From positions 15,314,001-15,378,000 of the forward strand of contig OZ241826.1 of NCBI GenBank assembly GCA_965202585.1: a stretch of DNA of 64,000 bases, read 5' to 3'. The notes beneath the pieces were generated by a model, which saw only the letters and a list, made by a program, of their open reading frames with translations, made no database searches and was not told the DNA's origin. Below are positions 1 to 64,000 of the stretch, piece after piece (within the stretch, counting starts at the first letter, position 1; the number at the start of each line of letters is the position of its first letter). Position numbers and translations under genes: made by a program. The stretch is from Thalia democratica (taxonomy: Eukaryota).

Positions 1-737
1 TGCACGCTGTACAAGTTGTGACGTCATAATGCGTGTTGTTTGACGTACAAGCAGTAGCACGTCAGGTTGCACGCTACGGAATACGTGTGGTTTGGAGAAA
101 ATAAAAAAAAAAGTTGCACCTTTTAAACTGCATATTGCACCTTACACGCTAATTCAGCCAGAAATTTTGAAAAAAGTTGAAAAATGCAGCTGAACTATTT
201 GTGGAGCGTGTAACTTGGAGAAAATTGAAAATTTGCTACTTTTTACGTGTAGTTTTGGGAAAATTGATTTAACCGACGCGTTCTCAAGGTGCAGCGACGC
301 GACTTGCAACTTCAAAATGTGGTCATAATGTAGTCAAATATGACGTCATAATGTGTGATCACGATTCGCTTCCGCTGCACCCGAGCGCCGGCGTTTAGAT
401 TAAAAAAATTAGGCAAGTAATTAGTTTGCTCGTTGTTTAGTATAAATGCATCTATAGCTTTGAAATAAGAGCCTGTTAATTTTTCTACAGCCAAAAATAT
501 GTCATAATTAGTTTAATAAAGTTTTAGTTTTAAATAAAGTTTTTTGTGTATAATTATAATAACTGCTTACAAGTGCATTTATTTAGTTTTAGTGCAAAAT
601 TAGTTCTAACAGCCTGCTCATAAAATTGTTTTCAAACTTTTAATTATATGCAACAAAATTATTTGAATTCGACGCAGCCTGCAGTAACTACGTCGTTCAA
701 ACTTTATACTCTATTATTATTTTCTAATTCAGCTTAC

Positions 738-3145
738 GTGCTTCTGTTGTGGTATCTACAGATGGCAGTGATGTGGTTGTCGGCGCAACACCTTCCGTGG
801 CTTCTTCAGTTTCTGAGGTTGTCTGATCGGATCCTGTGGTTGAGCTTGGTCCAGGTCCTGACGGCGTGGTCGTCTCAGATTTCTGTGTGGTTGAAGTCAC
901 GACGCTTCCCTGTGTCGTTTCAACTGAAACTGGCGCACCTGCTGTAGATGTTTCAGATGTCATTCCTGGTGTAGTTGTTTCCACTGATGTAGCTGTTGTT
1001 GGCGAATGTACAGGAGTTGACTCAACTAGCATGCACCTTGCGCAACACTCTCCGTCCATCTGTTTTAATTTTTGATTGAAATTGTTATTTACATAAGGAT
1101 TGTTAGGTTAAACAATCAAAAATCTAAAAGGTTAAAGTATGTTAGTTGTAAAGGTTTTCTAGTTTAGCATGTTATTTTAAACTCCCAAAAGTTTACTTTA
1201 AGTAAATTAAATTAATAAACAACAGACTCTAAGTTATCATATTCTGTTTAAATCAAATACCTTGACGGCTTTTTCATTGATGAGACAAGCTGGTGTCTTG
1301 CACTCTTTCATGTGGCATTCTGTTTTGTTGCTCATGCACATGCAGGTACCGCATCCGTCAGCTGATTCCCATATGTCTCCGTTCTGTGTAAATAATAAAG
1401 TATGTGTAATTACTTTTAACAAGTAAACTTTTAAAAAAGCTCTAGAACTTAAAAAAGTTGAATCAGTTACAATACTATATTTTAGACTTTACTTTATTTT
1501 GATTGAACTACTTATGCTTGTAAAACTAGAAGTTTACGTGCTATAAAGAAACATGTATTGTAACAATTATGAGTATAGCAGTTTTTAGATAAAATAAACA
1601 ACAAAACAAACATTGTACACTTGGTCCATGTAAACGCACGGACAGTCCTCCTCAGCCACGCAGTTGTGACCATCGTACATGGTACCGTGGGGACACGTGC
1701 ACCCCTGGTTACAGCCTTCCGTGGTTGCCACGCAACCGTCCCTCAAGTGGGGGCACATGTTTGTGCACGAGTTGGCGCAATCGTCGTATGACATCGGTGC
1801 ATCACATACACTGTGTTTGAAATACTATTGTTGAAATTTTTTGTTTTTTAATCCAATTAATTTGGGTTGATTAAGTTAGTATTCAACTGTGCATTGCAAA
1901 AATTGTATTTTGATTAGAATTTGTCAGAAATCTTTAACTTTTGAACTTTGAACATTTTAACATTGTTTTTTACTTTTAAAAAGAAAGCAATAACTAAAAA
2001 AAAACAACTAACAACTTTTATATAAGTAAACACAAAAACATTAAGTGGTTGTAGAACAGTCTGTTTTAAACTAAAGTAAACTTATACTGCAAAGCAGTTA
2101 GTTAAAGTTTCAACATTATTACGGTTACAACAGTTACCTAACAAACGTTTAACTATTTTAAACTTTTAACTTCAAGAAAAAATAAAGTTAATAATACCTG
2201 GTAGTAGTGGTTGTCTTGACAGTAGTAGCAACCTGGGCAGTTGTGCCTTGTGGAACGCAGCTGCAACAACCAGTCTCTGATTCAACTACCTTCGTTTCAC
2301 TTTCATCGCAATCACATGAAGTCTGTGAAAATATTCGGTAAATGATTATTTTTAGAAGAATTTAAAGTATTTAAGTTTAAAGCATTGTTTTCAAAGCCTT
2401 TATGTAAAAATGTTGAAAGTTGTAGTTCATTTGTAGCAATTTAAATAATTAAATCTTGACTTGTTATTGTATTATACACAAGTTATAAGTATTTTGGACA
2501 AGGTTGAAGACTTTATTTTCTAAAATGAATAATACTTAAAATTTAAATTTGAACAACTAACCTTGCAAACTTGTTGTGTGGTGCCACTGATAACACCAGT
2601 AGTAAACACATTAGCAGCAGTAGTTGAAATAAATACAGGTGAACTTGTTGTAGTGACAATCATATTCTTTGTTGTTTCGTCTGATGCTATATATATTGTT
2701 AATTGTTAAAGTTTTGTAAAAAAATAAGGCAAGTTATTTTTGGTCTAAAGTTAGACTTTCAGATTTCGATAAGCTTTGGCTTAATGAAAGTGTTAAAAAA
2801 AGTTTTTAATAATAACCTTCAGTTCTAAACTTATATGCTTTTATTACTTAATGTTGATTTTTGCTAAACATAACAAAGTTTAATTATGCATAAGCACTTT
2901 CTTTTTATTACTTTTCATTTAAAACCAAACAACTAACTTGGCACAGTGACAACAGTGGTGGTCTGTTCAGGGTCGAAGGACGGGGCAGTCGTGGTCTCGA
3001 CGACCTGTTTGGTGGTGGTGGTTTGCACGGGTAGCTTGGTTGTGGTGTCCATGACAATTTTGGACGTCGTGGTAACCACGTTGGTCGTTTTCGGCTTGGT
3101 TTCGACCACGGTGGTTATTTCAACTGCTCCACTGGATGTTTCGGT
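738..3145 (-). CDS. Distal PTS linkers with TIL and VWC modules; gene continues past the window edge
   Basis: [40 protein letters not shown]; [30 protein letters not shown]. The last exon seen ends in a phase-1 gtaagc donor at 737. Confidence 0.88.
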
Positions 3146-6100
3146 CTGATAGTGAAATTAATTAAATTTGATTAAATACTTTTTTGATTTGAAATTATTC
3201 TTTAATATGCTGTATGTAGTTTTTAAAAACCATAAAAGTTTAAAAAACAATAAAATAAAAAAATATTTAGACTATGTATGTGTTACTATTATTGAAACGA
3301 TATAATTTTTATTTTTATTTACCACCATACCAAACTTGAGTATTTTCTCATACTACAGAATCACATTTATCTACCTGCTAGATTTGTTTAAGCTTTTGTC
3401 TGTACAACTTTTGTAATCTTGTTTTTTACAAACCTCAGTTGTTGATGGAGTGGTACCCATTGTTGGGGCGGTCGTCTCATCAACGACTGCTGGTTTGCTG
3501 GTCGTCTTGGCAACGCTTCCGGTCGTTTCCGTGGTCACCACCTTGGTGGTCGTCACTACGACGCGTTGCTCGTAGCAACCGGTGACGTCAACTCTTAACG
3601 ATGGAATGACGTCATCGCTCGATGACATCACTGGGTAGACACGGATAGCAGTGACGTCATTGAGTGGTGTTGGGAACTCGATGACTGAAATCTGACTGGC
3701 ATCAGTGCTGGCTTGGAAGACCTGATAATTTAGATTGTTATGAGGGGTAAAACATCTTTTAAGCTAAGTTATGAGGGGTAAAGCTATATATTGCGGTATT
3801 TAGTTAATCAATTCAGTTTAAGCTTTTGTAGACTTTTCTAAGTAAAAAATACAAGTTTTACTGTAAAAGTTGATATGAGATATTTATACTTTTAACAACT
3901 TAATTAGGGATAAACCTACTCTGTTGTATTAATTTGTCTTAATTTGTATAAAAGTAAATCAGAAAACTATTCAGCAAGTATCGAAACAATCATATGTAAT
4001 TTTAAGACTTGTTTAGTTAAATAATAAAACTAACAGTTGAGTCGTGAGCATCAACAGCTTCAACCCAATTATCACCATTCAAATATTCGATCTTCACAAA
4101 AGAAGTCCAAGATTCAACATTCACACCTCCCTGCACCAAAACTTGCACCACGGTAACCCCCTGGTCGAACTCAACCTGCAGGTATCCTTCCGAATCCCCT
4201 GACGACGGTTGCCATGCGTCGTTGACAACGGAGCTTCTGTCGCTAGTGTCGACCGTTTTGGACATTGATGCCAGCTTGGAGTTGCTCGAAGCCGTGTAGG
4301 TGCTTTCAGGAACCGGAATTCCCCTGTACTGCGTCAGCATCATGACCTCATCGGCACAAGTCTTGACCGTGGCGGCGGTGGTCGTCATCAGCGGCGATTC
4401 GGTGGATTTCGTGGCCAATGTGGTCGTTTCAACAACTTTGGTGGTTTCCACCGTTGTCATTGGGTTTTCAGTTTCCGGTTCAGTGGGTTCTGTAGTCGTC
4501 TTGGTTTCGGTGGTTTCCACGACTTTCACGGGGCCCGTGGTTGCTACGGTGGCCGGGGTGGTTTCTACGACTACAACCTCGGTGGTGGTGGTTCCGCTAG
4601 ACGGCGTTGTTTCCGTGGAAACCGATTTCGTAGTGGTGACAATGACCGGTCCGTTTGGTGTCGTCACTACCTCCTCTGTGGTTGCTATGACGTCACCCTC
4701 TGTTGTCATGACGTCAGAGGGTTTCGAGGTGACGACGGCCGACGATGTGGTGGTTTCCGTTTCTCCCGTCTGCCGGGTGGTCGTCTCGTGACTGACCACT
4801 TCGCCCTGACTCGTCGTGGAGATTATGGTCGTTTCGGTGTAAGTTGGGGATTTTTTGGTCGTCGTCACGATTTTGACTGGTTTGCCGGTTGTGACATCTG
4901 ATGGTTTTGTAGTTTCAGATACTGATGGTGACGATGTAGTTTCAACTTCAGACTTTTCAGTAACTTCTGGTGCTGTAATAAATACAAATTTTTTTAATTG
5001 TGATGTTTTGATATCAATTTTTACAAATTTAGCTTTTCAAGTAATTATTTTAAAAGAAAATTTTAATTGGAAAAATAAATAAGTATTAAAAATTATTATC
5101 AGAGAAAAATTAGCTATTTTAAAATAGATTAACAATGGTAATACGGGTTTTTTATTAATTCTGCATATACAGTTTCTTTATTTTACCATAACCATGAATA
5201 TTTAACTTTAATTTATTTTATTAGTTTCTAGCTAACTTTCTGTTGTTGGTACGGTAGTCATGACAGACTTAACAGTAGTTTCATGTGTTGGTACTTCACT
5301 AGTAGTTTCAACAACTGTTGTTTTCTCATATGATTGAGTTGTTACTGGTGATTCAGTGCTTTCAACAACTGGTGATGGTGTAGTTTCAACTGATGTTTCA
5401 GTTGATGTAACTTTCTCATACATTGTTGTTGTGGTAACTTGACCTTCAGGAGATGTTGTTTCTACTTCAACTGGTTTGTAAGTTGTAGTTTCAACAGTCT
5501 TGCTGGTTGTAGTTGGTTCAGAAGTTTCAGTTGATTCACCAGTTGTGAATGTTTCTAAAAATAATATGTATTCTTGAAAATCTATTTACTTTCAGAGATG
5601 ATTTAATGTACAAAGCATCATTTAGCTTAAAAACTTATTTAAAACTTTAGCTTACTAGAGTTTTAAACAAAAACTAACAAAAAAATTGAAAATGAAGTAT
5701 TACCAAAAAATTTATTTTACAGTTTATGTTTTAAAAGAACATTTATATATATATATATATCCTTAAAGGTTTTAGTTTATAATTTTTTTAACCTTTAACT
5801 GTAGTTTGTACAACGACAACAGGCTCAGTTGTTGGTTCATCATTTGAAGATGTAGATGTAGGAGTTGATGTTACGACCTCCGTTGTTGTCTTTTCTACAG
5901 TTGTTGGCTCCAAAGCTGGTAAATTAAGCAATTATGAGTTCATGTGTTCGAAAATATAACATTTTAATATTACGTCGTCCAATAATTATCGCTTGTTAAA
6001 CAAAGATGAGCATATTTTTTGTACCGATAATAAACTTATTATTGTTTTGAGTTTTTTAAAATTTATTTTGTTCCGTGTGTAGTTAAAAATAAACTTTATT

Positions 6101-9100
6101 ATACATTTAGAAGCTGTTATCTAAAAATTGTGTTGTTTATTGGACAGTAAAAGAAAGTACGCGCAAAAAGTTTGGTCTAAAAATTTGGCTTAAAACTTAA
6201 CTAAGAATAAAAGACTTTTACTTTATAGACTAAGCATCATGCAGTTAGTTGAAAAAAAAACTAAAATGAATAAGAAAACAAATTCAAAAAATTTACAAAC
6301 ATAGCTTATTATTTGACTTTTAAGTGTGTATGATATCTTTCTTATGTTTTATCAGCTACTGTAATTTTTAAAACTGTTTATGTTACTTAGTCTATTAAGT
6401 ATACTATTTAACTTTGTATTAAATCTTCCAGACAATAGATGCAAGGTTTTAATTCAAGTATCTTTGAAGCAGCAAAACATATTTTCAAAAAGCCATTTAA
6501 GTCCTTAGTTTGAAATTTGAAACTGATGACAAAAATTAAATGCCTAGTAACAAAACAAAACTCTTGAATCAGCATCATAGCTGTACTATGAACAAAAATA
6601 TTGATAAAACTTAAATTAAACTGTACATTCTGTCTTTTAAATTTATATAAGTACTTAAAAATGGAAACAAATTAGTAAACAACACATTGGTGAGTGAGTT
6701 AAAATTAATTTTATCTGCATGTTTTTTTATTATAGATAAACATTTATGGTGTTTCTTTAAAATTGGTCTACAAGCTTTTATATACTTTGTTATCACTAAA
6801 TCTCCTTAAATATAATTTAATGTTTAAATACAAAAACATAGAAAAAGTTAAAATGCTATGTATTTGTATTGTACAAAGATATTTTTAAAGTTTTTTGTAA
6901 AACTATTCAGGTTTTTAACAAAAGTAATTATGGTCTTTGGTTTTGTCTACCATAAGTTTGGAATTGATAGTTTAAAATGTAGTTTTTCTTTAATTGTATT
7001 TTTTGCAATAAGTAGTTGTAATGACCATTTTAATATATTATATTTAAGTTCTTCACTTAAAGATACTATAGATTTTAGGTGTAAGTAAAAATTCAAGGTA
7101 AGAAAATAGTTAAAGTTATGAAAGTGTAAATTAAGCATATTTAATAAAGAATTAAGTTAAAAAATTAAATAGTTATACATTATAATAAAACTAGATTTCA
7201 CCTTTTTCTGTGGTTGTGTCTACAATTGGCTTTGTTGTTTTAACAATAACTTGCTTAGTTGTTTCAACTTCATATGGTGTTGTGGCTTCAGCTTTAGTTG
7301 TTAATAAAACAACTTCACCTTATAAAAGTTTAAAAAATTAAAGTATTAGTTATGTTGTTAAAAATAATATATATATATATATTTATGTTTTAAATGATTT
7401 TTTTTTCTAACACAATAAATAATATTTTAAAATCAGTGTATAATTGTAGTTTTAATAAAAAAGCAGAAGGAGAATAACTTTTATTAAGAAGAATTAATAA
7501 AATATTTGATGTTATATATTTAAGTGCTTATATTAAAAAAAGTGTTTACCTTCTGTTGTTGTAATTTTAGATGTTGATGTTGAAATTTCTGTTGTTACTT
7601 CATTGTATTTAGGTGTTGTCACTTCAGCTTCAGTAGTAGTTGATACAATTACTGGGCTTGTTGTGTTTTCTGAAACCACAGCTGGTTTAGTTGTGGTGAT
7701 AATTTCAGTAGTAGTCTTGATCTCAGTTGTTGTTTCAATGGCCTTGTAGCAACCCAACAATGCAATCTTGATTGCTGGCTCATCACCAGTCCATTCAACT
7801 GGATGTACTCTGATTGAAGTGACCAAAACTGGTTGTTTGTCAGTGAAGTAAATGCTAGACATCTGACTGTCATCTACATTAGCAGTGAAAGTGTCATCAT
7901 CATTTTCAGATGAAATTGATGTGAATTCTTCACTTGGCTCATCAGAAGAAGTGTCAAGTTTGTAGTCAACCTTGACTTTGCTGACAAATTTACCAGTGTC
8001 TTGTCCTGCACCCTTGACAGTCAATCCAAATATGTAGACTGGCTGCTCAAACTCAATTTGAACCCAAGCATCATTGTCAGATGCAATATCTTCAGTAGAT
8101 GGTGACCATGGTTTGTTAGCAATATCTTCAGGCTGGTTGCTTGATGCAGATATAGTTGGAAGTGAACTGATCTGTGAACCATAAACATTGTCAATATCCA
8201 TTGGAAGCTCACATAGTTTGTCTTCAGTAAATTCAGTTGTAGTTTCAACAGCAGGTTTTGGTGTAGTGACAGTTGATGTGTGTACAATATGCGCTGTAGT
8301 AACTGCTTCAGTTGTGGTCTTTGCTTGACTTGTCACAATTTCTGTTTATTTTTTAAATTGGTTAGTTTATTTTTGTAGATATATAAGTAATATGATTTAA
8401 ACAATTATAAATAAAAAATGTTTGTTGTTTACCTTTTTCAGTAGTTGTTTGTTCCTTCTGTGTAGTTTGTTCAATAACATTGTTAACAGTGGTTTCATGT
8501 GTTGGTACTTCACTAGTAGTTTCAACAACAGTTGTTTTCTCATATGATTGAGTTGTTACTGGTGATTCAGTGCTTTCAACAGCTGGTGATGGTGTAGTTT
8601 CAACAGATGTTTCAGTTGATGTAACTTTCTCATACATTGTTGTTGTGGTAGGTACTCCTTCAGGAGTTGTTGTTTCTACTTCAACTGGTTTGTAAGTTGT
8701 AGTTTCAACAGTCTTGCTGGTTGTAGTTGGTTCAGAAGCTTCAGTAGATTCACCAGTTGTAAATGTTTCTAAAAAATTATGACATATTAGATTCTTATCT
8801 AGATAAAAACTTTCTGCAAAACTTACCTTTTACTGTAGTTTGTACAACAACAACTGGTTTAGTTGTAGATTCTGCAGCAGAAGTTGATGAAACTGGTTTT
8901 GTTGTAACAACTTCTGTGGTTGTTTTCTCAGTGACAACAGCTGGTTCTGATATAAAATTTTTAAACATTAATATAGATATTTTAGAAAATTAGTTCTTAA
9001 ATTTTTTTTGATTAAGTGACCATTTTAAGTTTTAGTTTTAAGAAAAGAACAAGCAGAAAATTATGTAGGTAAAAATAGTTTTGTTTCTTACCAGTATTAG

Positions 9101-12100
9101 CGTCAGTGGCAATTGGTTTTGATGTCGTTTCAACAACAACTGTTGTGCTTTCAACTTCATAAACAGTTGTAGTGTCAACTGGTTCACTTGTAGATGTAGT
9201 TACTTCTACTGGTGCTTCAGTAGTTGTTTCTTTAGTAGCCATAGTTGACACAACTGTAGTTACTTCTTCTTGATTTGATGTAGTTGATACAACAGGACTT
9301 GTTGTTGTACCTTCTTCAACAACTGGTTTAGTTGTGGTGACAATTTCAGTTGTAGTTTTGATCTCAGTTGTTGTTTCAATGGTCTTGTAGCAACCCAACA
9401 ATGCAATCTTGATTGCTGGCTCATCACCAGTCCATTCAACTAGGTGTACTCTGATTGAAGTCACCAAAACTGGTTGTTTGTCAGTGAAGTAAATGCTAGA
9501 CATCTGACTATCATCTACGTTAGCAGTGAAAGTGTCATCATCATTTTCAGATGAAACTGGTGTGAATACTTCACTTGGCTCATCAGAAGAAGTGTCAAGT
9601 TTGTAGTCAACCTTGACTTGGCTGACAAATTTACCAGTGTCTTGTCCTGCACCCTTGACAGTCAATCCAAATATGTAGACTGGCTGCTCAAACTCAATTT
9701 GAACCCAAGCATCATTGTCAGATGCAAGATCTTCAACAGATGGTGACCATGGTTTGTTAGCAATGTCTTCAGGCTGGTTGCTTGATGCAGATATAGTTGG
9801 AAGTGAACTGATTTGTGAACCATAAACATTGTCAACATCCATTGGAAGCTCACAAAGTTTGTCTTCAGTAGACTCAGTTGTAGTTTCAACAGCAGGTTTT
9901 GGTGTAGTGACAGTTGATGTATGTACAACTTCAGATGTTGTTGAAACAGCTTTTGTTGTTTTCAATGTAGTTTGTAGAACATTCTCTAAATTACAAAAAT
10001 AAATTTTTTAAAGCTCTTGTAAATACTTGAACTTCTTATTCTTTGATTTAAATATTTTAGGAGATATCATAATTTAAGTCATCGCTGTTTAAGGCCAGAA
10101 AGGTATCACTTCGATTTTTACTAATGAATTTTGTTTTGTTGAGCTTTATTTTAGCTTTCAAAAATTCAGATATTAAAAAACACTTAAAGTTTTTTCAAAG
10201 GTGTAAGCAGTCAAAGTTGGCCAGTTCAAGTTTCTAAAACATGGGAAATAATCAAAAAGGCAAATTAAACTTCTTAACTAAACATTTATTTATTTTTTCT
10301 TTTTTTATTCAATTACATAAACACTCTATTGAATTTATAATAAATATTTAAATAATTAACCTAAATGACCTTTCATAAATTAAGAGTGTTTCTAAAAATT
10401 AAGGTTTCTCGCTAAAAAAGATAAAGTAACTAGATCATTAGTGAACTTTTGTATATCTATAAAAAGTGATGTTCTTAAGTTTGAATTTGGAATTATTTAC
10501 AAAAATGCCTATTATCAAAAATTAAAAAAAATATTTTATTTTATGAAAATTATTAATTGGTTCAAACAGTAAGCCTTACTAAAGAAACAATGTTAATTTT
10601 ACAAAAATTACTTTAACCCTCTATTGACCTTAGATCAGAGTACTAACACCTGAGGTTAACATTTAGCAACCATTAAAAAATTAATCATTTCCAAGATTTT
10701 TAAATCATAGTTTAAGTGTTAAAACAATACTTAAAAATATTGTAAGCATAAGTGTTATTTGTTCAAACCTTCTCCAGTAGTTGTTTGTTGTTTCTGTGTA
10801 GTTTGTTCAACAACATTGTTAACAGTAGTTTCATGTGTTGGCACTTCACTAGTAGTTTCAACAACAGTTGTTTTCTCATATGATTGAGTTGTTACCGGTG
10901 ATTCAGTGCTTTCAACAGCTGGTGATGGTGTAGTTTCAACAGATGTTTCAGTTGATGTAACTTTCTCATACAATGTTGTTGTTGTAACTTGGCCTTCAGG
11001 AGTTGTTGTTTCTACTTCAACTGGTTTGTAAGTTGTAGTTTCTACAGTCTTGCTGGTTGTAGTTGGTTCAGAAGCTTCAGTAGATTCACCAGTAGTGAAT
11101 GTTTCTAAAAAATGTTTATCTCATGTTGTGGTACAATATATTTCTTAAGAGATTAACCTTTTCAATGAATATGTATAAAACAAACCTTTTACTGTAGTTT
11201 GTACAACGACAACTGGGTTAGTTGTAGATTCTGTAGCAGAAGTTGATGAAACTGGTTTAGTTGTTACAACTTCTGTTGTTGTTTTCTCAGTGACAATAGC
11301 TGGTTCTGTTGAATATTTAGTTCTAAAATATTATATTTGTTTTGAATAAATTTCCCTCAAAATTTAAGGTTTTCAAATTAAATATTTTCAGTTCTTTTGA
11401 GTAAAGTTATCTAAAAAGATTGTGTATATTAATGTAATAATATTTGAAAATATAATACCCTATCTTCAATTCAAACCTGTTGTTTCATCAGCAGAAGGTG
11501 TTTTGGATGTTGTTTCAACAACAACTGTTGTGCTTTCAACCTCATAAACTGTTGTAGTGTCAACTGGTTCACTTGCAGATGTAGTTATTTCCACTGGTGC
11601 TTCAGTAGTTGTTTCTTTAGTAGCCATAGTTGACACAACTGTAGTTACTTCTTGTACACTTGCACTAGTTGTTGATTCAACAGTTGAAGTTGGTGCTGTT
11701 GTACTTTCTTCAACAATAACTGGTTCAGTTGTGGTGACTATTTCAGTTGTAGTCTTGATCTCAATTGTTGTTTCAATGGCCTTGTAGCAACCCAACAATG
11801 CAATCTTGATTGCTGGCTCATCACCAGTCCATTCAACTGGGTGTACTCTGATTGAAGTCACCAAAACTGGCTGTTTGTCAGTGAAGTAAATGCTAGACAT
11901 CTGACTGTCATCAACGTTAGCAGTGAAAGTGTCATCATCATTTTCAGATGAAACTGGTGTGAACTCTTCACTTGGCTCATCAGAAGAAGTGGCAAGTTTG
12001 TAATCAACCTTGACTTTGCTGACAAATTTACCAGTGTCTTGTCCTGCACCCTTGACAGTCAATCCAAATATGTAGACTGGCTGCTCAAACTCAATTTGAA

Positions 12101-15100
12101 CCCAAGCATCATTGTCAGATGCAAGATCTTCAACAGATGGTGACCATGGTTTGTTAGCAATGTCTTCAGGCTGGTTGCTTGATGCAGATATAGTTGGAAG
12201 TGAACTGATTTGTGAACCATAAACGTTGTCAACATCCATTGGAAGCTCACAAAGTTTGTCTTCAATAGACTCAGTTGTAATTTTAATAGCAGGTTTTGGC
12301 GTTGTAAATGTTGAAGAGTGTACAACTTCAGATGTTGTAGATGCAACAGTAGTTTTCTTTGTTGAACTTGTTGCAATGGTTTCTGCATATTTGTATACAT
12401 TTGTTAGAAACTAAAAAAACATACTGAAACAAAATAGAAAATCTACTATTTTAGATATTACAAGCAACAACTTTTTTAAAAATGAAAGCGTTAGACATAA
12501 TTTGGATATGGTGGTAACTTAAGTAACTATTTTATTAACAAATCATGTTTAAAAAGACAAAGTAAACAATATATGTTTTTGTTTTTTTTAATTTTTATTT
12601 TAAAAGTTATAAATAGAAAGGTTATTTTTCACTAAGAATTTAAATAAATAAATCTCATGTTTTATATTTTTTTGCAACTCAGTACGCTTATAACATTTTA
12701 AATGATAATTAGCATAAAATATAATTATAACATTTATAGTTTCGATTATTTTTATTCATACTAAGCTTGAAATATAGAAAGTGTGTGATGTTAGATTTTC
12801 AAGTTATTTTTTATTGAGTGTTATAGTTTTTTGTAAGTATAAATTTTATATTCATATGACAGAGTGTAGTTACCGAAGTTTTGGAAGTTATTGTATCAAA
12901 GAAAAAAAATCTTTATATTTAAATAATAATAACAAGTAAGATAATTCTTATTTATTAAAACCTTCTTCAGTAGTTGTATGTTGTTTCTGTGTAGTTCGCT
13001 CAACAACATTGTTAACAGTAGTTTCATGTGTTGGTACTTCACTAGTAGTTTCAACAACAGTTGTTTTCTCATATGATTGAGTTGTTACTGGTGATTTAGT
13101 GCTTTCAACAACTGGTGAAGGTGTAGTTTCAACAGATGTTTCAGTTGATGTAACTTTCTTGTACATTGTTGTTGTGGTAACTTGACCTTCAGGAGATGTT
13201 GTTTCTACTTCAACTGGTTTGTAAGTTGTAGTTTCAACAGTCTTGCTGGTTGTAGTTGGTTCAGAAGCTTCAGTAGATTCACCAGTTGTGAATGTTTCTA
13301 AAAATCATGACTTATTAGATTCTTATATAAATGAAAACTTTCTGCAAAACTTACCTTTTACTGTAGTTTGAACAACAACAACTGGTTTAGTTGTAGATTC
13401 TGTAGCAGAAGTTGATGAAACTGGTTTTGTTGTTACAACTTCTGTTGTTGTTTTCTCAGTGACAACAGCTGGTTTTGTAAGTTTATTTTCATATGATTTG
13501 TATATATGCTTATATATTTTATTTTAAAAGATTGATAATGTGACTGTTTGAAATTTTAGTTACAAGAAATCAATAAGTAAAAGAATATGTAGATAAAAAA
13601 ATATTGTTTCTTACCTGTATTGGCTTCTTTAGCAACTGGTTTTGACGTTGTTTCAACAACAACTGTTGTGCTTTCAACTTCATAAACAGTTGTAGTGTCA
13701 ACTGGTTCACTTGTAGATGTTGTTACTTCTACTGGTGCTTCAGTAGTTGTTTCTTTAGTAGCCATAGTTGACACAACTGTAGTTACTTCTTTTTGACTTG
13801 ATGTAGTTGATACAGCAACAGGGCTTGTAGTTGTACCTTCTTCAACAGCTGGTTCAGTTGTTGTAACAATTTCAGTTGTAGTCTTGATCTCAGTTGTTGT
13901 TTCAATGGTCTTGTAGCAACCCAACAATGCAATCTTGATTGCTGGCTCATCACCAGTCCATTCAACTGGATGTACTCTGATTGAAGTGACCAAAACTGGC
14001 TGTTTGTCAGTGAAGTAAATGCTAGACATCTGACTGTCATCTACATTAGCAGTGAAAGTGTCATCATCATTTTCAGATGAAACTGGTGTGAATTCTTCAC
14101 TTGGCTCATCAGAAGAAGTGTCAAGTTTGTAGTCAATCTTGACTTTGTTGACAAATTTACCAGTGTCTTGTCCTGCACCCTTGACAGTCAATCCAAATAT
14201 GTAGACTGGCTGCTCAAACTCAATTTGAACCCAAGCATCATTGTCAGATGCAAGATCTTCAATAGATGGTGACCATGGTTTGTTAGCAATATCTTCAGGC
14301 TGGTTGCTTGATGCAGATATAGTTGGAAGTGAACTGATTTGTGTACCATAAACATTGTCAACATCCATTGGAAGCTCACAAAGTTTGTCTTCAGTAGATT
14401 CAGTTGTAGTTTCAACAGCAGGTTTTGGTGAAGTAACTGTAGATGTGTGTACTACTTCAGATGTTGTTGACACAGCTGTGGTTGTTGTTTTCAAAGTTGT
14501 TGGTAGAACATTTTCTGTAGATTACAATGAAAATTTCCATTAAGAAGTATTGTTGAACTTGAAATGTATTTTATTTATTTGTGTTTGCTTCATAATACTT
14601 CAACACTGTACTATCTATTTATCACTCAAAACAATTAAATTATTGAAGAAGGAGTTTACAGGTTTTGTATAAGTAAGCCGTTTTAAGTCCATAAATTCTT
14701 AGAAATTTTATAAAACTTTAAGCTAATGAGAAATTAGTTAACTATTTGTTTATAGGATGAACAGTATTTAGGTAGATTGTTAATTTTAGATTAGAATCAG
14801 GCATCTTTTGATAATTTGACAAATATAAGGTGGGTGAAAAAAACATAAATGTCTTTCACACAAAGATGCTTTTGTACAGATCTTTCATTTAAAAAAAAAC
14901 CATTTTCAACTCTGCTTATTTGAGTTAAGCATTATATTAGATCACATAGTATGAATAAGCAGAATTGATTTCATTTAATTACTGAAAGATCTTTTGCTGC
15001 ACATTTTTTTGTAAAGAGTTGAGACAGTTGTTTTTTTTACAAATTATTTATTATTGTTATCTATAAGTTTAGCAATTACCGTCTCCAGTAGTTGTTTGTT

Positions 15101-18100
15101 CCTTCTGTGTAGTTTGTTCAACAACATTGTTAACAGTAGTTTCATGTGTTGGCACTTCACTAGTAGTTTCAACAACAGTTGTTTTCTCATATGATTGAGT
15201 TGTTACTGGTGATTCAGTGCTTTCAACAACTGGTGATGGTGTAGTTTCAACAGATGTATCAGTTGATGTAACTTTCTCATAAATTGTTGTTGTGGTTAGT
15301 ACACCTTCAGGAGTTGTTGTTTCTACTTCAACTGGTTTGTAAGTTGTAGTTTCAACAGTCTTGCTGGTTGTAGTTGGTTCAGAAGCTTCAGTAGACTCAC
15401 CAGTAGTGAATGTTTCTAAAAGTAATAGAATTTTTATATTTCTATATAAATTTTTCTTGCAAAATAAACTTAAGTATTATTTTTGTACTAAATCAACCTT
15501 TAACTGTAGTTTGAACAACAACAACTGGTTTAGTTGTGGAATCAATTGCAGAAGTTGAAGAAACTGGTTTTGTTGTTACAACCTCTGTTGTAGTCCTTTC
15601 CACTTTAGTGACTGGCTCTATTATTTTAAATGCATAATTTAGTAAATATTTATCATAAGTTCTTTGTGAAAATTTAAATCTTATATGTTATGTAAAAAGT
15701 AGAATGTTTTTAAGAAAAAAATAATGTATAGGAATTTATTAACAGTAGTTTTTCTGTTTTTGTTATTAGTTTGTTTTTGTAAATTTGTGACTTCATTCTA
15801 TGAAATTGGTATATTAAAGTATGTTAATTTTTTTTTGTTAGGCCTTGTTCCGGTCCATGATTTTTCACTATTTTAAAAGTTTAGTTGTTTATAAAACATA
15901 ATTTTGGTTTATACTTTGAATATTTTTAATACCTCCATTATTATCAATTATCTTTTACTTACCTGTGTCAGCTTCAGTAGCAACTGGTTTTGATGTTGTT
16001 TCAACAACTACTGTTGTGCTTTCAACTTCATAAACAGTTGTAGTGTCAACTGGTTCACTTGTAGATGTTGTTACTTCTACCGGTGCTTCAGTAGTTGTTT
16101 CTTTAGTAGCCATTGTTGACACGACTGTAGTTACAACTTCTGCCTTTGATGAAGTTGTACTCTTTGATGGTTCATCTTTGCTAGTAGTTGATGGAACTAT
16201 TTCAGTTATGGTTACTGTTGTCTCTTCAGGCTCTGTGGTTTCATTTGACTCTGTGACTGCTTCAGTTGTTTCCACTGCTGGTTTTTTAGTAGTTGTCACA
16301 GTTTCTGAAGTAACTGCAGTGCTGACTTCAGTAGTAGTCTTGTCACTTTCTGTTGCTGCAGTTGTTTTCATTACTTCAGTTGTTTTTGTTGTTGTTACTT
16401 TAGTTATGGCTGAAGACTCATCAGTAATTGGTGTTGTAGTTACTGTCTCAACGGTGGTCTTTTCAACAATAGTTGTGTTGTCCACAGTGGATTTAGTTGT
16501 CACAACAGTCTCTTCAGTCGTTGTTGAAACAACTGCATCAGTCACCACAACTTCTTCTGGGCATCCAATCAGTTCAAAACGAAGTGCAATTTTGTCATCA
16601 TCATTTTCTTTAAGAGGGTAAATCCTCACTGAAGATGTTGAAACTACATCAAAGTTGTTCTCAACCACTTTTGTTGAGTCCTTGTTGCCATCAAATACAA
16701 GTGGAGTCTTATTATCTTCAGTCAATGGTACATACTCTTCATTGGTTGCATCGTAAACTGCAATAGTGAATTTGGGAGTGAAGCTCTCGTTTTCATCACC
16801 TTGAGTTCTTATTCCAGTCAGTTGCACCAGAGTTGGGAAGTCAACTTGTATGAACGGCTCTTCATCATCATCCTTAGGCGACCAGGCTGGAAGCTCTTCA
16901 ACAACATCGTCCTCAGCATCTTCAGCAAAGACAGTGTTATCAAGAGTGAGACGAGCGTTGGTTGGCTCCTTGTTTTCTTTCCACGTTGTGGCTGTGATCG
17001 AGTCATCACTGATGTCACGTGACTTCATTCCCATGTCTTCATCACAGAATTCTGATATTAGAATATTATTAATTAAGTTATAGCTTAATGAAAATTACTA
17101 AATGTTAATTAAACTTTGAATAGGTGTCTAACTTCAATTTAATTGAAGTATGACAACAACACACAAATTAATTTTAAGGTTTAAATACTGATTATTTTCA
17201 AAATTATGTACAGTTTACAGTTAAACATCTTTGTTTTGAATCAAAACAAATGCTTTTTCTTATTGTACTATTTATATTCATTAGTTTTGCTTACTTGCTG
17301 TAACAAGCTCAGTAGTTGTTGATCTTGATGAGGTTGATGAAACAGTAACTGGTGTTGTATCACTTACACTTGCAGTAGTAGCTACCTCTTCTGTGCTTGA
17401 AGCTGATTTTATATTGTTATTATAATAAGAAGTTTAAAAATGTGTTTTAAATTTAATACCGCATTAATAATAATGTTAAGTAAAAAAACATTTGAGTACA
17501 AATAAGGTAAAAACTAATTAAACAAAGAGAGTGGAGCAATGCGATTTATAGCCTGCTATTTTTGTATAATGCATTATAAAACATTCCACTTTGCTGTTTT
17601 TACTATCAATCAAATTACCTGAAGTAGTAATTTCAGTTTTAGGGGTTTCGCTTGTTGTAACTGAGGCAGTAGATGACTCGCTTGCTGGTATGGTTGTTGA
17701 AGAAACAACTTCCTCTGTTGTTGAACCATCTGCTCTGGTAGTAGTTGATACATCTACGGGACTTGTAGTTGTACCTTCTTCATTTATAGCTGGTTTAGTT
17801 GTGGTGACAACTTTAGTTGTAGTCTTGATCTCAGTTGTTGTTTCAATGGTCTTGTAGCAACCCAACAATGCAATCTTGATTGCTGGCTCATCACCAGTCC
17901 ATTCAACTGGGTGTACTCTGATTGAAGTGACTAAAATTGGTTGTTTGTCAGTGAAGTAAATGCTAGACATCTGACTGTCATCTACGTTAGCAGAGAAAGT
18001 GTCATCATCATTTTCAGATAAAATTGATGTGAATTCTTCACTTGGCTCATCAGAAGAAGTGTCAAGTTTGTAGTCAACCTTGACTTTGCTGACAAATTTA

Positions 18101-21100
18101 CCAGTGTCTTGTCCTGCACCCTTGACAGTCAATCCAAATATGTAGACTGGCTGCTCAAACTCAATTTGAACCCAAGCATCATTGTCAGATGCAAGATCTT
18201 CAATAGATGGTGACCATGGTTTGTTAGCAATGTCTTCAGGCTGGTTGCTTGATGCAGATATAGTTGGAAGTGAACTGATCTGTGTACCATAAACATTGTC
18301 AACATCCATTGGCAGCTCACAAAGTTTGTCTTCAGTAGACTCAGTTGTAGTTTCAACAGCAGGTTTTGGTGTAGTGACTGTAGATGTATGTACAACTTCA
18401 GATGTTGTTAACACAGCTGTGGTTGTTTTCAATGTAGTTGGAAGAACATTTTCTGTTAAAAGTATTACATGCATTTTGTTGTATTAGTATGATTTTTACC
18501 TTCATATCGAAAATAAAGAACTGTTTTAACTAAGCAACATAAATTGTTGGGAGCTATTCCGTAGTATCTACTATATGTATAATTGATTGTACTTTAAAAT
18601 ACGCATTTTCTTTAAAATAACAAATTAGTATGTTAAATAATGGTTGCAATTACCATCTCCAGTGCTTGATTGTTGTTTCTGTGTAGTTTGTTCAACAACA
18701 TTGTTAACAGTAGTTTCATGTGTTGGTACTTCACTAGTAGTTTCAACAACAGTTGTTTTCTCATATGATTGAGTTGTTACTGGTGATTCAGTGCTTTCAA
18801 CAACTGATGATGGTGTAGTTTCAACTGATGTTTCAGTTGATGTAACTTTCTCATACATTGTTGTTGTGGTAGCTACTCCTTCAGGAGTTGTTGTTTCTAC
18901 TTCAACTGGTTTGTAAGTTGTAGTTTCAACAGTCTTGCTGGTTGTAGTTGGTTCAGAAGCTTCAGTAGATTCACCAGTTGTGGTTTCTAAAAATATTACA
19001 AACATAAACCTTAAGTTTGAGTTAAAGCAGTCAGTTTAAAGTATTTAAATATTCCAAAATTACCTTTCACTGTAGTTTGTACAACAACAACTGGTTTAGT
19101 TGTAGATTCTGTAGCAGAAGTTGATGAAACTGGTTTTGTTGTTACAACTTCTGTTGTTGTTTTCTCAGTGACAATAACTGGTTCTGTAAATTTAATTTTA
19201 CATGATTTATTAGTTGAAAAAATGTTGAGCTTAATTTTGATTATTTCCTGGAAGTTTAATGGTGGTGTGACATTTAATAACTTTTATTTTTTTATGATAT
19301 AGAAATGCTAAGTGTATAAGTGGATAAGTTTTTTTATTTAAGTTGGCATACCAGTATTAGCTTCAGTGGCAACTGGTTTTGATGTTGTTTCAACAACAAC
19401 TGTTGTGCTTTCAACCTCATAAACAGTTGTAGTGTCAACTGGTTCACTTGCAGATGTAGTTATTTCTACTGGTGCTTCAGTAGTTGTTTCTTTAGTAGCC
19501 ATAGTTGATACAACTGTAGTTACTTCTTCTTGACTTGATGTAGATGATACAACAGCTGGGCTTGTAGTTGTACCTTCTTCAACAACTGGTTCAGTTGTGG
19601 TAACAATTTTAGTTGTAGTCTTGATCTCAGTTGTTGTTTCAATGGTCTTGTAGCAACCCAACAATGCAATCTTGATTGCTGGCTCATCACCAGTCCATTC
19701 TACAGGGTGTACTCTGATTGAAGTGACCAAAACTGGTTGTTTGTCAGTGAAATAAATGCTAGACATCTGACTATCATCTGCATTAGCAGTGAAAGTGTCA
19801 TCATCGTTTTCAGATGAAACTGGTGTGAATTCTTCACTTGGCTCATCAGAAGAAGTGTCAAGTTTGTAGTCAACTTTGACTTTGCTGACAAATTTACCAG
19901 TGTCTTGTCCTGCACCCTTGACAGTCAATCCAAATATGTAGACTGGCTGCTCAAACTCAATTTGAACCCAAGCATCATTGTCAGATGCAAGATCTTCAAT
20001 AGATGGTGACCATGGTTTGTTAGCAATATCTTCAGGCTGGTTGCTTGATGCAGATATAGTTGGAAGTGAACTGATTTGTGTACCATAAACATTGTCAACA
20101 TCCATTGGAAGCTCACAAAGTTTGTCTTCAGTAGATTCAGTTGTAGTTTCAACAGCAGGTTTTGGTGAAGTAACTGTAGATGTGTGTACAACTTCAGATG
20201 TTGTTGAAACAGCTTTTGTTGTCTTCAATGTAGTTGGAAGAACATTTTCTGTTAGAAAATAATACATAAGTTTCAATGTAACGGTAAGATTTTTTACCTC
20301 AATTTTTAAATTGTATAACTTTTTAATAACTAAGCAACAGAAATTTTCTTACGCTTTTCAATAGTATATCTTTAATGTATAATTGATTTTGTATAAAAAA
20401 GACATTTGTCTTTATAAGAAATTAATACGTTGAACAATGGTAATGTAATTACCGTCTCCAGTAGTTGTTTGTTCCTTCTGTGTAGTTTGTTCGACAACAT
20501 TGTTAACAGTAGTTTCATGTGTTGGTACTCCACTAGTAGTTTCAACAACAGTTGTTTTCTCATATGATTGAGTTGTTACTGGCGACTCAGTGCTTTCAAC
20601 AACTGGTGATGGTGTAGTTTCAACAGATGTTTCAGTTGATGTAACTTTCTCATACATTGTTGTTGTGGTAACTACTCCTTCAGGAGTTGTTGTTTCTACT
20701 TCAACTGGTTTGTAAGTTGTAGTTTCAACAGTCTTGCTGGTTGTATTTGGTTCAGAAGCTTCAGTAGATTCACCAGTTGTGGTTTCTAAAAATATTTTAA
20801 ACATAAACCTTAAGTTTGAGTTAAAGCACTTAAGGCCATAGGGGGGGGGGGTAAACCATGTTTTTTACAAGTTGATCATATTTTATAGAGTTTTTCTAAG
20901 CTTCAAGATGATTTTTATTGTTTTAAAAAATTTAATTTAATTTTTGAGATATGACCAGTCAAAGTCCGACCGCATGATAGGTTCCATATGGAAAGGGAAA
21001 ACTAAAACAGCGAAAAAAGACTATTTCATTTAAAATGTATCTCCTCCTACATTTTTCCAGCAATCTTCTTCAAACTTTCACAGTCTAATATTTCTACAAT

Positions 21101-24100
21101 AACAAAAAAAAACGTTACTTTGGAATTAAAAAAGAAAATTGTAAAAATATTTTTTTTTTGAAATAAAAACACTTTTTATTAGTTTTTCTGATAATTTTTT
21201 AATTTTTTAAAATTATTAAAATTCTAAAGTAAGTTTTTCCTTTTTATTATAAGGAACGTTTGCTGAAAATTTTAAGAAGATTGCTTGAAAAATGAAGGAG
21301 GAGATAAATGTTTAGTGAATTTTAAAATTTCCGAGAAAATTGACCCTAAAAAATTTGCGGTCCATACGTTTATATTAGAAAATTTTTACCAAAAATTAAA
21401 TATCTCAAAAGTCAAATGATATTTTTGAATGCTATAAAAACTTGCTTGTAGTTTGTAATTAAAGCTTTTATATAAAATTCAAAGTTAATTTTTGTAAAAA
21501 AAAAAGTTTGACCCCTCTATGGCCTTAATTTAAAGTTTTTAATTATTATTATTAGAAGAATTATAGTTATTAATTATTTCAAACTTACCTTTAACTGTAG
21601 TTTGTACAACAACAACTGGTTTAGTTGTAGATTCTGTAGCAGAAGTTGATGAAACTGGTTTAGTTGTTACAACTTCTGTTGTTGTTTTCTCAGTGACAAT
21701 AACTGGTTCTGTAAATTTAATTTTACATGATTTATTTGTTGAAAAAATGTTAAGGTTATTTTTGATTATTTCCTGGAAGTTTAATGGTGGTGTGACATTT
21801 AATAACTGTTATTTTTTTATGATATAGAAATGCTAGGTGTATAAGTAGATGAGTTTTTTTTAATTTAAGTTCACATACCAGTATTAGCTTCTGTGGCAAC
21901 TGGTTTTGATGTTGTTTCAACAACAACTGTTGTGCTTTCAACTTCATAAACTGTTGTAGTGTCAACTGGTTCACTTGTAGATGTTGTTACTTCTACTGGT
22001 GCTTCAGTAGTTGTTTCTTTAGTAGCCATAGTTGACACAACTGTAGTAACTTCTTCTTGACTTGATGTAGTTGATATAACAGCTGGGCTTGTAGTTGTAC
22101 CTTCTTTAACAACTACTGGTTCAGTTGTTGTAACAATTTCAGTTGTAGTTTTGATCTCAGTTGTTGTTTCAATGGCCTTGTAGCAACCCAACAATGCAAT
22201 CTTGATTGCTGGCTCATCACCAGTCCATTCAACTGGGTGTACTCTGATTGAAGTTACCAATACTGGTTGTTTGTCAGTGAAGTAAATGCTAGACATCTGG
22301 CTGTCATCAACATTAGCAGTGAAAGTGTCATCATCGTTTTCAGATGAAACTGGTGTGAATTCTTCACTTGGCTCATCAGAAGAAGTGTCAAGTTTGTAGT
22401 CAACCTTGACTTTGCTGACAAATTTACCAGTGTCTTGTCCTGCACCCTTGACAGTCAATCCAAATATGTAGACTGGCTGCTCAAACTCAATTTGAACCCA
22501 AGCATCATTGTCAGATGCAAGATCTTCAATAGATGGTGACCATGGTTTGTTAGCAATATCTTCAGGCTGGTTGCTTGATGCAGATATAGTTGGAAGTGAA
22601 CTGATTTGTGTACCATAAACATTGTCAACATCCATTGGAAGCTCACAAAGTTTGTCTTCAGTAGATTCAGTTGTAGTTTCTACAGCAGGTTTTGGCGAAG
22701 TGGTAGTGATACTGCTAATGACTTCAGTAGTTGTAGATGAAGCTGTTGTTGCAATAACTTCAGCACCTAAAATAATAGTAATTAAGTAAATATATTGGGA
22801 GCTATCACAAGTGCTTTTAGTTAAAACTTACTTGTCTCTACGTTTAAAACAGTTGTTTCGAGAACCTCTGTAGTGCTAACTGGAGTTGTAGTGCTCGTCA
22901 ACACTCCAGTAGTCTCCAAATCAACAATCTCAGTGGTTACGCCAGCAACTGTGGTTGTCATTTCAACTGCGCCAGTAGTTGTAGTGTCAACTACCACAGG
23001 CACCGAAGTAGAAGTCGGCTCAGTTGCTACCTCACTTGTAGTAGAAACATCGCTTTCAGGTGTAGTTGTGGCGACTGTTTCGACAGTAGTGGTTGCCTCG
23101 TACCTCGTAGTTGGAATGACGTCCCCGCTTGGAGTTGTCATTTCTTCTGTTACTGGCGCGATGCTGGTGGTTTTAATCTCTTTTGTTGTAGACAGCGTGG
23201 TCGTTTCAACAGTGCTGAAGCATCCCTTCACTGCGGTTTGCATGCTGACGCGTTCGTGGTACGCAAGCGCAACTACTCTGATCGACTTGGCTTCCAAGTA
23301 GAATGGAATTTCAATCTGTTCGAATTTACATACTCTCTTTACAGCAAATAAAATTATGATAAATGGTTTTATTAAAATTTTCTAACCAAAATAAAAAGTT
23401 TAAAAGGTTGTTTCATTAAGTTTAAACCCAAGAACACTATCTTATTCTCACCTCAACTTCGCTTGTTGAATCAGTGTTAGCTCTGAGCACGAGTTGTTCC
23501 TCCTCATCAAGTCCTTCCTCGTCAACTTTCAACCAATCAACGCCGTTTGTTGACGCGTGAATTGCCACCTTTGTGACGTAACTGTCGTCGCTTGCGTCAC
23601 CGCGCACAAACACAGACCTCACAATCACCGGCTTGATGAAGTTGATCTTTGAAAATTTGATAAGTTAGTCAAAGTATTAAGCCAAGTTGCTTAAATTGGT
23701 GAGTTTTGAAAATGCAATGGTATAAGTTGGTTATGTGTGTCTTGAATGAATCTATGTTTAGGTTGGCTGTTAATGCTTAGTACAAAGTTAAGAAACTTAT
23801 TTAGGAATGGCCTATTGAGGTTAATATATAAATCTTGGTATAATTTTTTTTACAAACACCTACTTATTAAACGTTTTAAACATTATAAGGGTCAACATCA
23901 TAACCATTTATTTATTTTCTACATTAAAACATTAATATTTATAAAATATTTTAATAAACAAATTGCTTTAGACATTACTAGAATTTAAATATTTACAAGC
24001 ATATTTTTTAATATGCTACAAGTTAATCTCTTTAAATCATGTACTGTTTTATTATATTAAATCAAACCTATAATTATAACATATATCTCCTAAAAACAAG

Positions 24101-27100
24101 TTACTTATTTTTAAGTTTTTTCTCTAAAAAGTTTACCCAAAGTTTTGAATTTATATCTTACCCCTTTAGGATTGGCGAGATAATATCTTAGTTTTTTTTC
24201 TTAAAAACTCTAATTCAGTCTAACCTAAACTTAAGAAAACATTAAGTTCACAATTTAACACTCAACCCACTTGAATACTATCTCGGAGCATTGGTTCACT
24301 TTTCACAAAAATGTACCACTTACTCATCTTAAATTATACTTTAACCTTGTAATAAACCTACCAATTTTTTATAGGTACCTTAACACTAGTTATTTATTTT
24401 GAGTTTCAAGTAAAAGTATCAAAACAGTCGAAGAACTGATGCTAAAAAGTGTTTATTTTGATGATAAAAATACTCAGTGAACACATCAAACTTTAAATTC
24501 AAGCTACCTGAATTTACTGTGTAAGGTAAAAATGAATACGAATTTTGTTATATTAATTCTGTTTATACACACACTCCAGTAGTAACACCAAATTTCAAGC
24601 TACCTGTATGTACTGTCAGGGAGTGAAAATAATTACAATTGTTGAAATATTTACTCTGATAATACCCAGTAGTTCAAACTTAAACTTCAAACTACCTGTA
24701 TGTACTGTCTGGGAGTGAAAATAAAAACAATTGTTGAAATATATACTCTGATAATACCCAATAATTAAAACTTAAACATCAAAAAACCTGTATGTACTGT
24801 CCGGGAGTGTTGGTTTCAGGGTGCCAAGTCTTTGCATTCGTGCTCCTGTCCAAGTGACCGTCGGCAGGTGAGCTGTCATCGCCACTAGATGACGCCTCGT
24901 ATGTCGGCTCGTCGACAACATTCGTCGCTCCCATCAGTTCGCCCATCATGACGTCACAATCGACTGGTTCCGACGTTGTTGCAACAGGGGTCGTTGATTC
25001 GACGACTACGAGAGAAAAATGCATCGTTAGTAAAATATAGTTTTTTTATACATAACAAATTTAAAGAACTTTAAAGATATAATGACAAAGCGTTCTGAGT
25101 ATAAAGTTTTTTAGCACATTGGTCATTGATAATTAACCATTAAAAAAAAAAGGTTCCAATACAATCCAGCCTATTAACAACTTACAAATATCTTTCTACA
25201 AACCTTTAGTGGTGGTCTGCACAACAGTGGTAGCAGCTTCGCTTGTTTCTGATGTTTCAGGCTGAGATGTTGTTGACGTAATTGGCGATGTTTTCACTAC
25301 TTCTACAGTCGTTGTTTCAACCAAAGCTGTATGAAAATTAGTTAATGAAGTTTTGATTTTTGTATGAGTATTCAGACTGCACTTAAAATGAATCAAATTT
25401 AACTTTATAGTTGAGCTTATACTTTTCAAATATTAGACACTTAAACAAATATTTATGATTTAACTGTAATATTGTAGTTTTGCGACGATAAAAGAAAAGT
25501 ATTTAAAATATTCCTTATTTAGATAATAACAACATAAATTTTCCACCTGGCTTTGTAACATCAGTGGGTTGAATCGTCTTCACAACGACATGCGTCGTGT
25601 TTTCAACTTCGTAAGCAGGAGTGGTTGTCGTGGCGACTCCCCTTCCGCAACCGTAAAATTCCAACCGCATGGAGACGCCCTCGCTCGTAACAGGTCTGAT
25701 TCGCACACTTTGCACGATGATTCCCTTCGTCATGCGGTTCTTCACAATCTCCAAGTCTTGCGTTGAACCTGTGTTGAAATTTAATATTTAGGTTTGATGT
25801 CGCTTGATAAAATGTTTGCAAGTCTAAAGTTTAGTAATTTTAGTTAGCTTCTAATAATGAATTAATAGTTTAGTTAGTAAATGATCTGTTGTATTAATTT
25901 TAATAAAAAAATTGGGCTTGTGCTTAAAAAATTAAATGAAACATAAAATTATTAACTTTCTTAAAAAGTTTGAACTAAGCATTTACACACTGTCAATTTT
26001 TTTTATACAAAATAGAAAGTAACCCAAACCGACCTTCAAACTCAACTGGAGTTTCTGTCCTCTCCCCGGTAGAAGTATCAACCCTCGTGATAGCCACGGT
26101 GGTCCAATCGTCCTCACCGACGCCATGATAATCCACAGTGTACCTCACTACCCTTCCCTGAGTGGCAATTCCTGTGACTTCAGTAGGTTCACTGAAATCG
26201 ACTTGCAGGTAAGCCTGATCGTCACCTTGAGCGGGCGACCACGGCTGGTTGTTGTCCGGGTTGAAACTGACGCTGATCACTCGAGCGTCACGAGGGGAAA
26301 TTCCCTCGAGTGAGGAAGACGCGGTGATCTGAGAGTCCTTGATCGATCCGGACTCCATGCCGAGCGCGTCAGAGCACGGGGCTGTTTGGATTTGTTATTT
26401 TGTAAACTGGTTACAACTATGTGATAATTTAAGATATTTTTTTTTATTTTAACAAGCTGAATTTTTTTTTTGTTTTTTTTTCTTTGTGTTTTATATGAAA
26501 GTTGTTACATGCAAAATGTTATTGGATTTTGTTGGTTATTTCCTATCATAACATGATTACTTTTACAAGACATCCAGAGCGCTTAAATATTTCATAAAAT
26601 AAATTGCTACCACAAAAAGCTTGAAATAAAGCTTAAGTTCACTAAAGACGTGATCAAAAGAAAAATAATATCTTACATTACACTTTACAGCTCAGTTTTT
26701 AGCACATAATTTTAAATTCAATGCCTTGTTTTTTAACCAATTACGTTTTAGTATATACACTCACCAGTAGTGGTGAGCCACCTGATGGTGGTAGTGAGCT
26801 GTTTGGTTGTCACAACTGAGCTTGTAGTTTGATCGCTTGGTGGCAATGTTGTCACAGCTACACACTCGCAACATCTGTTGAAAGTTGATATGTGTTATTA
26901 ATAATGGTATGGTTTTAGTTCGTTTAAGCTATCTATTAATATTATTTTATGTGTTTGAAATACAGTAGATGAATACAATATGTGGTTTGATTTTCCTATA
27001 AAGAAGTATAATATGCTTACAGCTACACACTCGCAACATGTTTAAAAATTTATGTTATAGCTTTTAGTTTGAAGTTGATTTTTAAAATGTTTTTACTCGT

Positions 27101-30100
27101 TCACATTATAGCAAACAAATATAATACTTGGTTTTCATATACCAACATAAATATTTTGACTGAAAATTGTTTATTGTTAAAGTTTTTTAAGCGTTTAAAC
27201 ACCGTGTATAGTTTAAAATTGTATTTTGATCTGTGTTGAGATATAAAGTTTTAATTTGACGTATTATATTTTGAAGTGAATTCAACTTTTAATAACTTTT
27301 TTTTTGAAAAATATAAGGCTGTCCTCACAAAATGTAGTATAAAAAAATTCTATATTTTTAAAAATTTTACCTATCATCCTTGTAAACTTGCAAGTTGAAG
27401 CCGGGCTGGCAAACTTTATCGCAAGTAACGTTACAGTTAGAAGTTCCCGATTCGCAAGAACACTGTTTGCATTCACTTTCCAACCAAGATTCACCGCTCT
27501 GTATAAGTTTTTATGTGTAATAATAATGTATTATTATATTAGAAAGGTTTATTTTATTGTTAACACATATATTTGCATTCACTTTCCAACCAAGGTTCAC
27601 CGCTCTGATTATATTATATAAACATGTAAAAAAGTACTATTTATTGTATTTGATGAGTTTGATTTATGTTTATGATAAATGCCTGCATACTTCTTTCCAG
27701 CCAAGATTCATAATTGTGTTTATAAACCATATATTGTTTTTTTTACTGGAATTATTTGTTTCGTAATTGAAAAAAAAAAGTGTTTTATGTTGAGTTATGA
27801 ATATAAAAGTCTTGGTGAAGAAGTGCAATTTGGTAAAGTTTTAAAAGAAAAACTTAAAGGCACACAAACAAACAAACTTCTTTTCATACTTAAAAAAAAA
27901 AACCCGCGTAAAGCAGTATGCTCATTGGCTAGAAAGTTTAAAAAAATTATACAAACCTGGTACACAGCACCATCGTGAATACAGGGGCAATCCACTTCAT
28001 CAGAACCATCAGTGCACTGCGGAGTACCATCGCAAACAAGTGTTGAATTCACACAGCTGTCACAATCGCTGCATGCGAAATAACCCGGTGCGCAATCGCA
28101 TACAACTGTTGGTTTTGTTGTGAATCCCTGTTTGTAATATAACTTAAGTAAACAATAAGTTTTAAAGTTACTTTTGAAAAAGATAGTTTAATTATTTTTT
28201 GTTGAATGAATTTAGAATTCGATTATATTATAATAAGTGATAAATTTAATAAAAAAAAATTGTAGTTTATATTAAACAGTTTTGTTGTTAGCTTCTCTTT
28301 TAATGTGGTAAATAAAATCGTTAGTTTTGATAAAAACCACTTTAATTTAGATTCTTTCAATTTCAACTTACAGTGGTCACAGTTGAGCTAATAGTTGTCG
28401 TTTGATCAACTCCAGCAGTTGTCTGTAAAAATTTAAAGGTGTTAAGTTTATTTGTAACACAATTCATGAAGTTGGTAGAATTAGTATTTTCGAAAAAAAA
28501 ACTTTTAAAGTCTTAAGTTTTTCAATGGTATGGTAAGCAATACCAATATACAAATTAGTAACATAAAAAGAAATATGAGGTTAAAATCTCAAAACTCACA
28601 AATGAAGTTGTTTGTTCAGTGGCAGACGGCTGCGTCGTCGTCTCAAGTGCTGCAAAAAGTTAAGTATCATTATGACGTCACAATAAGCGTTATTGCGTCA
28701 CACAAGTTTACACAGGCGCGCTGCGCGGGTGGTAATTGTGTGAAACTTGACCCTTTCAAAGTGAGCGCTACTAAGCCTTTTGAAGGGGATTTATTTGAAC
28801 TTTGTTGTTACAAGGCGTTTTGTTGTCCCTTCTCGAGTGCTTATTTTTTATATTGTTGCGACAACTTAACCTTTTGCGCTTAACTTTTTTTTTTCTCGGA
28901 ATTTCTTGTTATATGAATAAGTATTTCAAATTTTAAACTTGAAGCAAATTTTTGTCGTAAACATTTGTTTTTAATTGGAATTTTTGAACTTATGATTTTT
29001 TTTTCATTGCAAACTTTAGATTTTACTTGTAATATAGAAAGACTATTGTACAGTAAAAATAAATACAAAACACATTAAAATAACTTTTAAGCGTTTAAAT
29101 TTTTTCTTGCTTTCATATATAAAAAACAAAACAAGTAAATATGAGCAATCGTCATTAATGTGGTGATTTTATTTTAATCGAAAGGTATGAATATTACCTG
29201 TTAGTTAAGCTTTATTTTTAACAAATTCAGCTTAAAATTTATTCAAATAAATTCACGCTTACATTTAAAATTTTTAGTAAATATTATTTCACAACTTTAT
29301 ATCAAAACTCACACTTGGCGCAGTAGCAGCATCCTTCATGGTCGGTTTCCATTCTCATGCCCTGTGCACACCTGTCAATGGTGCACCTGTTTGTGCACAT
29401 GAGCTCACCTTCCAAGCACGTGCAAACACCGCATGATCCCTTGCTCACTTGTTCGCCCGGTGCGTATACTGAACCTGTGTTAATTCTTTGTTTATTAAGT
29501 AAAACAATATTTGTTAGAATATGTTGGTAAAGTAGTTATTTTAAGTAATAAGTTTTGTATAGTAGCTTTATATTTTCTAACAATTCGTTTCTGGAATATT
29601 GTTGCAAACGATTGCGTAGAAAAATTTAAGTTTTACTTTTATTAATTTTTACATTTTAATAATACATTAACATGAAATTAAAAAGTGTTTAGTGCATAAA
29701 TAAATTACAAAGGTAGTTGAAATATCTGTTTTATAATTCTGAAACGTAATATTGTCAAGTTCAAAAGTTGTGTTATTCGTATACTGAACCTGTATTAATT
29801 ATTTTGTTATTTAATAAAAATGTACAATTGGTTGTTAAAATGATTAAAGTTTTTGTTACTTTTCTTTAACTCAATGTTAAAATGCAATTTTGTTGTTTAG
29901 TTATATGAAACTTAATTTAAAAAAGTTTTTATCTAATTTATTTTGAGTGTTAGATTTTGAATAGTAACTTTAGATATTTTTAAACATTATTTTGATGTAT
30001 TTCTTATAAACTGTTTCGTATATTGAGATAGATGTACAACTTTGATATTTTTTTTTTTACGATTATAAGAATACATACGATATCAGTATTGTTTTATATG

Positions 30101-33100
30101 AATTGATGGTCATAATTTAAGGTTCGAAAAATATGTTTAATAAGCGTAAAATTAATTAGTTTCAACAAGCCATGAAATGCTTATAATTGCAAACGTTTGC
30201 AAAACTTATGCCAAGCTTACGATTAACGTAATTATTAACTACAATCGATATTTGTTCGAGCATAAACAATGAGAAGTGAAGAGCAGTTTAACCGCGCTAA
30301 TGTAGCTTGAAGTGCATTCATAGCAACAATTGCACTTTATATACGCGCAATACGCCTCGCAAATGTAGTGGGGACGTAGCTCAGTGGTAGAGCGCAAGCT
30401 TTGCATGTTTGAGGCCCCGGGTTCGATCCCCGGCGTCTCCACTCTTTTTTTTCAAATTGTAAAAGTTTTTAACTACTTAAACTTATTTTAATATCATTTG
30501 CTGTAATTTCATTTACTTCGAATTTTAGCAGTTGGATTTTTCACATACATAAAGAATTGTAGCACAATTGGCATATAAAATTTAAATGATAAAATTAAGT
30601 TGTACAAACGTATTTTTTTTTATAATAAATTGGAGCAGTATTATATATATTTTCATTTAGCACTATCGTATGATATCGCACTAAATGCTTTTATAGAGTT
30701 CAGTTTAAAAAAACGTTTAACTTTAAAAGTTATCGTAATTTTAAAGGTTGTTTTTTTGAGCTTAACCACCTTGTTTTTAGTTCGAGAAAGAAAAATGTTT
30801 ATACTCCTAAATCTCATACTAAACATAATTCATCTTATACTAATTTTTATAAAAACAATTTAATATTCAATTAACCGTCCATATCGATGCAAGAGCAGTT
30901 TGTCGGTTGAACGCATTCACCGGTGAGATCGTCCCTGACCATACCCTCCCTGCAGTTGCAGCAGAAGCCACTTTCTTCTGTATTGTCACATGACATCTTC
31001 TCCACCAACATTCCGCATGTCGGCGTGCAAGAGCACGGTCCGTACACTTCGTCTGTTTGTTTCAACAAATTAGAAAATAAAGTTAACTAAAATCAAAGCA
31101 ACGTTTTTGTATTTTTGGTACTTTGCAAGCGTTTATTTCTTAAAGTCAAAAATCGCTAGTTATAATCAACAAAACAAACAATGTTACCACGAAGATACAT
31201 TGTTCCATAGTCAGCATAATACTGTTATTTTTTATGTTTATCGCACCGTTGTACTACAACACTCCAAAAAGTATACTAATCAAAATATATACGAAAATCT
31301 CTCACTTTCATCCAAGCATTCCATGGGTGGTTCCGAGGTCTGAGGCACGGTGCTCTCAGGAACGCAAACTGGACAACATGATCCAGATATGCTGGCCAAG
31401 TAGAATCCAGGCATGCAGACCTGATCCTCGTCAGAGCACGGGATGCGGTTGCAGTTGAGCTTGTTGTCGAAGCAAGTGCAGGTGGTGCAGTTGTCCTTCT
31501 TCCAACTACTTCCAGCCTGTATGACGTAATAATGTTATTGTGAAGTCATAAAAAATATTAACGGTTTTGAATGTTGCGTTATTGTTGATTCAGTTTAATA
31601 ACAAATTCAAAGACCTAAGATTTTGAAACTAATTTGGCTCATTTAACTTTCTTCTAAACTTAAATGTATACCTAAGTTACTTGTTTTTGTTAAAATATAC
31701 CTAAAGCAGCCTTAAAGTGTAAAGAATTTTGAAAAATTTTAGACTGATGATTTAGTTTTCATCTATTTATTTACCAAAAAAAAACTTATATTTTATATTG
31801 AAAACAAAAAACCATTTATAACAACACTATACCTCATGAACGACGCCATTGGAATCCTTGCAGGGGCAATCCGAAGGCTCGATGCATTTACCTTCATGCA
31901 GAACCTTGTTACTGGGACACTGGCAACCCGGTTCGCACATGAAGCTGGTCACGCACAAGTTTTCGTCCTCGTTCGATTGGCAAGTACGTGGGCACGATTT
32001 GCAATCAATATACTCCATGTTTGACTCGCAAGCTGTATGAGAATGGGTTTAGTTTATGTTTTATAGTTTACTTCTCGTAAGCTATGTGCTGTAAAAGCAT
32101 TTGTCAAGTTATACATTTTATTCTGTTTTGAAATTAGTTCAGTTGAAAATTATTTAAAAATTTTGTAAAGTCCTAGTTGAAAGTTGTTGCAGAAATTCTG
32201 AAACCAAAGTTTATAATGGTTCCAAATTTTTAAAGTAAATTGAAAAGCACCAAAGAGTTGTTTTTTCAAGAAAGTAAATGTGTAAAAAGTAGTTGGTATG
32301 AACACAGTAAACAAACTTGGTTGAGTTGTCGGTACAAAAGAAGTAGTGAAACCCTCAGTAGTTGACTCCGAAGTTACCTTTTATTAATATTAGGTTAACA
32401 TCAACAATCAAGTTTAAGCTTTTACTTTTTATTGAAAATGAGCAAAGTAGGTATTGCCTAAAAAAAAAGGTTTATTAAGTCAAGAAAATATTTTTTTATG
32501 TTTACAAGTTTGCAATAATAAGATTTATAACTCTAAACTTTTACTGCACTTCACAATGATTTTCACATTGTTCAATAACTAACAACAATACTGGAAGTAG
32601 TTCCAGGCAAACTTGCAGTTGTCATTTCTTCAGTTGTGTTGCCCACACAATTGTCGCCCCTCACACAAGACAACTTGCTGTTGACGCATGAGCTGTTGAA
32701 ATGACAATAAGATATTAAAAAATGAGCTGTTGAAACGACAATAAGATTAAAATGTGAGCTGTCAACATGACAATAAGATTAAAATGTGTCAATACAAACA
32801 AGGTTTGCACAAGTTGAAGTATAGCGAACAAAAAGTATGGAATACTTTTTCATGGTGTTACGAAGGATTAGCTATGAAGGTTACGTTCAAAAACATTCGG
32901 ATTAAATTTTTGGATTTAATAAAACTTGGATTTATAAATGTTATGAATACTTTGGTCTTGATCTTCAGACTTTACAAATGAAGTGAATAAAGTTTGTTTT
33001 CCCAAGTTGAAGTTTTAAATTTTCTTTTGATACTTGTGTATAAAAGGGATTTACTAAAAGAAACTTTTCCATGGTTATAAAAGTGTTTTTATGTTACATA

Positions 33101-36100
33101 ACAAAAGTTTTTTAAGAATTTTAAATTTAGAGTTTGGATTGAAAGAAATAAAAACAAGAAGTTGTTTAAACTTTTTTAAAGTAAATCACGTCGAATACAA
33201 CCTAAAAAACGTGTTTTTGCTTTAAAAACTACATAGGTTAAGTTTTCTAGAAGTAAGAGCAGAATAGGTTGAAGAAACAATTAATCTTTCAGTTATAAAA
33301 TAAAAATATCAAGTTTATTATTTTTTAACAGTCGCTTACTCAAAATTTATAAAAATGGTTAATATTTAGCACCTTTACATCAAAACATTTAATATTTATT
33401 TGTTTAAATTAATGTAAATTTATTTGTTAAGCTATGTAAAACTTAAATACAACGTAAAAATCAGTTAAGAAAAAAATTAGTCTACTAACATTTATCTAAC
33501 TATACAGAAACTCCCTTTTTGTTTAAAACTTTTTTATATAATAAATACAATGTTTGTCAAAACAATAAAGCAACTAGTTTATCAGGCTTAAACGCCAATT
33601 AAAAAAATAAATTAATTTGAAGTAGTTTATTTTATACACTCAAACTCACCACTCCAAGCAGTTGACTTTGATGGATTCCCCGTTGTTGAAAACCAACCCG
33701 TCGATGGTGCAGGGACACTCCTCCCTGACAACGCACCTGCCGTCGTGAAGGACGGTTCCGTGGGGGCAGTGGCACCCCTCGTAGCACTCCTCCTCGCAAC
33801 CTTCCTCCTTGTGGGTGACGAAACAGGATGAGGTGCAGGAAGTCCCGCACTCCTGATATTCCATTCCGTTCTCACACTGGAGTCCTGTATGTTGTGACGT
33901 AATTTTTTTTGTTACGTCATAAAAAAGTTTTTGTGAAATTTTTTTAATTCTTAATTATTATTTGTTTTTTTAAATTTTATTTTAGTGGACTTAACAAAGC
34001 TTTTTTGATTTTAAGGAAACTGTTTAGTAAAACTTTATTCTGTTCATAAACTTCAAAGTTAAATTTATGCAATAAAACTATGTTTGAGATTTTACAAAAA
34101 TAGAAGTACTAGTATAAGGATTAACATAAGTGAGTTATTTATATCAAAAATTCAAAAACTTTCATGAAAATTACCAACCGCAAGTCCCGGTGGACCTCCA
34201 CCTCAGGTGCACCCCCTGCGAGTTGCAGTCCCTGACGTAGGCGGCCACGGCCGTGCAGTAGCACTCGCAGTCACCTCCCCTGTCGCACCCGCACGAGTCC
34301 CACAAGCACGACTCGTAGTACGGCTCCACCGCCACCACGTCGTGGCACGCGTCAAAGGGGCTTTCCCTCAACAGTTTGCACGAGGTCTGCGCCCACACGG
34401 AGCGGTGCGGGTTGACGATGCACGGGTGTATTGGGTCCTCCTCGGATCTCGGGCACGAGAAGTAGACCTTCCACGAGAAGCCGAAGTCGTAGATGTTCGA
34501 CATGAGCTCTCCTGTTGAGATGGTAAAATTGTTTTTTTGTAAGTTGATTTAATATCAATTTTTAGTTATATAAAAATTGTCTGGCAAATCGTTTGCATTA
34601 GAAGTTGAAAGTTTGTTTATAAACTTAGATTAGCTATTGTTAATCTAGTTAAACTGCAAAACCTAATTATATAAATTGTAAAATGTTTAAGTATACAAAA
34701 TTTTAATTAAAACAATTAAACAAAACGTTTATTTTTTAGTATTTTCATTACAACTAGTTGGTTATAATTAAACAAACCTTGTCTGGTTCTGAAATCGTTC
34801 ATGGCGTTACCATCGAAGTCACCACAAAGACCGCAAGTTTTTCCCTTGAAAGATGGCTGAAGTTTGACGTAGACACGAGTACCCACGTCCCACATTACTG
34901 TTAACCCAATCTGAATAAAGTGTAAATCGTTAGATGATAGTTGTATTGTTTTAAAAAGCAGAATAAGTTTACAATACTGGTTCCATTGTATAAAAAATAA
35001 AGTAAACATTTTTATCAAGTTGTTTTTGTAACTCTTATTGGCGTTGAAAACTTTCTAACTGCTGATAAAAGTCGCACAAAAGTAAAAACAATCAAAAGCT
35101 TGCAACTTTTCAAGCATCACTAAACTTTCAATCATCATATCGCATATCTAGCTCATTATGTTCAAACAGCTCACCTCAGTAGTAAGGATGATGAAGAGAC
35201 CGGTTTGTTGCAGCTTGAACTTAGCAACCGGGGTTCCAGGTCTTGCCAACGCGTTCTTGGATACCACGGGGTCCGTGCCCCTGACCATCTGAATCACTGA
35301 ATCGTGAAGTGCCACCTAGTGGTATAAAGTATTTTATTGTATTTACGTAGAATAGCTTAAAAAGTAACAAAGTAACAACAAGTTTTGAAAACAATAACAC
35401 TTTGAAATTGTTTACTGATAAAAAGCTGGTCTAAAATATATAGAGTCCTTTAACTTGAAAAGTTTCAGTGGTTTGTAGAAAAAAAAAGTTTAGAATTTAA
35501 TTCGTCATTTAACAGCGTCAGAAAACTTTGCTTAATAGTATTTACATCAACCACAAAATTTTTATGCATTATAAAAAAGCATTTATAAACCTTGACAGCC
35601 TTGGTGCAAGTAACACCCCCAGTGCTGCAAGGAACGTTCTCCACCGTGATCCTGAAGTTACCGATGCCGTCGTCGCAGAAGTCTTCAGCTAACACATAAG
35701 TGCAGTCCCCGTGGAACTCGTACTTGTTACCGTCGAACGTCATGTAGTGGGGATCCCCGTAAGCCGAGCAAGTTGCCGGGCATTCGCGCTGCGTGCAGTC
35801 CCATTGGGAGTTCTTGCATTGGCTGTTTGGAAAGTTAATTTTATTTAGTTTTTTTTCAATTTGAGGCATTAAAGTTAAAGTTTGATGGCAGCTTTATTAC
35901 AACAATATTTTGAAAAGCAACGAACAGTTTAAAAACTTTTTTTTTAATATTAAATTAACACTAAAACTAAAAATTCAAACATTTTGTTGTTTATTTAGTA
36001 ACAACATGAACAAAAGCATTTTGAAAAATATTATGAAAAATCTTATTAGTTACTTGAGAAAAAAAACAAGTTTATTTATTGATATTTTAAAATTTTTGCT

Positions 36101-39100
36101 TTTTTTAACTAGCATATACTCAAAAACAATTTCAGAACCAACCAGTAGTTGCAGTCCCTCTTGATCCAGTTTCCGTGTCTGTATGTCTGCCCGTTGAAGT
36201 GACATGGACACTGGGTGACCTCTATGCACTTGTCCCCGTTCAGGACCTTGTTGGCAGGGCAACCGCATCCCTCGCTACACTGCGTCACTTCACATTTCAC
36301 GTTCTGATTGTCGCATGTCAGTTGGCATTCCGTGCAGTTCACCCAAACTTTGTCCTGGATTGTTTATGGGTATGAAGAAAAAAAAAAGAATTTAAATGTT
36401 ATTCTTTCTATAACTTAATGGTTTTTTTTTTGCTTTGTTATCTAATAACGGTAATGTGTATAAAAGTTTTATATAATAAATTTAGTTTTTAGTCAGTATG
36501 GTTTCAAGTGAAGATAAAATAATGTCTGAGTTTTCAAACCAAACTCCTTAAAAGTTTTAAACTTTTGCCAATTAATTTTAAAACATTAATAGAATTTGGA
36601 GCTTTACTTGAATCGTTTAATCAATAATATAATTTTAAATAAACTCACAGCACCACAGACGTTGTCTTCGGTGCACCCCTCAATCTTCCTGCACCTCCAA
36701 GCGCCTTGCTCGCACTCGCAAGTCTCGCACATCTGCTGCCTGACAGCACCAGCTTCGTACGCTCTGTTGTGATGGTAGCAAGAGCACTTTTGTGACGTCA
36801 CACACTGGTTCTGAGCGTCGTCCCAGACCTGTCCGTCCGGGCACGCGCAACCCTCGTAACAACTGCTTTCGTCGCAGTCCAGGGGAATTTTTTCTCCCGC
36901 GCTCAGCTTCTTGCACGTGGGTTCGCAGCTCCTGCTGGCGCAAGTCTTCCACTCGCGACCGTTCTCGCACGTGACCTCACAATTACTTACATTCCTCCAT
37001 GACGTCATGGCGTCATCAACGACGGGGAATCCCTGCTGAGCGCACGAGTGGGCGTATGACGTCATCACGGAGCACTTGCATTGATCTGGGTCGGCGTTGG
37101 TCTTGTGGAGGCAGTGGCACACGTCATGCTCGCACATCTTGATGAATGACGTAGGGTTGATGCGCATGTTGCACCCCTTGAACGGCGACATTCTCAATAC
37201 CTGTTATGTGTGGAAAGAATATTCTATTTATGGTGTAGATGTGGTGGTTAAAAAAGTTTAAAGGCATAAAGACTTCTGCTTTTTTTTAAATATAGATTTA
37301 TAATTATTGAAGTTGTTGAAAATAGTTGATTTAATGTTCATAAAAACACTCATATGTACTTTAAACTGAAAAACTATATATTTAGCAGCGTTATGGATTG
37401 TTACATATAAAGGAAAAACTACTTAGTCAAAGTTTTGTTTTTAAACTCTTTGTTTAAAATGTGACTTAAATTTATACATAAGTTTTATAATAAATCAAAT
37501 CTCTTTAACAAACCTCACAAACGCCAGTGGCGTACTCCTGGTAGTGAGTGGCCAGCACGCAGGCGTCCACGGCCATTCCGGTGTTGGCTATGTCGTCATC
37601 ACACGTCACTCCCGTCTTCCACGAGTTGCCGAACTCCGCTACGTTCAGCGAAGTGACCTTGTTGGGGAGGGTGAAGTCGTCCAATTGGTTCAAGTTGTAC
37701 ACTCCGCACAATCCGCTCACCTGATTGGATAACTTTTTTGTTTAAAATTTGTAATAAATTGTATACAAAATATAAAAGTTTGAGTTTTAATAGTTAAAAA
37801 ATGCCTTTCTGTAACTTTTTTCTAAGGTTTTTAACCAAGTTTATAACAGTAATAATACCTTACCGCTTTAAGAACATTAACTACTTCTATTTTAACAAGC
37901 ATAATATTATTCTTATCTTATTTTTTGTCTTATTAAACAATAAATCCAATCAACATGCATTTCATTTATTTTAAACTGTATAAACATCAATTTTTACAGA
38001 TAATAAAGCTTACGGGTTTAAGAACGGCACCGATTTTTATCTAAATAACCACAAAAATATCAGTATCAACTTTTTTTACGTCAATAAAAATTGACCAAAC
38101 CAACATGTGTTTTGAAAAAAGGATGAAGAGTCAAATACACTCTGTACTCTCCATCCCACTGAAGCTTGATCTTTCCATCAGAAGTTGACATCTCCACCAG
38201 CATTGATGAGACCAAGTCGAAAGATAGCGATGAAGATTTGTGCGGGATCAGCACTTCGTTGTTGTCTACCATCAATCGAGATTTTGAAAGCAGTCTGTTT
38301 GTAAAGTTTAGTATAAAACTAATTTAGTACAGCTACAATTAAACTTTTAAGTAATTTTTTTAGAAGTACTAAAGTGGTTCAATTATAAAAGTTTTGTCGT
38401 AACACTTTACTTAATTTCAGTTAAAAATTTTTTTCAATCTTTATTAATTCAGTTTATTGCTGAGTGGTTTTGGTCAAAAAAAATCAAACTATATTTTATT
38501 CTAAAACAGTGCATAAATATTTCAATATAAATTTGTTATACAAACTTGTACGTGTGATCTCCGTATTTGACGGTGAGCGTCTTGTGACATTTCTCCTTGT
38601 CGAAGAACCCGCACCCGGTGTTTTGTATCCACACGGCGAACGGATGATCAACTTTGTCATCTGACTGGGCCAGCACGTACTCACAACCTCCCGAAAACTG
38701 AAGAAGAAGTATTTATTATTTGAAGAGTCAATGATAGAAATATGTACTTTTTTGTACCAAACTTAGTAAAACGATTGCTTTGTTAAAAATGTCGTGGTTT
38801 TAGAATTGTTCTTGTAAAATGTTTTTTAATTATTCAGGTACAATTAATGGACACCAAAAATACAAAAGTTGTTACAAATATTACTTTACAATCCGTAAGG
38901 CTTTCAGCTTTTACTGTTGAAAGTTCTTAAAATATAACTTTCAATAACATTTTATAAATTATCAATCTAACCTGATAATTTCTGCCGTCAAAAGTTACAT
39001 AATGGTCTTCACCGATTATGGAGCAAGTGGCAGGGCACTCTTCAGTTGTGCAGGACCATCTACCGCCAACACATGTGCTGTTTAGAAGGTTATAATTTTA

Positions 39101-42100
39101 AAAAATCTTAAATTGATGATCTTAGAACTTATCAAGCTCGACTAAAAAAAAATCACCATACTAAATTACACAAATCAAGCATTAAATTTTGAATATTTTT
39201 TTATTAGCAAAAAAGCAACAACTTAAACACCTCAAAGTAGTAATAATATAGTAAGCTGTAAGATAAAATCACTGAAAACATCATTTACAAATTATTTCAG
39301 TGTACAAACCAGTTAAAATTTAGCATCATAAATAAGTTAAATCTCCAACTAAGAAAATTTTTTGAAAAAATTAACTATTGATTAATAATGCATTTTATTT
39401 ATAAACAAAGTAAAACAAAATTATCAAGTTTTATGAGTTTAAGCTAGTTAAAAAAAGATAAGTTTAATTTATACAAATTATTTCAAAAATAGTTTTTATA
39501 TTTCAGTATACAAACCAGTTATTGCAGTCTTCTTTGATAACATTACCGGTGTGGTAAACCTTACCAGCGCTCGTACATGGACAACTGTCCTGGTGGACGC
39601 ATGTGTTCGTCAGTGTGTCCAGGACAGTTCCTGTAGAGAAATTGGTGTTAACTAAAGAATGTTCTATATATTACGTAAAGTTTAACACAAAATAGAGTAT
39701 TAATTACATTGATACATGTTACTAACTTGAAACAATACATATAAAAAGTGTCTAGGATGATATTTTAAACTGTTTTTTAAACAATTGTATTTTATCAATT
39801 ATAAATAAACTTTGTTTAAATAGTTAATTAACATTATATTTTTATGTTTTACAAATTGTTTAGTTGTTACAAATATTCAGTACTACTCAATTTAGTACTA
39901 CTCAATTTCACGAATAAATAGAATAATTTTACATGTAATTATATCAAACCTGAATATTTATAAATTAAATTAATAATAACTAATAATAAATTATTAATAA
40001 TTTTTTTTTCATAGAATAATAAATTATTTTTACAAACCTGACGGGCAATGGCAACCATCAATACAAATTGAGCTCGTACACTCGCTAACTGCTTCCTTGT
40101 TATCGCAAGTTTTCGGGCAAGCTGTACTGCATTCGCTGAAAACCATACCCCCTGAGCATTGGATTCCTGTGAAATAATAATTATTTATTAGTACTACATT
40201 CCCTGACACCATACCCGCTGTAAACTCAATTCATGTGGTAAAAAAGTAAAATAACTACTGTGTTATGTGTGGTGCGTTGGTTTCATGAAATCAAACAAGT
40301 TTTTCTTTAAATATTATAAAACCTATCAATTTGAAATAAGCTCATTGACTTTATCATTTTTATTAGTCATTTTGGAATATTTTTAACAAATAATAACGTA
40401 TTTTACGGCCATAACTAAAATAAAAAGCTGTAACAAGCAAAGTATTGAAAAAAGCAAAAAAGTTTAAATTCTTGCGAAAAAGAGTGTTATCAAAAGTAAA
40501 TTGCATTTCAAGTGGTTAGTTTACGTAGTTAGGCACTTAAAAAGCTGTGAAAATTTTCTAATTTTTGCTGATCAATCATAGATAAGAATCTGTGTTGATA
40601 CAGAAAAGTACAAAGAAATTCACAAGTGCTTACAACAATAAGTAGTTGTTTTAATATACAGACATATAGCACGTACGGTAAACAATATTTGTATAAACTT
40701 TCTGTTGATAACATCTTCAAAAATTTTTTGGTTTTATTTTGATTGATTGTTTTGTTTAAAGGAATTTTTCACCTGCTTTCAATTTCAAAAGCGCATGTAA
40801 ACATTTTCTGTATAAAGGCTCAACTTGAAACTATTTTGTAACAGAGTGTTTAAAAAGAAAACCTAATTTTTGCCTAAATTTCAATCAAATACTGAATTTT
40901 ATAATATACATAAGTTTAGCTCATTAAATTAATTAAAAAAAAACTATCTCCTGAACTAAAGGCTAAAACAATATACAAAAAATATTTTATTTGTGTTATA
41001 AAAGTTTATTATGATAAACCGAACTTTATACATAAAGTTAAATCAGCGCAAAAAATTATACTTATTCGTTATAAACTTAATTACTGTCTATCTGAGAAAT
41101 TAACAAATCAAAAATATATAATTCAAACTGACCGCACAAGCTGTCTGATCTCCAGTCGAGCACGACATTTTTGAATGCACACTGCCTGGAGTAATGTGTG
41201 AACGCCTCGCATGCACACTCTTCGAAATTTTCGATTCCGCAAACACACACATCCGATATGCACCGTTGGTAGTATATCTGTTGTAAAAATAAATTTAAAA
41301 AATGTGTTGGTTAAAAATATATTCTAAAGATTTAAAATCAGTTTATTAAATCGGCAGCAAATCTATTTTGTTAATGAAAAATCAATTAAGTTGGTAACGG
41401 ATCTGGTTGAAAAAGTAATTGAGTTTTCACATAAACTTCTTAGAACGTTGGTATTTTAAAAAGAAAATAAATTTAAAAGTATTCTAATCAACGTACGATC
41501 ATAAAAATAAACATTTTAAGAAGATAATCAAGTCTTTTACAGCTTATTTAAGATAAAAAAACATTTACCATGTTACAAAAAGATTCATATTCTTAAAAAA
41601 ATACAAAAAAATTTCAAAGTTACTTTCCTAATAAGTTTGATGCAATAAAAAGTTAATAAAGTTTAGTGGTAAAGTAGAAAACTATTTAGAAACTACGTAA
41701 ATAATAAAACATTATATTTTATAAAAAATAGACAAACTTCAGGATCGATGACGGAGTGACAAGCTGCGAACTTTTCTCCCAACAAGATCTTGCAGTGATC
41801 CTCAACGGGAGAAAGTTGATACTGGGAGTAAGAGCTGCACGGATGGCTGGTTCTCTTCGGAACTTCCTTGCATTGTGACGTAACATCGAGGTTGACGTGG
41901 TAGAAGTTTCCGAACTCGTTAGCTTCAGTGAATTCCTGTGACGATTATTTTTTGCTGTTTATTTCCATTTTACTTTGAACTTTTCGAAATATTTTTGTTT
42001 CTAAAGCTTTACAGCTTTTAAGATTATTGTTTATAGTTTATTGACTTTAACTGACTCTTAAACTGAAATGTTGTTTTTTTCTTTAATGCATTTAACGTAC

Positions 42101-45100
42101 TTTTGTGTTTTTTAATAAATAAAGCGGAAAACAAATTTAAATATACTAACCTATTTTTTGTCTTAATGGTTCACTTTAGTTTTTAATGAAAGTTGTGTAA
42201 ACTTTTTTAAAGAAAAGTTTCAAATATTAAGTTGTTTTTGGTTTTGTTACTGCTTAAAAATGTTGTATGCATAAAAAGTGATGTCTAACTACTTATCACT
42301 ACAAACTCACAAAACACAAAAACCAATTTAACCTGTCCTTCGACTTGGAAGTCGTTATCTTCCTGACCATCGAAGTTACCACACATTCCCAACATGTCCC
42401 CCATGTACGAATCAGGAACCACAACGTCAACCGCCTGGTCATTGTCGAATATCACTCGTACTCCTGTTGACAATATTACATTTCAAGATTTTATTGAGCC
42501 CATAAAAAGGAATGTTTAAAGTATTCGTAATACTACTCGTACTCCTAAAATTAAAATAATACTACATTTAAAATTTAAAGCTAAAAAATTATAAACGGAT
42601 ATTCTCAAAAAAAATTATAACAAAATTTGTAAAAGCTATTACACTGTTCCATCAAAAATCATAAATGTTTTTTTACAAGCGTAAATATCTTTCAAAAATA
42701 GGTTTTTATTTTATTTTAAAGTATTACTGTTTACTTTAAGTTTTTAATAATAAACCTATCTATTTTTTTTTAAATCTACATACAAACAAATATTAAACAA
42801 ACCAGAAGCCAGTCTGACACTCGTGTATTCTCCGATCCTCTCCAGTATAATGGACTTGTCCACAGTCTTGGGCATGGTAATGAACTTCTTGTTGTGGGTG
42901 GCCGTGTTGTTGGGGTAGAGCATTATGACGTGCATGCCTGCCCCCACTTCAACTCTCACCGCCTTCCTGCACCTCTGACCTGATTCGTCACATCCGAACT
43001 TGTTGTACACCTGAAATGAAGAAATTTATTTTAGTATGTTGTAAAGTGAAATTCTTTTGATATATTATGAAATAATTTTGTGTAAAATATCTGTTAGAAT
43101 GCTTTAATATACAGTGAATACTATGAATACAGTAATGCTTAAGGTTACATTTTAATTACTTATCTATCGTTTAAATTGTTAAAGCAAACATACTTCCCAC
43201 TTTGCTAAAAACGTAACTTTTTAATTAAAACGATTTTTTAAACTCATACAGTTTATGATCTAAGAAACTATACAAGTTAGGACTAAAATTTTAGAATACT
43301 ATTCAAAAGTATTTTTTAGTAAAGTAAAAGTTTAAAAGTTCACACGAAAATCAACCAACCATGACGTGTAGGTTCCCTCCCTTCTGTATGACGAACGAGT
43401 AGGAGCACTCGCCGGGAAAGTAGTACTTCTTCCCATCAAAAGTGGTGTAGTGGTGCAACCCGTACACGGAGCAGATGGCTTCGTGCTTGGACGCCCTCAA
43501 CTGGCCCACGTCCGCCACTCCCACTTCCTCCCGGTCCTCCTCCTCCTTCTGGGAGCACGTCCTACCCGCGAACCCCTGCTTGCACATGCACACGTCCGGC
43601 ACCATGCACTGGCCCCCGTTCATGCACGGTTCCGTGCAGATGGCTGTGTGGGTGTTAGATTAAAATGCTTTTGATTTTTTGTTTATAAGTCAGCAAAAGC
43701 ATATAAAGGATGGTTAGTAATTGATTTTTGTGAATTCCTTACTTTATATGTAAAAATTCAATCATTTCTGATTTTACTTACAAAGGTTTTTATGTTACTA
43801 GGTGTTAGGCTTTTTCACTTTAAGTTTGTAATCTTATTATATACTTTATTAAACCGTATACAAGCGTTCTTATACATTTAATAGAAACAGTATACAAACC
43901 TTGTTCGCAATGGTCTCCTTTGTAACCTTCAGCGCACTCACAGGTATCCTGAGCGACACAAACACCCTTGTTCAGGCATCCACCGCAATCGAACTTGGCT
44001 GTAAATAACATTAATATTTATAGTATATTATTATATTATATATAAATATTATACTATCAAAAAGCATATTTAGTTTACAGCTAAACTTTTAATTTAGCAT
44101 GAATTTAAGCCACTTAAAAATTAACAAATCATGTGGCCTATCGAGATTGGTTTTTAAATACAGTTTTAAATTTTTCAAAATTTGTTTGTGAATGATAACA
44201 TGACGCACTTGCTAATATTTATAATGAAAAACTTAAAAGTTGTTTTGTTACTCAGAAAAAAGTTAAATGTTTGAAAGCTTTACAAATTATTTTTACAACA
44301 TACAACTATTTCAAACTTACCAGTTTCACAGTGGTCACCAGTCCAGCCATGTGGACAAGAACAAGTATTTGGTTCGGTACATTCCCCGCCATTCATACAA
44401 GAAAGTTCACAAATAGCTGTAAATATATAAGTAATTTGATGGTAATAAGGTATTTTCTTCAGTACATTCTCTACCAACAAAGAAAATAGTTAATTCAAAA
44501 AAGTTATGAAATCTGCCAAAACATAAATTCTCAGTAAGCAACGTAATTTGTACATTTTAGATAAGTAAGCAATATTTCAATACTAACGCGACTCGCAGTA
44601 CTTTCCGTTCCACTCGGCTGCACATTCACATTTGTTAGGAGAAACACATTTGCCCCCATTCTTGCATTCCTCATTACATTGAGCTGTTACAATAATGTAT
44701 GAAAAAATATCAAAAAAAATTAAACTAGTTTTAATTTTGAAAAGAGTAAAGTTGCTTGTGAAAAAGCTTCCTTTAAACTAAAAAAGCTGCATAATTTGAG
44801 TGTCAGTGAATTAGAAAGGTTAAATGTCAATTTTAAGTTTTTAAAACTAAGTCATATAGAAAAAAAATGTTAAAAATTTAGTTAAATTTTCAAGATTACT
44901 ATCAGTTTTCACAGCACACAAAAAAATAAACCTAAAATTCACATTATTGACAAAGTTTTCTAAAATGAATATTTAAGCCAAACAATTTTACAAGTATCAT
45001 AGAATTACGAACATCACAGGAGTTTACAATGCATATAGTACAACCAAGTACATAATAATATATAACAACTGTTTCAAACTCACGAACATCGCATGAATTA

Positions 45101-47333
45101 TATTTTATATGACCAAGTATATTTAGTATAGTTTAATTGAAACTCACGAGTGTCGCAGGAGTTTCCGGTGTATCCACTTCCGGTACAGTCGCACGTATCC
45201 GGTGCAACGCATCTACCTCCGTTGTTGCATTTGTTACGACACACCGCTATTATGACATAATAATAATGTTTAGTTATATTTCGGTAGTTATGAGCTCGTT
45301 ATGTCAAATAAAAAGTATGTTTTTAGTCATAAACTTATTTTTGTAAATAACATGGATATGAAAACTTTTTTTGTCAAAAGTTAATAAACTGTTAGTTGCA
45401 TTTAACTTTTTTCAAAGGGACTAATTTTCTATTCCAGTATAAAATGTTGGTTGTTTTTTTCAGTAATTTTTGCTCGATTTTAAAAATAATAAATTTTTTT
45501 TTGTATTTAAAAAAACATAATTTTGATTTTATTATAGCCAAACAAAACAAGTAAGCATCAATCAACATGTTGCCATGGTAACTAACCGGTGTTGCAGTCA
45601 CTTCCGGTCCAACCCTGACAACAAGCCTGGACTTCCTGTGGTACCGAAACCTCCTTAGTTACCAGGACTGGCACTTGCGTTGTCCTGTTGTTGCAAATAT
45701 ATATTAAAAAAGTCTATAACAAATTTGTGAAATTATTAGTTTAAGTTTTTATAATTGAAAATATAAGATAAGTAGGTTACACTTAAATGTTCTTTTAAAA
45801 AATACTTTTTACTTTATTTTTTTTACATATTCAATTTTAAAGCAGTGTTTAGAACAAAGCTTCCACACTTTTTTTTATACAGAAAAAGGTTAAAAAATTT
45901 TTATTTTATTGCTGTTTTTTAAAAAAAATTGAAGTTTACTTAAAAGTCTACAGTGAAACTAATTAAAATTTGAAAAGTATTAAAATTTTTAACAGCTCAT
46001 ATAATTTTTTAAACTTCTAGACACAAAAACTTTAGAATTTTTCATTTGAAACAATGCTTTAGTTGTGCTCAAAGTGTGTTTAGTTTCATGTTTGAAGACC
46101 CATAGTTAAAAAAAAAAAAATCAACGTAGAATGTTCCCAGCGCCTCTAGGCTTGCTTTAGCTGCCTACGTCATGATGATATTACGTCATAAATACGTCAT
46201 AATACGTGGGCAGTATAAAGAAAGCCGCCAGGCGAAATGGGTAGTTTTTTTGTTGAAATATTATTTATCGTATAAAGCGTTACTCGTCTTTTAGTCTTGA
46301 AATAATTTAAAACAAAGTCTAACATTTAAGTTTAACAAAACTTTTAAAAGTTAGACTTGAGACTTTAAGAACCATTTGTTGATTTTGATGTATATTAAAG
46401 TTAAAAAACTTAAAAAGAGATTATTTTAAACATTTCAAACATGAATATTGTAAAAAATAAGTCAACTTGTAAATTACTAAAAAAAGATTGTTTTAAAAAC
46501 CTTTAAAACTTAAAATAATAGTCATAAGTTGTTAAGAAAAACCGCTCTTCTGTTTTATACCGTGCAATTAACTGCAAATTTATCAATTGTAATAAAGTAA
46601 TTGCAAATAAACTTTAGTTTTGTTTTTGTTGCTGTTTGTTAATGTTACCTGGTGAAAGTGCAGTAAACTTCTCCGTCCTGATCGAACCTTTCGGCTATGA
46701 CGTCGTTACTAGTGACGTCATCGCAATTCTGGTACTTGAGGGTTTCGACTTGTTCCTGGAGTTCTTCGACCTGTCGTTCTTCCATGACGTTCCTTGTAAT
46801 CGGGCACCAACTAAAAAAATATAGTTTTAAAAATTTATCACAAGCTGGTGGTAAATTTATAATTGTTCGGACTTCAGTTAAAAAGTGATTTATTGAAGTT
46901 GACATAATAAAGACAGATGTTTAAAACTTATTGATGGTTTATTAAAAAAAATTGTTGTTATATTTGTTAGAAATAAAACTTTAACAGTTTTGTAAGTAAC
47001 TTTGGATTTAAGGTCGTGGTTTTAAAGTATTTGTTACTAGCTATATAAAAAGCTGCTTGAAACATTTTTAGTTTTCAAAATAAAAAGCCTGAAAACTAAA
47101 TTAAGAGTAGCTGGTTTTCTTTATAAACATTTTAGTTTTTTCAACTACAATTAAGTTTTTTTTTATAAATATAATTTTAAACCTTAAAGTTTGTTGTTTT
47201 TTTACAAAATAATTTTATTTTTTTTAATTTTTTAATAATTTTTTCAAACTCACTGATCATCGGCAACGGTCACCGCTGACAGCAGGGCGACCGAGGCGAT
47301 TATGACGTAACAACTAGACCTCAAGTCCATCAT
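738..47333 (-). CDS. Giant secreted VWD/discoidin/mucin protein (hemolectin / SCO-spondin / VWF-like superfamily), 74 exons in window, 3' end beyond left edge
   Basis: Hand-spliced exons, all GT-AG except the acceptor at 13474, with continuous frame: 47254-47333, 46649-46810, 45587-45684, 45148-45246, 44588-44683, 44321-44416, 43900-43998, 43360-43643, 42803-43010, 42333-42463, 41738-41935, 41133-41277, 40038-40166, 39516-39630, 38972-39077, 38552-38697, 38105-38294, 37514-37720, 36649-37200, 36143-36354, 35591-35822, 35175-35315, 34778-34910, 34179-34511, 33650-33884, 32584-32692, 32317-32377, 31833-32032, 31306-31516, 30876-31052, 29313-29474, 28600-28649, 28372-28422, 27957-28127, 27371-27498, 26765-26874, 26034-26381, 25547-25768, 25204-25326, 24788-25005, 23452-23646, 22832-23315, 21879-22766, 21589-21708, 20453-20785, 19352-20248, 19064-19183, 18654-18986, 17619-18452, 17295-17402, 15963-17051, 15498-15617, 15080-15415, 13615-14514, 13355-13474, 12962-13297, 11477-12382, 11186-11305, 10769-11104, 9092-9985, 8827-8946, 8433-8768, 7550-8341, 7202-7318, 5793-5915, 5237-5554, 4035-4972, 3434-3721, 2938-3145, 2562-2686, 2198-2322, 1612-1810, 1261-1383, 738-1059. 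Starts [26 protein letters not shown] (signal peptide); no stop codon reached. Confidence 0.93.
3434..4972 (-). CDS. PTS tract and discoidin domain 11 (two exons)
   Basis: [45 protein letters not shown]..| [25 protein letters not shown]. Confidence 0.88.
7550..8341 (-). CDS. Array exon A7: discoidin + PTS
   Basis: 792 nt, phase 1-1, near-identical discoidin. Confidence 0.92.
9092..9985 (-). CDS. Array exon A6: discoidin + PTS
   Basis: 894 nt, phase 1-1; HLVEW instead of HPVEW. Confidence 0.92.
10093..10629. mobile_element. Degenerate TTAA-flanked MITE, same family as 20834-21524
   Basis: Begins TTAA|GGCCAGAAAGG; ends ACCCTCTATTGACC|TTAG (reverse complement GGTCAATAGAGGGT, like the TIR of the intact copy). 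Shares the internal CAGTCAAAGT motif at a similar offset. Confidence 0.6.
11477..12382 (-). CDS. Array exon A5: discoidin + PTS
   Basis: 906 nt, phase 1-1, near-identical discoidin. Confidence 0.92.
13615..14514 (-). CDS. Array exon A4: discoidin + PTS
   Basis: 900 nt, phase 1-1, near-identical discoidin. Confidence 0.92.
15963..17051 (-). CDS. Array exon D: divergent discoidin + long PTS ending in the A-type tail
   Basis: [21 protein letters not shown]...[20 protein letters not shown]...ALRFELIGC; 1089 nt, phase 1-1. Confidence 0.9.
17619..18452 (-). CDS. Array exon A3: discoidin + PTS
   Basis: Same discoidin with a different tail; 834 nt, phase 1-1. Confidence 0.92.
19352..20248 (-). CDS. 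Array exon A2: discoidin + PTS
   Basis: Near-identical to A1; 897 nt, phase 1-1. Confidence 0.92.
20834..21524. mobile_element. Non-autonomous DNA transposon (MITE), Kolobok-like: TTAA TSD, GG..CC termini
   Basis: TTAA at 20830-33 and 21525-28. TIR GGCCATAG(G/A)GGGGT(A/C)AAAC at both ends. Internal inverted repeat (about 21032-21082 vs 21255-21312). Absent from the paralogous intron 18987-19063. Confidence 0.85.
21879..22766 (-). CDS. Array exon A1: discoidin domain flanked by PTS tracts
   Basis: [18 protein letters not shown]...[19 protein letters not shown]...[16 protein letters not shown]; 888 nt, phase 1-1. Confidence 0.92.
22832..26381 (-). CDS. Discoidin (FA58C) domains 1 and 2 with Thr-rich linkers
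   Basis: [21 protein letters not shown]...[19 protein letters not shown]...MRLEFYGC; [38 protein letters not shown]...QTAVKGC. Confidence 0.9.
24505..24810. repeat. ~92-bp tandem repeat that copies the 3' end and donor of exon 40
   Basis: ACCTGTATGTACTGTCnGGGAGTG at about 24602, 24694 and 24786; degenerate fourth copy at about 24505. Confidence 0.85.
26765..32692 (-). CDS. TIL/VWC-type Cys-rich modules, short Thr-rich linkers and one LDL-receptor class A repeat
   Basis: [16 protein letters not shown]; [15 protein letters not shown]; [16 protein letters not shown]; [15 protein letters not shown]; LDLa: [36 protein letters not shown] (27957-28127); [15 protein letters not shown]. Confidence 0.85.
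27470..27715. repeat. ~106-bp local duplication of the acceptor and 5' end of exon 35
   Basis: TTTGCATTCACTTTCCAACCAAGRTTCACCGCTCTG at about 27466-27501 and 27572-27607; weaker third copy near 27685-27712. Confidence 0.8.
30370..30441 (+). tRNA. tRNA-Ala(TGC), intronic and antisense to the giant gene
   Basis: GGGGACGTAGCTCAGTGGTAGAGC-G-CAAGC TT TGC AT GTTTG-AGGCC-CCGGG TTCGATC CCCGG-CGTCTCC-A; cloverleaf intact, followed by a T-run terminator. Confidence 0.95.
32689..32790. repeat. 32-34 bp triplication of the exon 26 acceptor
   Basis: TGAGCTGTTGAAATGACAATAAGAT, TGAGCTGTTGAAACGACAATAAGAT, TGAGCTGTCAACATGACAATAAGAT. Confidence 0.85.
33650..35822 (-). CDS. VWD3-C8-TIL assembly
   Basis: [25 protein letters not shown]; [17 protein letters not shown]; [19 protein letters not shown]; [14 protein letters not shown]. 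Confidence 0.93.
36143..39077 (-). CDS. VWD2-C8-TIL-TIL assembly
   Basis: [25 protein letters not shown]; [16 protein letters not shown]; [15 protein letters not shown]; [10 protein letters not shown]; [18 protein letters not shown]. Confidence 0.92.
39516..43480 (-). CDS. VWD1-C8-TIL assembly
   Basis: [26 protein letters not shown]; [15 protein letters not shown]; [19 protein letters not shown]; [18 protein letters not shown]. Confidence 0.92.
43545..45246 (-). CDS. Five tandem EGF-like domains (exons 4-8)
   Basis: [31 protein letters not shown]; [29 protein letters not shown]; [29 protein letters not shown]; [29 protein letters not shown]; [29 protein letters not shown]. The first four are each on a 96-99 nt phase-1 exon. 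Confidence 0.93.
45587..47333 (-). CDS. Exons 1-3: signal peptide and EMI domain
   Basis: HWCPITRNV...YQNC...YCTFTR...[13 protein letters not shown] matches the EMI pattern (W-C near the start, CC-x-GW-x-G-x-x-C at the end) known from EMILIN/multimerin/SCO-spondin. Confidence 0.8.
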
Positions 47334-50300
47334 TACAACCCGCTTCTAATTTCCTGAAGAAGCTCGAAATATTATTTCGTAAGTTAAATCGCAACTCGAT
47401 AAAATAAACTATTTTTTATCGCTCTCTTTGTAACAGAGAGGAAATTTGTAATTTTTCGACGTCGGACAATCTTATTTATACTCGGATTTTTTCTTGGTTA
47501 ATTTTTTCAACAAGAGTGGCAACACATAAAGTGGCCCGCTTGTAACAACAACCCAAAAAAAACTTGCCCGGACATGCGAAAGGGGCCCTTCAAATTTGTT
47601 ATGCCCCCGAAAACGTTTCCCTCTAAAAACTTCGTCAAAGTTTCATGAAATGCGCGCAAACAACGTACAAACAAATACTTGACAATAACAACTTTGAAAT
47701 TCGCTCGCGTTCGGTATTGTTATTGCGCCGCAAAAATTGTCAAATATTTTTCTTGAAAAAGTCTTTCGCTAAAAGTTTTGCTTTTTGTTTGCTTTGATCT
47801 TATCCCAACTTTCGTGTCGCCACCGAAAATTTAGCGAGCCGTGAGAGATTGCAGCCACTTTAGAAACTTTGAGGAGTTTTCGCAGGAATTATGACGTAAG
47901 AGTAACTTGAACTTGGAACAACAATTTGTATCCTGTTTCAAGAAAATGTTTGCTTAATAAGCTGCTTGTTTGTGGTGTTTTGTAAACTACCAAGTTTAAG
48001 TGTAATTTTTCTACAATGTTACGTAAAAAGTTTTGTGTTGTATAAAGTTTACAATAAATTTATGCATGTAAAAAATAAACTTGTTCTAAAGTCATTCTTA
48101 CATAAAAGGGTTTTTTGATGTAATGTTTGCAATAAAAATTAATATCACAAAGTAATAAATCATTTAATTATAACTTGTAGACAGTAAAAAATATTGATCA
48201 TACAAAAATATTTCATTAAAATTGAATATAAATTAATATTATTGTCACATTTCAGGTTATGTTGTATAGTTAAAATATTTTATAGAAATTTTTATGGTAA
48301 ATTAAAATGTTTTTTTAACGCAGCATGTACTGTACAATCTTTTAAATGGTAATTTTGAATTTAATCAACAAATTTAAATATGTGACTTTAAAATTTAAAT
48401 ATAAATCATCTAATTTAAATTAGTTTTAATTTTACGAAATAAATACCATTGTATATTCTATTCAATTTATTTTCTTTACACGGAAAGGTTAGGTTTTTTT
48501 AGTGCAGTCCAAAAATCATTATACAGTACCTTATAAATTTTAGAGTAATTAAAGGCTAACTTTACTTACTAATTCTAATTAATTTGTTTAGAAATGTTGG
48601 ATAAAAAAATCATAAAATGGTAACACAAAATTACTTTCAGCATTTTGTATTTAAAATTATAAAATATCTGTTTTTGAATATTTTTTAAAGTATAATAAGG
48701 GATTCTATCTGAAGGCCGATCAGGTTAACACGTCAAAACTTCATTGAAATATTTTTAACAAAAGAAATTTCACTTAACGTAGCAGTACTATCTTAATACA
48801 AATTTTAAAACAAACTTTAATTTTGAGCAAAATATGTTCAAATGCATTTCAAACTTAAACGATTGTTTATTTTTTTCTCAGTTTCTTTTCCACTAAAAAA
48901 AGTAGAGGACTTTCAAAAATATTAAGTAATTTAACTTTCCATGTTTGTCTACCAAGCATGATCTAAATGAGTATAATAATTTTTATGAGATGAAATAAGT
49001 TTTGTAATAATATCAAAATACAAAACTTTAAAAACATTTGTCACAGTCTTTGGATATAAATTCTAATAATATACAAAATATAATTCAAACAACTTTGAAA
49101 TTTTTATTTTAATTTTGAAAAAGTAACTTGCAATTAAGTAACAGTTTTTCAGGAATAATTAGTTATTTATTTTAGTAAAGCATTAACTGAACTTTTGTAA
49201 TAATAAACAGTTTAAGGTAACATAAACATGTTTATTCAATAAAGTTTACGGAAAATTTTCTCAAAGCTTTGATATTGTTATTAAACTGGCGTGAAATATA
49301 CAAACAACTAATTACTTATATATGCACTACTTAACTTACGTGCTTAAGTTGCTTTTTATTGTAACTCCTTTTGAACTTGTGAGTTTTAATAAGTTTAAAA
49401 ACACATTTTGTTTTTATGAAAAATACGTTTAAATGAAAATAATAGTTTTGGTTACTTTACCTTAGCAGAATAAATATCAAAAAGTTAGAAGTATCTTAAT
49501 ACTACAGAAAAAACTTTACCAAAAAAGTAAATTTCACTGTATTATTATTTGTTCTTATGTTTTTAAAGTAATTTAAAAATAATTTAAGATATTAAACTGG
49601 TTAAAAAATAATTTTGATCGACTATTTTTTCTAATTTTCTAAAAGCTTATTACTCATTTAACTTCTTAACCTTGCATATATTAATATTTTTATTTGAAAA
49701 CAAGTTCAATTAACTTAAACTTTAACATTATTTTATTGATCAGTTTTGATTACGCAAACGTTTACTTACAAAAATTTGTTATAAATAAATGTATTAAAAA
49801 ATTTAAATACTGCTAATTTTTCATTATTTTTTGATAAATTTGTACTTTTACATTTTAAAACATTTTTTAACAAATAATTGACTTCTAATTGTTAAAAAGA
49901 AATATTTGATATTACATCATACTTAGATATACATCTTGATTGTAAATAAGATAATTTTGCAATAAAAACAACTTGAAAATACTTGAGGTCTAAATAAAGT
50001 TAGTTAAGTATTGTTTTTACAAAGAATGAGTGATTGTTATCTTTTGTTTGCAATTACTTTAAAATGTCATCAACTGTGTTTTCAACATAAATGATTCATA
50101 AGCATTCTGATTTTTTCAGTAAAAACAGTTTGCTTTTTTGTGTTGTTACCATTACAAAACAACTACTGAAACCTAAAATTTAAATAATCAATTAAATTTG
50201 AAAATCAGTAAATGAAAAATCCTTAGTTGAAAGTTTGTACTTTGATAAGATCATAACAATAATTAAACGCTACTGAAGCTATTTTAAACATACTCAGTTT

Positions 50301-52852
50301 TAACTTTCTTTATTCACAGAATTAAAAAGTTTTATTTCAAAAAGTATAGATAGGTATACTAGCACTTTAAACTATTTAAAACTTAACTAAAGTTGTTATT
50401 AACAATACTTTATTGTTAATTGTCTTTTTATATAGATAATGAGAAAAATGACATCATTTTGAAACTTATTTTTTTAGTTTCGTACCTTTTCATATTACTA
50501 AGAGTGATTTTTTTCAAGTTTAAATTTATTAAAAAAACATACTTTAAGTCTTAAATCTCCTTGTTTATGTTTAAATAATTTAAGGTTAATATGCAATAAC
50601 TTAGATAAAACCTTACAAATTTAAAAAACCTTTTTTTCTTTAAAACTTTAATCAAGTTTTATAAAGTTTTCGAACAGTTTGTACTTAAAGTAGCTTTGTA
50701 TGATTTTGTTTATTTATTTTTAGCTTTGACTTTTTTTGCTTAGTTTTTAAACTACTTATTTATCATTTTATTTGTGGTATACCAAACGTTGAAGTTAAAA
50801 TAAAAGTAATCACGTAGACGAACTTTTTACTTTTTGTCAACAAAAAAAATATTATTTTTGTCAGTCAGAACAAAAACTTATAAAGTTCTTTATTGTTTTT
50901 TATACTACCTAGAATAATAGGTAAGTGGGTAGTCTGCCTTTTTTATCAAAAGTTGAATATATTTTAATAATACAGTATGATACTACTAACCGTTAAAAAC
51001 CCTTAAAAGGTATTTAAGTTTTAGAAACAATACATTTAAAAAAAGATCTTATCTTTACTGCAATACATTCAATGCTGTTAAAAATACATATTTAAAGAAT
51101 ATATAATACATTATTTATTTAGATGTGATAAATAGGACTTAAGTAAAATTTACATTTAGTTCTAAACAAAATAAAATTTTATTTTTAAAGTATAACTAAA
51201 TCTAATAAAAGACTGTAATTAAATTAAAAATAAACTCATAAACTAACCATGGTATTTTACCAGAAAAGGTGTCAATATTGCTAAAAATACTTACAACAAA
51301 AAATTAACAGTTTTTTTAAGCTAGCGTTTTTATCTTTGTTTCATATTTGTTTAGTATGATTTCAATATTTTTGAAAGGTTTTAAACAAACTTTTACTACA
51401 TACAAAACTTATTTGTTTTTTCTTTTTCAAATCAAAACAGTTGCTTTAAAAATAAATTCATATCATAAACACAGTAGTTTTCGGATTTTTGAACTGACAG
51501 TTTCACTCTAGTTTTAATAACTAACTTAATTAATTAGTTTTTTAAATTAACTTCTTATTTAGTTTGTAGTGAAATACAAGTAGCTTTTAAAAATTTGTTA
51601 CACCTTGAAACTATAATACACACTTTCTTAGTTTGTGGTATACAGTTTCTTAAAATTAAACAAAATTTATAATACAATTACTTGCTTATGGAAAATATCA
51701 AACCGTTATTGTTATTTGCTGACAGTCTTTTTTTGTTTACAACCATTTTAAAATATTATCTTAAAACAAATAAATTTTTGGTGACCCAAAATTTTTTATT
51801 GCTTACTTTGTCTCTCAAATTGTTAATATAAATACATTTACTAGATTATAAATTATAAATTAGTGTTAATTTTTGATGTTTTTACTACTAAATTTAGTTT
51901 ATTAGTGTGTTTTTTAAGTTAATAGTTTTTAAAAGTTTTGGTTTCAAACTAAATAAAAATACTTGAGGAAATAAAAGTCTAAAAACAGTTACTACTTCTG
52001 TCATTAAAGACCAAAGTTATTCTTTAAGTAAGCAATTCAAAAGAAGTATATGTTAAAATATTAGAAAATAAAATGTGCAAAGTAAAGAAAAATTGTTTTA
52101 AAAATAATCTACAGAGTAAGTTAATACTTATGGTGATATGTTTTTATACGTTAAAAATAGTTTATGGAATAGAACTAAAAAAAAACAAGTTAAAGTACTT
52201 AAATTAGTTAGGTATTTAATTAAACCCTTGGAAAAACTACTTTTTGCAACTGATTTCAAATCAAATAACTTTTCTACAAAACTAGACATTTTAAATATGA
52301 ATTGTTAGATTTAAAATGTATTTTATACCTATGTTACTTACAAAAAAAAGCAGGTTAAAAAAAGTACAGCTAAAGTGTGTAAAACGCTAATTGCTGTTGA
52401 AAATATCTTGGGTAATAATCTAGGAGCTAAAGTGTGTAAACATCTAAAAATCGGTTAAAAAGAGTTAAAACTAATTTATGAGCAAACGCAATGGAAAAGT
52501 CTTTAAAGCAGCTTTTACCAAAAAACAAAGATATATTTTAACTATTTAGTACTGTTGTTTATAATAACTTCATTTTGAATTAAATAAATATTTACTTTTT
52601 AGTAAGTTGAAAATTTGTTTGTAATGCAATATTATCCGTTGTAAAATTTAATTGTTTCTTTTTTCTACAACAAGGTTGATTTATTAGAAGCAAAATGTTC
52701 TGTATATTTCAAGTTGTATTGCAGAAATAGCTAAATATAAAAAGCAAGCTCAGCAGTTGTCTAAAAAGTTCAAAATCATTTAACTTTCTACTGTTGGTGA
52801 AGTAGCTAGCAGTTTTACGTTTATAAACGCAATTTTAGTTTTCTGACCGTCG

Positions 52853-52925
52853 GGTTCCATAGTGTAGCGGTTATCACGTCTGCTTTACACGCAAAAGGTC
52901 GCAGGTTCGAGCCCCGCTGGAACCT
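52853..52925 (+). tRNA. tRNA-Val(TAC), mismatched copy (possibly non-functional)
   Basis: GGTTCCATAGTGTAGCGGTTATCACGTCTGCTTTACACGCAAAAGGTCGCAGGTTCGAGCCCCGCTGGAACCT. C:A mismatch in the anticodon stem and A:C mismatch in the T stem relative to the 60424 copy. Confidence 0.8.
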
Positions 52926-53264
52926 TTTGTAAAAAGAAACTTTAAGATTATCTTCTACACATTTGTAATACATCAATTAGTATTTAAGATTGATACCTAG
53001 TTGATACCAAAAACTAAATTTTTATTTGAATAGGGTAATTGGTTCTGTGAAAGCTGTTAATTTTCTTTAAAATTTATTTACTTTGAACATAATTTTAAAT
53101 CTACTAACAAGCCATAGTTTGTTACTTTATTGCACAATACTAACTTATGTTATCAACTTTAAAACGCTATGTTTTTCTTTTGTTTAAAAAAATTAGTAAA
53201 TATATCACTTACAATAATAAAATCACACCGGAACAAACAAAAAATATGTTCTCATTAGAATTTA

Positions 53265-53335
53265 AATGAATTTAAATTTAATGGCTCTGACATTCTGAGT
53301 TTTAGCGAACGTTATAACCGCTTCACTATGAAAGC
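53265..53335 (-). pseudogene. Decayed tRNA-Val (AAC/CAC-type) remnant
   Basis: Minus strand GCTTTCATAGTGAAGCGGTTATAACGTTCGCTAAAAC resembles the tRNA-Val 5' half (TAGTGTAGCGGTTATCACGTTCGC); 3' half is lost. Lies at the mirror position of the 60002 copy. Confidence 0.6.
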
Positions 53336-53556
53336 TTGCAAAAATTTTAACTTTTTAGAGCTTATAAACCTCAACTTTATAAGTGTGCAAAGACTTTGAA
53401 AAATAAATAGCTATCTTTTTAAAATGCTATTATACGTTCGTATTTTTTAACAAGTTTCTAATTTTTGTTTAATTTTTACAAGCTTATTAAAAACACTTTG
53501 AAAAAATTTAAACCGAAACTTGAGTGATAATTAACTAATGTTATTAGTGGCATTGA

Positions 53557-53812
53557 TATGGGACACGTTCAAAATTCCCCCGCGTACAAAATCCATCCGA
53601 TCAAAATCCATCAAGTCCAATTCGAGAACCGCTTACCGATTGCGGGTAAGGGTTAGGGGTACACTGATAGTGAAAATATATGCAAAATAAACAAAAAAAA
53701 TGCAAAAAAAATATAGAATAAATTAATAAATAAATAAAATGTTTAAAGATCGAGTTTATTTTGAACGCGGGTGGATTTTGAATGGGAGGATTTGGATAGT
53801 ATACCGTTCATG
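53557..53812. mobile_element. Small inverted-repeat element (MITE-like)
   Basis: CCGCGTACAAAATCCATCC / repeated CAAAATCC on the left is mirrored by ATTTTGAACGCGGGTGGATTTTG on the right; centre contains GGGTAAGGGTTAGGGG. Termini and TSD not resolved. Confidence 0.5.
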
Positions 53813-54710
53813 TACTATATACTTTTTTCACTTTTAAACTAACTTTTTTATAAGGATACAACTGTGTAACATGCTTTCTACTACAATGTGATTATTTCAG
53901 CTTTAGCTAAAGTCTTTATTGGAAGTTTTTATTTCATAAATATTGTTTTAAACTCAGCTACTAATTAAAGTAAATACATAAAATCACTAACCTTTAGTGT
54001 ATGATAGTTTTAAGACAAGTATAATAGGTTAAAAGACCTAAAAACATTATTTGTGCTTAAGGATTGTGAGCATTAACTAAGGATACTATTTAACAAAATT
54101 GTTTAAATTTTCAATATCTAAATGAAATGTAGAGTATCATATAAGTATAATTTTAAATCACTTCAATGTTTTTGTACTTTAGGTACATAAAATTTTGAAA
54201 ATACCAGTTTACTATGTTAATAGAAAAAATGAATTTGTCCTATTATGATTTATTCTTAAAATAAAAATTTGGAATAAAATCAACTTATTCCGCTATTTAC
54301 AATTTTTATTTGCGCTATTTTTACTGAAGGCAGTGCAGCTAAAAGATAATTTTGTCAATATAAGTATTTTTTACAAATTTGAAGTATTTATATTTTAGTT
54401 TTACTTATAAAATACACAGTATTCGTTAGGACTATAACTAAACTTTGAGCTTAAGTTCGGTTACTTATAAATTGATTTATTATCGTTAATGTTTAGTTTA
54501 CTAAATAAATACATTTATTAAACAAATAATTGGAAATATAATGAAACTTGATAATCTAACATAAGAAAATGCAAGGAGTTAGGAAAATGTAAGCATGAAA
54601 ACAAAAATAACTGATTGTAACAAAGTTATTACTTCAAGAAACACATTGAAAAAATGTTGAACATATTCTGTATACTATCCAACAAAAAATAATGAATAAA
54701 TTTTTGATTG

Positions 54711-54758
54711 TTAATTGTTTTTCAAATTAAATGGATGAAGAATTCCATATACCTTCTT
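54711..54758 (-). CDS. Duplicated alternative terminal exon of the small membrane protein gene
   Basis: Same acceptor context (ttaattaacag) as 55409; phase 0; encodes KKVYGILHPFNLKNN*, compared with EKKSGIVHPIDLE*. Confidence 0.55.
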   Translation of the reverse strand, partial: KKVYGILHPFNLKNN

Positions 54759-55367
54759 CTGTTAATTAAATTAAAATTAATTTTGAATACTTTATTAAAG
54801 CTAGTTTAAAATTTAAATGAATATTTTATTAATTTGAATGTTTTGAGAATTAAAGCTCTTCAAACGTGAAAATTACTAAATTAAGGTTTTTGGATAATGA
54901 TTTGCTGTTTTACGATTTATATCTTAAATATAAATCTTGTTTGAAAACATCTTTATTTATTGTTCATATACACACTACATTCAATGCAATTATTGGTTTC
55001 AAACAATTTGGTCATTAATTTTTTGTTTAACTGCATGAAAACTATGTATTTTAGTTTTTTTTTTTACAAATCCGTTGTAGTTTTTGACTATTTAATACTT
55101 ATAAATCAAATAGATTTTCTTTATGTTTAATTTACTATTTAAAAACAACAGGATTCATTTTTTTACTTTATTGAACAAAGATTTGGAAGCACAACGAAAC
55201 TTAATAATTTAACTAAAATAAATTCAATAAACCAACGGAATGGAAATATAAAAACAAATAGTAATGATTGCAACAAAATATGTACTTTAAGACGAAAGAA
55301 TTTGGAAATAATGCTAAACATATATTATGTTTGTTTTAACAAAAAATTTTGAAAAACTTTTTGAATA

Positions 55368-56735
55368 TTATTCCAAATCAATTGGATGTACAATACCGGA
55401 TTTCTTCTCCTGTTAATTAAATTAAGATAAGTTTTAAATAATTTGTATAAGTAATCACAACGTTTTTGTTTATATATTTTCAAACTGCTAAAAAACAATT
55501 TATCTATAAACAAAGATATTGTTATTGGAGGATATTATTTACAGTTTTTAACTAAAAAATTGAGAAATAAAAATAAATAACCTCATGCTGTTTTTTGTCA
55601 ATACATTTATGAATTTTGTTAATTTTCTTCAAAGTGTAAACAAATCCTGTAGACATTCCAATTCCAATGGCCACTAGTAACACAATTGCCACAATAATCA
55701 AAACTGTATTAGATCCTGTTAAAATATTATTTTTAATTTGATTAAGAATTAATAGTGTAGTACAGCTATAATATTATTTTGTAAATAAACAAGTTCTCAA
55801 TACTTAATTTAAAAGGATCGAAAATGTTATGTTAGTCTTCAGCACTTTGTTATTATACAAATTAGATAAACCTTCATTTATCACATCAGTAGTAGCCATC
55901 AAGACAAAACAATTAGACTTTTCATCAGTTGAACTTGATGTATTGTTACATTTACTCAAAATATCATCCAACTTCAAACAAACTTCATCATTACTTCCAC
56001 ATAACTCATCTGCAAAAATGTATAATTATAGTCAAAAAGTTATAGCGGATGTTTTTACAACTATATATGAAGTCTAATTAAAAAAATATATTTTCTAGAA
56101 TGTTAATATGCTAACTCACAAATGTTTAGATAGCTTGATTGTTCAAACTAGTTTTATACAAGTTCCGCTTCGTTTTTTTAACTCTAACACTTATAGTTAA
56201 AATACTTATAAATATTTTTCATGATATTTAAAACTTACAACATTAAAACTTCAAGAACAAAATAATCATCTAGTTGAAACTAACTTCTATTGATGGCAAA
56301 CAAATTTGTGAATTTTGATTTTACGCTTTTTTGAGCAGATTCAGCTGGAGAAAAATTTAAAATGATATTTTTTATGTAAGTATTACTATTGTCAAATATT
56401 AACTTTGTTGTAAGTTGCAAGTTACATTTTATAGAAAAACAACAAAAAACAAACTTAGATTGATGACTCCTTCAACTTTCAATTCCTGTAAGTATATTAA
56501 ATTAACTATAAAAAATAAAGAGCAAACAAGATTATTTTTGAAAGTTTTTGAAAAAACGTTTAATGGAGATAAGAAAAATGAATTAAAGATTAACAATTTC
56601 AAACCAAATAATACTTATTAGTTATATTTATCTTATCCATTAAATGTTATAAATTATATAACTAACATTATCTGACTTGGCACTAACATTGACCATGATA
56701 AAGAAAAATGAAACAAGAAGTAACAAGAATTTCAT
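55368..56735 (-). CDS. Small type-I membrane protein of unknown family (157 aa, 6 exons)
   Basis: Exons 56667-56735, 56455-56485, 56285-56344, 55872-56009, 55582-55715, 55368-55409; all GT-AG, phases 0-1-1-1-0 consistent. Protein: MKFLLLLVSFFFIMVNVSAKSDNELKVEGVINLTESAQKSVKSKFTNLFAINRNELCGSNDEVCLKLDDILSKCNNTSSSTDEKSNCFVLMATTDVINEGSNTVLIIVAIVLLVAIGIGMSTGFVYTLKKINKIHKCIDKKQHEEKKSGIVHPIDLE*. Confidence 0.75.
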
Positions 56736-57550
56736 ATTTCTACTTTTATTACAGCTGAGATATATGCAATTGTTTATAAGTTTTTATTACAAATAGGTGT
56801 TGCAAACAAAAAAAAAATTTGAAATTAGAACAAAAGTATTGTAATTTTAACACTATGTGAGCTACTATTATATATTAAAGCTATTAATAAGCTTAAAGCT
56901 TAGTAAAAGTTTAGCTTAATTTCTTTTATCATATTCAATTTAAAATAAATAAAATTGAAAAGATATGCAAATATCAAAGTTATTTCTATATATCTCCAAC
57001 AATTATGTACATATTTGAGGTTAATTAAAAACGCTAGTAAGTTTATAAAACATATTTTGATTAGTTGACAAACATATTTTTAATTTAAAAACTTTTTATT
57101 AGCTTAAGCTTTAGAATAAGCTTTAGCTTCATAAAAGTTTGACTAAATATTTTTGTTATATTCAGTTTAAAATAGCTAAAAATTTAAAGACATGTAAACA
57201 TCCAAGCTAGATATATCTATATTTGGTATTTATACACATGTGTAAGGTTGATTAAAAGCACTAACAAGTTATAATGTACATTTTTATTAATTGACAAAAT
57301 GTTTACTTTAAATACTTTTTATTTTTGTACTTTTTAACAACATTGCATGTTATACGAGTTTTTTAAAAGTTTTAGATTTTTTACACGAACGTATTTAAAA
57401 ATAATTTACAAAAAATAACACTATATCTATACTTAATATGAATTTCTTAAACATTAGTTTCAATAATCTAACAACAGAAGTACAAATTGCATTTTATAAA
57501 AAGTGTTTTTATGGCGCTTTTAACTTTATCAAATTTTAGTAAAATTTTAA

Positions 57551-57810
57551 AACAAAACATGTCATATCTATAAAGCAAGAAAAGTTGTTTTAGATATTTT
57601 GTGTAAATTAAACAAGAATTCTTAGCTCATTTAATTCTTTAGAAACTTGTTTATTTTATATCGAATAAACATGAAAAGAGTTTGGACATTTAGGTTATAA
57701 TTTTTTTTTGAGGTTTTGTTTGATATAGACAAAAATTGTCATATCTATAAAGAAATACAAATTGATTCAGATAGTTTTTGTCCAAATGGAATAAGAATTG
57801 TAAGCTCGAT
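57551..57810. repeat. Two diverged ~85-bp direct repeats, 177 bp apart
   Basis: GTCATATCTATAAAG at 57561 and 57738, each followed by a similar ..GATA.TTTTG..AAAT..AAYAAGAATT.TTAGCTC segment. Confidence 0.6.
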
Positions 57811-58022
57811 TTTTTTACAAAAACGTGTTTATTGCAAATAAGTGTTTAAAATACGCGAATATCTGATTTTGCAAAACTTTAGCTTCCCTATAAACAAGCA
57901 TGATTTTTCTAGTATTTCTCAAATTCAGAGTCTTAAAGTATCTTATATAATTCGAAATACAAAAGTAATGTAAACATAAATAATTACAAGCTGATTGTTT
58001 TTTAGTTTAATTCTATTTATAT

Positions 58023-58415
58023 TTAAGTTATGTTGAAGTAAAAATGATGAAATTTGTTTGAAGTTAGATGATATCTTGAGTAACTTTAAAAATAAAACAA
58101 ATCGAACAGATAAAGAATTATTTTTATTGATGAAAACTCTTCAATCGGTACAGAATATAAGGGTTTGTTTTTGTAAGTAATAAGTTTTTCTTTATTATTT
58201 AGTCAGGTATATTTTTACTTTTAAGAAACGGGACTAAATACTTTAACTCTTGTTATGCAAACTTTATAAAGTTTTCCAAAAGAGTTACAATCAAGCTCAA
58301 GTACTGCAGTGATTGTTTTACTAGCGGTAGTCATAATTAGATTGTTCACTGGATTATATGACATTAACAGGAAAATAAAAAAAACCTAAAATTTGTGAAC
58401 ACAGTAGATCATGAG
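58023..58415 (+). pseudogene. Inverted, disrupted paralog of the small membrane protein gene
   Basis: KLC*SKNDEICLKLDDILSNFKN aligns with ELCGSNDEVCLKLDDILSKCNN (GGA>TGA at 58034-36; acceptor ag>at). TM exon STAVIVLLAVVIIRLFTGLYDINRK ends in CATGAG|gttatt as in the intact gene, with a 1-nt frameshift in the A-run at 58377-84. Confidence 0.75.
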
Positions 58416-60001
58416 GTTATTTTTTATATGTTTTGATGTTTTTCAATAAATTCATACCATAATTACAACAAATTTTACATGCTAAGACATCTTAATTTTT
58501 GTTTGTTTTCTCTAATTCTTTAGAATACTATTTAGTTAAATTGTAATGGCTTTTTAATAATTTCATTAAGTTATTATAGCATTAAAGATATTGAAAATTT
58601 GATATTACTTGTAAATTTTCATAAAAAACCTCACAAACAAATTAATTCTAAAATTTTAAACAGAAGATAAAGCCTGCATTTTTTTCTAAAGTTGTTAAAA
58701 AGAATGAAATTAATAATCATGAGTTATCTTCAATATTTTGTTATATATTTGGTATATCTACCACATCATATTCAATAGTTCTGTACTGTGTAAGTTTTCG
58801 AGCAAATGATTCAATTGTTTAGTTTTTTGTAATCAAATTTTTTAGTTCCAATGTTAACTTTTAATACGCTTAATTACTTAACGTTTTGCGTTACTAAAAC
58901 TTGTTGTCTTGAACCTTCGTTTGTTAAAAAATGTACTGAAGTAGAGTGTTAAACAGAGTTACATATTACTTACATTATAACTATTACTTTGTTTTGTATG
59001 CGATCGAACCTGATATATAGGTTTATTTAACGTCCAAACATTTTACGCTGATAAATTAGAAAAATAAAAGATAATTAAGTAAAAAAAAAATTAAATGAGG
59101 TACGCGTATAACTAGTTTTAGAAAAATAAGAATAAAAAAATAAGTTTTAATGAAAATTTAAATGAGGTTTATGTATAACTAATTTAATTCTAGTCGACTC
59201 TATTTAATATTAAACAAAAAAATTGTTTTTGTCTATATGTACCTATTAATCTAAAAAAATAAGAATATGGTTTGATAAAAGACTAACAACATGAACTAAT
59301 TTTAAGTGGTTACGTTTTAAAAAAATTTGAAACTTTATTTATAATCAATGTATAAGAGCCTCTAACTAGTTTTGTCTTACAATCTTTTATAAAAAGTCTT
59401 TTTCCATTTCTATCTACTTATACAGTAACTTTCGTTTAATTGGACGTTATGTTCTAGAACATGTATAGTAGCTTTTCAAAAATTATTGTTTTTATTATCT
59501 ATTCATATATTTTGTTAAATTGGTAGTAGGTATTGTTTTTAAAAAATAATTACAAATAATTAATTTTATATTGAAAGCTTTCAATACAGTAAGAACTGTA
59601 GCAATTTACCAGTTTAATAGCTCTAATGTAAAAATTACAAACTTACATGAATGAGATTTAATTAGATTAAGATTAAATTTAATGATTAATAGTTTAGCAA
59701 GTGATTTAGCTTTTACAATAAATATAATGTTTCAAAAACTTAATTGTTACTTTATTTAAACAGTTTTAAAAGTGTTCAAGTTAAAAATTATTCAATTTAA
59801 ACATAAAAATAATGTTTTCGGATGTTACTGAGCTCAAATTTAATAGAGGGTTTTTTAATTGATAAAAAGCTGGTAAATTATTGTTATTATATAGAAAAGC
59901 CGATCACAAAACAAATACTCGTTTGAACTGATTAATTTAAATTTTTTACACGCTCATAGATTATAGGTTTATACAGGCTTAAAAGCTTATTAATTTAATA
60001 A

Positions 60002-60074
60002 TGTTCTGTAGTGTAGCGGTCATCACGTTCGCACAGCAGGCGAAAAGTCTCCGGTTCGAGCCCGGGCGAAAAAA
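60002..60074 (+). pseudogene. tRNA-Val-derived pseudogene
   Basis: TGTTCTGTAGTGTAGCGGTCATCACGTTCGC-ACAGCAG-GCGAAAAGTCTCCGGTTCGAGCCCGGG; A and B boxes retained, acceptor stem broken, anticodon loop lacks U33. Confidence 0.75.
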
Positions 60075-60423
60075 CTTTTAAGCAGAAAATTTAAAAATTC
60101 TGCTGTTCAAATTGTTGAATGAAAATTCCAAGGTAAATTATCAAAATTATTGTTTAATTATCTATATATATTGTTAAAGGTATATCATTTAATAGATATA
60201 AAATAAAAACCTTACTCAAGAAAGTCGCAAGAAAGCAATAGCATTTTATAAACAAAACATATTTTTTAAACTTAATAACAAACAAAAAACTACTTGCACA
60301 ACATATTTTAAATACATTTAAGTTTATATTATTGAAAAAAATATATAGGACTAAAGACTGCATAAAACTTTACAAGCTCTACTTAAAACGATATTAATTC
60401 GAATAAAACCTTAGTTATCAAAA

Positions 60424-60496
60424 AGGTTCCAGCGGGGCTCGAACCCGCGACCTTCTGCGTGTAAAGCAGACGTGATAACCGCTACACTATGGAACC
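60424..60496 (-). tRNA. tRNA-Val(TAC)
   Basis: GGTTCCATAGTGTAGCGGTTATCACGTCTGCTTTACACGCAGAAGGTCGCGGGTTCGAGCCCCGCTGGAACCT; acceptor, anticodon and T stems fully paired; position 73 is T, followed by a T-run. Confidence 0.9.
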
Positions 60497-61558
60497 CGAC
60501 GATAGAGCGGCTGTAACTGCAATTATAAACATAAAACAGCTTGCTACTTCACCAAGAGTAGAAAGTTGAATGAGTTTGTACTTTTTATTCTCAACTGCTG
60601 AGTTTGAATTTTTGTTCAAATTTTCCAGCAAAATAACTTTAAATATCAACGGCAGTATTTTTTAATTTAAAACTGAAAATTAATATTTTATAAAATGACT
60701 TCTTAAACAACTGTAGACTATAAATGGAGTGATATTAATACAAACTCTTTTTATTTTCGTGTTTATTAAGGCTTTTTAAAGTCTATTAACAACTTGTATC
60801 TTTTTTTTCTATTCGACAACAAGTTTTTAAATAAATAAGCAATTTTATTAATAATGCTGTAACGATAGGTCTACCAGTATGTGTTTTATTAAAGCTTTAA
60901 ACTTTCACCTCTTACTATAACTCTATCATACTTCTTGTAGCTGTTCTACCTTTATACAAAGTGTTTGAAAACTTATGAGGAAATTACTTTTAAAGCCGTG
61001 CTATATGTATTAACGCGTTTTAAAATTTCTAAGAAAGTCAAGTCAAGAAAGACGAGTGAAAAAATTTTAACCGTCAAGTTTAAGTTTAGGTCATTCACAT
61101 TATTTTTTGTAAAACAAAAACAAAATCAAAGTAACAGTTCAACAATAAAAACTAAGGACTTAGTATGCAAAACTTTTTTGTTTAATCTTCTTGTTAATAT
61201 CTTAATTAATTTCCACAAAGAGTAAAAGCTAAGTTCATTACAAACAAAAGCTAAATCCGTTTAGTACATTCAAAAACGTGTTTGATATAAATACAGCTGA
61301 TAAATGTTTCCTAACAAACAAACCTTTAGGGTCAATGTTGCAATAGAACGATAAAAATAGCTTTTAAAGCCGAGATTTCGGGCTAATTGTTTCAAATAGT
61401 AAACAAAACAAAACAAACATTCGAAAAGGAGAATTTTATATTTAAACACAGCGTTTTTATTTGCGGAGTGACACAGATGAAGCTGATGTAGTAAACATTT
61501 CATTCCAGCTTGAATATTTCAGTCTTTTTATTTTTGTGTGTTTCAAAGTCTCTATGCT

Positions 61559-63988
61559 ATGAGCTATTTTGTTTTTGCTCCGATTATTTTTGTTTTTCTT
61601 ACAGGAGTTGGATTTTTCGCAACGTTAGTTTTTGTTTATGTTTAAGTTTTGTGAACTATATCGAATAAATAGGTTTTTTTTTTCTTAAGATTTGTAGCCT
61701 GGTGAGTTAGTTTTGTTTACAACTGTAGTGCAACTAAGTTTAAATTAAACTTTTATTTGTATTCTGCACTATATTAACTTATTTGTTTTTAAAAACTTTA
61801 TACAGCATTTTTTATTTAAAACGTATTTAAAACGTTAATATTTTTGCGTAACTTTTGAGTTTACTCTTTTGTTTGTGAACAAAAAGAAAAAGCTTGGTTC
61901 ATCATTTATTTTAAGTTTTAATTGCTATTTTAAACATACATCTGTAGAAGTAACAGATTTGTTTTTTGAACTTAAAAGTTGTTAATTAATATTACACTTA
62001 ATATTTTAAAAAACAAATTCATTGCTTGAATTTAAAATAAATTGTGCGTGCATATATCAAGTATAAGTAGTGTGCTAAAACTGTATTGAATTTTAATTTA
62101 CTGTTTACAATTTACTATTTATTTACTTGGCTGTTTTTTAAACTTTTTAACAAAATCATCTGTAAATGTTTTGTTGTTACCTTTTACGCTTACTTTTTTG
62201 TATGTAAACAACAAAAGGTAAAACCTTACTTAGATACTTGTTTCAGTTTGAGATGCTATTTAAAGTATCTTTATGTAACAGTAACAGTTACTTTTTTCAA
62301 TGTAAAATTAACTCATATTATAATTTAAATGTGTATAATATTTGTTAAAGTTTAAATACCTTGTCGCGCGTGAAAGTATCACGTTCAAGTTGTTTGCTAA
62401 AATTTTACATTTACAAACTTGAAATTTTGTTAGTTGCAGCTTCAAGGTTAGTATTTTGCATTACTAAAAAGTACACTGCTAGTAGTGTTTTTACGTAGGT
62501 TTTATTATCTAAGTTTGTTATCTTTGGTAATGTAAACATAAATGAATAAATGAAACAAACACTTGTTTTTTAGAAAACTAAAACCTAAACCATTAATTTT
62601 AAAAGTTTGTAAAGTTAATTAAAAAAATTTAACTAGCTCCCTTAGAATTAGGGTAACTAAAAACTAATGTTAGAATATCATTGAAAAAATTAAGGTTTGT
62701 TAAAAATAGCAACGTTATAAATCGTTTTGTTATTTAGCAGCTATAGATGAAGTTATGTCCATAAAGATACTTTTCAAGACTTAAAAAGTGTAAACTATAA
62801 GCCTTATACTTAAATGTCTAAAAACTATCATTTTCAAACAGTTATGGTTGGAGTTACGCCCATGGGGACATTGTAAAGCCACCATTATGGCCATATGTTA
62901 GTGACACAGGAGACTTTGAACCAGAAAGTTGTATTTTTACGTTCCTTTTAAATCTAGCTGCTGTATTTGTGGCAGCTACAATGTACCTCTTCTACAAGTG
63001 AGTTAAAAAATACTTTTAAATTTCAATGTACCTCTTTAATAAATAAGTAAAAAACTCTAAAAGTTTCTTAAAGTTTTGCTATGATAATGTTAAAAACTTT
63101 TTTTTTGTGTAGTAAGTTTCATTACATGAGTTTTTGAAAACGTTCAAGTTATAGATTAAAATGTAGTGCTAATAAAACATTGTTTAATATAAAAATTAAA
63201 CGTTTCATTTTTTATTTGTTTTTTTTTTTAATTAACTTTTTTATGTCTACTACTAAAAAGTTTGCCCCTGTTTTAAATCTTTTGAGTACCAAGTTTTTAC
63301 AGTAACCCAATCACTTTATGTTTTTATCAGACATACAGAAAAACAGGAAACTGATAAAAAGATGAACAAAACTTTATAAATTAAAAATATAAAACAACCT
63401 AATTATTAACTTAATATTTTTCTTAGACACACAGAAAAACACGAAACAAGTAAAAAGATGAACAAAATTGCATTAATAATTGGTTTGATATCTTGTCTGG
63501 GTCAGACTGCAGTTGCAGCTTTTCAAGTTTGTCTAAAACTTTATCTCTATAAAAACTTTTGTATCAGCAACAATAAAATTGAAATAATTTTAAAAGTGCA
63601 TAAAAAACAACTACGATACTTTAATGTTCCATACTTGGACAAGATATAATAATTTTACAAAGAAAAATGTTTTTTAAATCGTCAATAATCATTTTGTCTT
63701 ACGATTACAAAAAAAAAGTACTTCATAACCTTAAACATTGTTGAATAGTACTTTTCTAATAAAGTGTTGCTAATTAAAATATCTTTTTTATGTTTAATTA
63801 AAAACAGTACTCAACAATCCAAGTAGTTCATCTATTAGGAGCAGGAGTAGCTTTCATAGGAATGGTCATTTACTACTGGCTTGTGTTTGTTTTAACCTAC
63901 AAAAGAAATAAGATGAATAAAAGTGAAAAAATATTGCTCATAGTCAGATTTGTGCTTGTAGTATGTGATACGATATTCCTTATATTAC
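61559..63988 (+). CDS. DRAM: DRAM/TMEM150 (Frag1/DRAM/Sfk1) family multipass membrane protein, 5' part; continues past right edge
   Basis: Exons 61559-61623, 62842-62997, 63427-63526, 63808-63988 splice in frame: MSYFVFAPIIFVFLTGVGFFATYGWSY..LWPYVSDTGDFEPESCIFTFLLNLAAVFVAATMYLFYK..MNKIALIIGLISCLGQTAVAAFQYSTIQVVHLLGAGVAF. This matches DRAM motifs PYISDTG, PE.C.F..LN, NK..L..G..SCLG...A.FQ and H..GA. Assignment to DRAM versus TMEM150 is by eye. Confidence 0.88.
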
Positions 63989-64000
63989 GTATGTTATTTT

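Follow-up and report, generated by a model that had tools for sequence, protein, structure and literature searches.

The window, 64,000 nucleotides of Thalia democratica DNA, is crossed on its minus strand by a long chain of exons that our gene model joins into a single gene. The model was built by dynamic programming and has 110 exons, with all introns GT..AG and phase-consistent. It starts at an ATG at 47333, spans ~65 kb and runs 17.6 kb beyond the window start in its 3' part, where a cystine-knot exon ends the gene at negative window coordinate -17583 (C1:15296417). The first models held tiny ‘free-rider’ exons, which a raised exon penalty eliminated, and exon 31, an open frame at 30268–30441, was left out because a tRNA-Ala gene lies opposite it on the other strand. 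The predicted protein is acidic (pI 4.3) and has 9,197 aa, ~985 kDa and 479 Cys. The initial annotation had proposed a product of at least 6,790 aa between 738 and 47333. Both ends agree with the model, as the 3' end of the last in-window exon and the signal-peptide ATG, and the protein is indeed very large, with 6,759 aa encoded within the window and 9,197 aa in total when the part beyond it is included.

The domain order is signal peptide, a weak EMI, 5 EGF, three VWD-C8-TIL assemblies, TIL/VWC, LDLa, 11 F5/8-type-C (discoidin) domains, [PTS-TIL-VWC] repeats with 2 LDLa, and CTCK. Thr/Ser/Pro (PTS) tracts form ~42% of the protein, and Thr alone 18% of residues; 22 Cys-free tracts with at least 45% T+S+P sum to ~3,900 aa. 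Among the in-window non-discoidin exons, Pfam matches were found for VWD (7 exons), C8 (4), TIL (6), EGF (5), VWC (4) and Ldl_recept_a (1). Pfam and a jackhmmer self-search recovered every module that the initial annotation had listed (the EMI below threshold), at its position and on the minus strand, and its description of a very large secreted modular protein mixing SCO-spondin, hemolectin and gel-forming mucin parts is borne out by these domains. It had also reported no TSP1 or VWA modules. TSP_1 and VWA were missing from the families returned by Pfam for these exons, and a regular expression for the TSR motif (WxxW...CSxTCG) found it nowhere in the 9,197-aa model, while scoring 4–11 on Ciona, Styela and fish SCO-spondin (SSPO).

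The N-terminal head begins with the coding part of exon 1 (47254–47333; this and all features below lie on the minus strand), in which inspection by eye of the modelled sequence showed the ATG and a predicted signal peptide with a charged N-region, a hydrophobic core and small residues ahead of the predicted cut. Exons 2 and 3 (45587–46810) encode an EMI-like domain: the joined 92 aa matched Pfam EMI over its full length (profile 2–69 of 69) but below threshold (18.4 bits against a 25-bit cutoff, E 0.004), and neither exon gave an EMI match when searched separately with Pfam, so that the EMI of the initial annotation stands as a full-length, sub-threshold match. Five EGF-like domains follow at 43540–45246, one per phase-1 exon (exons 4–7 and the start of exon 8), as found by Pfam EGF, EGF_2 and hEGF on five exon pieces.

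Three D assemblies complete the head, and the model contains only three VWD start motifs. D1 (VWD1-C8-TIL-E, exons 8–14, 39516–43540) was recognized by Pfam VWD, C8 and TIL and is colinear with Ciona, amphioxus and other D1–D3 proteins. D2 (VWD2-C8-TIL plus TIL'/E', exons 15–20, 36143–39077) has Pfam C8 (2e-14) and TIL (5e-9) matches on 36607–37203 and its VWD start motif at model aa 669. D3 (exons 21–25, 33650–35822) comprises VWD3 with GDPH and CGLCG motifs, C8-3 and TIL-3, with Pfam values of 7e-16 and 7e-14 for VWD, 4e-21 for C8 and 5e-12 for TIL; the best match of the C8-3 exon was the third C8 of MUC2 (D3), at 105 bits. The D assemblies have PDB matches to MUC2, VWF and MUC5 and are colinear over ~1,200 aa with many superfamily members. 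When aligned to MUC2, VWF and frog MUC5B, D3 has no equivalents of MUC2 Cys1088/Cys1130 or VWF Cys1142; at these intermolecular Cys positions there are His and Tyr, or no residue, as is also the case in SSPO and in the gene’s own clade. The CGLC motif is absent from D1 and D2 (CGLCG occurs only in VWD3, at aa 1258), and the whole protein contains no furin-type R-x-K/R-R site. Head-to-head polymerization is therefore putative, because D3 lacks the cysteines of the VWF/MUC2 covalent link and D1 and D2 lack CGLC.

Between the head and the discoidin array lie a short PTS tract followed by TIL-VWC-TIL-VWC (exons 26–30 and 32, 29313–32692; Pfam TIL and VWC) and then two small PTS exons, an LDLa and a VWC (26765–28649; Pfam), the last of these at 26765–27498, directly before the array. 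The LDLa (27957–28127; Pfam Ldl_recept_a 9.5e-7 / 6.9e-8) is the only one in the window, as initially annotated, and two more lie past the window start. Beyond the array, the last in-window exons (738–3145) encode PTS tracts, a small Cys-rich exon, a TIL (1612–1810) and a VWC with PTS (738–1383), again identified by Pfam. Past the window start come the two further LDLa, more TIL/VWC and PTS, and then a CTCK with 11 Cys, for which Pfam Cys_knot matched both of the last exons (best E 1.3e-6). None of the exon sets gave Mucin2_WxxW as a family in Pfam.

The self-search of the spliced model gave exactly 11 discoidin domains (E 3e-40 to 1e-89), upholding the initial count of 11 on Thr-rich spacers, and in the region 4020–26394 the large open frames were matched by Pfam F5_F8_type_C (E 1.6e-5 to 1e-14). 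There are five sequence types, and 7 of the 11 domains are copies that are 90–97% identical. These amplified copies are discoidins 3 (22156–22587; Pfam 2.7e-8), 4 (19626–20057; 3.9e-8), 5 (17830–18261; 7e-8), 7 (13889–14320; 3.5e-8), 8 (11766–12191; 3.6e-8), 9 (9363–9794; 4.7e-7) and 10 (7722–8153; 1.8e-8), with RNA contigs on discoidins 4 and 5. The divergent domains are discoidin 1 (two exons, 25623–26376; Pfam 2e-10, self-search E 1e-62), discoidin 2 (three exons, 23196–24868; self-search E 3e-40, its middle exon alone giving 17 bits and E 0.005 in Pfam), the very acidic discoidin 6 (42 Asp+Glu; 16525–17295; Pfam 1.1e-14, with RNA contigs) and discoidin 11 (two exons, 3539–4274; self-search E 3e-44, its first exon alone reaching a below-cutoff 1.6e-5 in Pfam). 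Spacing is ~150–450 residues, and ~300 between amplified copies. The domains conserve W, QG, GN-D, R-P and GC positions and have a Cys at both ends. An AlphaFold model of discoidin 3, which the self-search also recovered, resembles neuropilin b1 and factor VIII C2; Foldseek matched it to neuropilin b1/b2, FVIII C2, CASPR2, retinoschisin and DDR2 (E 3e-8 to 7e-7). This model, of moderate confidence (pLDDT 68, with the spike-bearing N-terminal part at pLDDT < 50), confirms the predicted discoidin fold of the amplified copy. Queried with a discoidin exon, a word-indexed search of proteins yielded nothing beyond a single distant protein from a fish.

The amplified domains sit in a cassette region of 24 consecutive phase-1/phase-1 exons (5237–22766; gene model and spliced RNA joints), in which discoidin+PTS exons of ~800–1090 nt alternate with PTS exons of ~120 and 336 nt. 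dN/dS between the cassette copies is 0.2–0.6, and the copies are under purifying selection. The discoidin cassette is also transcribed and spliced. Marine plankton metatranscriptome contigs matched one long exon of the cassette and, across it, lie on exons and not on introns; a search of RNA runs with 22800–28200 found no run. Spliced contigs gave exact joints at 15415/15498, 15617/15963, 17051/17295 (within discoidin 6, in three runs) and 19183/19352, all GT..AG on the minus strand, and matched a fifth predicted intron to within a few bases. Some RNA joints skipped 3.6–3.7 kb or went back; we did not accept exon skipping for these, the simplest explanation being mapping ambiguity among near-identical cassette exons.

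The nearest relative is Ciona intestinalis LOC144750507 (P0198, 1328 aa, partial), together with two flanking models on AP043585.1 (740 and 6627 aa). The three models are adjacent and uncharacterized and sum to 8,695 aa, against 9,197 aa here. P0198 is colinear with model aa 860–2101 at 46% identity and joins VWD3 to the first discoidin; in the tree it is sister to our protein with 99% SH-aLRT, at 65% identity over 417 columns (D'D3). By tblastn, colinearity with the model extends over the entire Ciona locus, through EGFs, D1, D2, D3, TIL/VWC and discoidins to PTS repeats. It has at least four discoidin matches (with the 6627-aa model covered over its first 6 kb), and 18 kb inside it are free of matches; no EMI was detected at the Ciona locus. 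On these sequence criteria the gene is shown to be orthologous to the LOC144750507 locus. The initial annotation’s view that no known protein has this combination therefore falls, as the Ciona locus has EGFs, three D assemblies, TIL/VWC, at least four discoidin matches and PTS. Its lineage-specific reading holds for the amplification of one cassette only, the architecture itself being common to Ciona. It had named a described orthologue of the same architecture as the finding that would count against it; the orthologous locus exists but is uncharacterized, and literature searches found no paper on it and none that describes the Thalia gene. An exhaustive protein search with the C8-TIL exon retrieved no annotated protein of this species, only metagenome fragments of 184–212 aa (representative 96% identical). 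A Ciona gene, KY.Chr8.306, has SCO-spondin as its best vertebrate hit and siphon-specific expression (PMC8462739 supplement), and CiVWFL1/2 are endostyle-specific; transcript lengths estimated from read/TPM ratios were too rough to match KY.Chr8.306 or CiVWFL1/2 to the Ciona orthologue.

Our main reading, to which we give a probability of roughly 0.7, is that this is one gene of ~65 kb and 110 exons, encoding a secreted glycoprotein of ~9,200 residues that belongs to the VWD-C8-TIL/cystine-knot superfamily, in an unnamed clade with Ciona LOC144750507, and that forms a sticky mesh or gel polymer. The VWD part and the discoidin array would then share one transcript, as the exon chain and the Ciona colinearity suggest; separate transcripts appear unlikely, given that P0198 joins VWD3/C8/TIL/VWC to the first discoidin. 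One could instead suppose two or three genes (an N-terminal EGF/VWD gene, a discoidin-mucin and a C-terminal TIL/VWC/CTCK gene) whose continuous frame is a by-product of symmetric exons. In the NCBI annotation the Ciona orthologue does appear as three neighbouring models on one strand, RNA support here is confined to the discoidin cassette, and 39 exons are phase 1/1, so that frame is easily kept by chance. However, the first Ciona split looks like an annotation artefact, because it divides a C8 domain and model 2 carries a partial flag; P0198 links VWD3/C8/TIL/VWC with discoidin in one model; the phases agree at all non-symmetric exons too; there is one signal peptide and one CTCK across the 65 kb; and a one-piece Ciona paralogue, XP_026695015.1, has both a D1–D3 head and a CTCK tail. 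We therefore regard such a division as improbable. An identity as this animal’s SCO-spondin, the Reissner’s-fibre protein, with TSP1 repeats lost and discoidins and PTS gained, seems less probable still. It would explain the agreement in module order (EMI-like, three VWD, LDLa, FA58C, TIL repeats, VWC, CTCK), a D3 without the mucin/VWF intermolecular cysteines exactly as in SSPO, and the database names of relatives, often ‘SCO-spondin-like’. However, TSP1 repeats are absent, and in two trees fish, Ciona and Styela SSPO form their own clade (100% and 94–98% support) with our protein elsewhere, on which ground SSPO orthology was rejected. In Ciona, moreover, this gene’s orthologue coexists with a true, TSR-bearing SCO-spondin (P0064), and the Thalia genome has a TSR/TIL-rich locus elsewhere (C1:23.23–23.28 Mb; array at C1:23.226–23.279 Mb), with no VWD, EMI or CTCK within 56 kb upstream or 30 kb downstream of the array.

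The VWD phylogeny proposed in the initial annotation likewise placed the gene outside the hemocytin and MUC2/5B clades, as sister to P0198 in a clade that also includes Macrostomum, sea-star and sea-urchin proteins; MUC2/5 mucin identity was rejected on this separate placement. The discoidins could still point to a hemocytin/hemolectin-type clotting or hemocyte-aggregation factor. Discoidin domains of hemocytin are lectins, and hemocytin-like proteins join VWD assemblies, 2–7 discoidins and a CTCK; many discoidins on a VWD protein are thus not as novel as first annotated, with 7 in a Priapulus hemocytin-like protein, 4 in a lamprey mucin-5AC-like protein, 3–4 in Limulus and 4 in Strigamia. Yet the Limulus and Strigamia hemocytins, with the lamprey mucin-5AC-like protein, form a different clade (99% support; Priapulus outside that tree), which counts against hemocytin identity; they have 5 VWD and Mucin2_WxxW, both missing here, and a PTS content of 42% is mucin-like and less clot-like. 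A clotting role is accordingly hard to credit. From the separate clade of the Limulus and Strigamia hemocytins it follows that the discoidin arrays were probably acquired independently. If the main reading of a mesh or gel polymer is right, feeding mucus is our leading guess for its function, with an adhesive secretion as the main alternative. The same molecule might serve as a marine bioadhesive or cohesive protein, in attachment or in gluing tissues or zooids, like sea-star Sfp1, sea-urchin nectin and flatworm Mlig-ap. The mix of EGF, VWD/C8/TIL and discoidin recurs in temporary adhesives, with sea-urchin nectin made of six tandem discoidins (PMC10057474), and the giant Mlig-ap1 (5,407 aa) and Mlig-ap2 (14,794 aa) share VWD/TIL/LDLa/EGF and long central repeats (PMC6410801). 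The gene’s clade includes Macrostomum and echinoderm proteins, and KY.Chr8.306, a possible Ciona counterpart, is siphon-specific and not endostyle-specific (PMC8462739). Against this, discoidin and lectin domains are absent from those echinoderm proteins of the clade that were tested, the link of the Macrostomum relative to Mlig-ap1/Mlig-ap2 is putative, and the transcripts occur in marine plankton metatranscriptomes, from a pelagic animal with less obvious need of substrate adhesion. We consider an adhesive role possible but doubtful.

The mesh or gel polymer could be assembled as follows. The protein would enter the secretory pathway through its predicted signal peptide, and the 11-Cys cystine knot may join two chains by their tails. 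The N-terminal EMI/EGF/D1–D3 heads could associate with each other, probably not by VWF/MUC2-type D3 disulfides, which are improbable because those cysteines are absent, as in SCO-spondin. The ~3,900 Thr/Ser/Pro-tract residues would be O-glycosylated into stiff, hydrated spacers carrying the 11 acidic discoidins as multivalent sites for glycans, lipids or other matrix components. What results outside the cell would be a sticky mesh or gel.

A large share of ocean particles is moved by secreted gels, tunicate feeding nets among them, yet hardly anything is known of the proteins that make up these gels. The Thalia gene offers a specific candidate, and one that is expressed. Its product is a polymer-type protein of megadalton size, conserved in Ciona as well as in a planktonic tunicate, in which a mucin scaffold is combined with an array of binding domains. 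Most speculatively, and with no more confidence than the adhesive role, it may be the main structural and particle-capturing polymer of the pelagic tunicate’s mucous feeding filter, a tunicate-wide, unnamed ‘discoidin-mucin’ whose evenly spaced lectin-like discoidins on glycosylated stalks would set the stickiness of the net and perhaps its mesh geometry. If so, the protein chemistry of tunicate filter feeding becomes directly testable, also in Ciona, where the annotation breaks the ~8,700-aa orthologue into three mis-split models that hide it. Discoidin arrays seem to have been added to VWD scaffolds repeatedly, in this gene, in hemocytins and in a lamprey mucin, and this natural ‘beads on a glycosylated string’ design could inform adhesive and mucus work. 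Were it only a minor matrix protein, it would be one more lineage-expanded member of a well-known superfamily.

Among known systems, the closest after the Ciona orthologue are short forms in the same clade. The Ciona ‘SCO-spondin-like’ paralogue XP_026695015.1 (1810 aa) aligns over D1–D3 (42%) and the CTCK tail (35%), and Branchiostoma ‘mucin-6-like’ (P0180, 2051 aa) from residue 10 to 1770 at 42% (signal peptide, EGFs, D1–D3, TIL/VWC); neither gene model has the discoidin array, LDLa or long PTS region. SSPO is likewise secreted and of giant size, and has three VWD assemblies, LDLa, FA58C, repeated TIL, VWC and CTCK, with an EMI at the N-terminus where the Thalia protein has the sub-threshold EMI-like domain, but it carries ~25 thrombospondin type-1 repeats, a cluster of ~10 LDLa and 1–2 FA58C, whereas the Thalia protein has no TSRs, 3 scattered LDLa, 11 FA58C, 5 EGF and 42% PTS. 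Hemocytins such as Priapulus XP_014665852.1 (4749 aa, 7 discoidins) share VWD/C8/TIL, several mid-chain discoidins and a CTCK, but have five VWD and Mucin2_WxxW (CysD) and are without EMI/EGF heads, LDLa or long PTS tracts separating the discoidins. With MUC2, MUC5AC, MUC5B and VWF the likeness is a D1-D2-D'D3 head, a long PTS centre, predicted to be O-glycosylated here as well, VWC and a CTCK tail; in place of their D4, CysD, D3 linking cysteines, D1/D2 CGLC and furin site, this protein has discoidins, EGF and LDLa. The marine adhesives nectin, Sfp1 and Mlig-ap1/2, as secreted, Cys-rich, glycosylated giants with EGF, VWD/C8/TIL, LDLa, lectin/discoidin and long central repeats (PMC10057474, PMC6410801), resemble it in domain content; nectin is without VWD, Mlig-ap1 is extremely basic, in contrast to the acidic Thalia protein, and Mlig-ap2 ends in TSP1 repeats.

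The window is AT-rich, eukaryotic DNA, in which the long open frames of the giant gene all lie on the minus strand. With the 30 kb before the window start added to the analysis (window, G000:C1:15314001-15378000), Cys-rich and Thr-rich open frames were found on the same strand down to a C-terminal cystine knot (CTCK)-like end. Exons were chained by dynamic programming from codon log-odds and splice-site weight matrices, with GT..AG introns only and phase bookkeeping; the chainer was retrained once and the exon penalty raised until spurious micro-exons disappeared. The final model, a prediction in which single small exons may be wrong, has 110 exons and 109 GT..AG introns (median 275 nt) on the minus strand, from an ATG at 47333 to a stop codon at window position -17583. 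It predicts a protein of 9,197 aa (6,759 aa in the window; ~985 kDa, pI 4.3, 479 Cys, 18% Thr), with 22 Cys-free Thr/Ser/Pro tracts summing to ~3,900 aa. Donor sites of 105 confident exons favoured GT(T/A)AGT and had slightly more T than A at +3, which is unusual against the GTRAGT consensus common in animals.

One exon, 30268-30441, was removed as antisense to a tRNA-Ala(TGC) gene (ARAGORN, 30370-30442, plus strand), which is nested, in the opposite orientation, in one of the giant gene's introns; because this exon was phase-symmetric, the reading frame was unaffected. Read in antisense, the tRNA gene gives a Cys-rich open frame of 58 codons whose splice sites are usable, and this had misled the gene model. 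Three further tRNA genes lie upstream of the giant gene, tRNA-Val(TAC) at 52852-52926 (plus), tRNA-Ala(AGC) at 60002-60075 (plus) and tRNA-Val(TAC) at 60423-60497 (minus), two of them in mirrored orientation.

Exon-wise Pfam searches and a self-search of the model supported the EGF, VWD, single in-window LDLa and 11 discoidin modules of the initial annotation, the self-search giving a discoidin count of exactly 11. On open frames, F5/8-type-C (discoidin) domains fell in large frames between 4020 and 26394, and VWD, C8, TIL, EGF and one LDLa in 27798-43659. Besides discoidins, the window held 7 VWD, 6 TIL, 5 EGF, 4 C8, 4 VWC and 1 LDLa exons; beyond it were 6 VWC, 3 LDLa (two domains, one split), 2 TIL and 2 Cys_knot exons. 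The proposed EMI domain matched at full length when exons 2 and 3 were joined, yet remained sub-threshold (18.4 bits). TSP1 and VWA, said to be missing, were indeed returned by no Pfam scan of giant-gene exons, and a thrombospondin-repeat (TSR) motif found in 4-11 copies in true SCO-spondins had no match in the whole 9,197-aa model. Repeated [PTS - TIL-like - VWC] units (PTS, Pro/Thr/Ser tract) and two LDLa make up the C-terminal third, which closes with VWC and an 11-Cys CTCK. All 11 discoidins are acidic (pI 4.0-4.8). Numbers 1, 2, 6 and 11 are divergent (21-34% identity to the others) and the remaining seven, of the amplified type, are 90-97% identical; an AlphaFold model of this type (pLDDT 68) resembles the discoidins of neuropilin b1/b2, factor VIII C2, CASPR2, retinoschisin and DDR2. 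The 1.1-kb intron splitting discoidin 2 contains a 92-nt tandem repeat (24590-24809; 2.4 copies, 89% matches).

In the gene model, the cassette of alternating discoidin+PTS and PTS exons (5237-22766) comprises 24 consecutive phase-1 exons. No RNA run was listed for the species itself. Marine metatranscriptomes contained part of a discoidin exon in three runs, from two samples of a single study, and their contigs were aligned to 15050-20800, so that this evidence covers the cassette, without a link to the VWD part. Exons were covered while intron bins were at or near zero, and four RNA joints fell exactly at predicted introns (15415/15498, 15617/15963, 17051/17295, the last in all three runs, and 19183/19352), with CT..AC ends (minus-strand GT..AG); one contig also showed the intron 17402/17619, as a fifth, a few bases off. 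The cassette is thus transcribed and its exon structure validated. Within 15415-19352, further joints with GT..AG ends skipped 3.6-3.7 kb (15415/19064, 15617/19352) and some joints went backwards; these may come from contigs mapping ambiguously to near-identical exons, from whole cassettes being skipped in frame, or from copy number varying in wild populations.

Between copies, cassette exons share 92-97% identity, while the introns between amplified units are mostly only ~45-68% alignable, with one exceptional pair (21709-21878 versus 19184-19351) 94% identical. Given this divergence pattern of exons against introns, neither a very recent duplication alone nor an artefact of assembly accounts for the copies. 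Pairwise dS was 0.06-0.33 and dN/dS 0.2-0.6, for discoidin and PTS exons alike; together with the poorly alignable introns, these values indicate that the copies are under purifying selection or exon-biased homogenisation. The contrast of conserved exons and diverged introns itself suggests either such homogenisation or very fast intron turnover.

That VWD part and discoidin array form a single gene is argued by a frame unbroken through all non-symmetric exons, by one signal peptide and one CTCK in the whole model, by alignment of the Ciona 'SCO-spondin-like' paralogue XP_026695015.1 (1810 aa) at both ends (head D1-D3 at 42%, CTCK tail at 35%), and by the Ciona intestinalis model P0198, which joins VWD3-C8-TIL-VWC, discoidin and PTS repeats. 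At the Ciona locus (AP043585.1:66767-114590), NCBI annotates three neighbouring models on one strand, of 740, 1328 and 6627 aa. Because the first break lies inside a C8 domain, tblastn with the giant-gene model is colinear throughout (EGFs, D1, D2, D3, TIL/VWC, an 18-kb matchless stretch, an LDLa-like stretch, discoidins) and the first large ORF of the third model carries two discoidins followed by PTS repeats, the locus looks like one mis-split gene of ~8,700 aa, which we read as the orthologue of the giant gene.

Maximum-likelihood trees paired the giant gene with Ciona savignyi H2ZP85 (D1-D3, 41 rows; 96% support) and with P0198 (D'D3, 26 rows; 99%). The next neighbours were the Ciona 'SCO-spondin-like' paralogue and amphioxus 'mucin-6-like', within a clade (99%) to which a Macrostomum protein and 'mucin-2-like/VWF-like' proteins of echinoderms also belong. 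Other clades were formed by true SCO-spondins (fish, Ciona, Styela), by vertebrate MUC2/MUC5B, and by those hemocytins that the tree included (Limulus, Strigamia, Biomphalaria) with lamprey mucin-5AC-like. Elsewhere in the genome, about 38 stretches of exon size in a 53-kb array (G000:C1:23226232-23279093, plus strand) matched the TSR/TIL region of Ciona SCO-spondin, with no VWD, EMI or CTCK nearby; the array may be part of the true SCO-spondin or another TSR giant.

Polymerising features were compared by aligning D3 with frog MUC5B and with MUC2 and VWF chains of solved structure. Equivalents of the residues for covalent head-to-head links (MUC2 C1088 and C1130, VWF C1142) are absent, as they are from SCO-spondins and the gene's own clade. 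CGLCG occurs in VWD3 only, CGLC is missing from D1 and D2, and the model has no furin site. Of the classical polymerising features, the predicted protein therefore retains only tail-to-tail dimerisation through the CTCK, and we infer that the N-terminal heads associate. GDPH, at which MUC2, MUC5AC and FCGBP cleave themselves between Asp and Pro, is found only at the start of VWD3 (35740-35751, model aa 1130-1133).

The product is likely a secreted sticky gel or mesh; we rank feeding mucus as the leading role, ahead of an adhesive secretion. Strong expression of 'sco-spondin', of a VWF-like gene and of lectins is seen in endostyle cells of Oikopleura (preprint 10.64898/2026.03.31.715263). Among Ciona genes, CiVWFL1 and CiVWFL2 are specific to the endostyle and one whose best hit is SSPO (SCO-spondin) is specific to the siphon (PMC8462739); none of the three was matched to the Ciona orthologue. 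EGF, VWD and discoidin modules recur together in marine temporary adhesives (PMC10057474, PMC6410801). Ci-GFM1, a chitin-binding gel-forming mucin of the Ciona gut, is a different gene (PMC6109156).

The giant gene was observed correctly and is genuine and expressed. No published description was found in the literature searched; the claim that no known protein has its combination does not hold, the architecture being common to the Ciona orthologue. It is an unusual variant inside a well-known superfamily, not categorically new. Echinoderm members of the clade have D1-D3 and long low-complexity centres, and since neither they nor the amphioxus relative contain discoidins, the array appears to be a tunicate-level addition. 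Hemocytin (7 discoidins in Priapulus) and the lamprey mucin (4) also carry discoidins, in parallel and not positionally homologous to the array of the giant gene.

Follow-up and report, generated by a model that had tools for sequence, protein, structure and literature searches.

In the vertebrate mucins MUC5B, MUC5AC and MUC2, CysD domains alternate with PTS repeats in a central super-repeat that arose by tandem duplication and that is encoded by one very large exon. Tropoelastin and titin PEVK, for their part, are encoded by cassette-style genes with documented, extensive alternative splicing. The PTS domain of chicken Muc13 is encoded by multiple near-identical exons and alternative splicing was proposed to set its length (Lang et al. 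2006, PMC1552070), so the notion of a splice-adjustable mucin domain built of repeated exons is already in the literature. Among the invertebrates, there are mucin-like proteins with F5_F8_type_C next to PTS sequence after three VWD units (Lang et al. 2016, PMC4948705); the gel-forming-mucin-like members of this kind group nearest to SCO-spondin (PMC4948705), and in tunicates the gel-forming mucins vary in the modules of their central part (PMC6109156). Shuffled extracellular modules of animals are usually carried by exons of the 1-1 class (Patthy; reviewed via PMC7259759).

The stretch of Thalia democratica DNA analysed here (64,000 nucleotides, hereafter the window) carries 24 consecutive exons that are very probably the constitutively spliced centre of one giant, predicted-secreted, gel-forming-mucin-like gene on the minus strand (Table 1). 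The analysis yields a checked model of the exons in the repetitive core of such a gene, from an unannotated marine animal genome. With the invertebrate hemolectin-type proteins (PMC4948705) it shares the order of three VWD-C8-TIL assemblies, then discoidins and PTS sequence, then a C-terminus with VWC and, probably, a cystine knot. It differs from them in that its discoidin-PTS part has grown to 11 discoidins or more (eight of them in the tandem cassette) and that LDLa and many TIL/VWC exons are interspersed, and the second VWD block of the hemolectin "3+2" layout was not seen downstream in this gene. It also differs from SCO-spondin with its many thrombospondin type 1 repeats: no TSP_1 match was found in the 43 translated exon stretches scanned, and long PTS regions are present here. 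As in MUC5B, MUC5AC and MUC2, small folded domains recur at regular intervals in a long region of predicted O-glycosylation, but the folded domain is a discoidin instead of CysD, and 24 exons stand in place of the single central exon of the vertebrate mucins. Like chicken Muc13 (PMC1552070), the locus has a split mucin domain whose repeat units coincide with exons; however, in Muc13, a small mucin of the transmembrane kind, each repeat has a single exon, whereas the unit here comprises three exons and a folded lectin-type domain, in a protein of the gel-forming type.

Domain architecture of the predicted gene

The gene extends over ~60 kb, from ~43.7 kb of the window to ~17 kb beyond the window start, where it reaches VWC and a weak cystine-knot match. 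Pfam recognises VWD, C8, TIL, VWC, LDLa, EGF and F5_F8_type_C domains across it, and the three N-terminal VWD-C8-TIL assemblies were found by scanning the exons one by one. On the C-terminal side there are VWC matches above the Pfam threshold and, in a single exon, a sub-threshold Cys_knot match (20 bits against a cut-off of 24). The parts from VWD to cystine knot are contiguous on the same strand with no intervening gene seen, RNA continuity being observed for exons 7-12 and at the junction into exon 1. With three VWD-C8-TIL assemblies opening the protein and VWC domains closing it together with a probable cystine knot, both ends would be of the mucin/von Willebrand factor type and potentially polymer-forming; from this layout we infer that the protein may polymerise as mucins do.

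The middle of the protein, as encoded by the cassette, consists of eight discoidin (F5/8 type C) domains with spacers of ~290 residues, rich in Thr, Ser, Pro, Val and Glu, between them. The cassette product as a whole has the composition of a PTS region (of its 3,529 residues, 24% are Thr, 10% Ser and 6% Pro), more Thr-rich exons follow downstream, and the spacers are presumably O-glycosylated. The identity of the folded domain is clear from its Pfam scores, fold and cysteines. Exons 1 and 9 match F5_F8_type_C with E=2.3e-8 and E=9.7e-15 (PF00754 scores of 34.7 and 55.3 bits, where the cut-off is 28.2), and a flanking Cys pair is found in the motifs KLCELP and LLGCYK. The AF2 model of the exon 1 product (pLDDT 77) has the beta-sandwich discoidin fold, with the C domains of factors V/VIII and neuropilin b1 as the closest PDB matches (Foldseek E ~1e-8 to 1e-9, TM 0.6-0.7). 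By analogy with CysD in MUC2/MUC5, the discoidins could serve as regularly spaced binding or cross-linking knots. With this regular alternation of a folded lectin-type domain and mucin spacers, the protein is a candidate for a structural component of mucus.

Table 1. Exons of the cassette and other parts of the gene, in window positions
Feature	Position	Strand	Description
exon 1	21879..22766	-	888 nt, type A: Thr-rich lead, discoidin, Thr-rich tail; AG/GT, open frame; transcript-derived protein P0006 crosses acceptor
exon 2	21589..21708	-	120 nt, type B Thr-rich spacer; A-to-B junction sequence in RNA-contig loose end
exon 3	20453..20785	-	333 nt, type C Thr-rich spacer
exon 4	19352..20248	-	897 nt, type A
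exon 5	19064..19183	-	120 nt, type B
exon 6	18654..18986	-	333 nt, type C
exon 7	17619..18452	-	834 nt, type A, shortened tail; RNA joint to exon 8; splice sites kept in Tara contig L006
exon 8	17295..17402	-	108 nt, separate Thr/Ser-rich tail exon; RNA joints both sides; 100% identical in L006
exon 9	15963..17051	-	1089 nt, divergent discoidin and long Thr-rich tail; RNA joints both sides; single copy in genome
exon 10	15498..15617	-	120 nt, divergent type B; RNA joints both sides
exon 11	15080..15415	-	336 nt, type C; RNA joints to exon 10 and onward to type A start
exon 12	13615..14514	-	900 nt, type A
exon 13	13355..13468	-	114 nt from first usable AG, type B; predicted acceptor
exon 14	12962..13297	-	336 nt, type C
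exon 15	11477..12382	-	906 nt, type A; RNA loose end carries junction to type B
exon 16	11186..11305	-	120 nt, type B
exon 17	10769..11104	-	336 nt, type C
exon 18	9092..9985	-	894 nt, type A
exon 19	8827..8946	-	120 nt, type B
exon 20	8433..8768	-	336 nt, type C
exon 21	7550..8341	-	792 nt, type A, shortened tail
exon 22	7202..7318	-	117 nt, separate tail exon, homologous to full type A exon ends; basis sequence only
exon 23	5793..5915	-	123 nt, divergent type B
exon 24	5237..5554	-	318 nt, type C, different end; its specific KSVMTT tail in RNA loose end
upstream flanking exon	22832..23315	-	484 nt, phase 0 to 1; divergent discoidin end and Thr-rich stretch; donor confirmed by P0006
downstream flanking exon	4035..4972	-	938 nt, phase 1 to 0; Thr-rich and first part of divergent discoidin, which a phase-0 intron interrupts; partial Pfam F5_F8_type_C
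gene N-terminal part	29305..43659	-	EGF, three VWD-C8-TIL assemblies, more TIL and VWC exons; exon-by-exon Pfam matches
VWD pieces	43659-42759, 38323-37508, 35893-34719	-	Pfam, exon by exon
C8 matches	41944-41080, 37203-36607, 34548-34174	-	Pfam
TIL matches	37203-36607, 33954-33649	-	Pfam; none for first VWD assembly
pre-cassette region	23440..28187	-	LDL-receptor class A exon and two divergent multi-exon discoidins, Thr-rich linkers
downstream continuation	1..3763	-	discoidin remainder, Thr-rich exons, TIL and VWC exons

Exon phases and the repeat unit

When the chain of exons is rebuilt from the sequence, the cassette runs on the minus strand from 22766 to 5237, with an AG acceptor and a GT donor on all 24 exons. 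Every one of them has a length divisible by 3 and is of phase 1-1, with two split-codon bases at its start and one at its end, and the spliced cassette (10,590 nt, 3,529 codons) is stop-free. The exons on either side of it are asymmetric, and therefore the symmetric run is bounded as in the preliminary description, whose phases, divisibility and exon lengths are also borne out with a single correction. This concerns exon 13, listed there at 120 nt: in an alignment of the seven type B exons it reads ACAA at the 120-nt start (13474), against ACAG in all six others, which leaves an AA in place of the acceptor. From the next AG, a predicted acceptor, the exon is 114 nt long, still divisible by 3 and still of phase 1-1.

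As in phase 1-1 module shuffling generally (PMC7259759), each module thus lies between phase-1 introns, and in-frame duplication, deletion and skipping are possible. The claim that any subset of the exons can be removed or repeated with no frameshift holds for all 24 and may even be extended: because each exon ends in G or A, no combination of them yields a stop in a junction codon. The pattern is nevertheless less striking than a count of 24 would suggest, since there are only about five independent exon types (seven copies each of three types, plus exons 8, 9 and 22), and about five independent cases of divisibility by 3 have a chance of ~(1/3)^5, or ~0.004. The homologous exons of a paralogue and of two relatives are predicted to be of the same 1-1 class, and, judging by these identical phases in the paralogue and distant relatives, the phase pattern is inherited and not coincidental. 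The 24-exon array reduces to some five inherited cases of a standard module design.

The cassette is made of seven copies, with variants, of a three-exon unit: a type A exon of ~900 nt that encodes a discoidin and spacer sequence, a type B exon of 120 nt and a type C exon of 336 nt, together ~1,341-1,362 exonic nt, again divisible by 3. Tandem duplication of this unit, each of its exons already lying between phase-1 introns beforehand, would have built the array. In relatives at ~50% identity the three-exon phase 1-1 unit is kept (predicted, in two relatives). The paralogue, 28 Mb away, has the same exon types with predicted phase 1-1, in the arrangement of two discoidins in one exon followed by at least 7 pairs of Thr-rich exons that have no discoidin and are likewise of predicted phase 1-1. 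Since it combines the same exon types differently, evolutionary reshuffling of the cassette modules is supported. Being common to the paralogue and distant relatives, and with no similarity remaining among most paralogous introns, the array is by these comparisons old.

The exons of different units are 93-96% identical (dS 0.05-0.15, dN/dS 0.2-0.5), whereas the paralogous introns are mostly unalignable, similarity remaining only between units 1 and 2 and, for units 5 and 7, in a single pair of introns. This contrast points to exon-limited concerted evolution, most likely through gene conversion, which would homogenise the exons and be confined to them. An orthologous Tara metagenome contig (L006) has exons 95% identical to ours with no indel and all splice sites kept, and introns 93% identical with four indels (lengths 1, 2, 3 and 1). 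Near-identical exons among introns that have diverged past recognition make this a clean case of exon-by-exon concerted evolution.

Splicing and unit number

The RNA data are assembled metatranscriptome contigs from mixed marine plankton (three runs from two samples), ~5% diverged from this genome. Intron depth in these contigs is zero. Joints were seen at 17619/17402, 17295/17051 (in all three runs), 15963/15617 and 15498/15415; one contig of 394 nt spans exons 7-8-9, and another joint, from the end of a 336-type exon to the start of a 900-type (type A) exon, matches junction 11-12. Loose ends of RNA contigs match the A-to-B, B-to-C and C-to-A junctions of other units. P0006 crosses from the upstream flanking exon into exon 1, and among the transcript-derived proteins of relatives P0010, P0011 and P0013 cross C to A and P0012 crosses A to B. 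Direct evidence of junctions exists for exons 7-12 and for the acceptor of exon 1, the other exons being placed by paralogy and splice signals. The 24 exons are real and transcribed, and the all-exon pattern is the only splice pattern seen in the junctions over exons 7-12. Somewhat at variance with this pattern, two RNA contigs pass from the interior of a type A exon straight to that of a type B exon; the joint lies at a direct repeat of 13 nt, keeps the frame and has no splice signals.

With respect to variation in this cassette, one tentative reading, which we hold possible though somewhat doubtful, is that unequal recombination or gene conversion between near-identical exons alters the number and composition of units among individuals. 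The high identity of the exons across units, over hundreds of bases, offers ample substrate for such exchange, and the number of modules in the paralogue is very different. Moreover, ocean metagenome contigs combine parts of units in ways unlike this genome: in L006 the body of unit 3 is joined to a 5' flank that belongs to unit 8, and L008 has a unit-8-like start and a full tail, then type B and C exons. These mosaics, however, come from short-read assemblies with k=127 and the units share identical stretches of more than 127 nt, so they may be chimeras; the present assembly, too, represents a single haplotype. This idea does not call for symmetric exons: the length of a complete unit is a multiple of 3, and its gain or loss keeps the frame at any phase.

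It is unlikely, in our opinion, that the array acts as a splicing toolkit in which the length of the polymer and the number and spacing of its discoidins depend on which exons or whole units are skipped in a given tissue or stage, as has been envisaged for the PTS length of chicken Muc13 (PMC1552070). The exons are all frame-neutral, no combination of them creates a stop, and exon 13, having lost its ancestral acceptor, would be expected to be either 6 nt shorter or skipped, both of which are tolerated. Exons 8 and 9, which are single-copy, have a depth of less than 1/7 of that over the repeated exons, but the depth of assembled contigs, which resolve neither rare isoforms nor expression levels, cannot rank parts of the gene. 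Against skipping, all joints with splice-site ends are constitutive in the three metatranscriptome runs: over exons 7-11 none skips an exon, and exons 8, 9 and 10 are never left out, in contrast to the extensive alternative splicing of tropoelastin and titin PEVK. This is a weak test of an alternatively spliced array, as it covers five of the 24 exons and contigs drop rare forms. The transcript-derived proteins of the relatives show a constitutive C-A and A-B order, and an origin by exon duplication explains the phase 1-1 symmetry well enough, such symmetry being the norm for extracellular modules (PMC7259759). Of the "plug-and-play" cassette of the preliminary description, the frame arithmetic and, through the paralogue, the evolutionary reshuffling stand; the tuning of length, valency and spacing by isoforms has no direct support, the RNA contigs over exons 7-11 having constitutive junctions alone, rare forms aside.

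That the repeats were expanded, collapsed or mis-joined in assembly, making the count of 24 unreal, is hardly credible: repeats of 2.2-2.7 kb in tandem that are ~95% identical do pose difficulties for assembly, but unrelated introns of distinct length anchor each unit uniquely, N runs are absent from the window, and the independent contig L006 is collinear over 2.8 kb, introns included.

For the constitutively spliced mucin core that we favour, a functional speculation, which we consider decidedly improbable, is that the cassette is the ruler of a pelagic filter-feeder's mucous net, made of discoidin lectin knots and glycosylated rods of ~290 residues, the number of knots changing with the choice of exons or as units are gained and lost. 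That number could then set the spacing of fibre cross-links or the mesh size across tissues, life stages or populations. If variable unit usage were true, the gene would be a tractable model for the tuning of mucus architecture. On the assumption of ~0.25 nm per residue, each unit would measure an estimated ~70 nm and the cassette ~0.6 micrometre.

A bounded run of symmetric exons

The DNA of the window is AT-rich and eukaryotic (~30-38% G+C), and on its minus strand discoidin-like and Thr-rich long open stretches alternate. We derived the exon chain from the splice signals, the reading frame and the alignment between copies. Each of the 24 exons (21879-22766 to 5237-5554) has an AG acceptor, a GT donor and a length divisible by three, and begins with two bases of a split codon and ends with one; joined, they form a stop-free stretch of 3,529 codons with 24% Thr, 13% Val, 12% Glu and 10% Ser. 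The flanking exons (see Table), both of them parts of divergent discoidin domains that a phase-0 intron splits, are asymmetric, so that the symmetric run is bounded exactly as the preliminary description had it. Its claim of 24 consecutive symmetric phase 1-1 exons was borne out with one small correction: all the other lengths that it listed match the rebuilt exons, but not the 120 nt of the 13th. In the alignment, the acceptor site of this 120-nt version reads ACAA vs ACAG in the six other type B copies; starting from the next AG, six bases in, exon 13 becomes 13355-13468 (114 nt) and retains phase 1-1.

At window 13469-13474, in the type B exon of unit 5, AA thus replaces the AG acceptor found in all other copies. 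Either a 6-nt shortening or skipping of this exon is to be expected, each of them in frame, which makes it a natural test case for exon definition within the array. A scan of the cassette introns for hidden Thr-rich pseudo-exons found none.

A three-exon unit, present in seven copies, makes up the cassette. Its type A exon has ~900 nt (discoidin plus Thr-rich), and the type B (120 nt) and type C (~336 nt) exons are both Thr-rich spacers. Variants of three kinds occur: two units encode the tail of type A in a small exon of its own (exons 7+8 and 21+22), the discoidin of one unit, in exon 9, is divergent, and so are the final B and C exons. Considering this build, the 24 exons amount to about five independent phase 1-1 cases, for which the chance is roughly 1-in-250, not 3^-24. 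Since the final base of the exon is G or A in all 24, no combination of exons can produce a stop in a junction codon; with lengths divisible by three, any subset can be lost or repeated without a frameshift, as had been claimed.

Positions of exons and related features (window coordinates unless a contig is named)
Feature	Position	Strand	Remarks
Upstream flanking exon	22832-23315	minus	phase 0 to 1
Exon 7	17619-18452	minus	
Exon 8	17295-17402	minus	
Exon 9	15963-17051	minus	
Exon 10	15498-15617	minus	
Exon 11	15080-15415	minus	
Downstream flanking exon	4035-4972	minus	phase 1 to 0
LDLa + 9-residue tandem repeat exon (TTGPIASTT-like)	L005:4264-5265 (window -4735 to -5736)	minus	>25 near-perfect copies
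Paralogous mucin-like gene	G000:C1:43640001-43670000 (L015-L017)	plus	28 Mb away, same chromosome; N-terminal EGF/VWD/C8/TIL also present
Hybrid in L006, a Tara metagenome contig	L006:1-330 vs window 8250-8590 + 18360-18810		unit 8 exon end, 91-nt intron, first 50 nt

Ancestry of the cassette and its place in the gene

The paralogous gene has one 1,713-nt exon with two discoidins. At least seven exon pairs (348 nt and 264 nt) come after it, Thr-rich and without discoidin, whose members are homologous to type C and to the tail of type A; this array continues past the end of the sequence covered. By prediction, every one of these discoidin and Thr-rich exons is phase 1-1. Metagenome contigs of two relatives, whose discoidins are ~50% identical, carry an A-B-C series (861, 135 and 387 nt) and a C-A-tail series (825 and 111 nt for the A and tail exons), again phase 1-1 and with junctions that match the transcript fragments P0010-P0013. 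The presence of this phase in both the paralogue and such distant relatives argues that the phase class is ancestral to the family and not a coincidence; the exon-shuffling literature describes extracellular modules with such phases (PMC7259759). Recombination of modules over evolutionary time is seen both in the paralogue and in the split versus unsplit tails. When this genome was searched for a second haplotype, the array turned up in a single copy only.

The F5/8 type C (discoidin) domain is carried by the type A exons and by exon 9. For one discoidin, the model (pLDDT 77) has structural matches in the C domains of coagulation factors V and VIII and in neuropilin b1; the ESM Atlas look-up gave generic discoidin clusters only. 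The exons upstream on the same strand encode an EGF, three VWD-C8-TIL assemblies, further TIL and VWC domains, an LDLa and two divergent discoidins; downstream, to ~17 kb past the window start, there are discoidin, Thr-rich, TIL, VWC and LDLa exons, a long tandem-repeat PTS exon and a VWC, with a sub-threshold cystine-knot match at the end. Scanning 43 exon translations revealed no thrombospondin repeat. This architecture is the same as that of the invertebrate gel-forming-mucin-like proteins, in which F5_F8_type_C follows three VWD units and which group near SCO-spondin (PMC4948705); the central modules are known to vary among tunicate gel-forming mucins (PMC6109156). Both this kind of protein and this manner of construction are already known; the gene adds a new member. 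Protein searches with the type A, C8-TIL and type C exons returned metagenome and metatranscriptome fragments only, with neither a named relative nor a skipping isoform among them, and no relatives were found in the JGI metagenome contigs scanned. Glycoside hydrolase family 6, which among animals is known only from tunicates, had no match in this genome or in the control genomes, and so says nothing about the taxon.

The tandem-repeat exon on L005, the adjoining locus, is a PTS repeat of the classical single-exon form, unlike the multi-exon cassette of the same gene. Each of the three divergent discoidins that flank the cassette (23440-26394 and 3374-5036) is split by introns; in the two that were checked, a phase-0 intron lies at an identical position ahead of the last strands. 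The eight discoidins within the cassette are intron-free.

Divergence of exons and introns

Paralogous exons of the cassette (5237-22766) are 93-96% identical, with a synonymous divergence of 0.05-0.15 and a dN/dS of 0.2-0.5; the discoidin core has a dN of 0.003-0.03. Between the paralogous introns no similarity was detectable, save for units 1 vs 2 and one intron pair of units 5 vs 7. Comparison with the orthologous sequence of L006 is informative here: its exons are 95-100% identical and indel-free, every splice site is kept, and its introns retain 93% identity, interrupted by four small indels (1, 2, 3 and 1 bases). Intron evolution is therefore too slow to explain the similarity lost between paralogues. 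The simplest reading of these alignments is that the array is old and that its exons have been homogenised by gene conversion, which would stop at the diverged introns. This exon-limited homogenisation, the exon model and the paralogue comparison are the most useful by-products of the analysis.

Transcripts, splicing and possible array variants

Sequence of the array is present in marine metagenomes and metatranscriptomes. The RNA contigs that we used come from three metatranscriptome runs on two samples, plus one further run; they were examined over window 15000-18560, where their intron depth is zero. Splice-site ends mark the joints 17051/17295 (in three runs), 15617/15963 and 15415/15498, and a single 394-nt contig contains exons 7, 8 and 9 with lengths exactly as predicted. 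Other joints "go back", linking a 336-type exon end with a 900-type exon start, and the loose ends of the contigs contain junction sequences (A-to-B, B-to-C and C-to-A) from other units as well as the special tail of exon 24. The transcript-derived protein P0006, from an ocean catalogue, spans the junction into exon 1, and P0010-P0013, from a more distant relative, span C-to-A and A-to-B junctions.

Among these RNA contigs, which are assembled, come from a population ~5% diverged from the genome, directly cover five of the 24 exons and drop rare isoforms, there is no joint with splice-site ends that skips exon 8, 9 or 10. The depth gap between single-copy and repeated exons was set aside as evidence for skipping, because parts of a gene cannot be ranked by contig depth. 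The frame arithmetic and the evolutionary reshuffling of modules stand; the proposal that isoforms tune the polymer (its filament length, discoidin valency and spacing) finds no support in the data examined. The idea itself is already published for chicken Muc13, whose repeat-exon mucin domain may have its length adjusted by splicing (PMC1552070).

The companion proposal, that alleles do the tuning, does not require symmetric exons: a whole unit being divisible by three, recombination between near-identical exons stays in frame regardless of their symmetry. Ocean contigs hint at such variation. L006 has a unit 8 flank on a unit 3 body, with the unit 8 start joined onto the body of exon 7 and on through exons 8 and 9, and L008, another ocean contig, is a further mosaic. 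Either L006 is a recombinant array in the ocean population or it is a chimera of the k=127 assembly, which could switch units because these share >127 identical bases. Since such switching could also account for the others, the mosaics L006, L007 and L008 were kept as a weak lead only to structural alleles.

Finally, the interior of a type A exon (17788/17790) is joined to that of a type B exon (15537) in two RNA contigs, one from each of two samples. This join is in frame, lacks splice signals and lies at the 13-nt direct repeat ACAACTAAACCAG; it may represent either a variant unit of the deletion type that occurs in the population or an artefact of template switching.

Follow-up and report, generated by a model that had tools for sequence, protein, structure and literature searches.

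FXYD proteins (phospholemman), KCNE proteins and similar small subunits have a signal peptide/type-I orientation, a very short ectodomain, a conserved helix with a face of small residues and a basic tail. Glycophorin-type sialoglycoproteins are small type-I proteins as well, with a Ser/Thr-rich stalk by the membrane and a GxxxG helix. Secretory-pathway products of schistosomes are encoded by micro-exon genes (MEGs), which are built largely from symmetric exons no longer than 36 nt whose lengths are multiples of three, so that exons can be skipped. Among tunicates, the surface proteins of Botryllus FuHC/fester and Ciona s-/v-Themis, which come from locally duplicated loci, are large, multi-domain and extremely polymorphic, and in the operons described from Ciona and Oikopleura, neighbouring genes are roughly 100 nt apart or closer.

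Here we describe a small gene, gene A, in the genome of the salp Thalia democratica. It lies near a giant gene in a stretch of 64,000 nucleotides (contig OZ241826.1, positions 15,314,001 to 15,378,000), which we call the window and to which all positions refer unless stated otherwise. With a probability of about 0.7, we consider that gene A is kept by selection, belongs to a small, lineage-restricted family and encodes a small type-I membrane glycoprotein, likely a helix-associating accessory or adaptor subunit.

Exon structure and constraint of gene A

Rebuilt on the minus strand at 55368-56735, gene A comprises six exons (69, 31, 60, 138, 134 and 42 nt, 5′ to 3′) that join into an in-frame coding sequence of 474 nt with a product of 157 aa (Table 1). 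The five introns all run from GT to AG with a T-rich tract before the AG, and the surrounding DNA is AT-rich (21-28% GC). The first-pass annotation had proposed six short exons with canonical splice sites, and both its coordinates and its exon count proved exact on rebuilding.

Table 1 Features of gene A, its relatives and the surrounding locus
Feature	Window position	Strand	Remarks
tRNA-Val(TAC)	52852..52926	+	Far end of the ~4.7-kb segment of gene A; between gene A and the giant gene
Conserved 3′ UTR of gene A	55119..55367	−	AATAAA at 55172-55167; A-B identity 72-88%, about 50% beyond
Exon 6 of gene A, 42 nt	55368..55409	−	Conserved C-terminal GIVHPIDLE and stop codon
Exon 5 of gene A, 134 nt	55582..55715	−	Predicted membrane helix with G-x-G-x-x-x-G motif and basic juxtamembrane tail; 134 nt in A, B and L016
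Exon 4 of gene A, 138 nt	55872..56009	−	Four-Cys ectodomain core, N-x-T sequon, variable Ser/Thr/Asp/Asn stalk
Exon 3 of gene A, 60 nt	56285..56344	−	Conserved NLT sequon junction; 60 nt in A, B and L017
Exon 2 of gene A, 31-nt micro-exon	56455..56485	−	31 nt and same GT/AG borders in A, B and Tara contig L017
Exon 1 of gene A, 69 nt	56667..56735	−	ATG and predicted signal peptide; 84% identity to paralogue B, gap-free
Leader, 19 nt	56736..56756	−	Preceded by candidate AG acceptor (56756-56755); block conserved between A and B, identity drops just upstream
Copy C	57998..58442	+	Pseudogene; inverted relic of exon 4, intron 4 and exon 5
tRNA-Val(TAC)	60423..60497	−	Mirrored arm with copy C
Tara contig L016			End of exon 3, then exons 4, 5 and 6 (147, 134 and 63 nt)
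Tara contig L017			Exons 2, 3 and 4 (31, 60 and 162 nt)
Tara contig L026			Exon 4 and start of exon 5

An intact paralogue, copy B (G000:C1:15291802-15293130, plus strand), lies 77 kb from A, outside the window and beyond the giant gene. It encodes 168 aa in exons of 69/31/60/150/134/63 nt, with phases as in A and GT-AG at all ten sites. Identity between A and B is 83-93% in exons and 56-72% in introns; measured in 50-nt steps along a 3-kb alignment, it reaches 0.78-0.86 exactly over the six exons and is about 0.5 between them. These identity peaks on all six exons, together with the exon sizes and phases shared with B, show that gene A is more than a chance model. Differences in length keep the frame. 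Exon 4 varies by multiples of three only (138/150/147/162 nt in A/B/L016/L017), and exon 6, which measures 63 nt in both B and L016, differs from that of A by in-frame indels. The coding indels between A and B are of 3, 15 and 15 nt, all multiples of three, as are 2 of 15 intron indels.

Substitutions between A and B likewise spare the protein. Synonymous sites differ in about 31.5 of 96 cases and non-synonymous sites in about 37.5 of 372 (pS 0.33, pN 0.10; Fisher P = 1.8e-7), which gives a dN of 0.108, a dS of 0.433 and a dN/dS of 0.25; differences at codon positions 1/2/3 number 17/11/41. In the last seven codons of exon 1, three of the four differences are synonymous. For the ectodomain alone, dN is 0.111, dS 0.387 and dN/dS 0.29, and all pairs of intact copies, including those on the Tara contigs, have a dN/dS of 0.23-0.46. 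These patterns indicate that the intact copies are under purifying selection, and values of 0.25-0.46 amount to moderate constraint only. Taken together, conservation, from which alone the junctions are read, indicates that the six-exon model is a real gene maintained by selection.

The gene ends are conserved as well. The AG upstream of the start codon may be a trans-splice or 5′-UTR acceptor; a search of the literature on spliced-leader use in salps returned nothing relevant. Past the stop codon, about 250 nt (window 55119-55367; L004 2168-2425; L016 960-1215) are conserved among A, B and L016 to the same degree as the exons of the coding sequence, with a mean column identity of 82% in the three-way alignment. 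This stretch reads as non-coding because its indels are not multiples of three. An RNA structure in the 3′ UTR was considered and rejected: the RNAalifold consensus reached −10 kcal/mol without a covariation gain.

Two further stretches were examined as possible additions to the model. Reading through the end of exon 5 would give an 'alternative tail', the peptides of which are wholly different in A, B and L016; the tail encoded by exon 6 is kept, so that conservation gives no support for two tails. Within intron 3, a block of about 70-100 nt (about 56123-56222) is 66-74% identical between A and B and is visible also in L017 and L026. It is probably regulatory rather than an exon, because it contains stops in the continuing frame.

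The three runs that matched the stretch in a 31-mer index were genomic DNA and none was RNA; this index could easily miss the RNA of another individual because non-coding alleles differ by up to 8%. Runs X1 and X2 come from the source sample and X3 from a relative that is 5-7% diverged, and the contigs of all three continue straight through the introns of gene A, as genomic DNA does. Among JGI metagenome contigs, a 35-nt pattern spanning the junction of exons 2 and 3 had no match, and its 20-mer junction core met only two unrelated GC-rich, bacterial-like contigs, which are chance matches; no spliced form was found there.

The predicted protein and its family

The product of gene A has only two hydrophobic segments, at residues 1-22 and 103-125 (Kyte–Doolittle maximum 2.84). 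The first has the features of a signal peptide, kept in both A and B: residues 3-15 form a hydrophobic core, and positions −3/−1 are occupied by small residues (V-S-A in A, V-C-A in B). The cleavage rule, applied by eye, predicts a cut after VSA at residue 19, before KSDN. The second is a putative membrane helix of 23 residues that is conserved in B, L016 and L026 and places glycines G117, G119 and G123 on one face. It is followed by 15 residues with 5 K/R versus 1 D/E and preceded by 15 with 0 versus 2. We infer a type-I single-pass membrane protein with a cleaved signal peptide, in keeping with the hydropathy profile and with the charges on either side of the helix. The cytoplasmic tail would span 32-43 residues across copies and ends in GIVHPIDLE.

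Between the two segments lies an ectodomain of about 83 aa with cysteines at 57/64/74/87 and sequons NLT at N32 and NNT/NTS at N75-76. A, B, L016 and L017 retain all four cysteines and the N-x-T that follows the third cysteine; L026 has lost both Cys64 and Cys74. By sequence rules, N-glycosylation is predicted at N32 and N75 and disulfides are predicted in the four-Cys core. An AlphaFold model of exon 4 only, made with four sequences, gave a two-helix hairpin at low confidence (mean pLDDT 64) that puts C64 and C74 on the same helix, and a pairing of those two does not fit this arrangement. The earlier description of a signal peptide, an ectodomain of about 80 aa with four cysteines and sequons, one transmembrane helix and a basic tail is thus well matched by the sequence features.

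In the T. democratica assembly itself (801.8 Mb, 1833 contigs), a six-frame search with the protein found matches at only two other places, and an exon-4 profile recovered just three copies, A, B and C, of which only A and B are intact. The figures given for the species are 790.7 Mb and 25.3% GC (PMC13746493). The full protein had no match in a word-indexed collection of 5.8 billion proteins, and P0001 added nothing new. The exhaustive search and the fold model used single-exon pieces, both being run on exon 4. Searched exhaustively with HMMER and the exon-4 profile, 1.84 billion representatives yielded two proteins, and a later profile search a third. All three are short open reading frames called on marine metagenome contigs of Tara Oceans (L016, L017 and L026), in which the GT-AG borders and phases are as in gene A.

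No Pfam family scored above its cut-off, and the sub-threshold matches cover the membrane helix alone. PDB sequence profiles and the ESM Atlas returned only chance-level matches to a helix of DIM1/TXNL4B, which 17-20 residues around the second cysteine of gene A resemble. Kinship with these proteins was rejected, given the scores (Atlas 0.78; PDB E = 0.028 over about 20 residues), their other cellular compartment and a thioredoxin fold that takes more than 45 residues. The first-pass annotation had recognised no family, and none emerged from Pfam, PDB, the ESM Atlas or the billion-scale protein searches. The borders and phases shared with the Tara contigs indicate that at least two or three wild genomes carry the gene as a conserved unit. 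The family appears to be restricted to one group of pelagic tunicates, because the searches found nothing similar outside this group. Our verdict is a small orphan gene family, lineage-restricted and of an ordinary kind.

We propose the following course for its product. The mRNA would be joined from the six short exons, and the protein would enter the secretory pathway by way of a cleaved signal peptide to become a single-pass type-I membrane glycoprotein. Its ectodomain of about 80 residues would consist of a four-Cys core, probably stapled by disulfides, with two conserved N-glycosylation sites and a short, variable stalk of Ser/Thr/Asp/Asn. A helix with a conserved glycine face of the GxxxG type would follow, and then the basic cytoplasmic tail with its GIVHPIDLE end. 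As to function, our guess is that the helix associates with itself or with another membrane protein, so that the product would act as a small accessory or adaptor subunit and not as a polymorphic recognition receptor. We make this guess because the ectodomain is tiny, the helix with its glycine face is well kept and the C-terminal motif is retained, and we borrow it from subunits of the FXYD/KCNE type.

The duplicated segment, allelic variation and the giant gene

Gene A sits in a segment of about 4.7 kb, comprising the small gene and a tRNA-Val(TAC) gene, that is present three times, at A, B and C, and would have been copied to leave A and B intact and C decayed and inverted. The A and C segments form a diverged 8-kb palindrome (window 52700-60650), and the B segment (G000:C1:15291000-15295000) is colinear with that of A in inverted orientation. 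In both the A and the B segment, the tRNA-Val gene is on the side that faces the giant-gene block.

Rfam found no RNA families here other than tRNAs. One of its calls, a weak 'tRNA-Ala(AGC)' at 60002-60075 on the plus strand (32 bits), is 75% complementary to the adjoining tRNA-Val, and the flank of B contains the same inverted tRNA pair as Val(AAC) and Val(TAC); the tRNA-Ala call is probably a diverged or decaying copy of tRNA-Val. At 57752-57875, each of the three DNA runs jumps in summed contig depth, from a level of about 100 to one of 2,600-5,300, and this interval is a short high-copy repeat inserted between the upstream region of gene A and pseudogene C. Upstream of gene A, 56875-57325 is a diverged two-copy tandem duplication with a unit of about 225 nt (77-88% identity in the best blocks), of which paralogue B apparently has one unit. 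Tandem Repeats Finder reported no repeats between 54 and 59 kb of the window.

Identity between copy C and A is 61%, and is no higher in the exons than in the intron. A TGA stands at codon 58 (Gly/Glu58 in A and B), two of the four cysteines are lost, the frame of exon 5 is shifted by a 1-nt deletion and reaches a stop, and nothing in C corresponds to exons 1-3. In a small tree, C forms a long branch beside L016. The 'fast-evolving paralogue next door' of the first-pass annotation is this inverted, 5′-truncated pseudogene, and with it goes much of the case for the role that the annotation had suggested, namely in immunity, allorecognition or on gametes. That suggestion loses its basis because the neighbour has decayed and the intact copies (dN/dS 0.25-0.46) are under purifying selection.

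We nevertheless weighed whether gene A could encode a polymorphic recognition molecule of the cell surface, diversified between alleles and copies, that serves in immunity, in the allorecognition of chains or colonies, or in the recognition of gametes. Its product is predicted to be a small orphan surface glycoprotein, it lies in a duplicated locus, and the length of the stalk differs between copies; the intact copies, however, are two only. Among the variants listed, the two haplotypes of the sequenced animal have at least eight base differences within 55590-55618 (30 nt), where six of eight tail residues are replaced, and agree over the remaining 104 nt of exon 5; the rebuilt haplotypes are partial, and these variants may include contigs of paralogue B. 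At the same positions, run X3 shows, among the variants listed, only the non-reference form, which looks nearer the family consensus. This allelic hot spot, as far as the listed variants go, lies in the cytoplasmic tail and not in the ectodomain, and non-coding heterozygosity at the gene A locus is about 8% anyway.

A second possible sign of diversification comes from L017 (318-667) and L026 (1-400), which represent one locus and share 94-98% identity in the introns that flank exon 4 but 89% within exon 4. The exon-4 excess is mostly synonymous, with a dS of 0.33, and gene conversion or a chimeric metagenome assembly fits it better than positive selection does. Neither an ectodomain dN/dS of 1 or more nor, in the part of the polymorphism that was covered, a non-synonymous excess was found, either of which would mark diversifying selection: dN/dS is 0.23-0.46 for all intact pairs and 0.29 for the ectodomain. 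With the supposed fast-evolving paralogue a pseudogene, we regard a recognition role as unlikely. We are equally sceptical of a variant in which gene A is a self/non-self or gamete tag of salps in whose alleles gene conversion between A, B and C would exchange short patches, although this could explain both the 30-nt tail patch and the discordance of exon 4 and introns in the Tara contigs, one of which lacks Cys64 and Cys74.

In the other alternative, the function of gene A is tied to the giant mucin-like gene: the two would be co-regulated or share an operon-like transcript, or the gene A product would serve as a dedicated anchor or handler of the secreted giant protein. The first-pass annotation had placed A upstream of the giant gene on the same strand and raised an operon-like arrangement. 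The placement holds, on the minus strand, and the position of B adds to it. The minus-strand open reading frames of the giant gene occupy a GC-richer block of about 65 kb that extends, on the window scale, from about −18 kb to about +47 kb. Copy B, on the plus strand, is found immediately to the left of this block and gene A, on the minus strand, to its right, both pointing inwards. The operon-like link, by contrast, is unlikely. Between A and the giant gene intervene about 8 kb of 21-25% GC, against roughly 100 nt or less in Ciona and Oikopleura operons, with a tRNA-Val gene on the opposite (plus) strand; neither the very short gap nor the missing 3′ end that marks tunicate operons is seen, and A has its own conserved 3′ UTR with an AATAAA. 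An operon is unlikely also because B, which is convergent with the giant gene and can share no transcript with it, keeps the same gene ends as A. We therefore hold any dedicated tie between the two genes to be improbable.

It is highly improbable that gene A is not an expressed protein gene at all, being a chance splice model or one of a set of recently dead copies: the three runs that match the stretch are all DNA, and in public collections only exon-sized fragments called on metagenome DNA resemble the protein, but conservation is specific to exons, synonymous changes are in excess (P = 1.8e-7), indels preserve the frame, ten splice sites are conserved in up to five independent loci, and copy C shows by contrast how a dead copy looks here.

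Comparison with known systems

Gene A, kept by selection in our reading, is a well-supported addition to the gene set of a tunicate whose genome is poorly annotated; scans for open reading frames miss it because every exon is short. It also provides an example of gene validation without RNA, in which conservation specific to exons is sought among old local duplicates and contigs from the environment. Were it a true recognition tag or a partner of the giant mucin, it would bear on the formation of salp chains or the building of feeding mucus; nothing found points there.

Among tunicate surface proteins, those of the allorecognition and self-sterility genes Botryllus FuHC/fester and Ciona s-/v-Themis share with gene A a locally duplicated locus; gene A differs in having none of their domains, as judged by Pfam, and in evolving under purifying selection. 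Gene A resembles the MEGs of schistosomes in making a secretory-pathway product from unusually short exons, the shortest of 31 nt. With exons of 69/31/60/138/134/42 nt, it is nevertheless not a micro-exon gene of the schistosome type: only one exon is of 36 nt or less, two of the lengths (31 and 134 nt) are not divisible by three, and a membrane anchor is predicted for the product.

Two further comparisons are with the small membrane proteins with which we began. Glycophorin-type sialoglycoproteins share with the gene A product the small type-I form, a Ser/Thr-rich stalk by the membrane and a GxxxG helix, but there is no sequence similarity, and gene A combines a four-Cys module with a stalk of a few residues. 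FXYD proteins (phospholemman), KCNE proteins and the like are similar to it in signal peptide/type-I orientation, very short ectodomain, conserved small-faced helix and basic tail. The gene A product differs from FXYD proteins in having no FXYD motif before the helix and no match to the Pfam family, and from FXYD/KCNE-type subunits in that only its ectodomain contains a four-Cys core and glycan sites. The likeness is one of build, not of membership.
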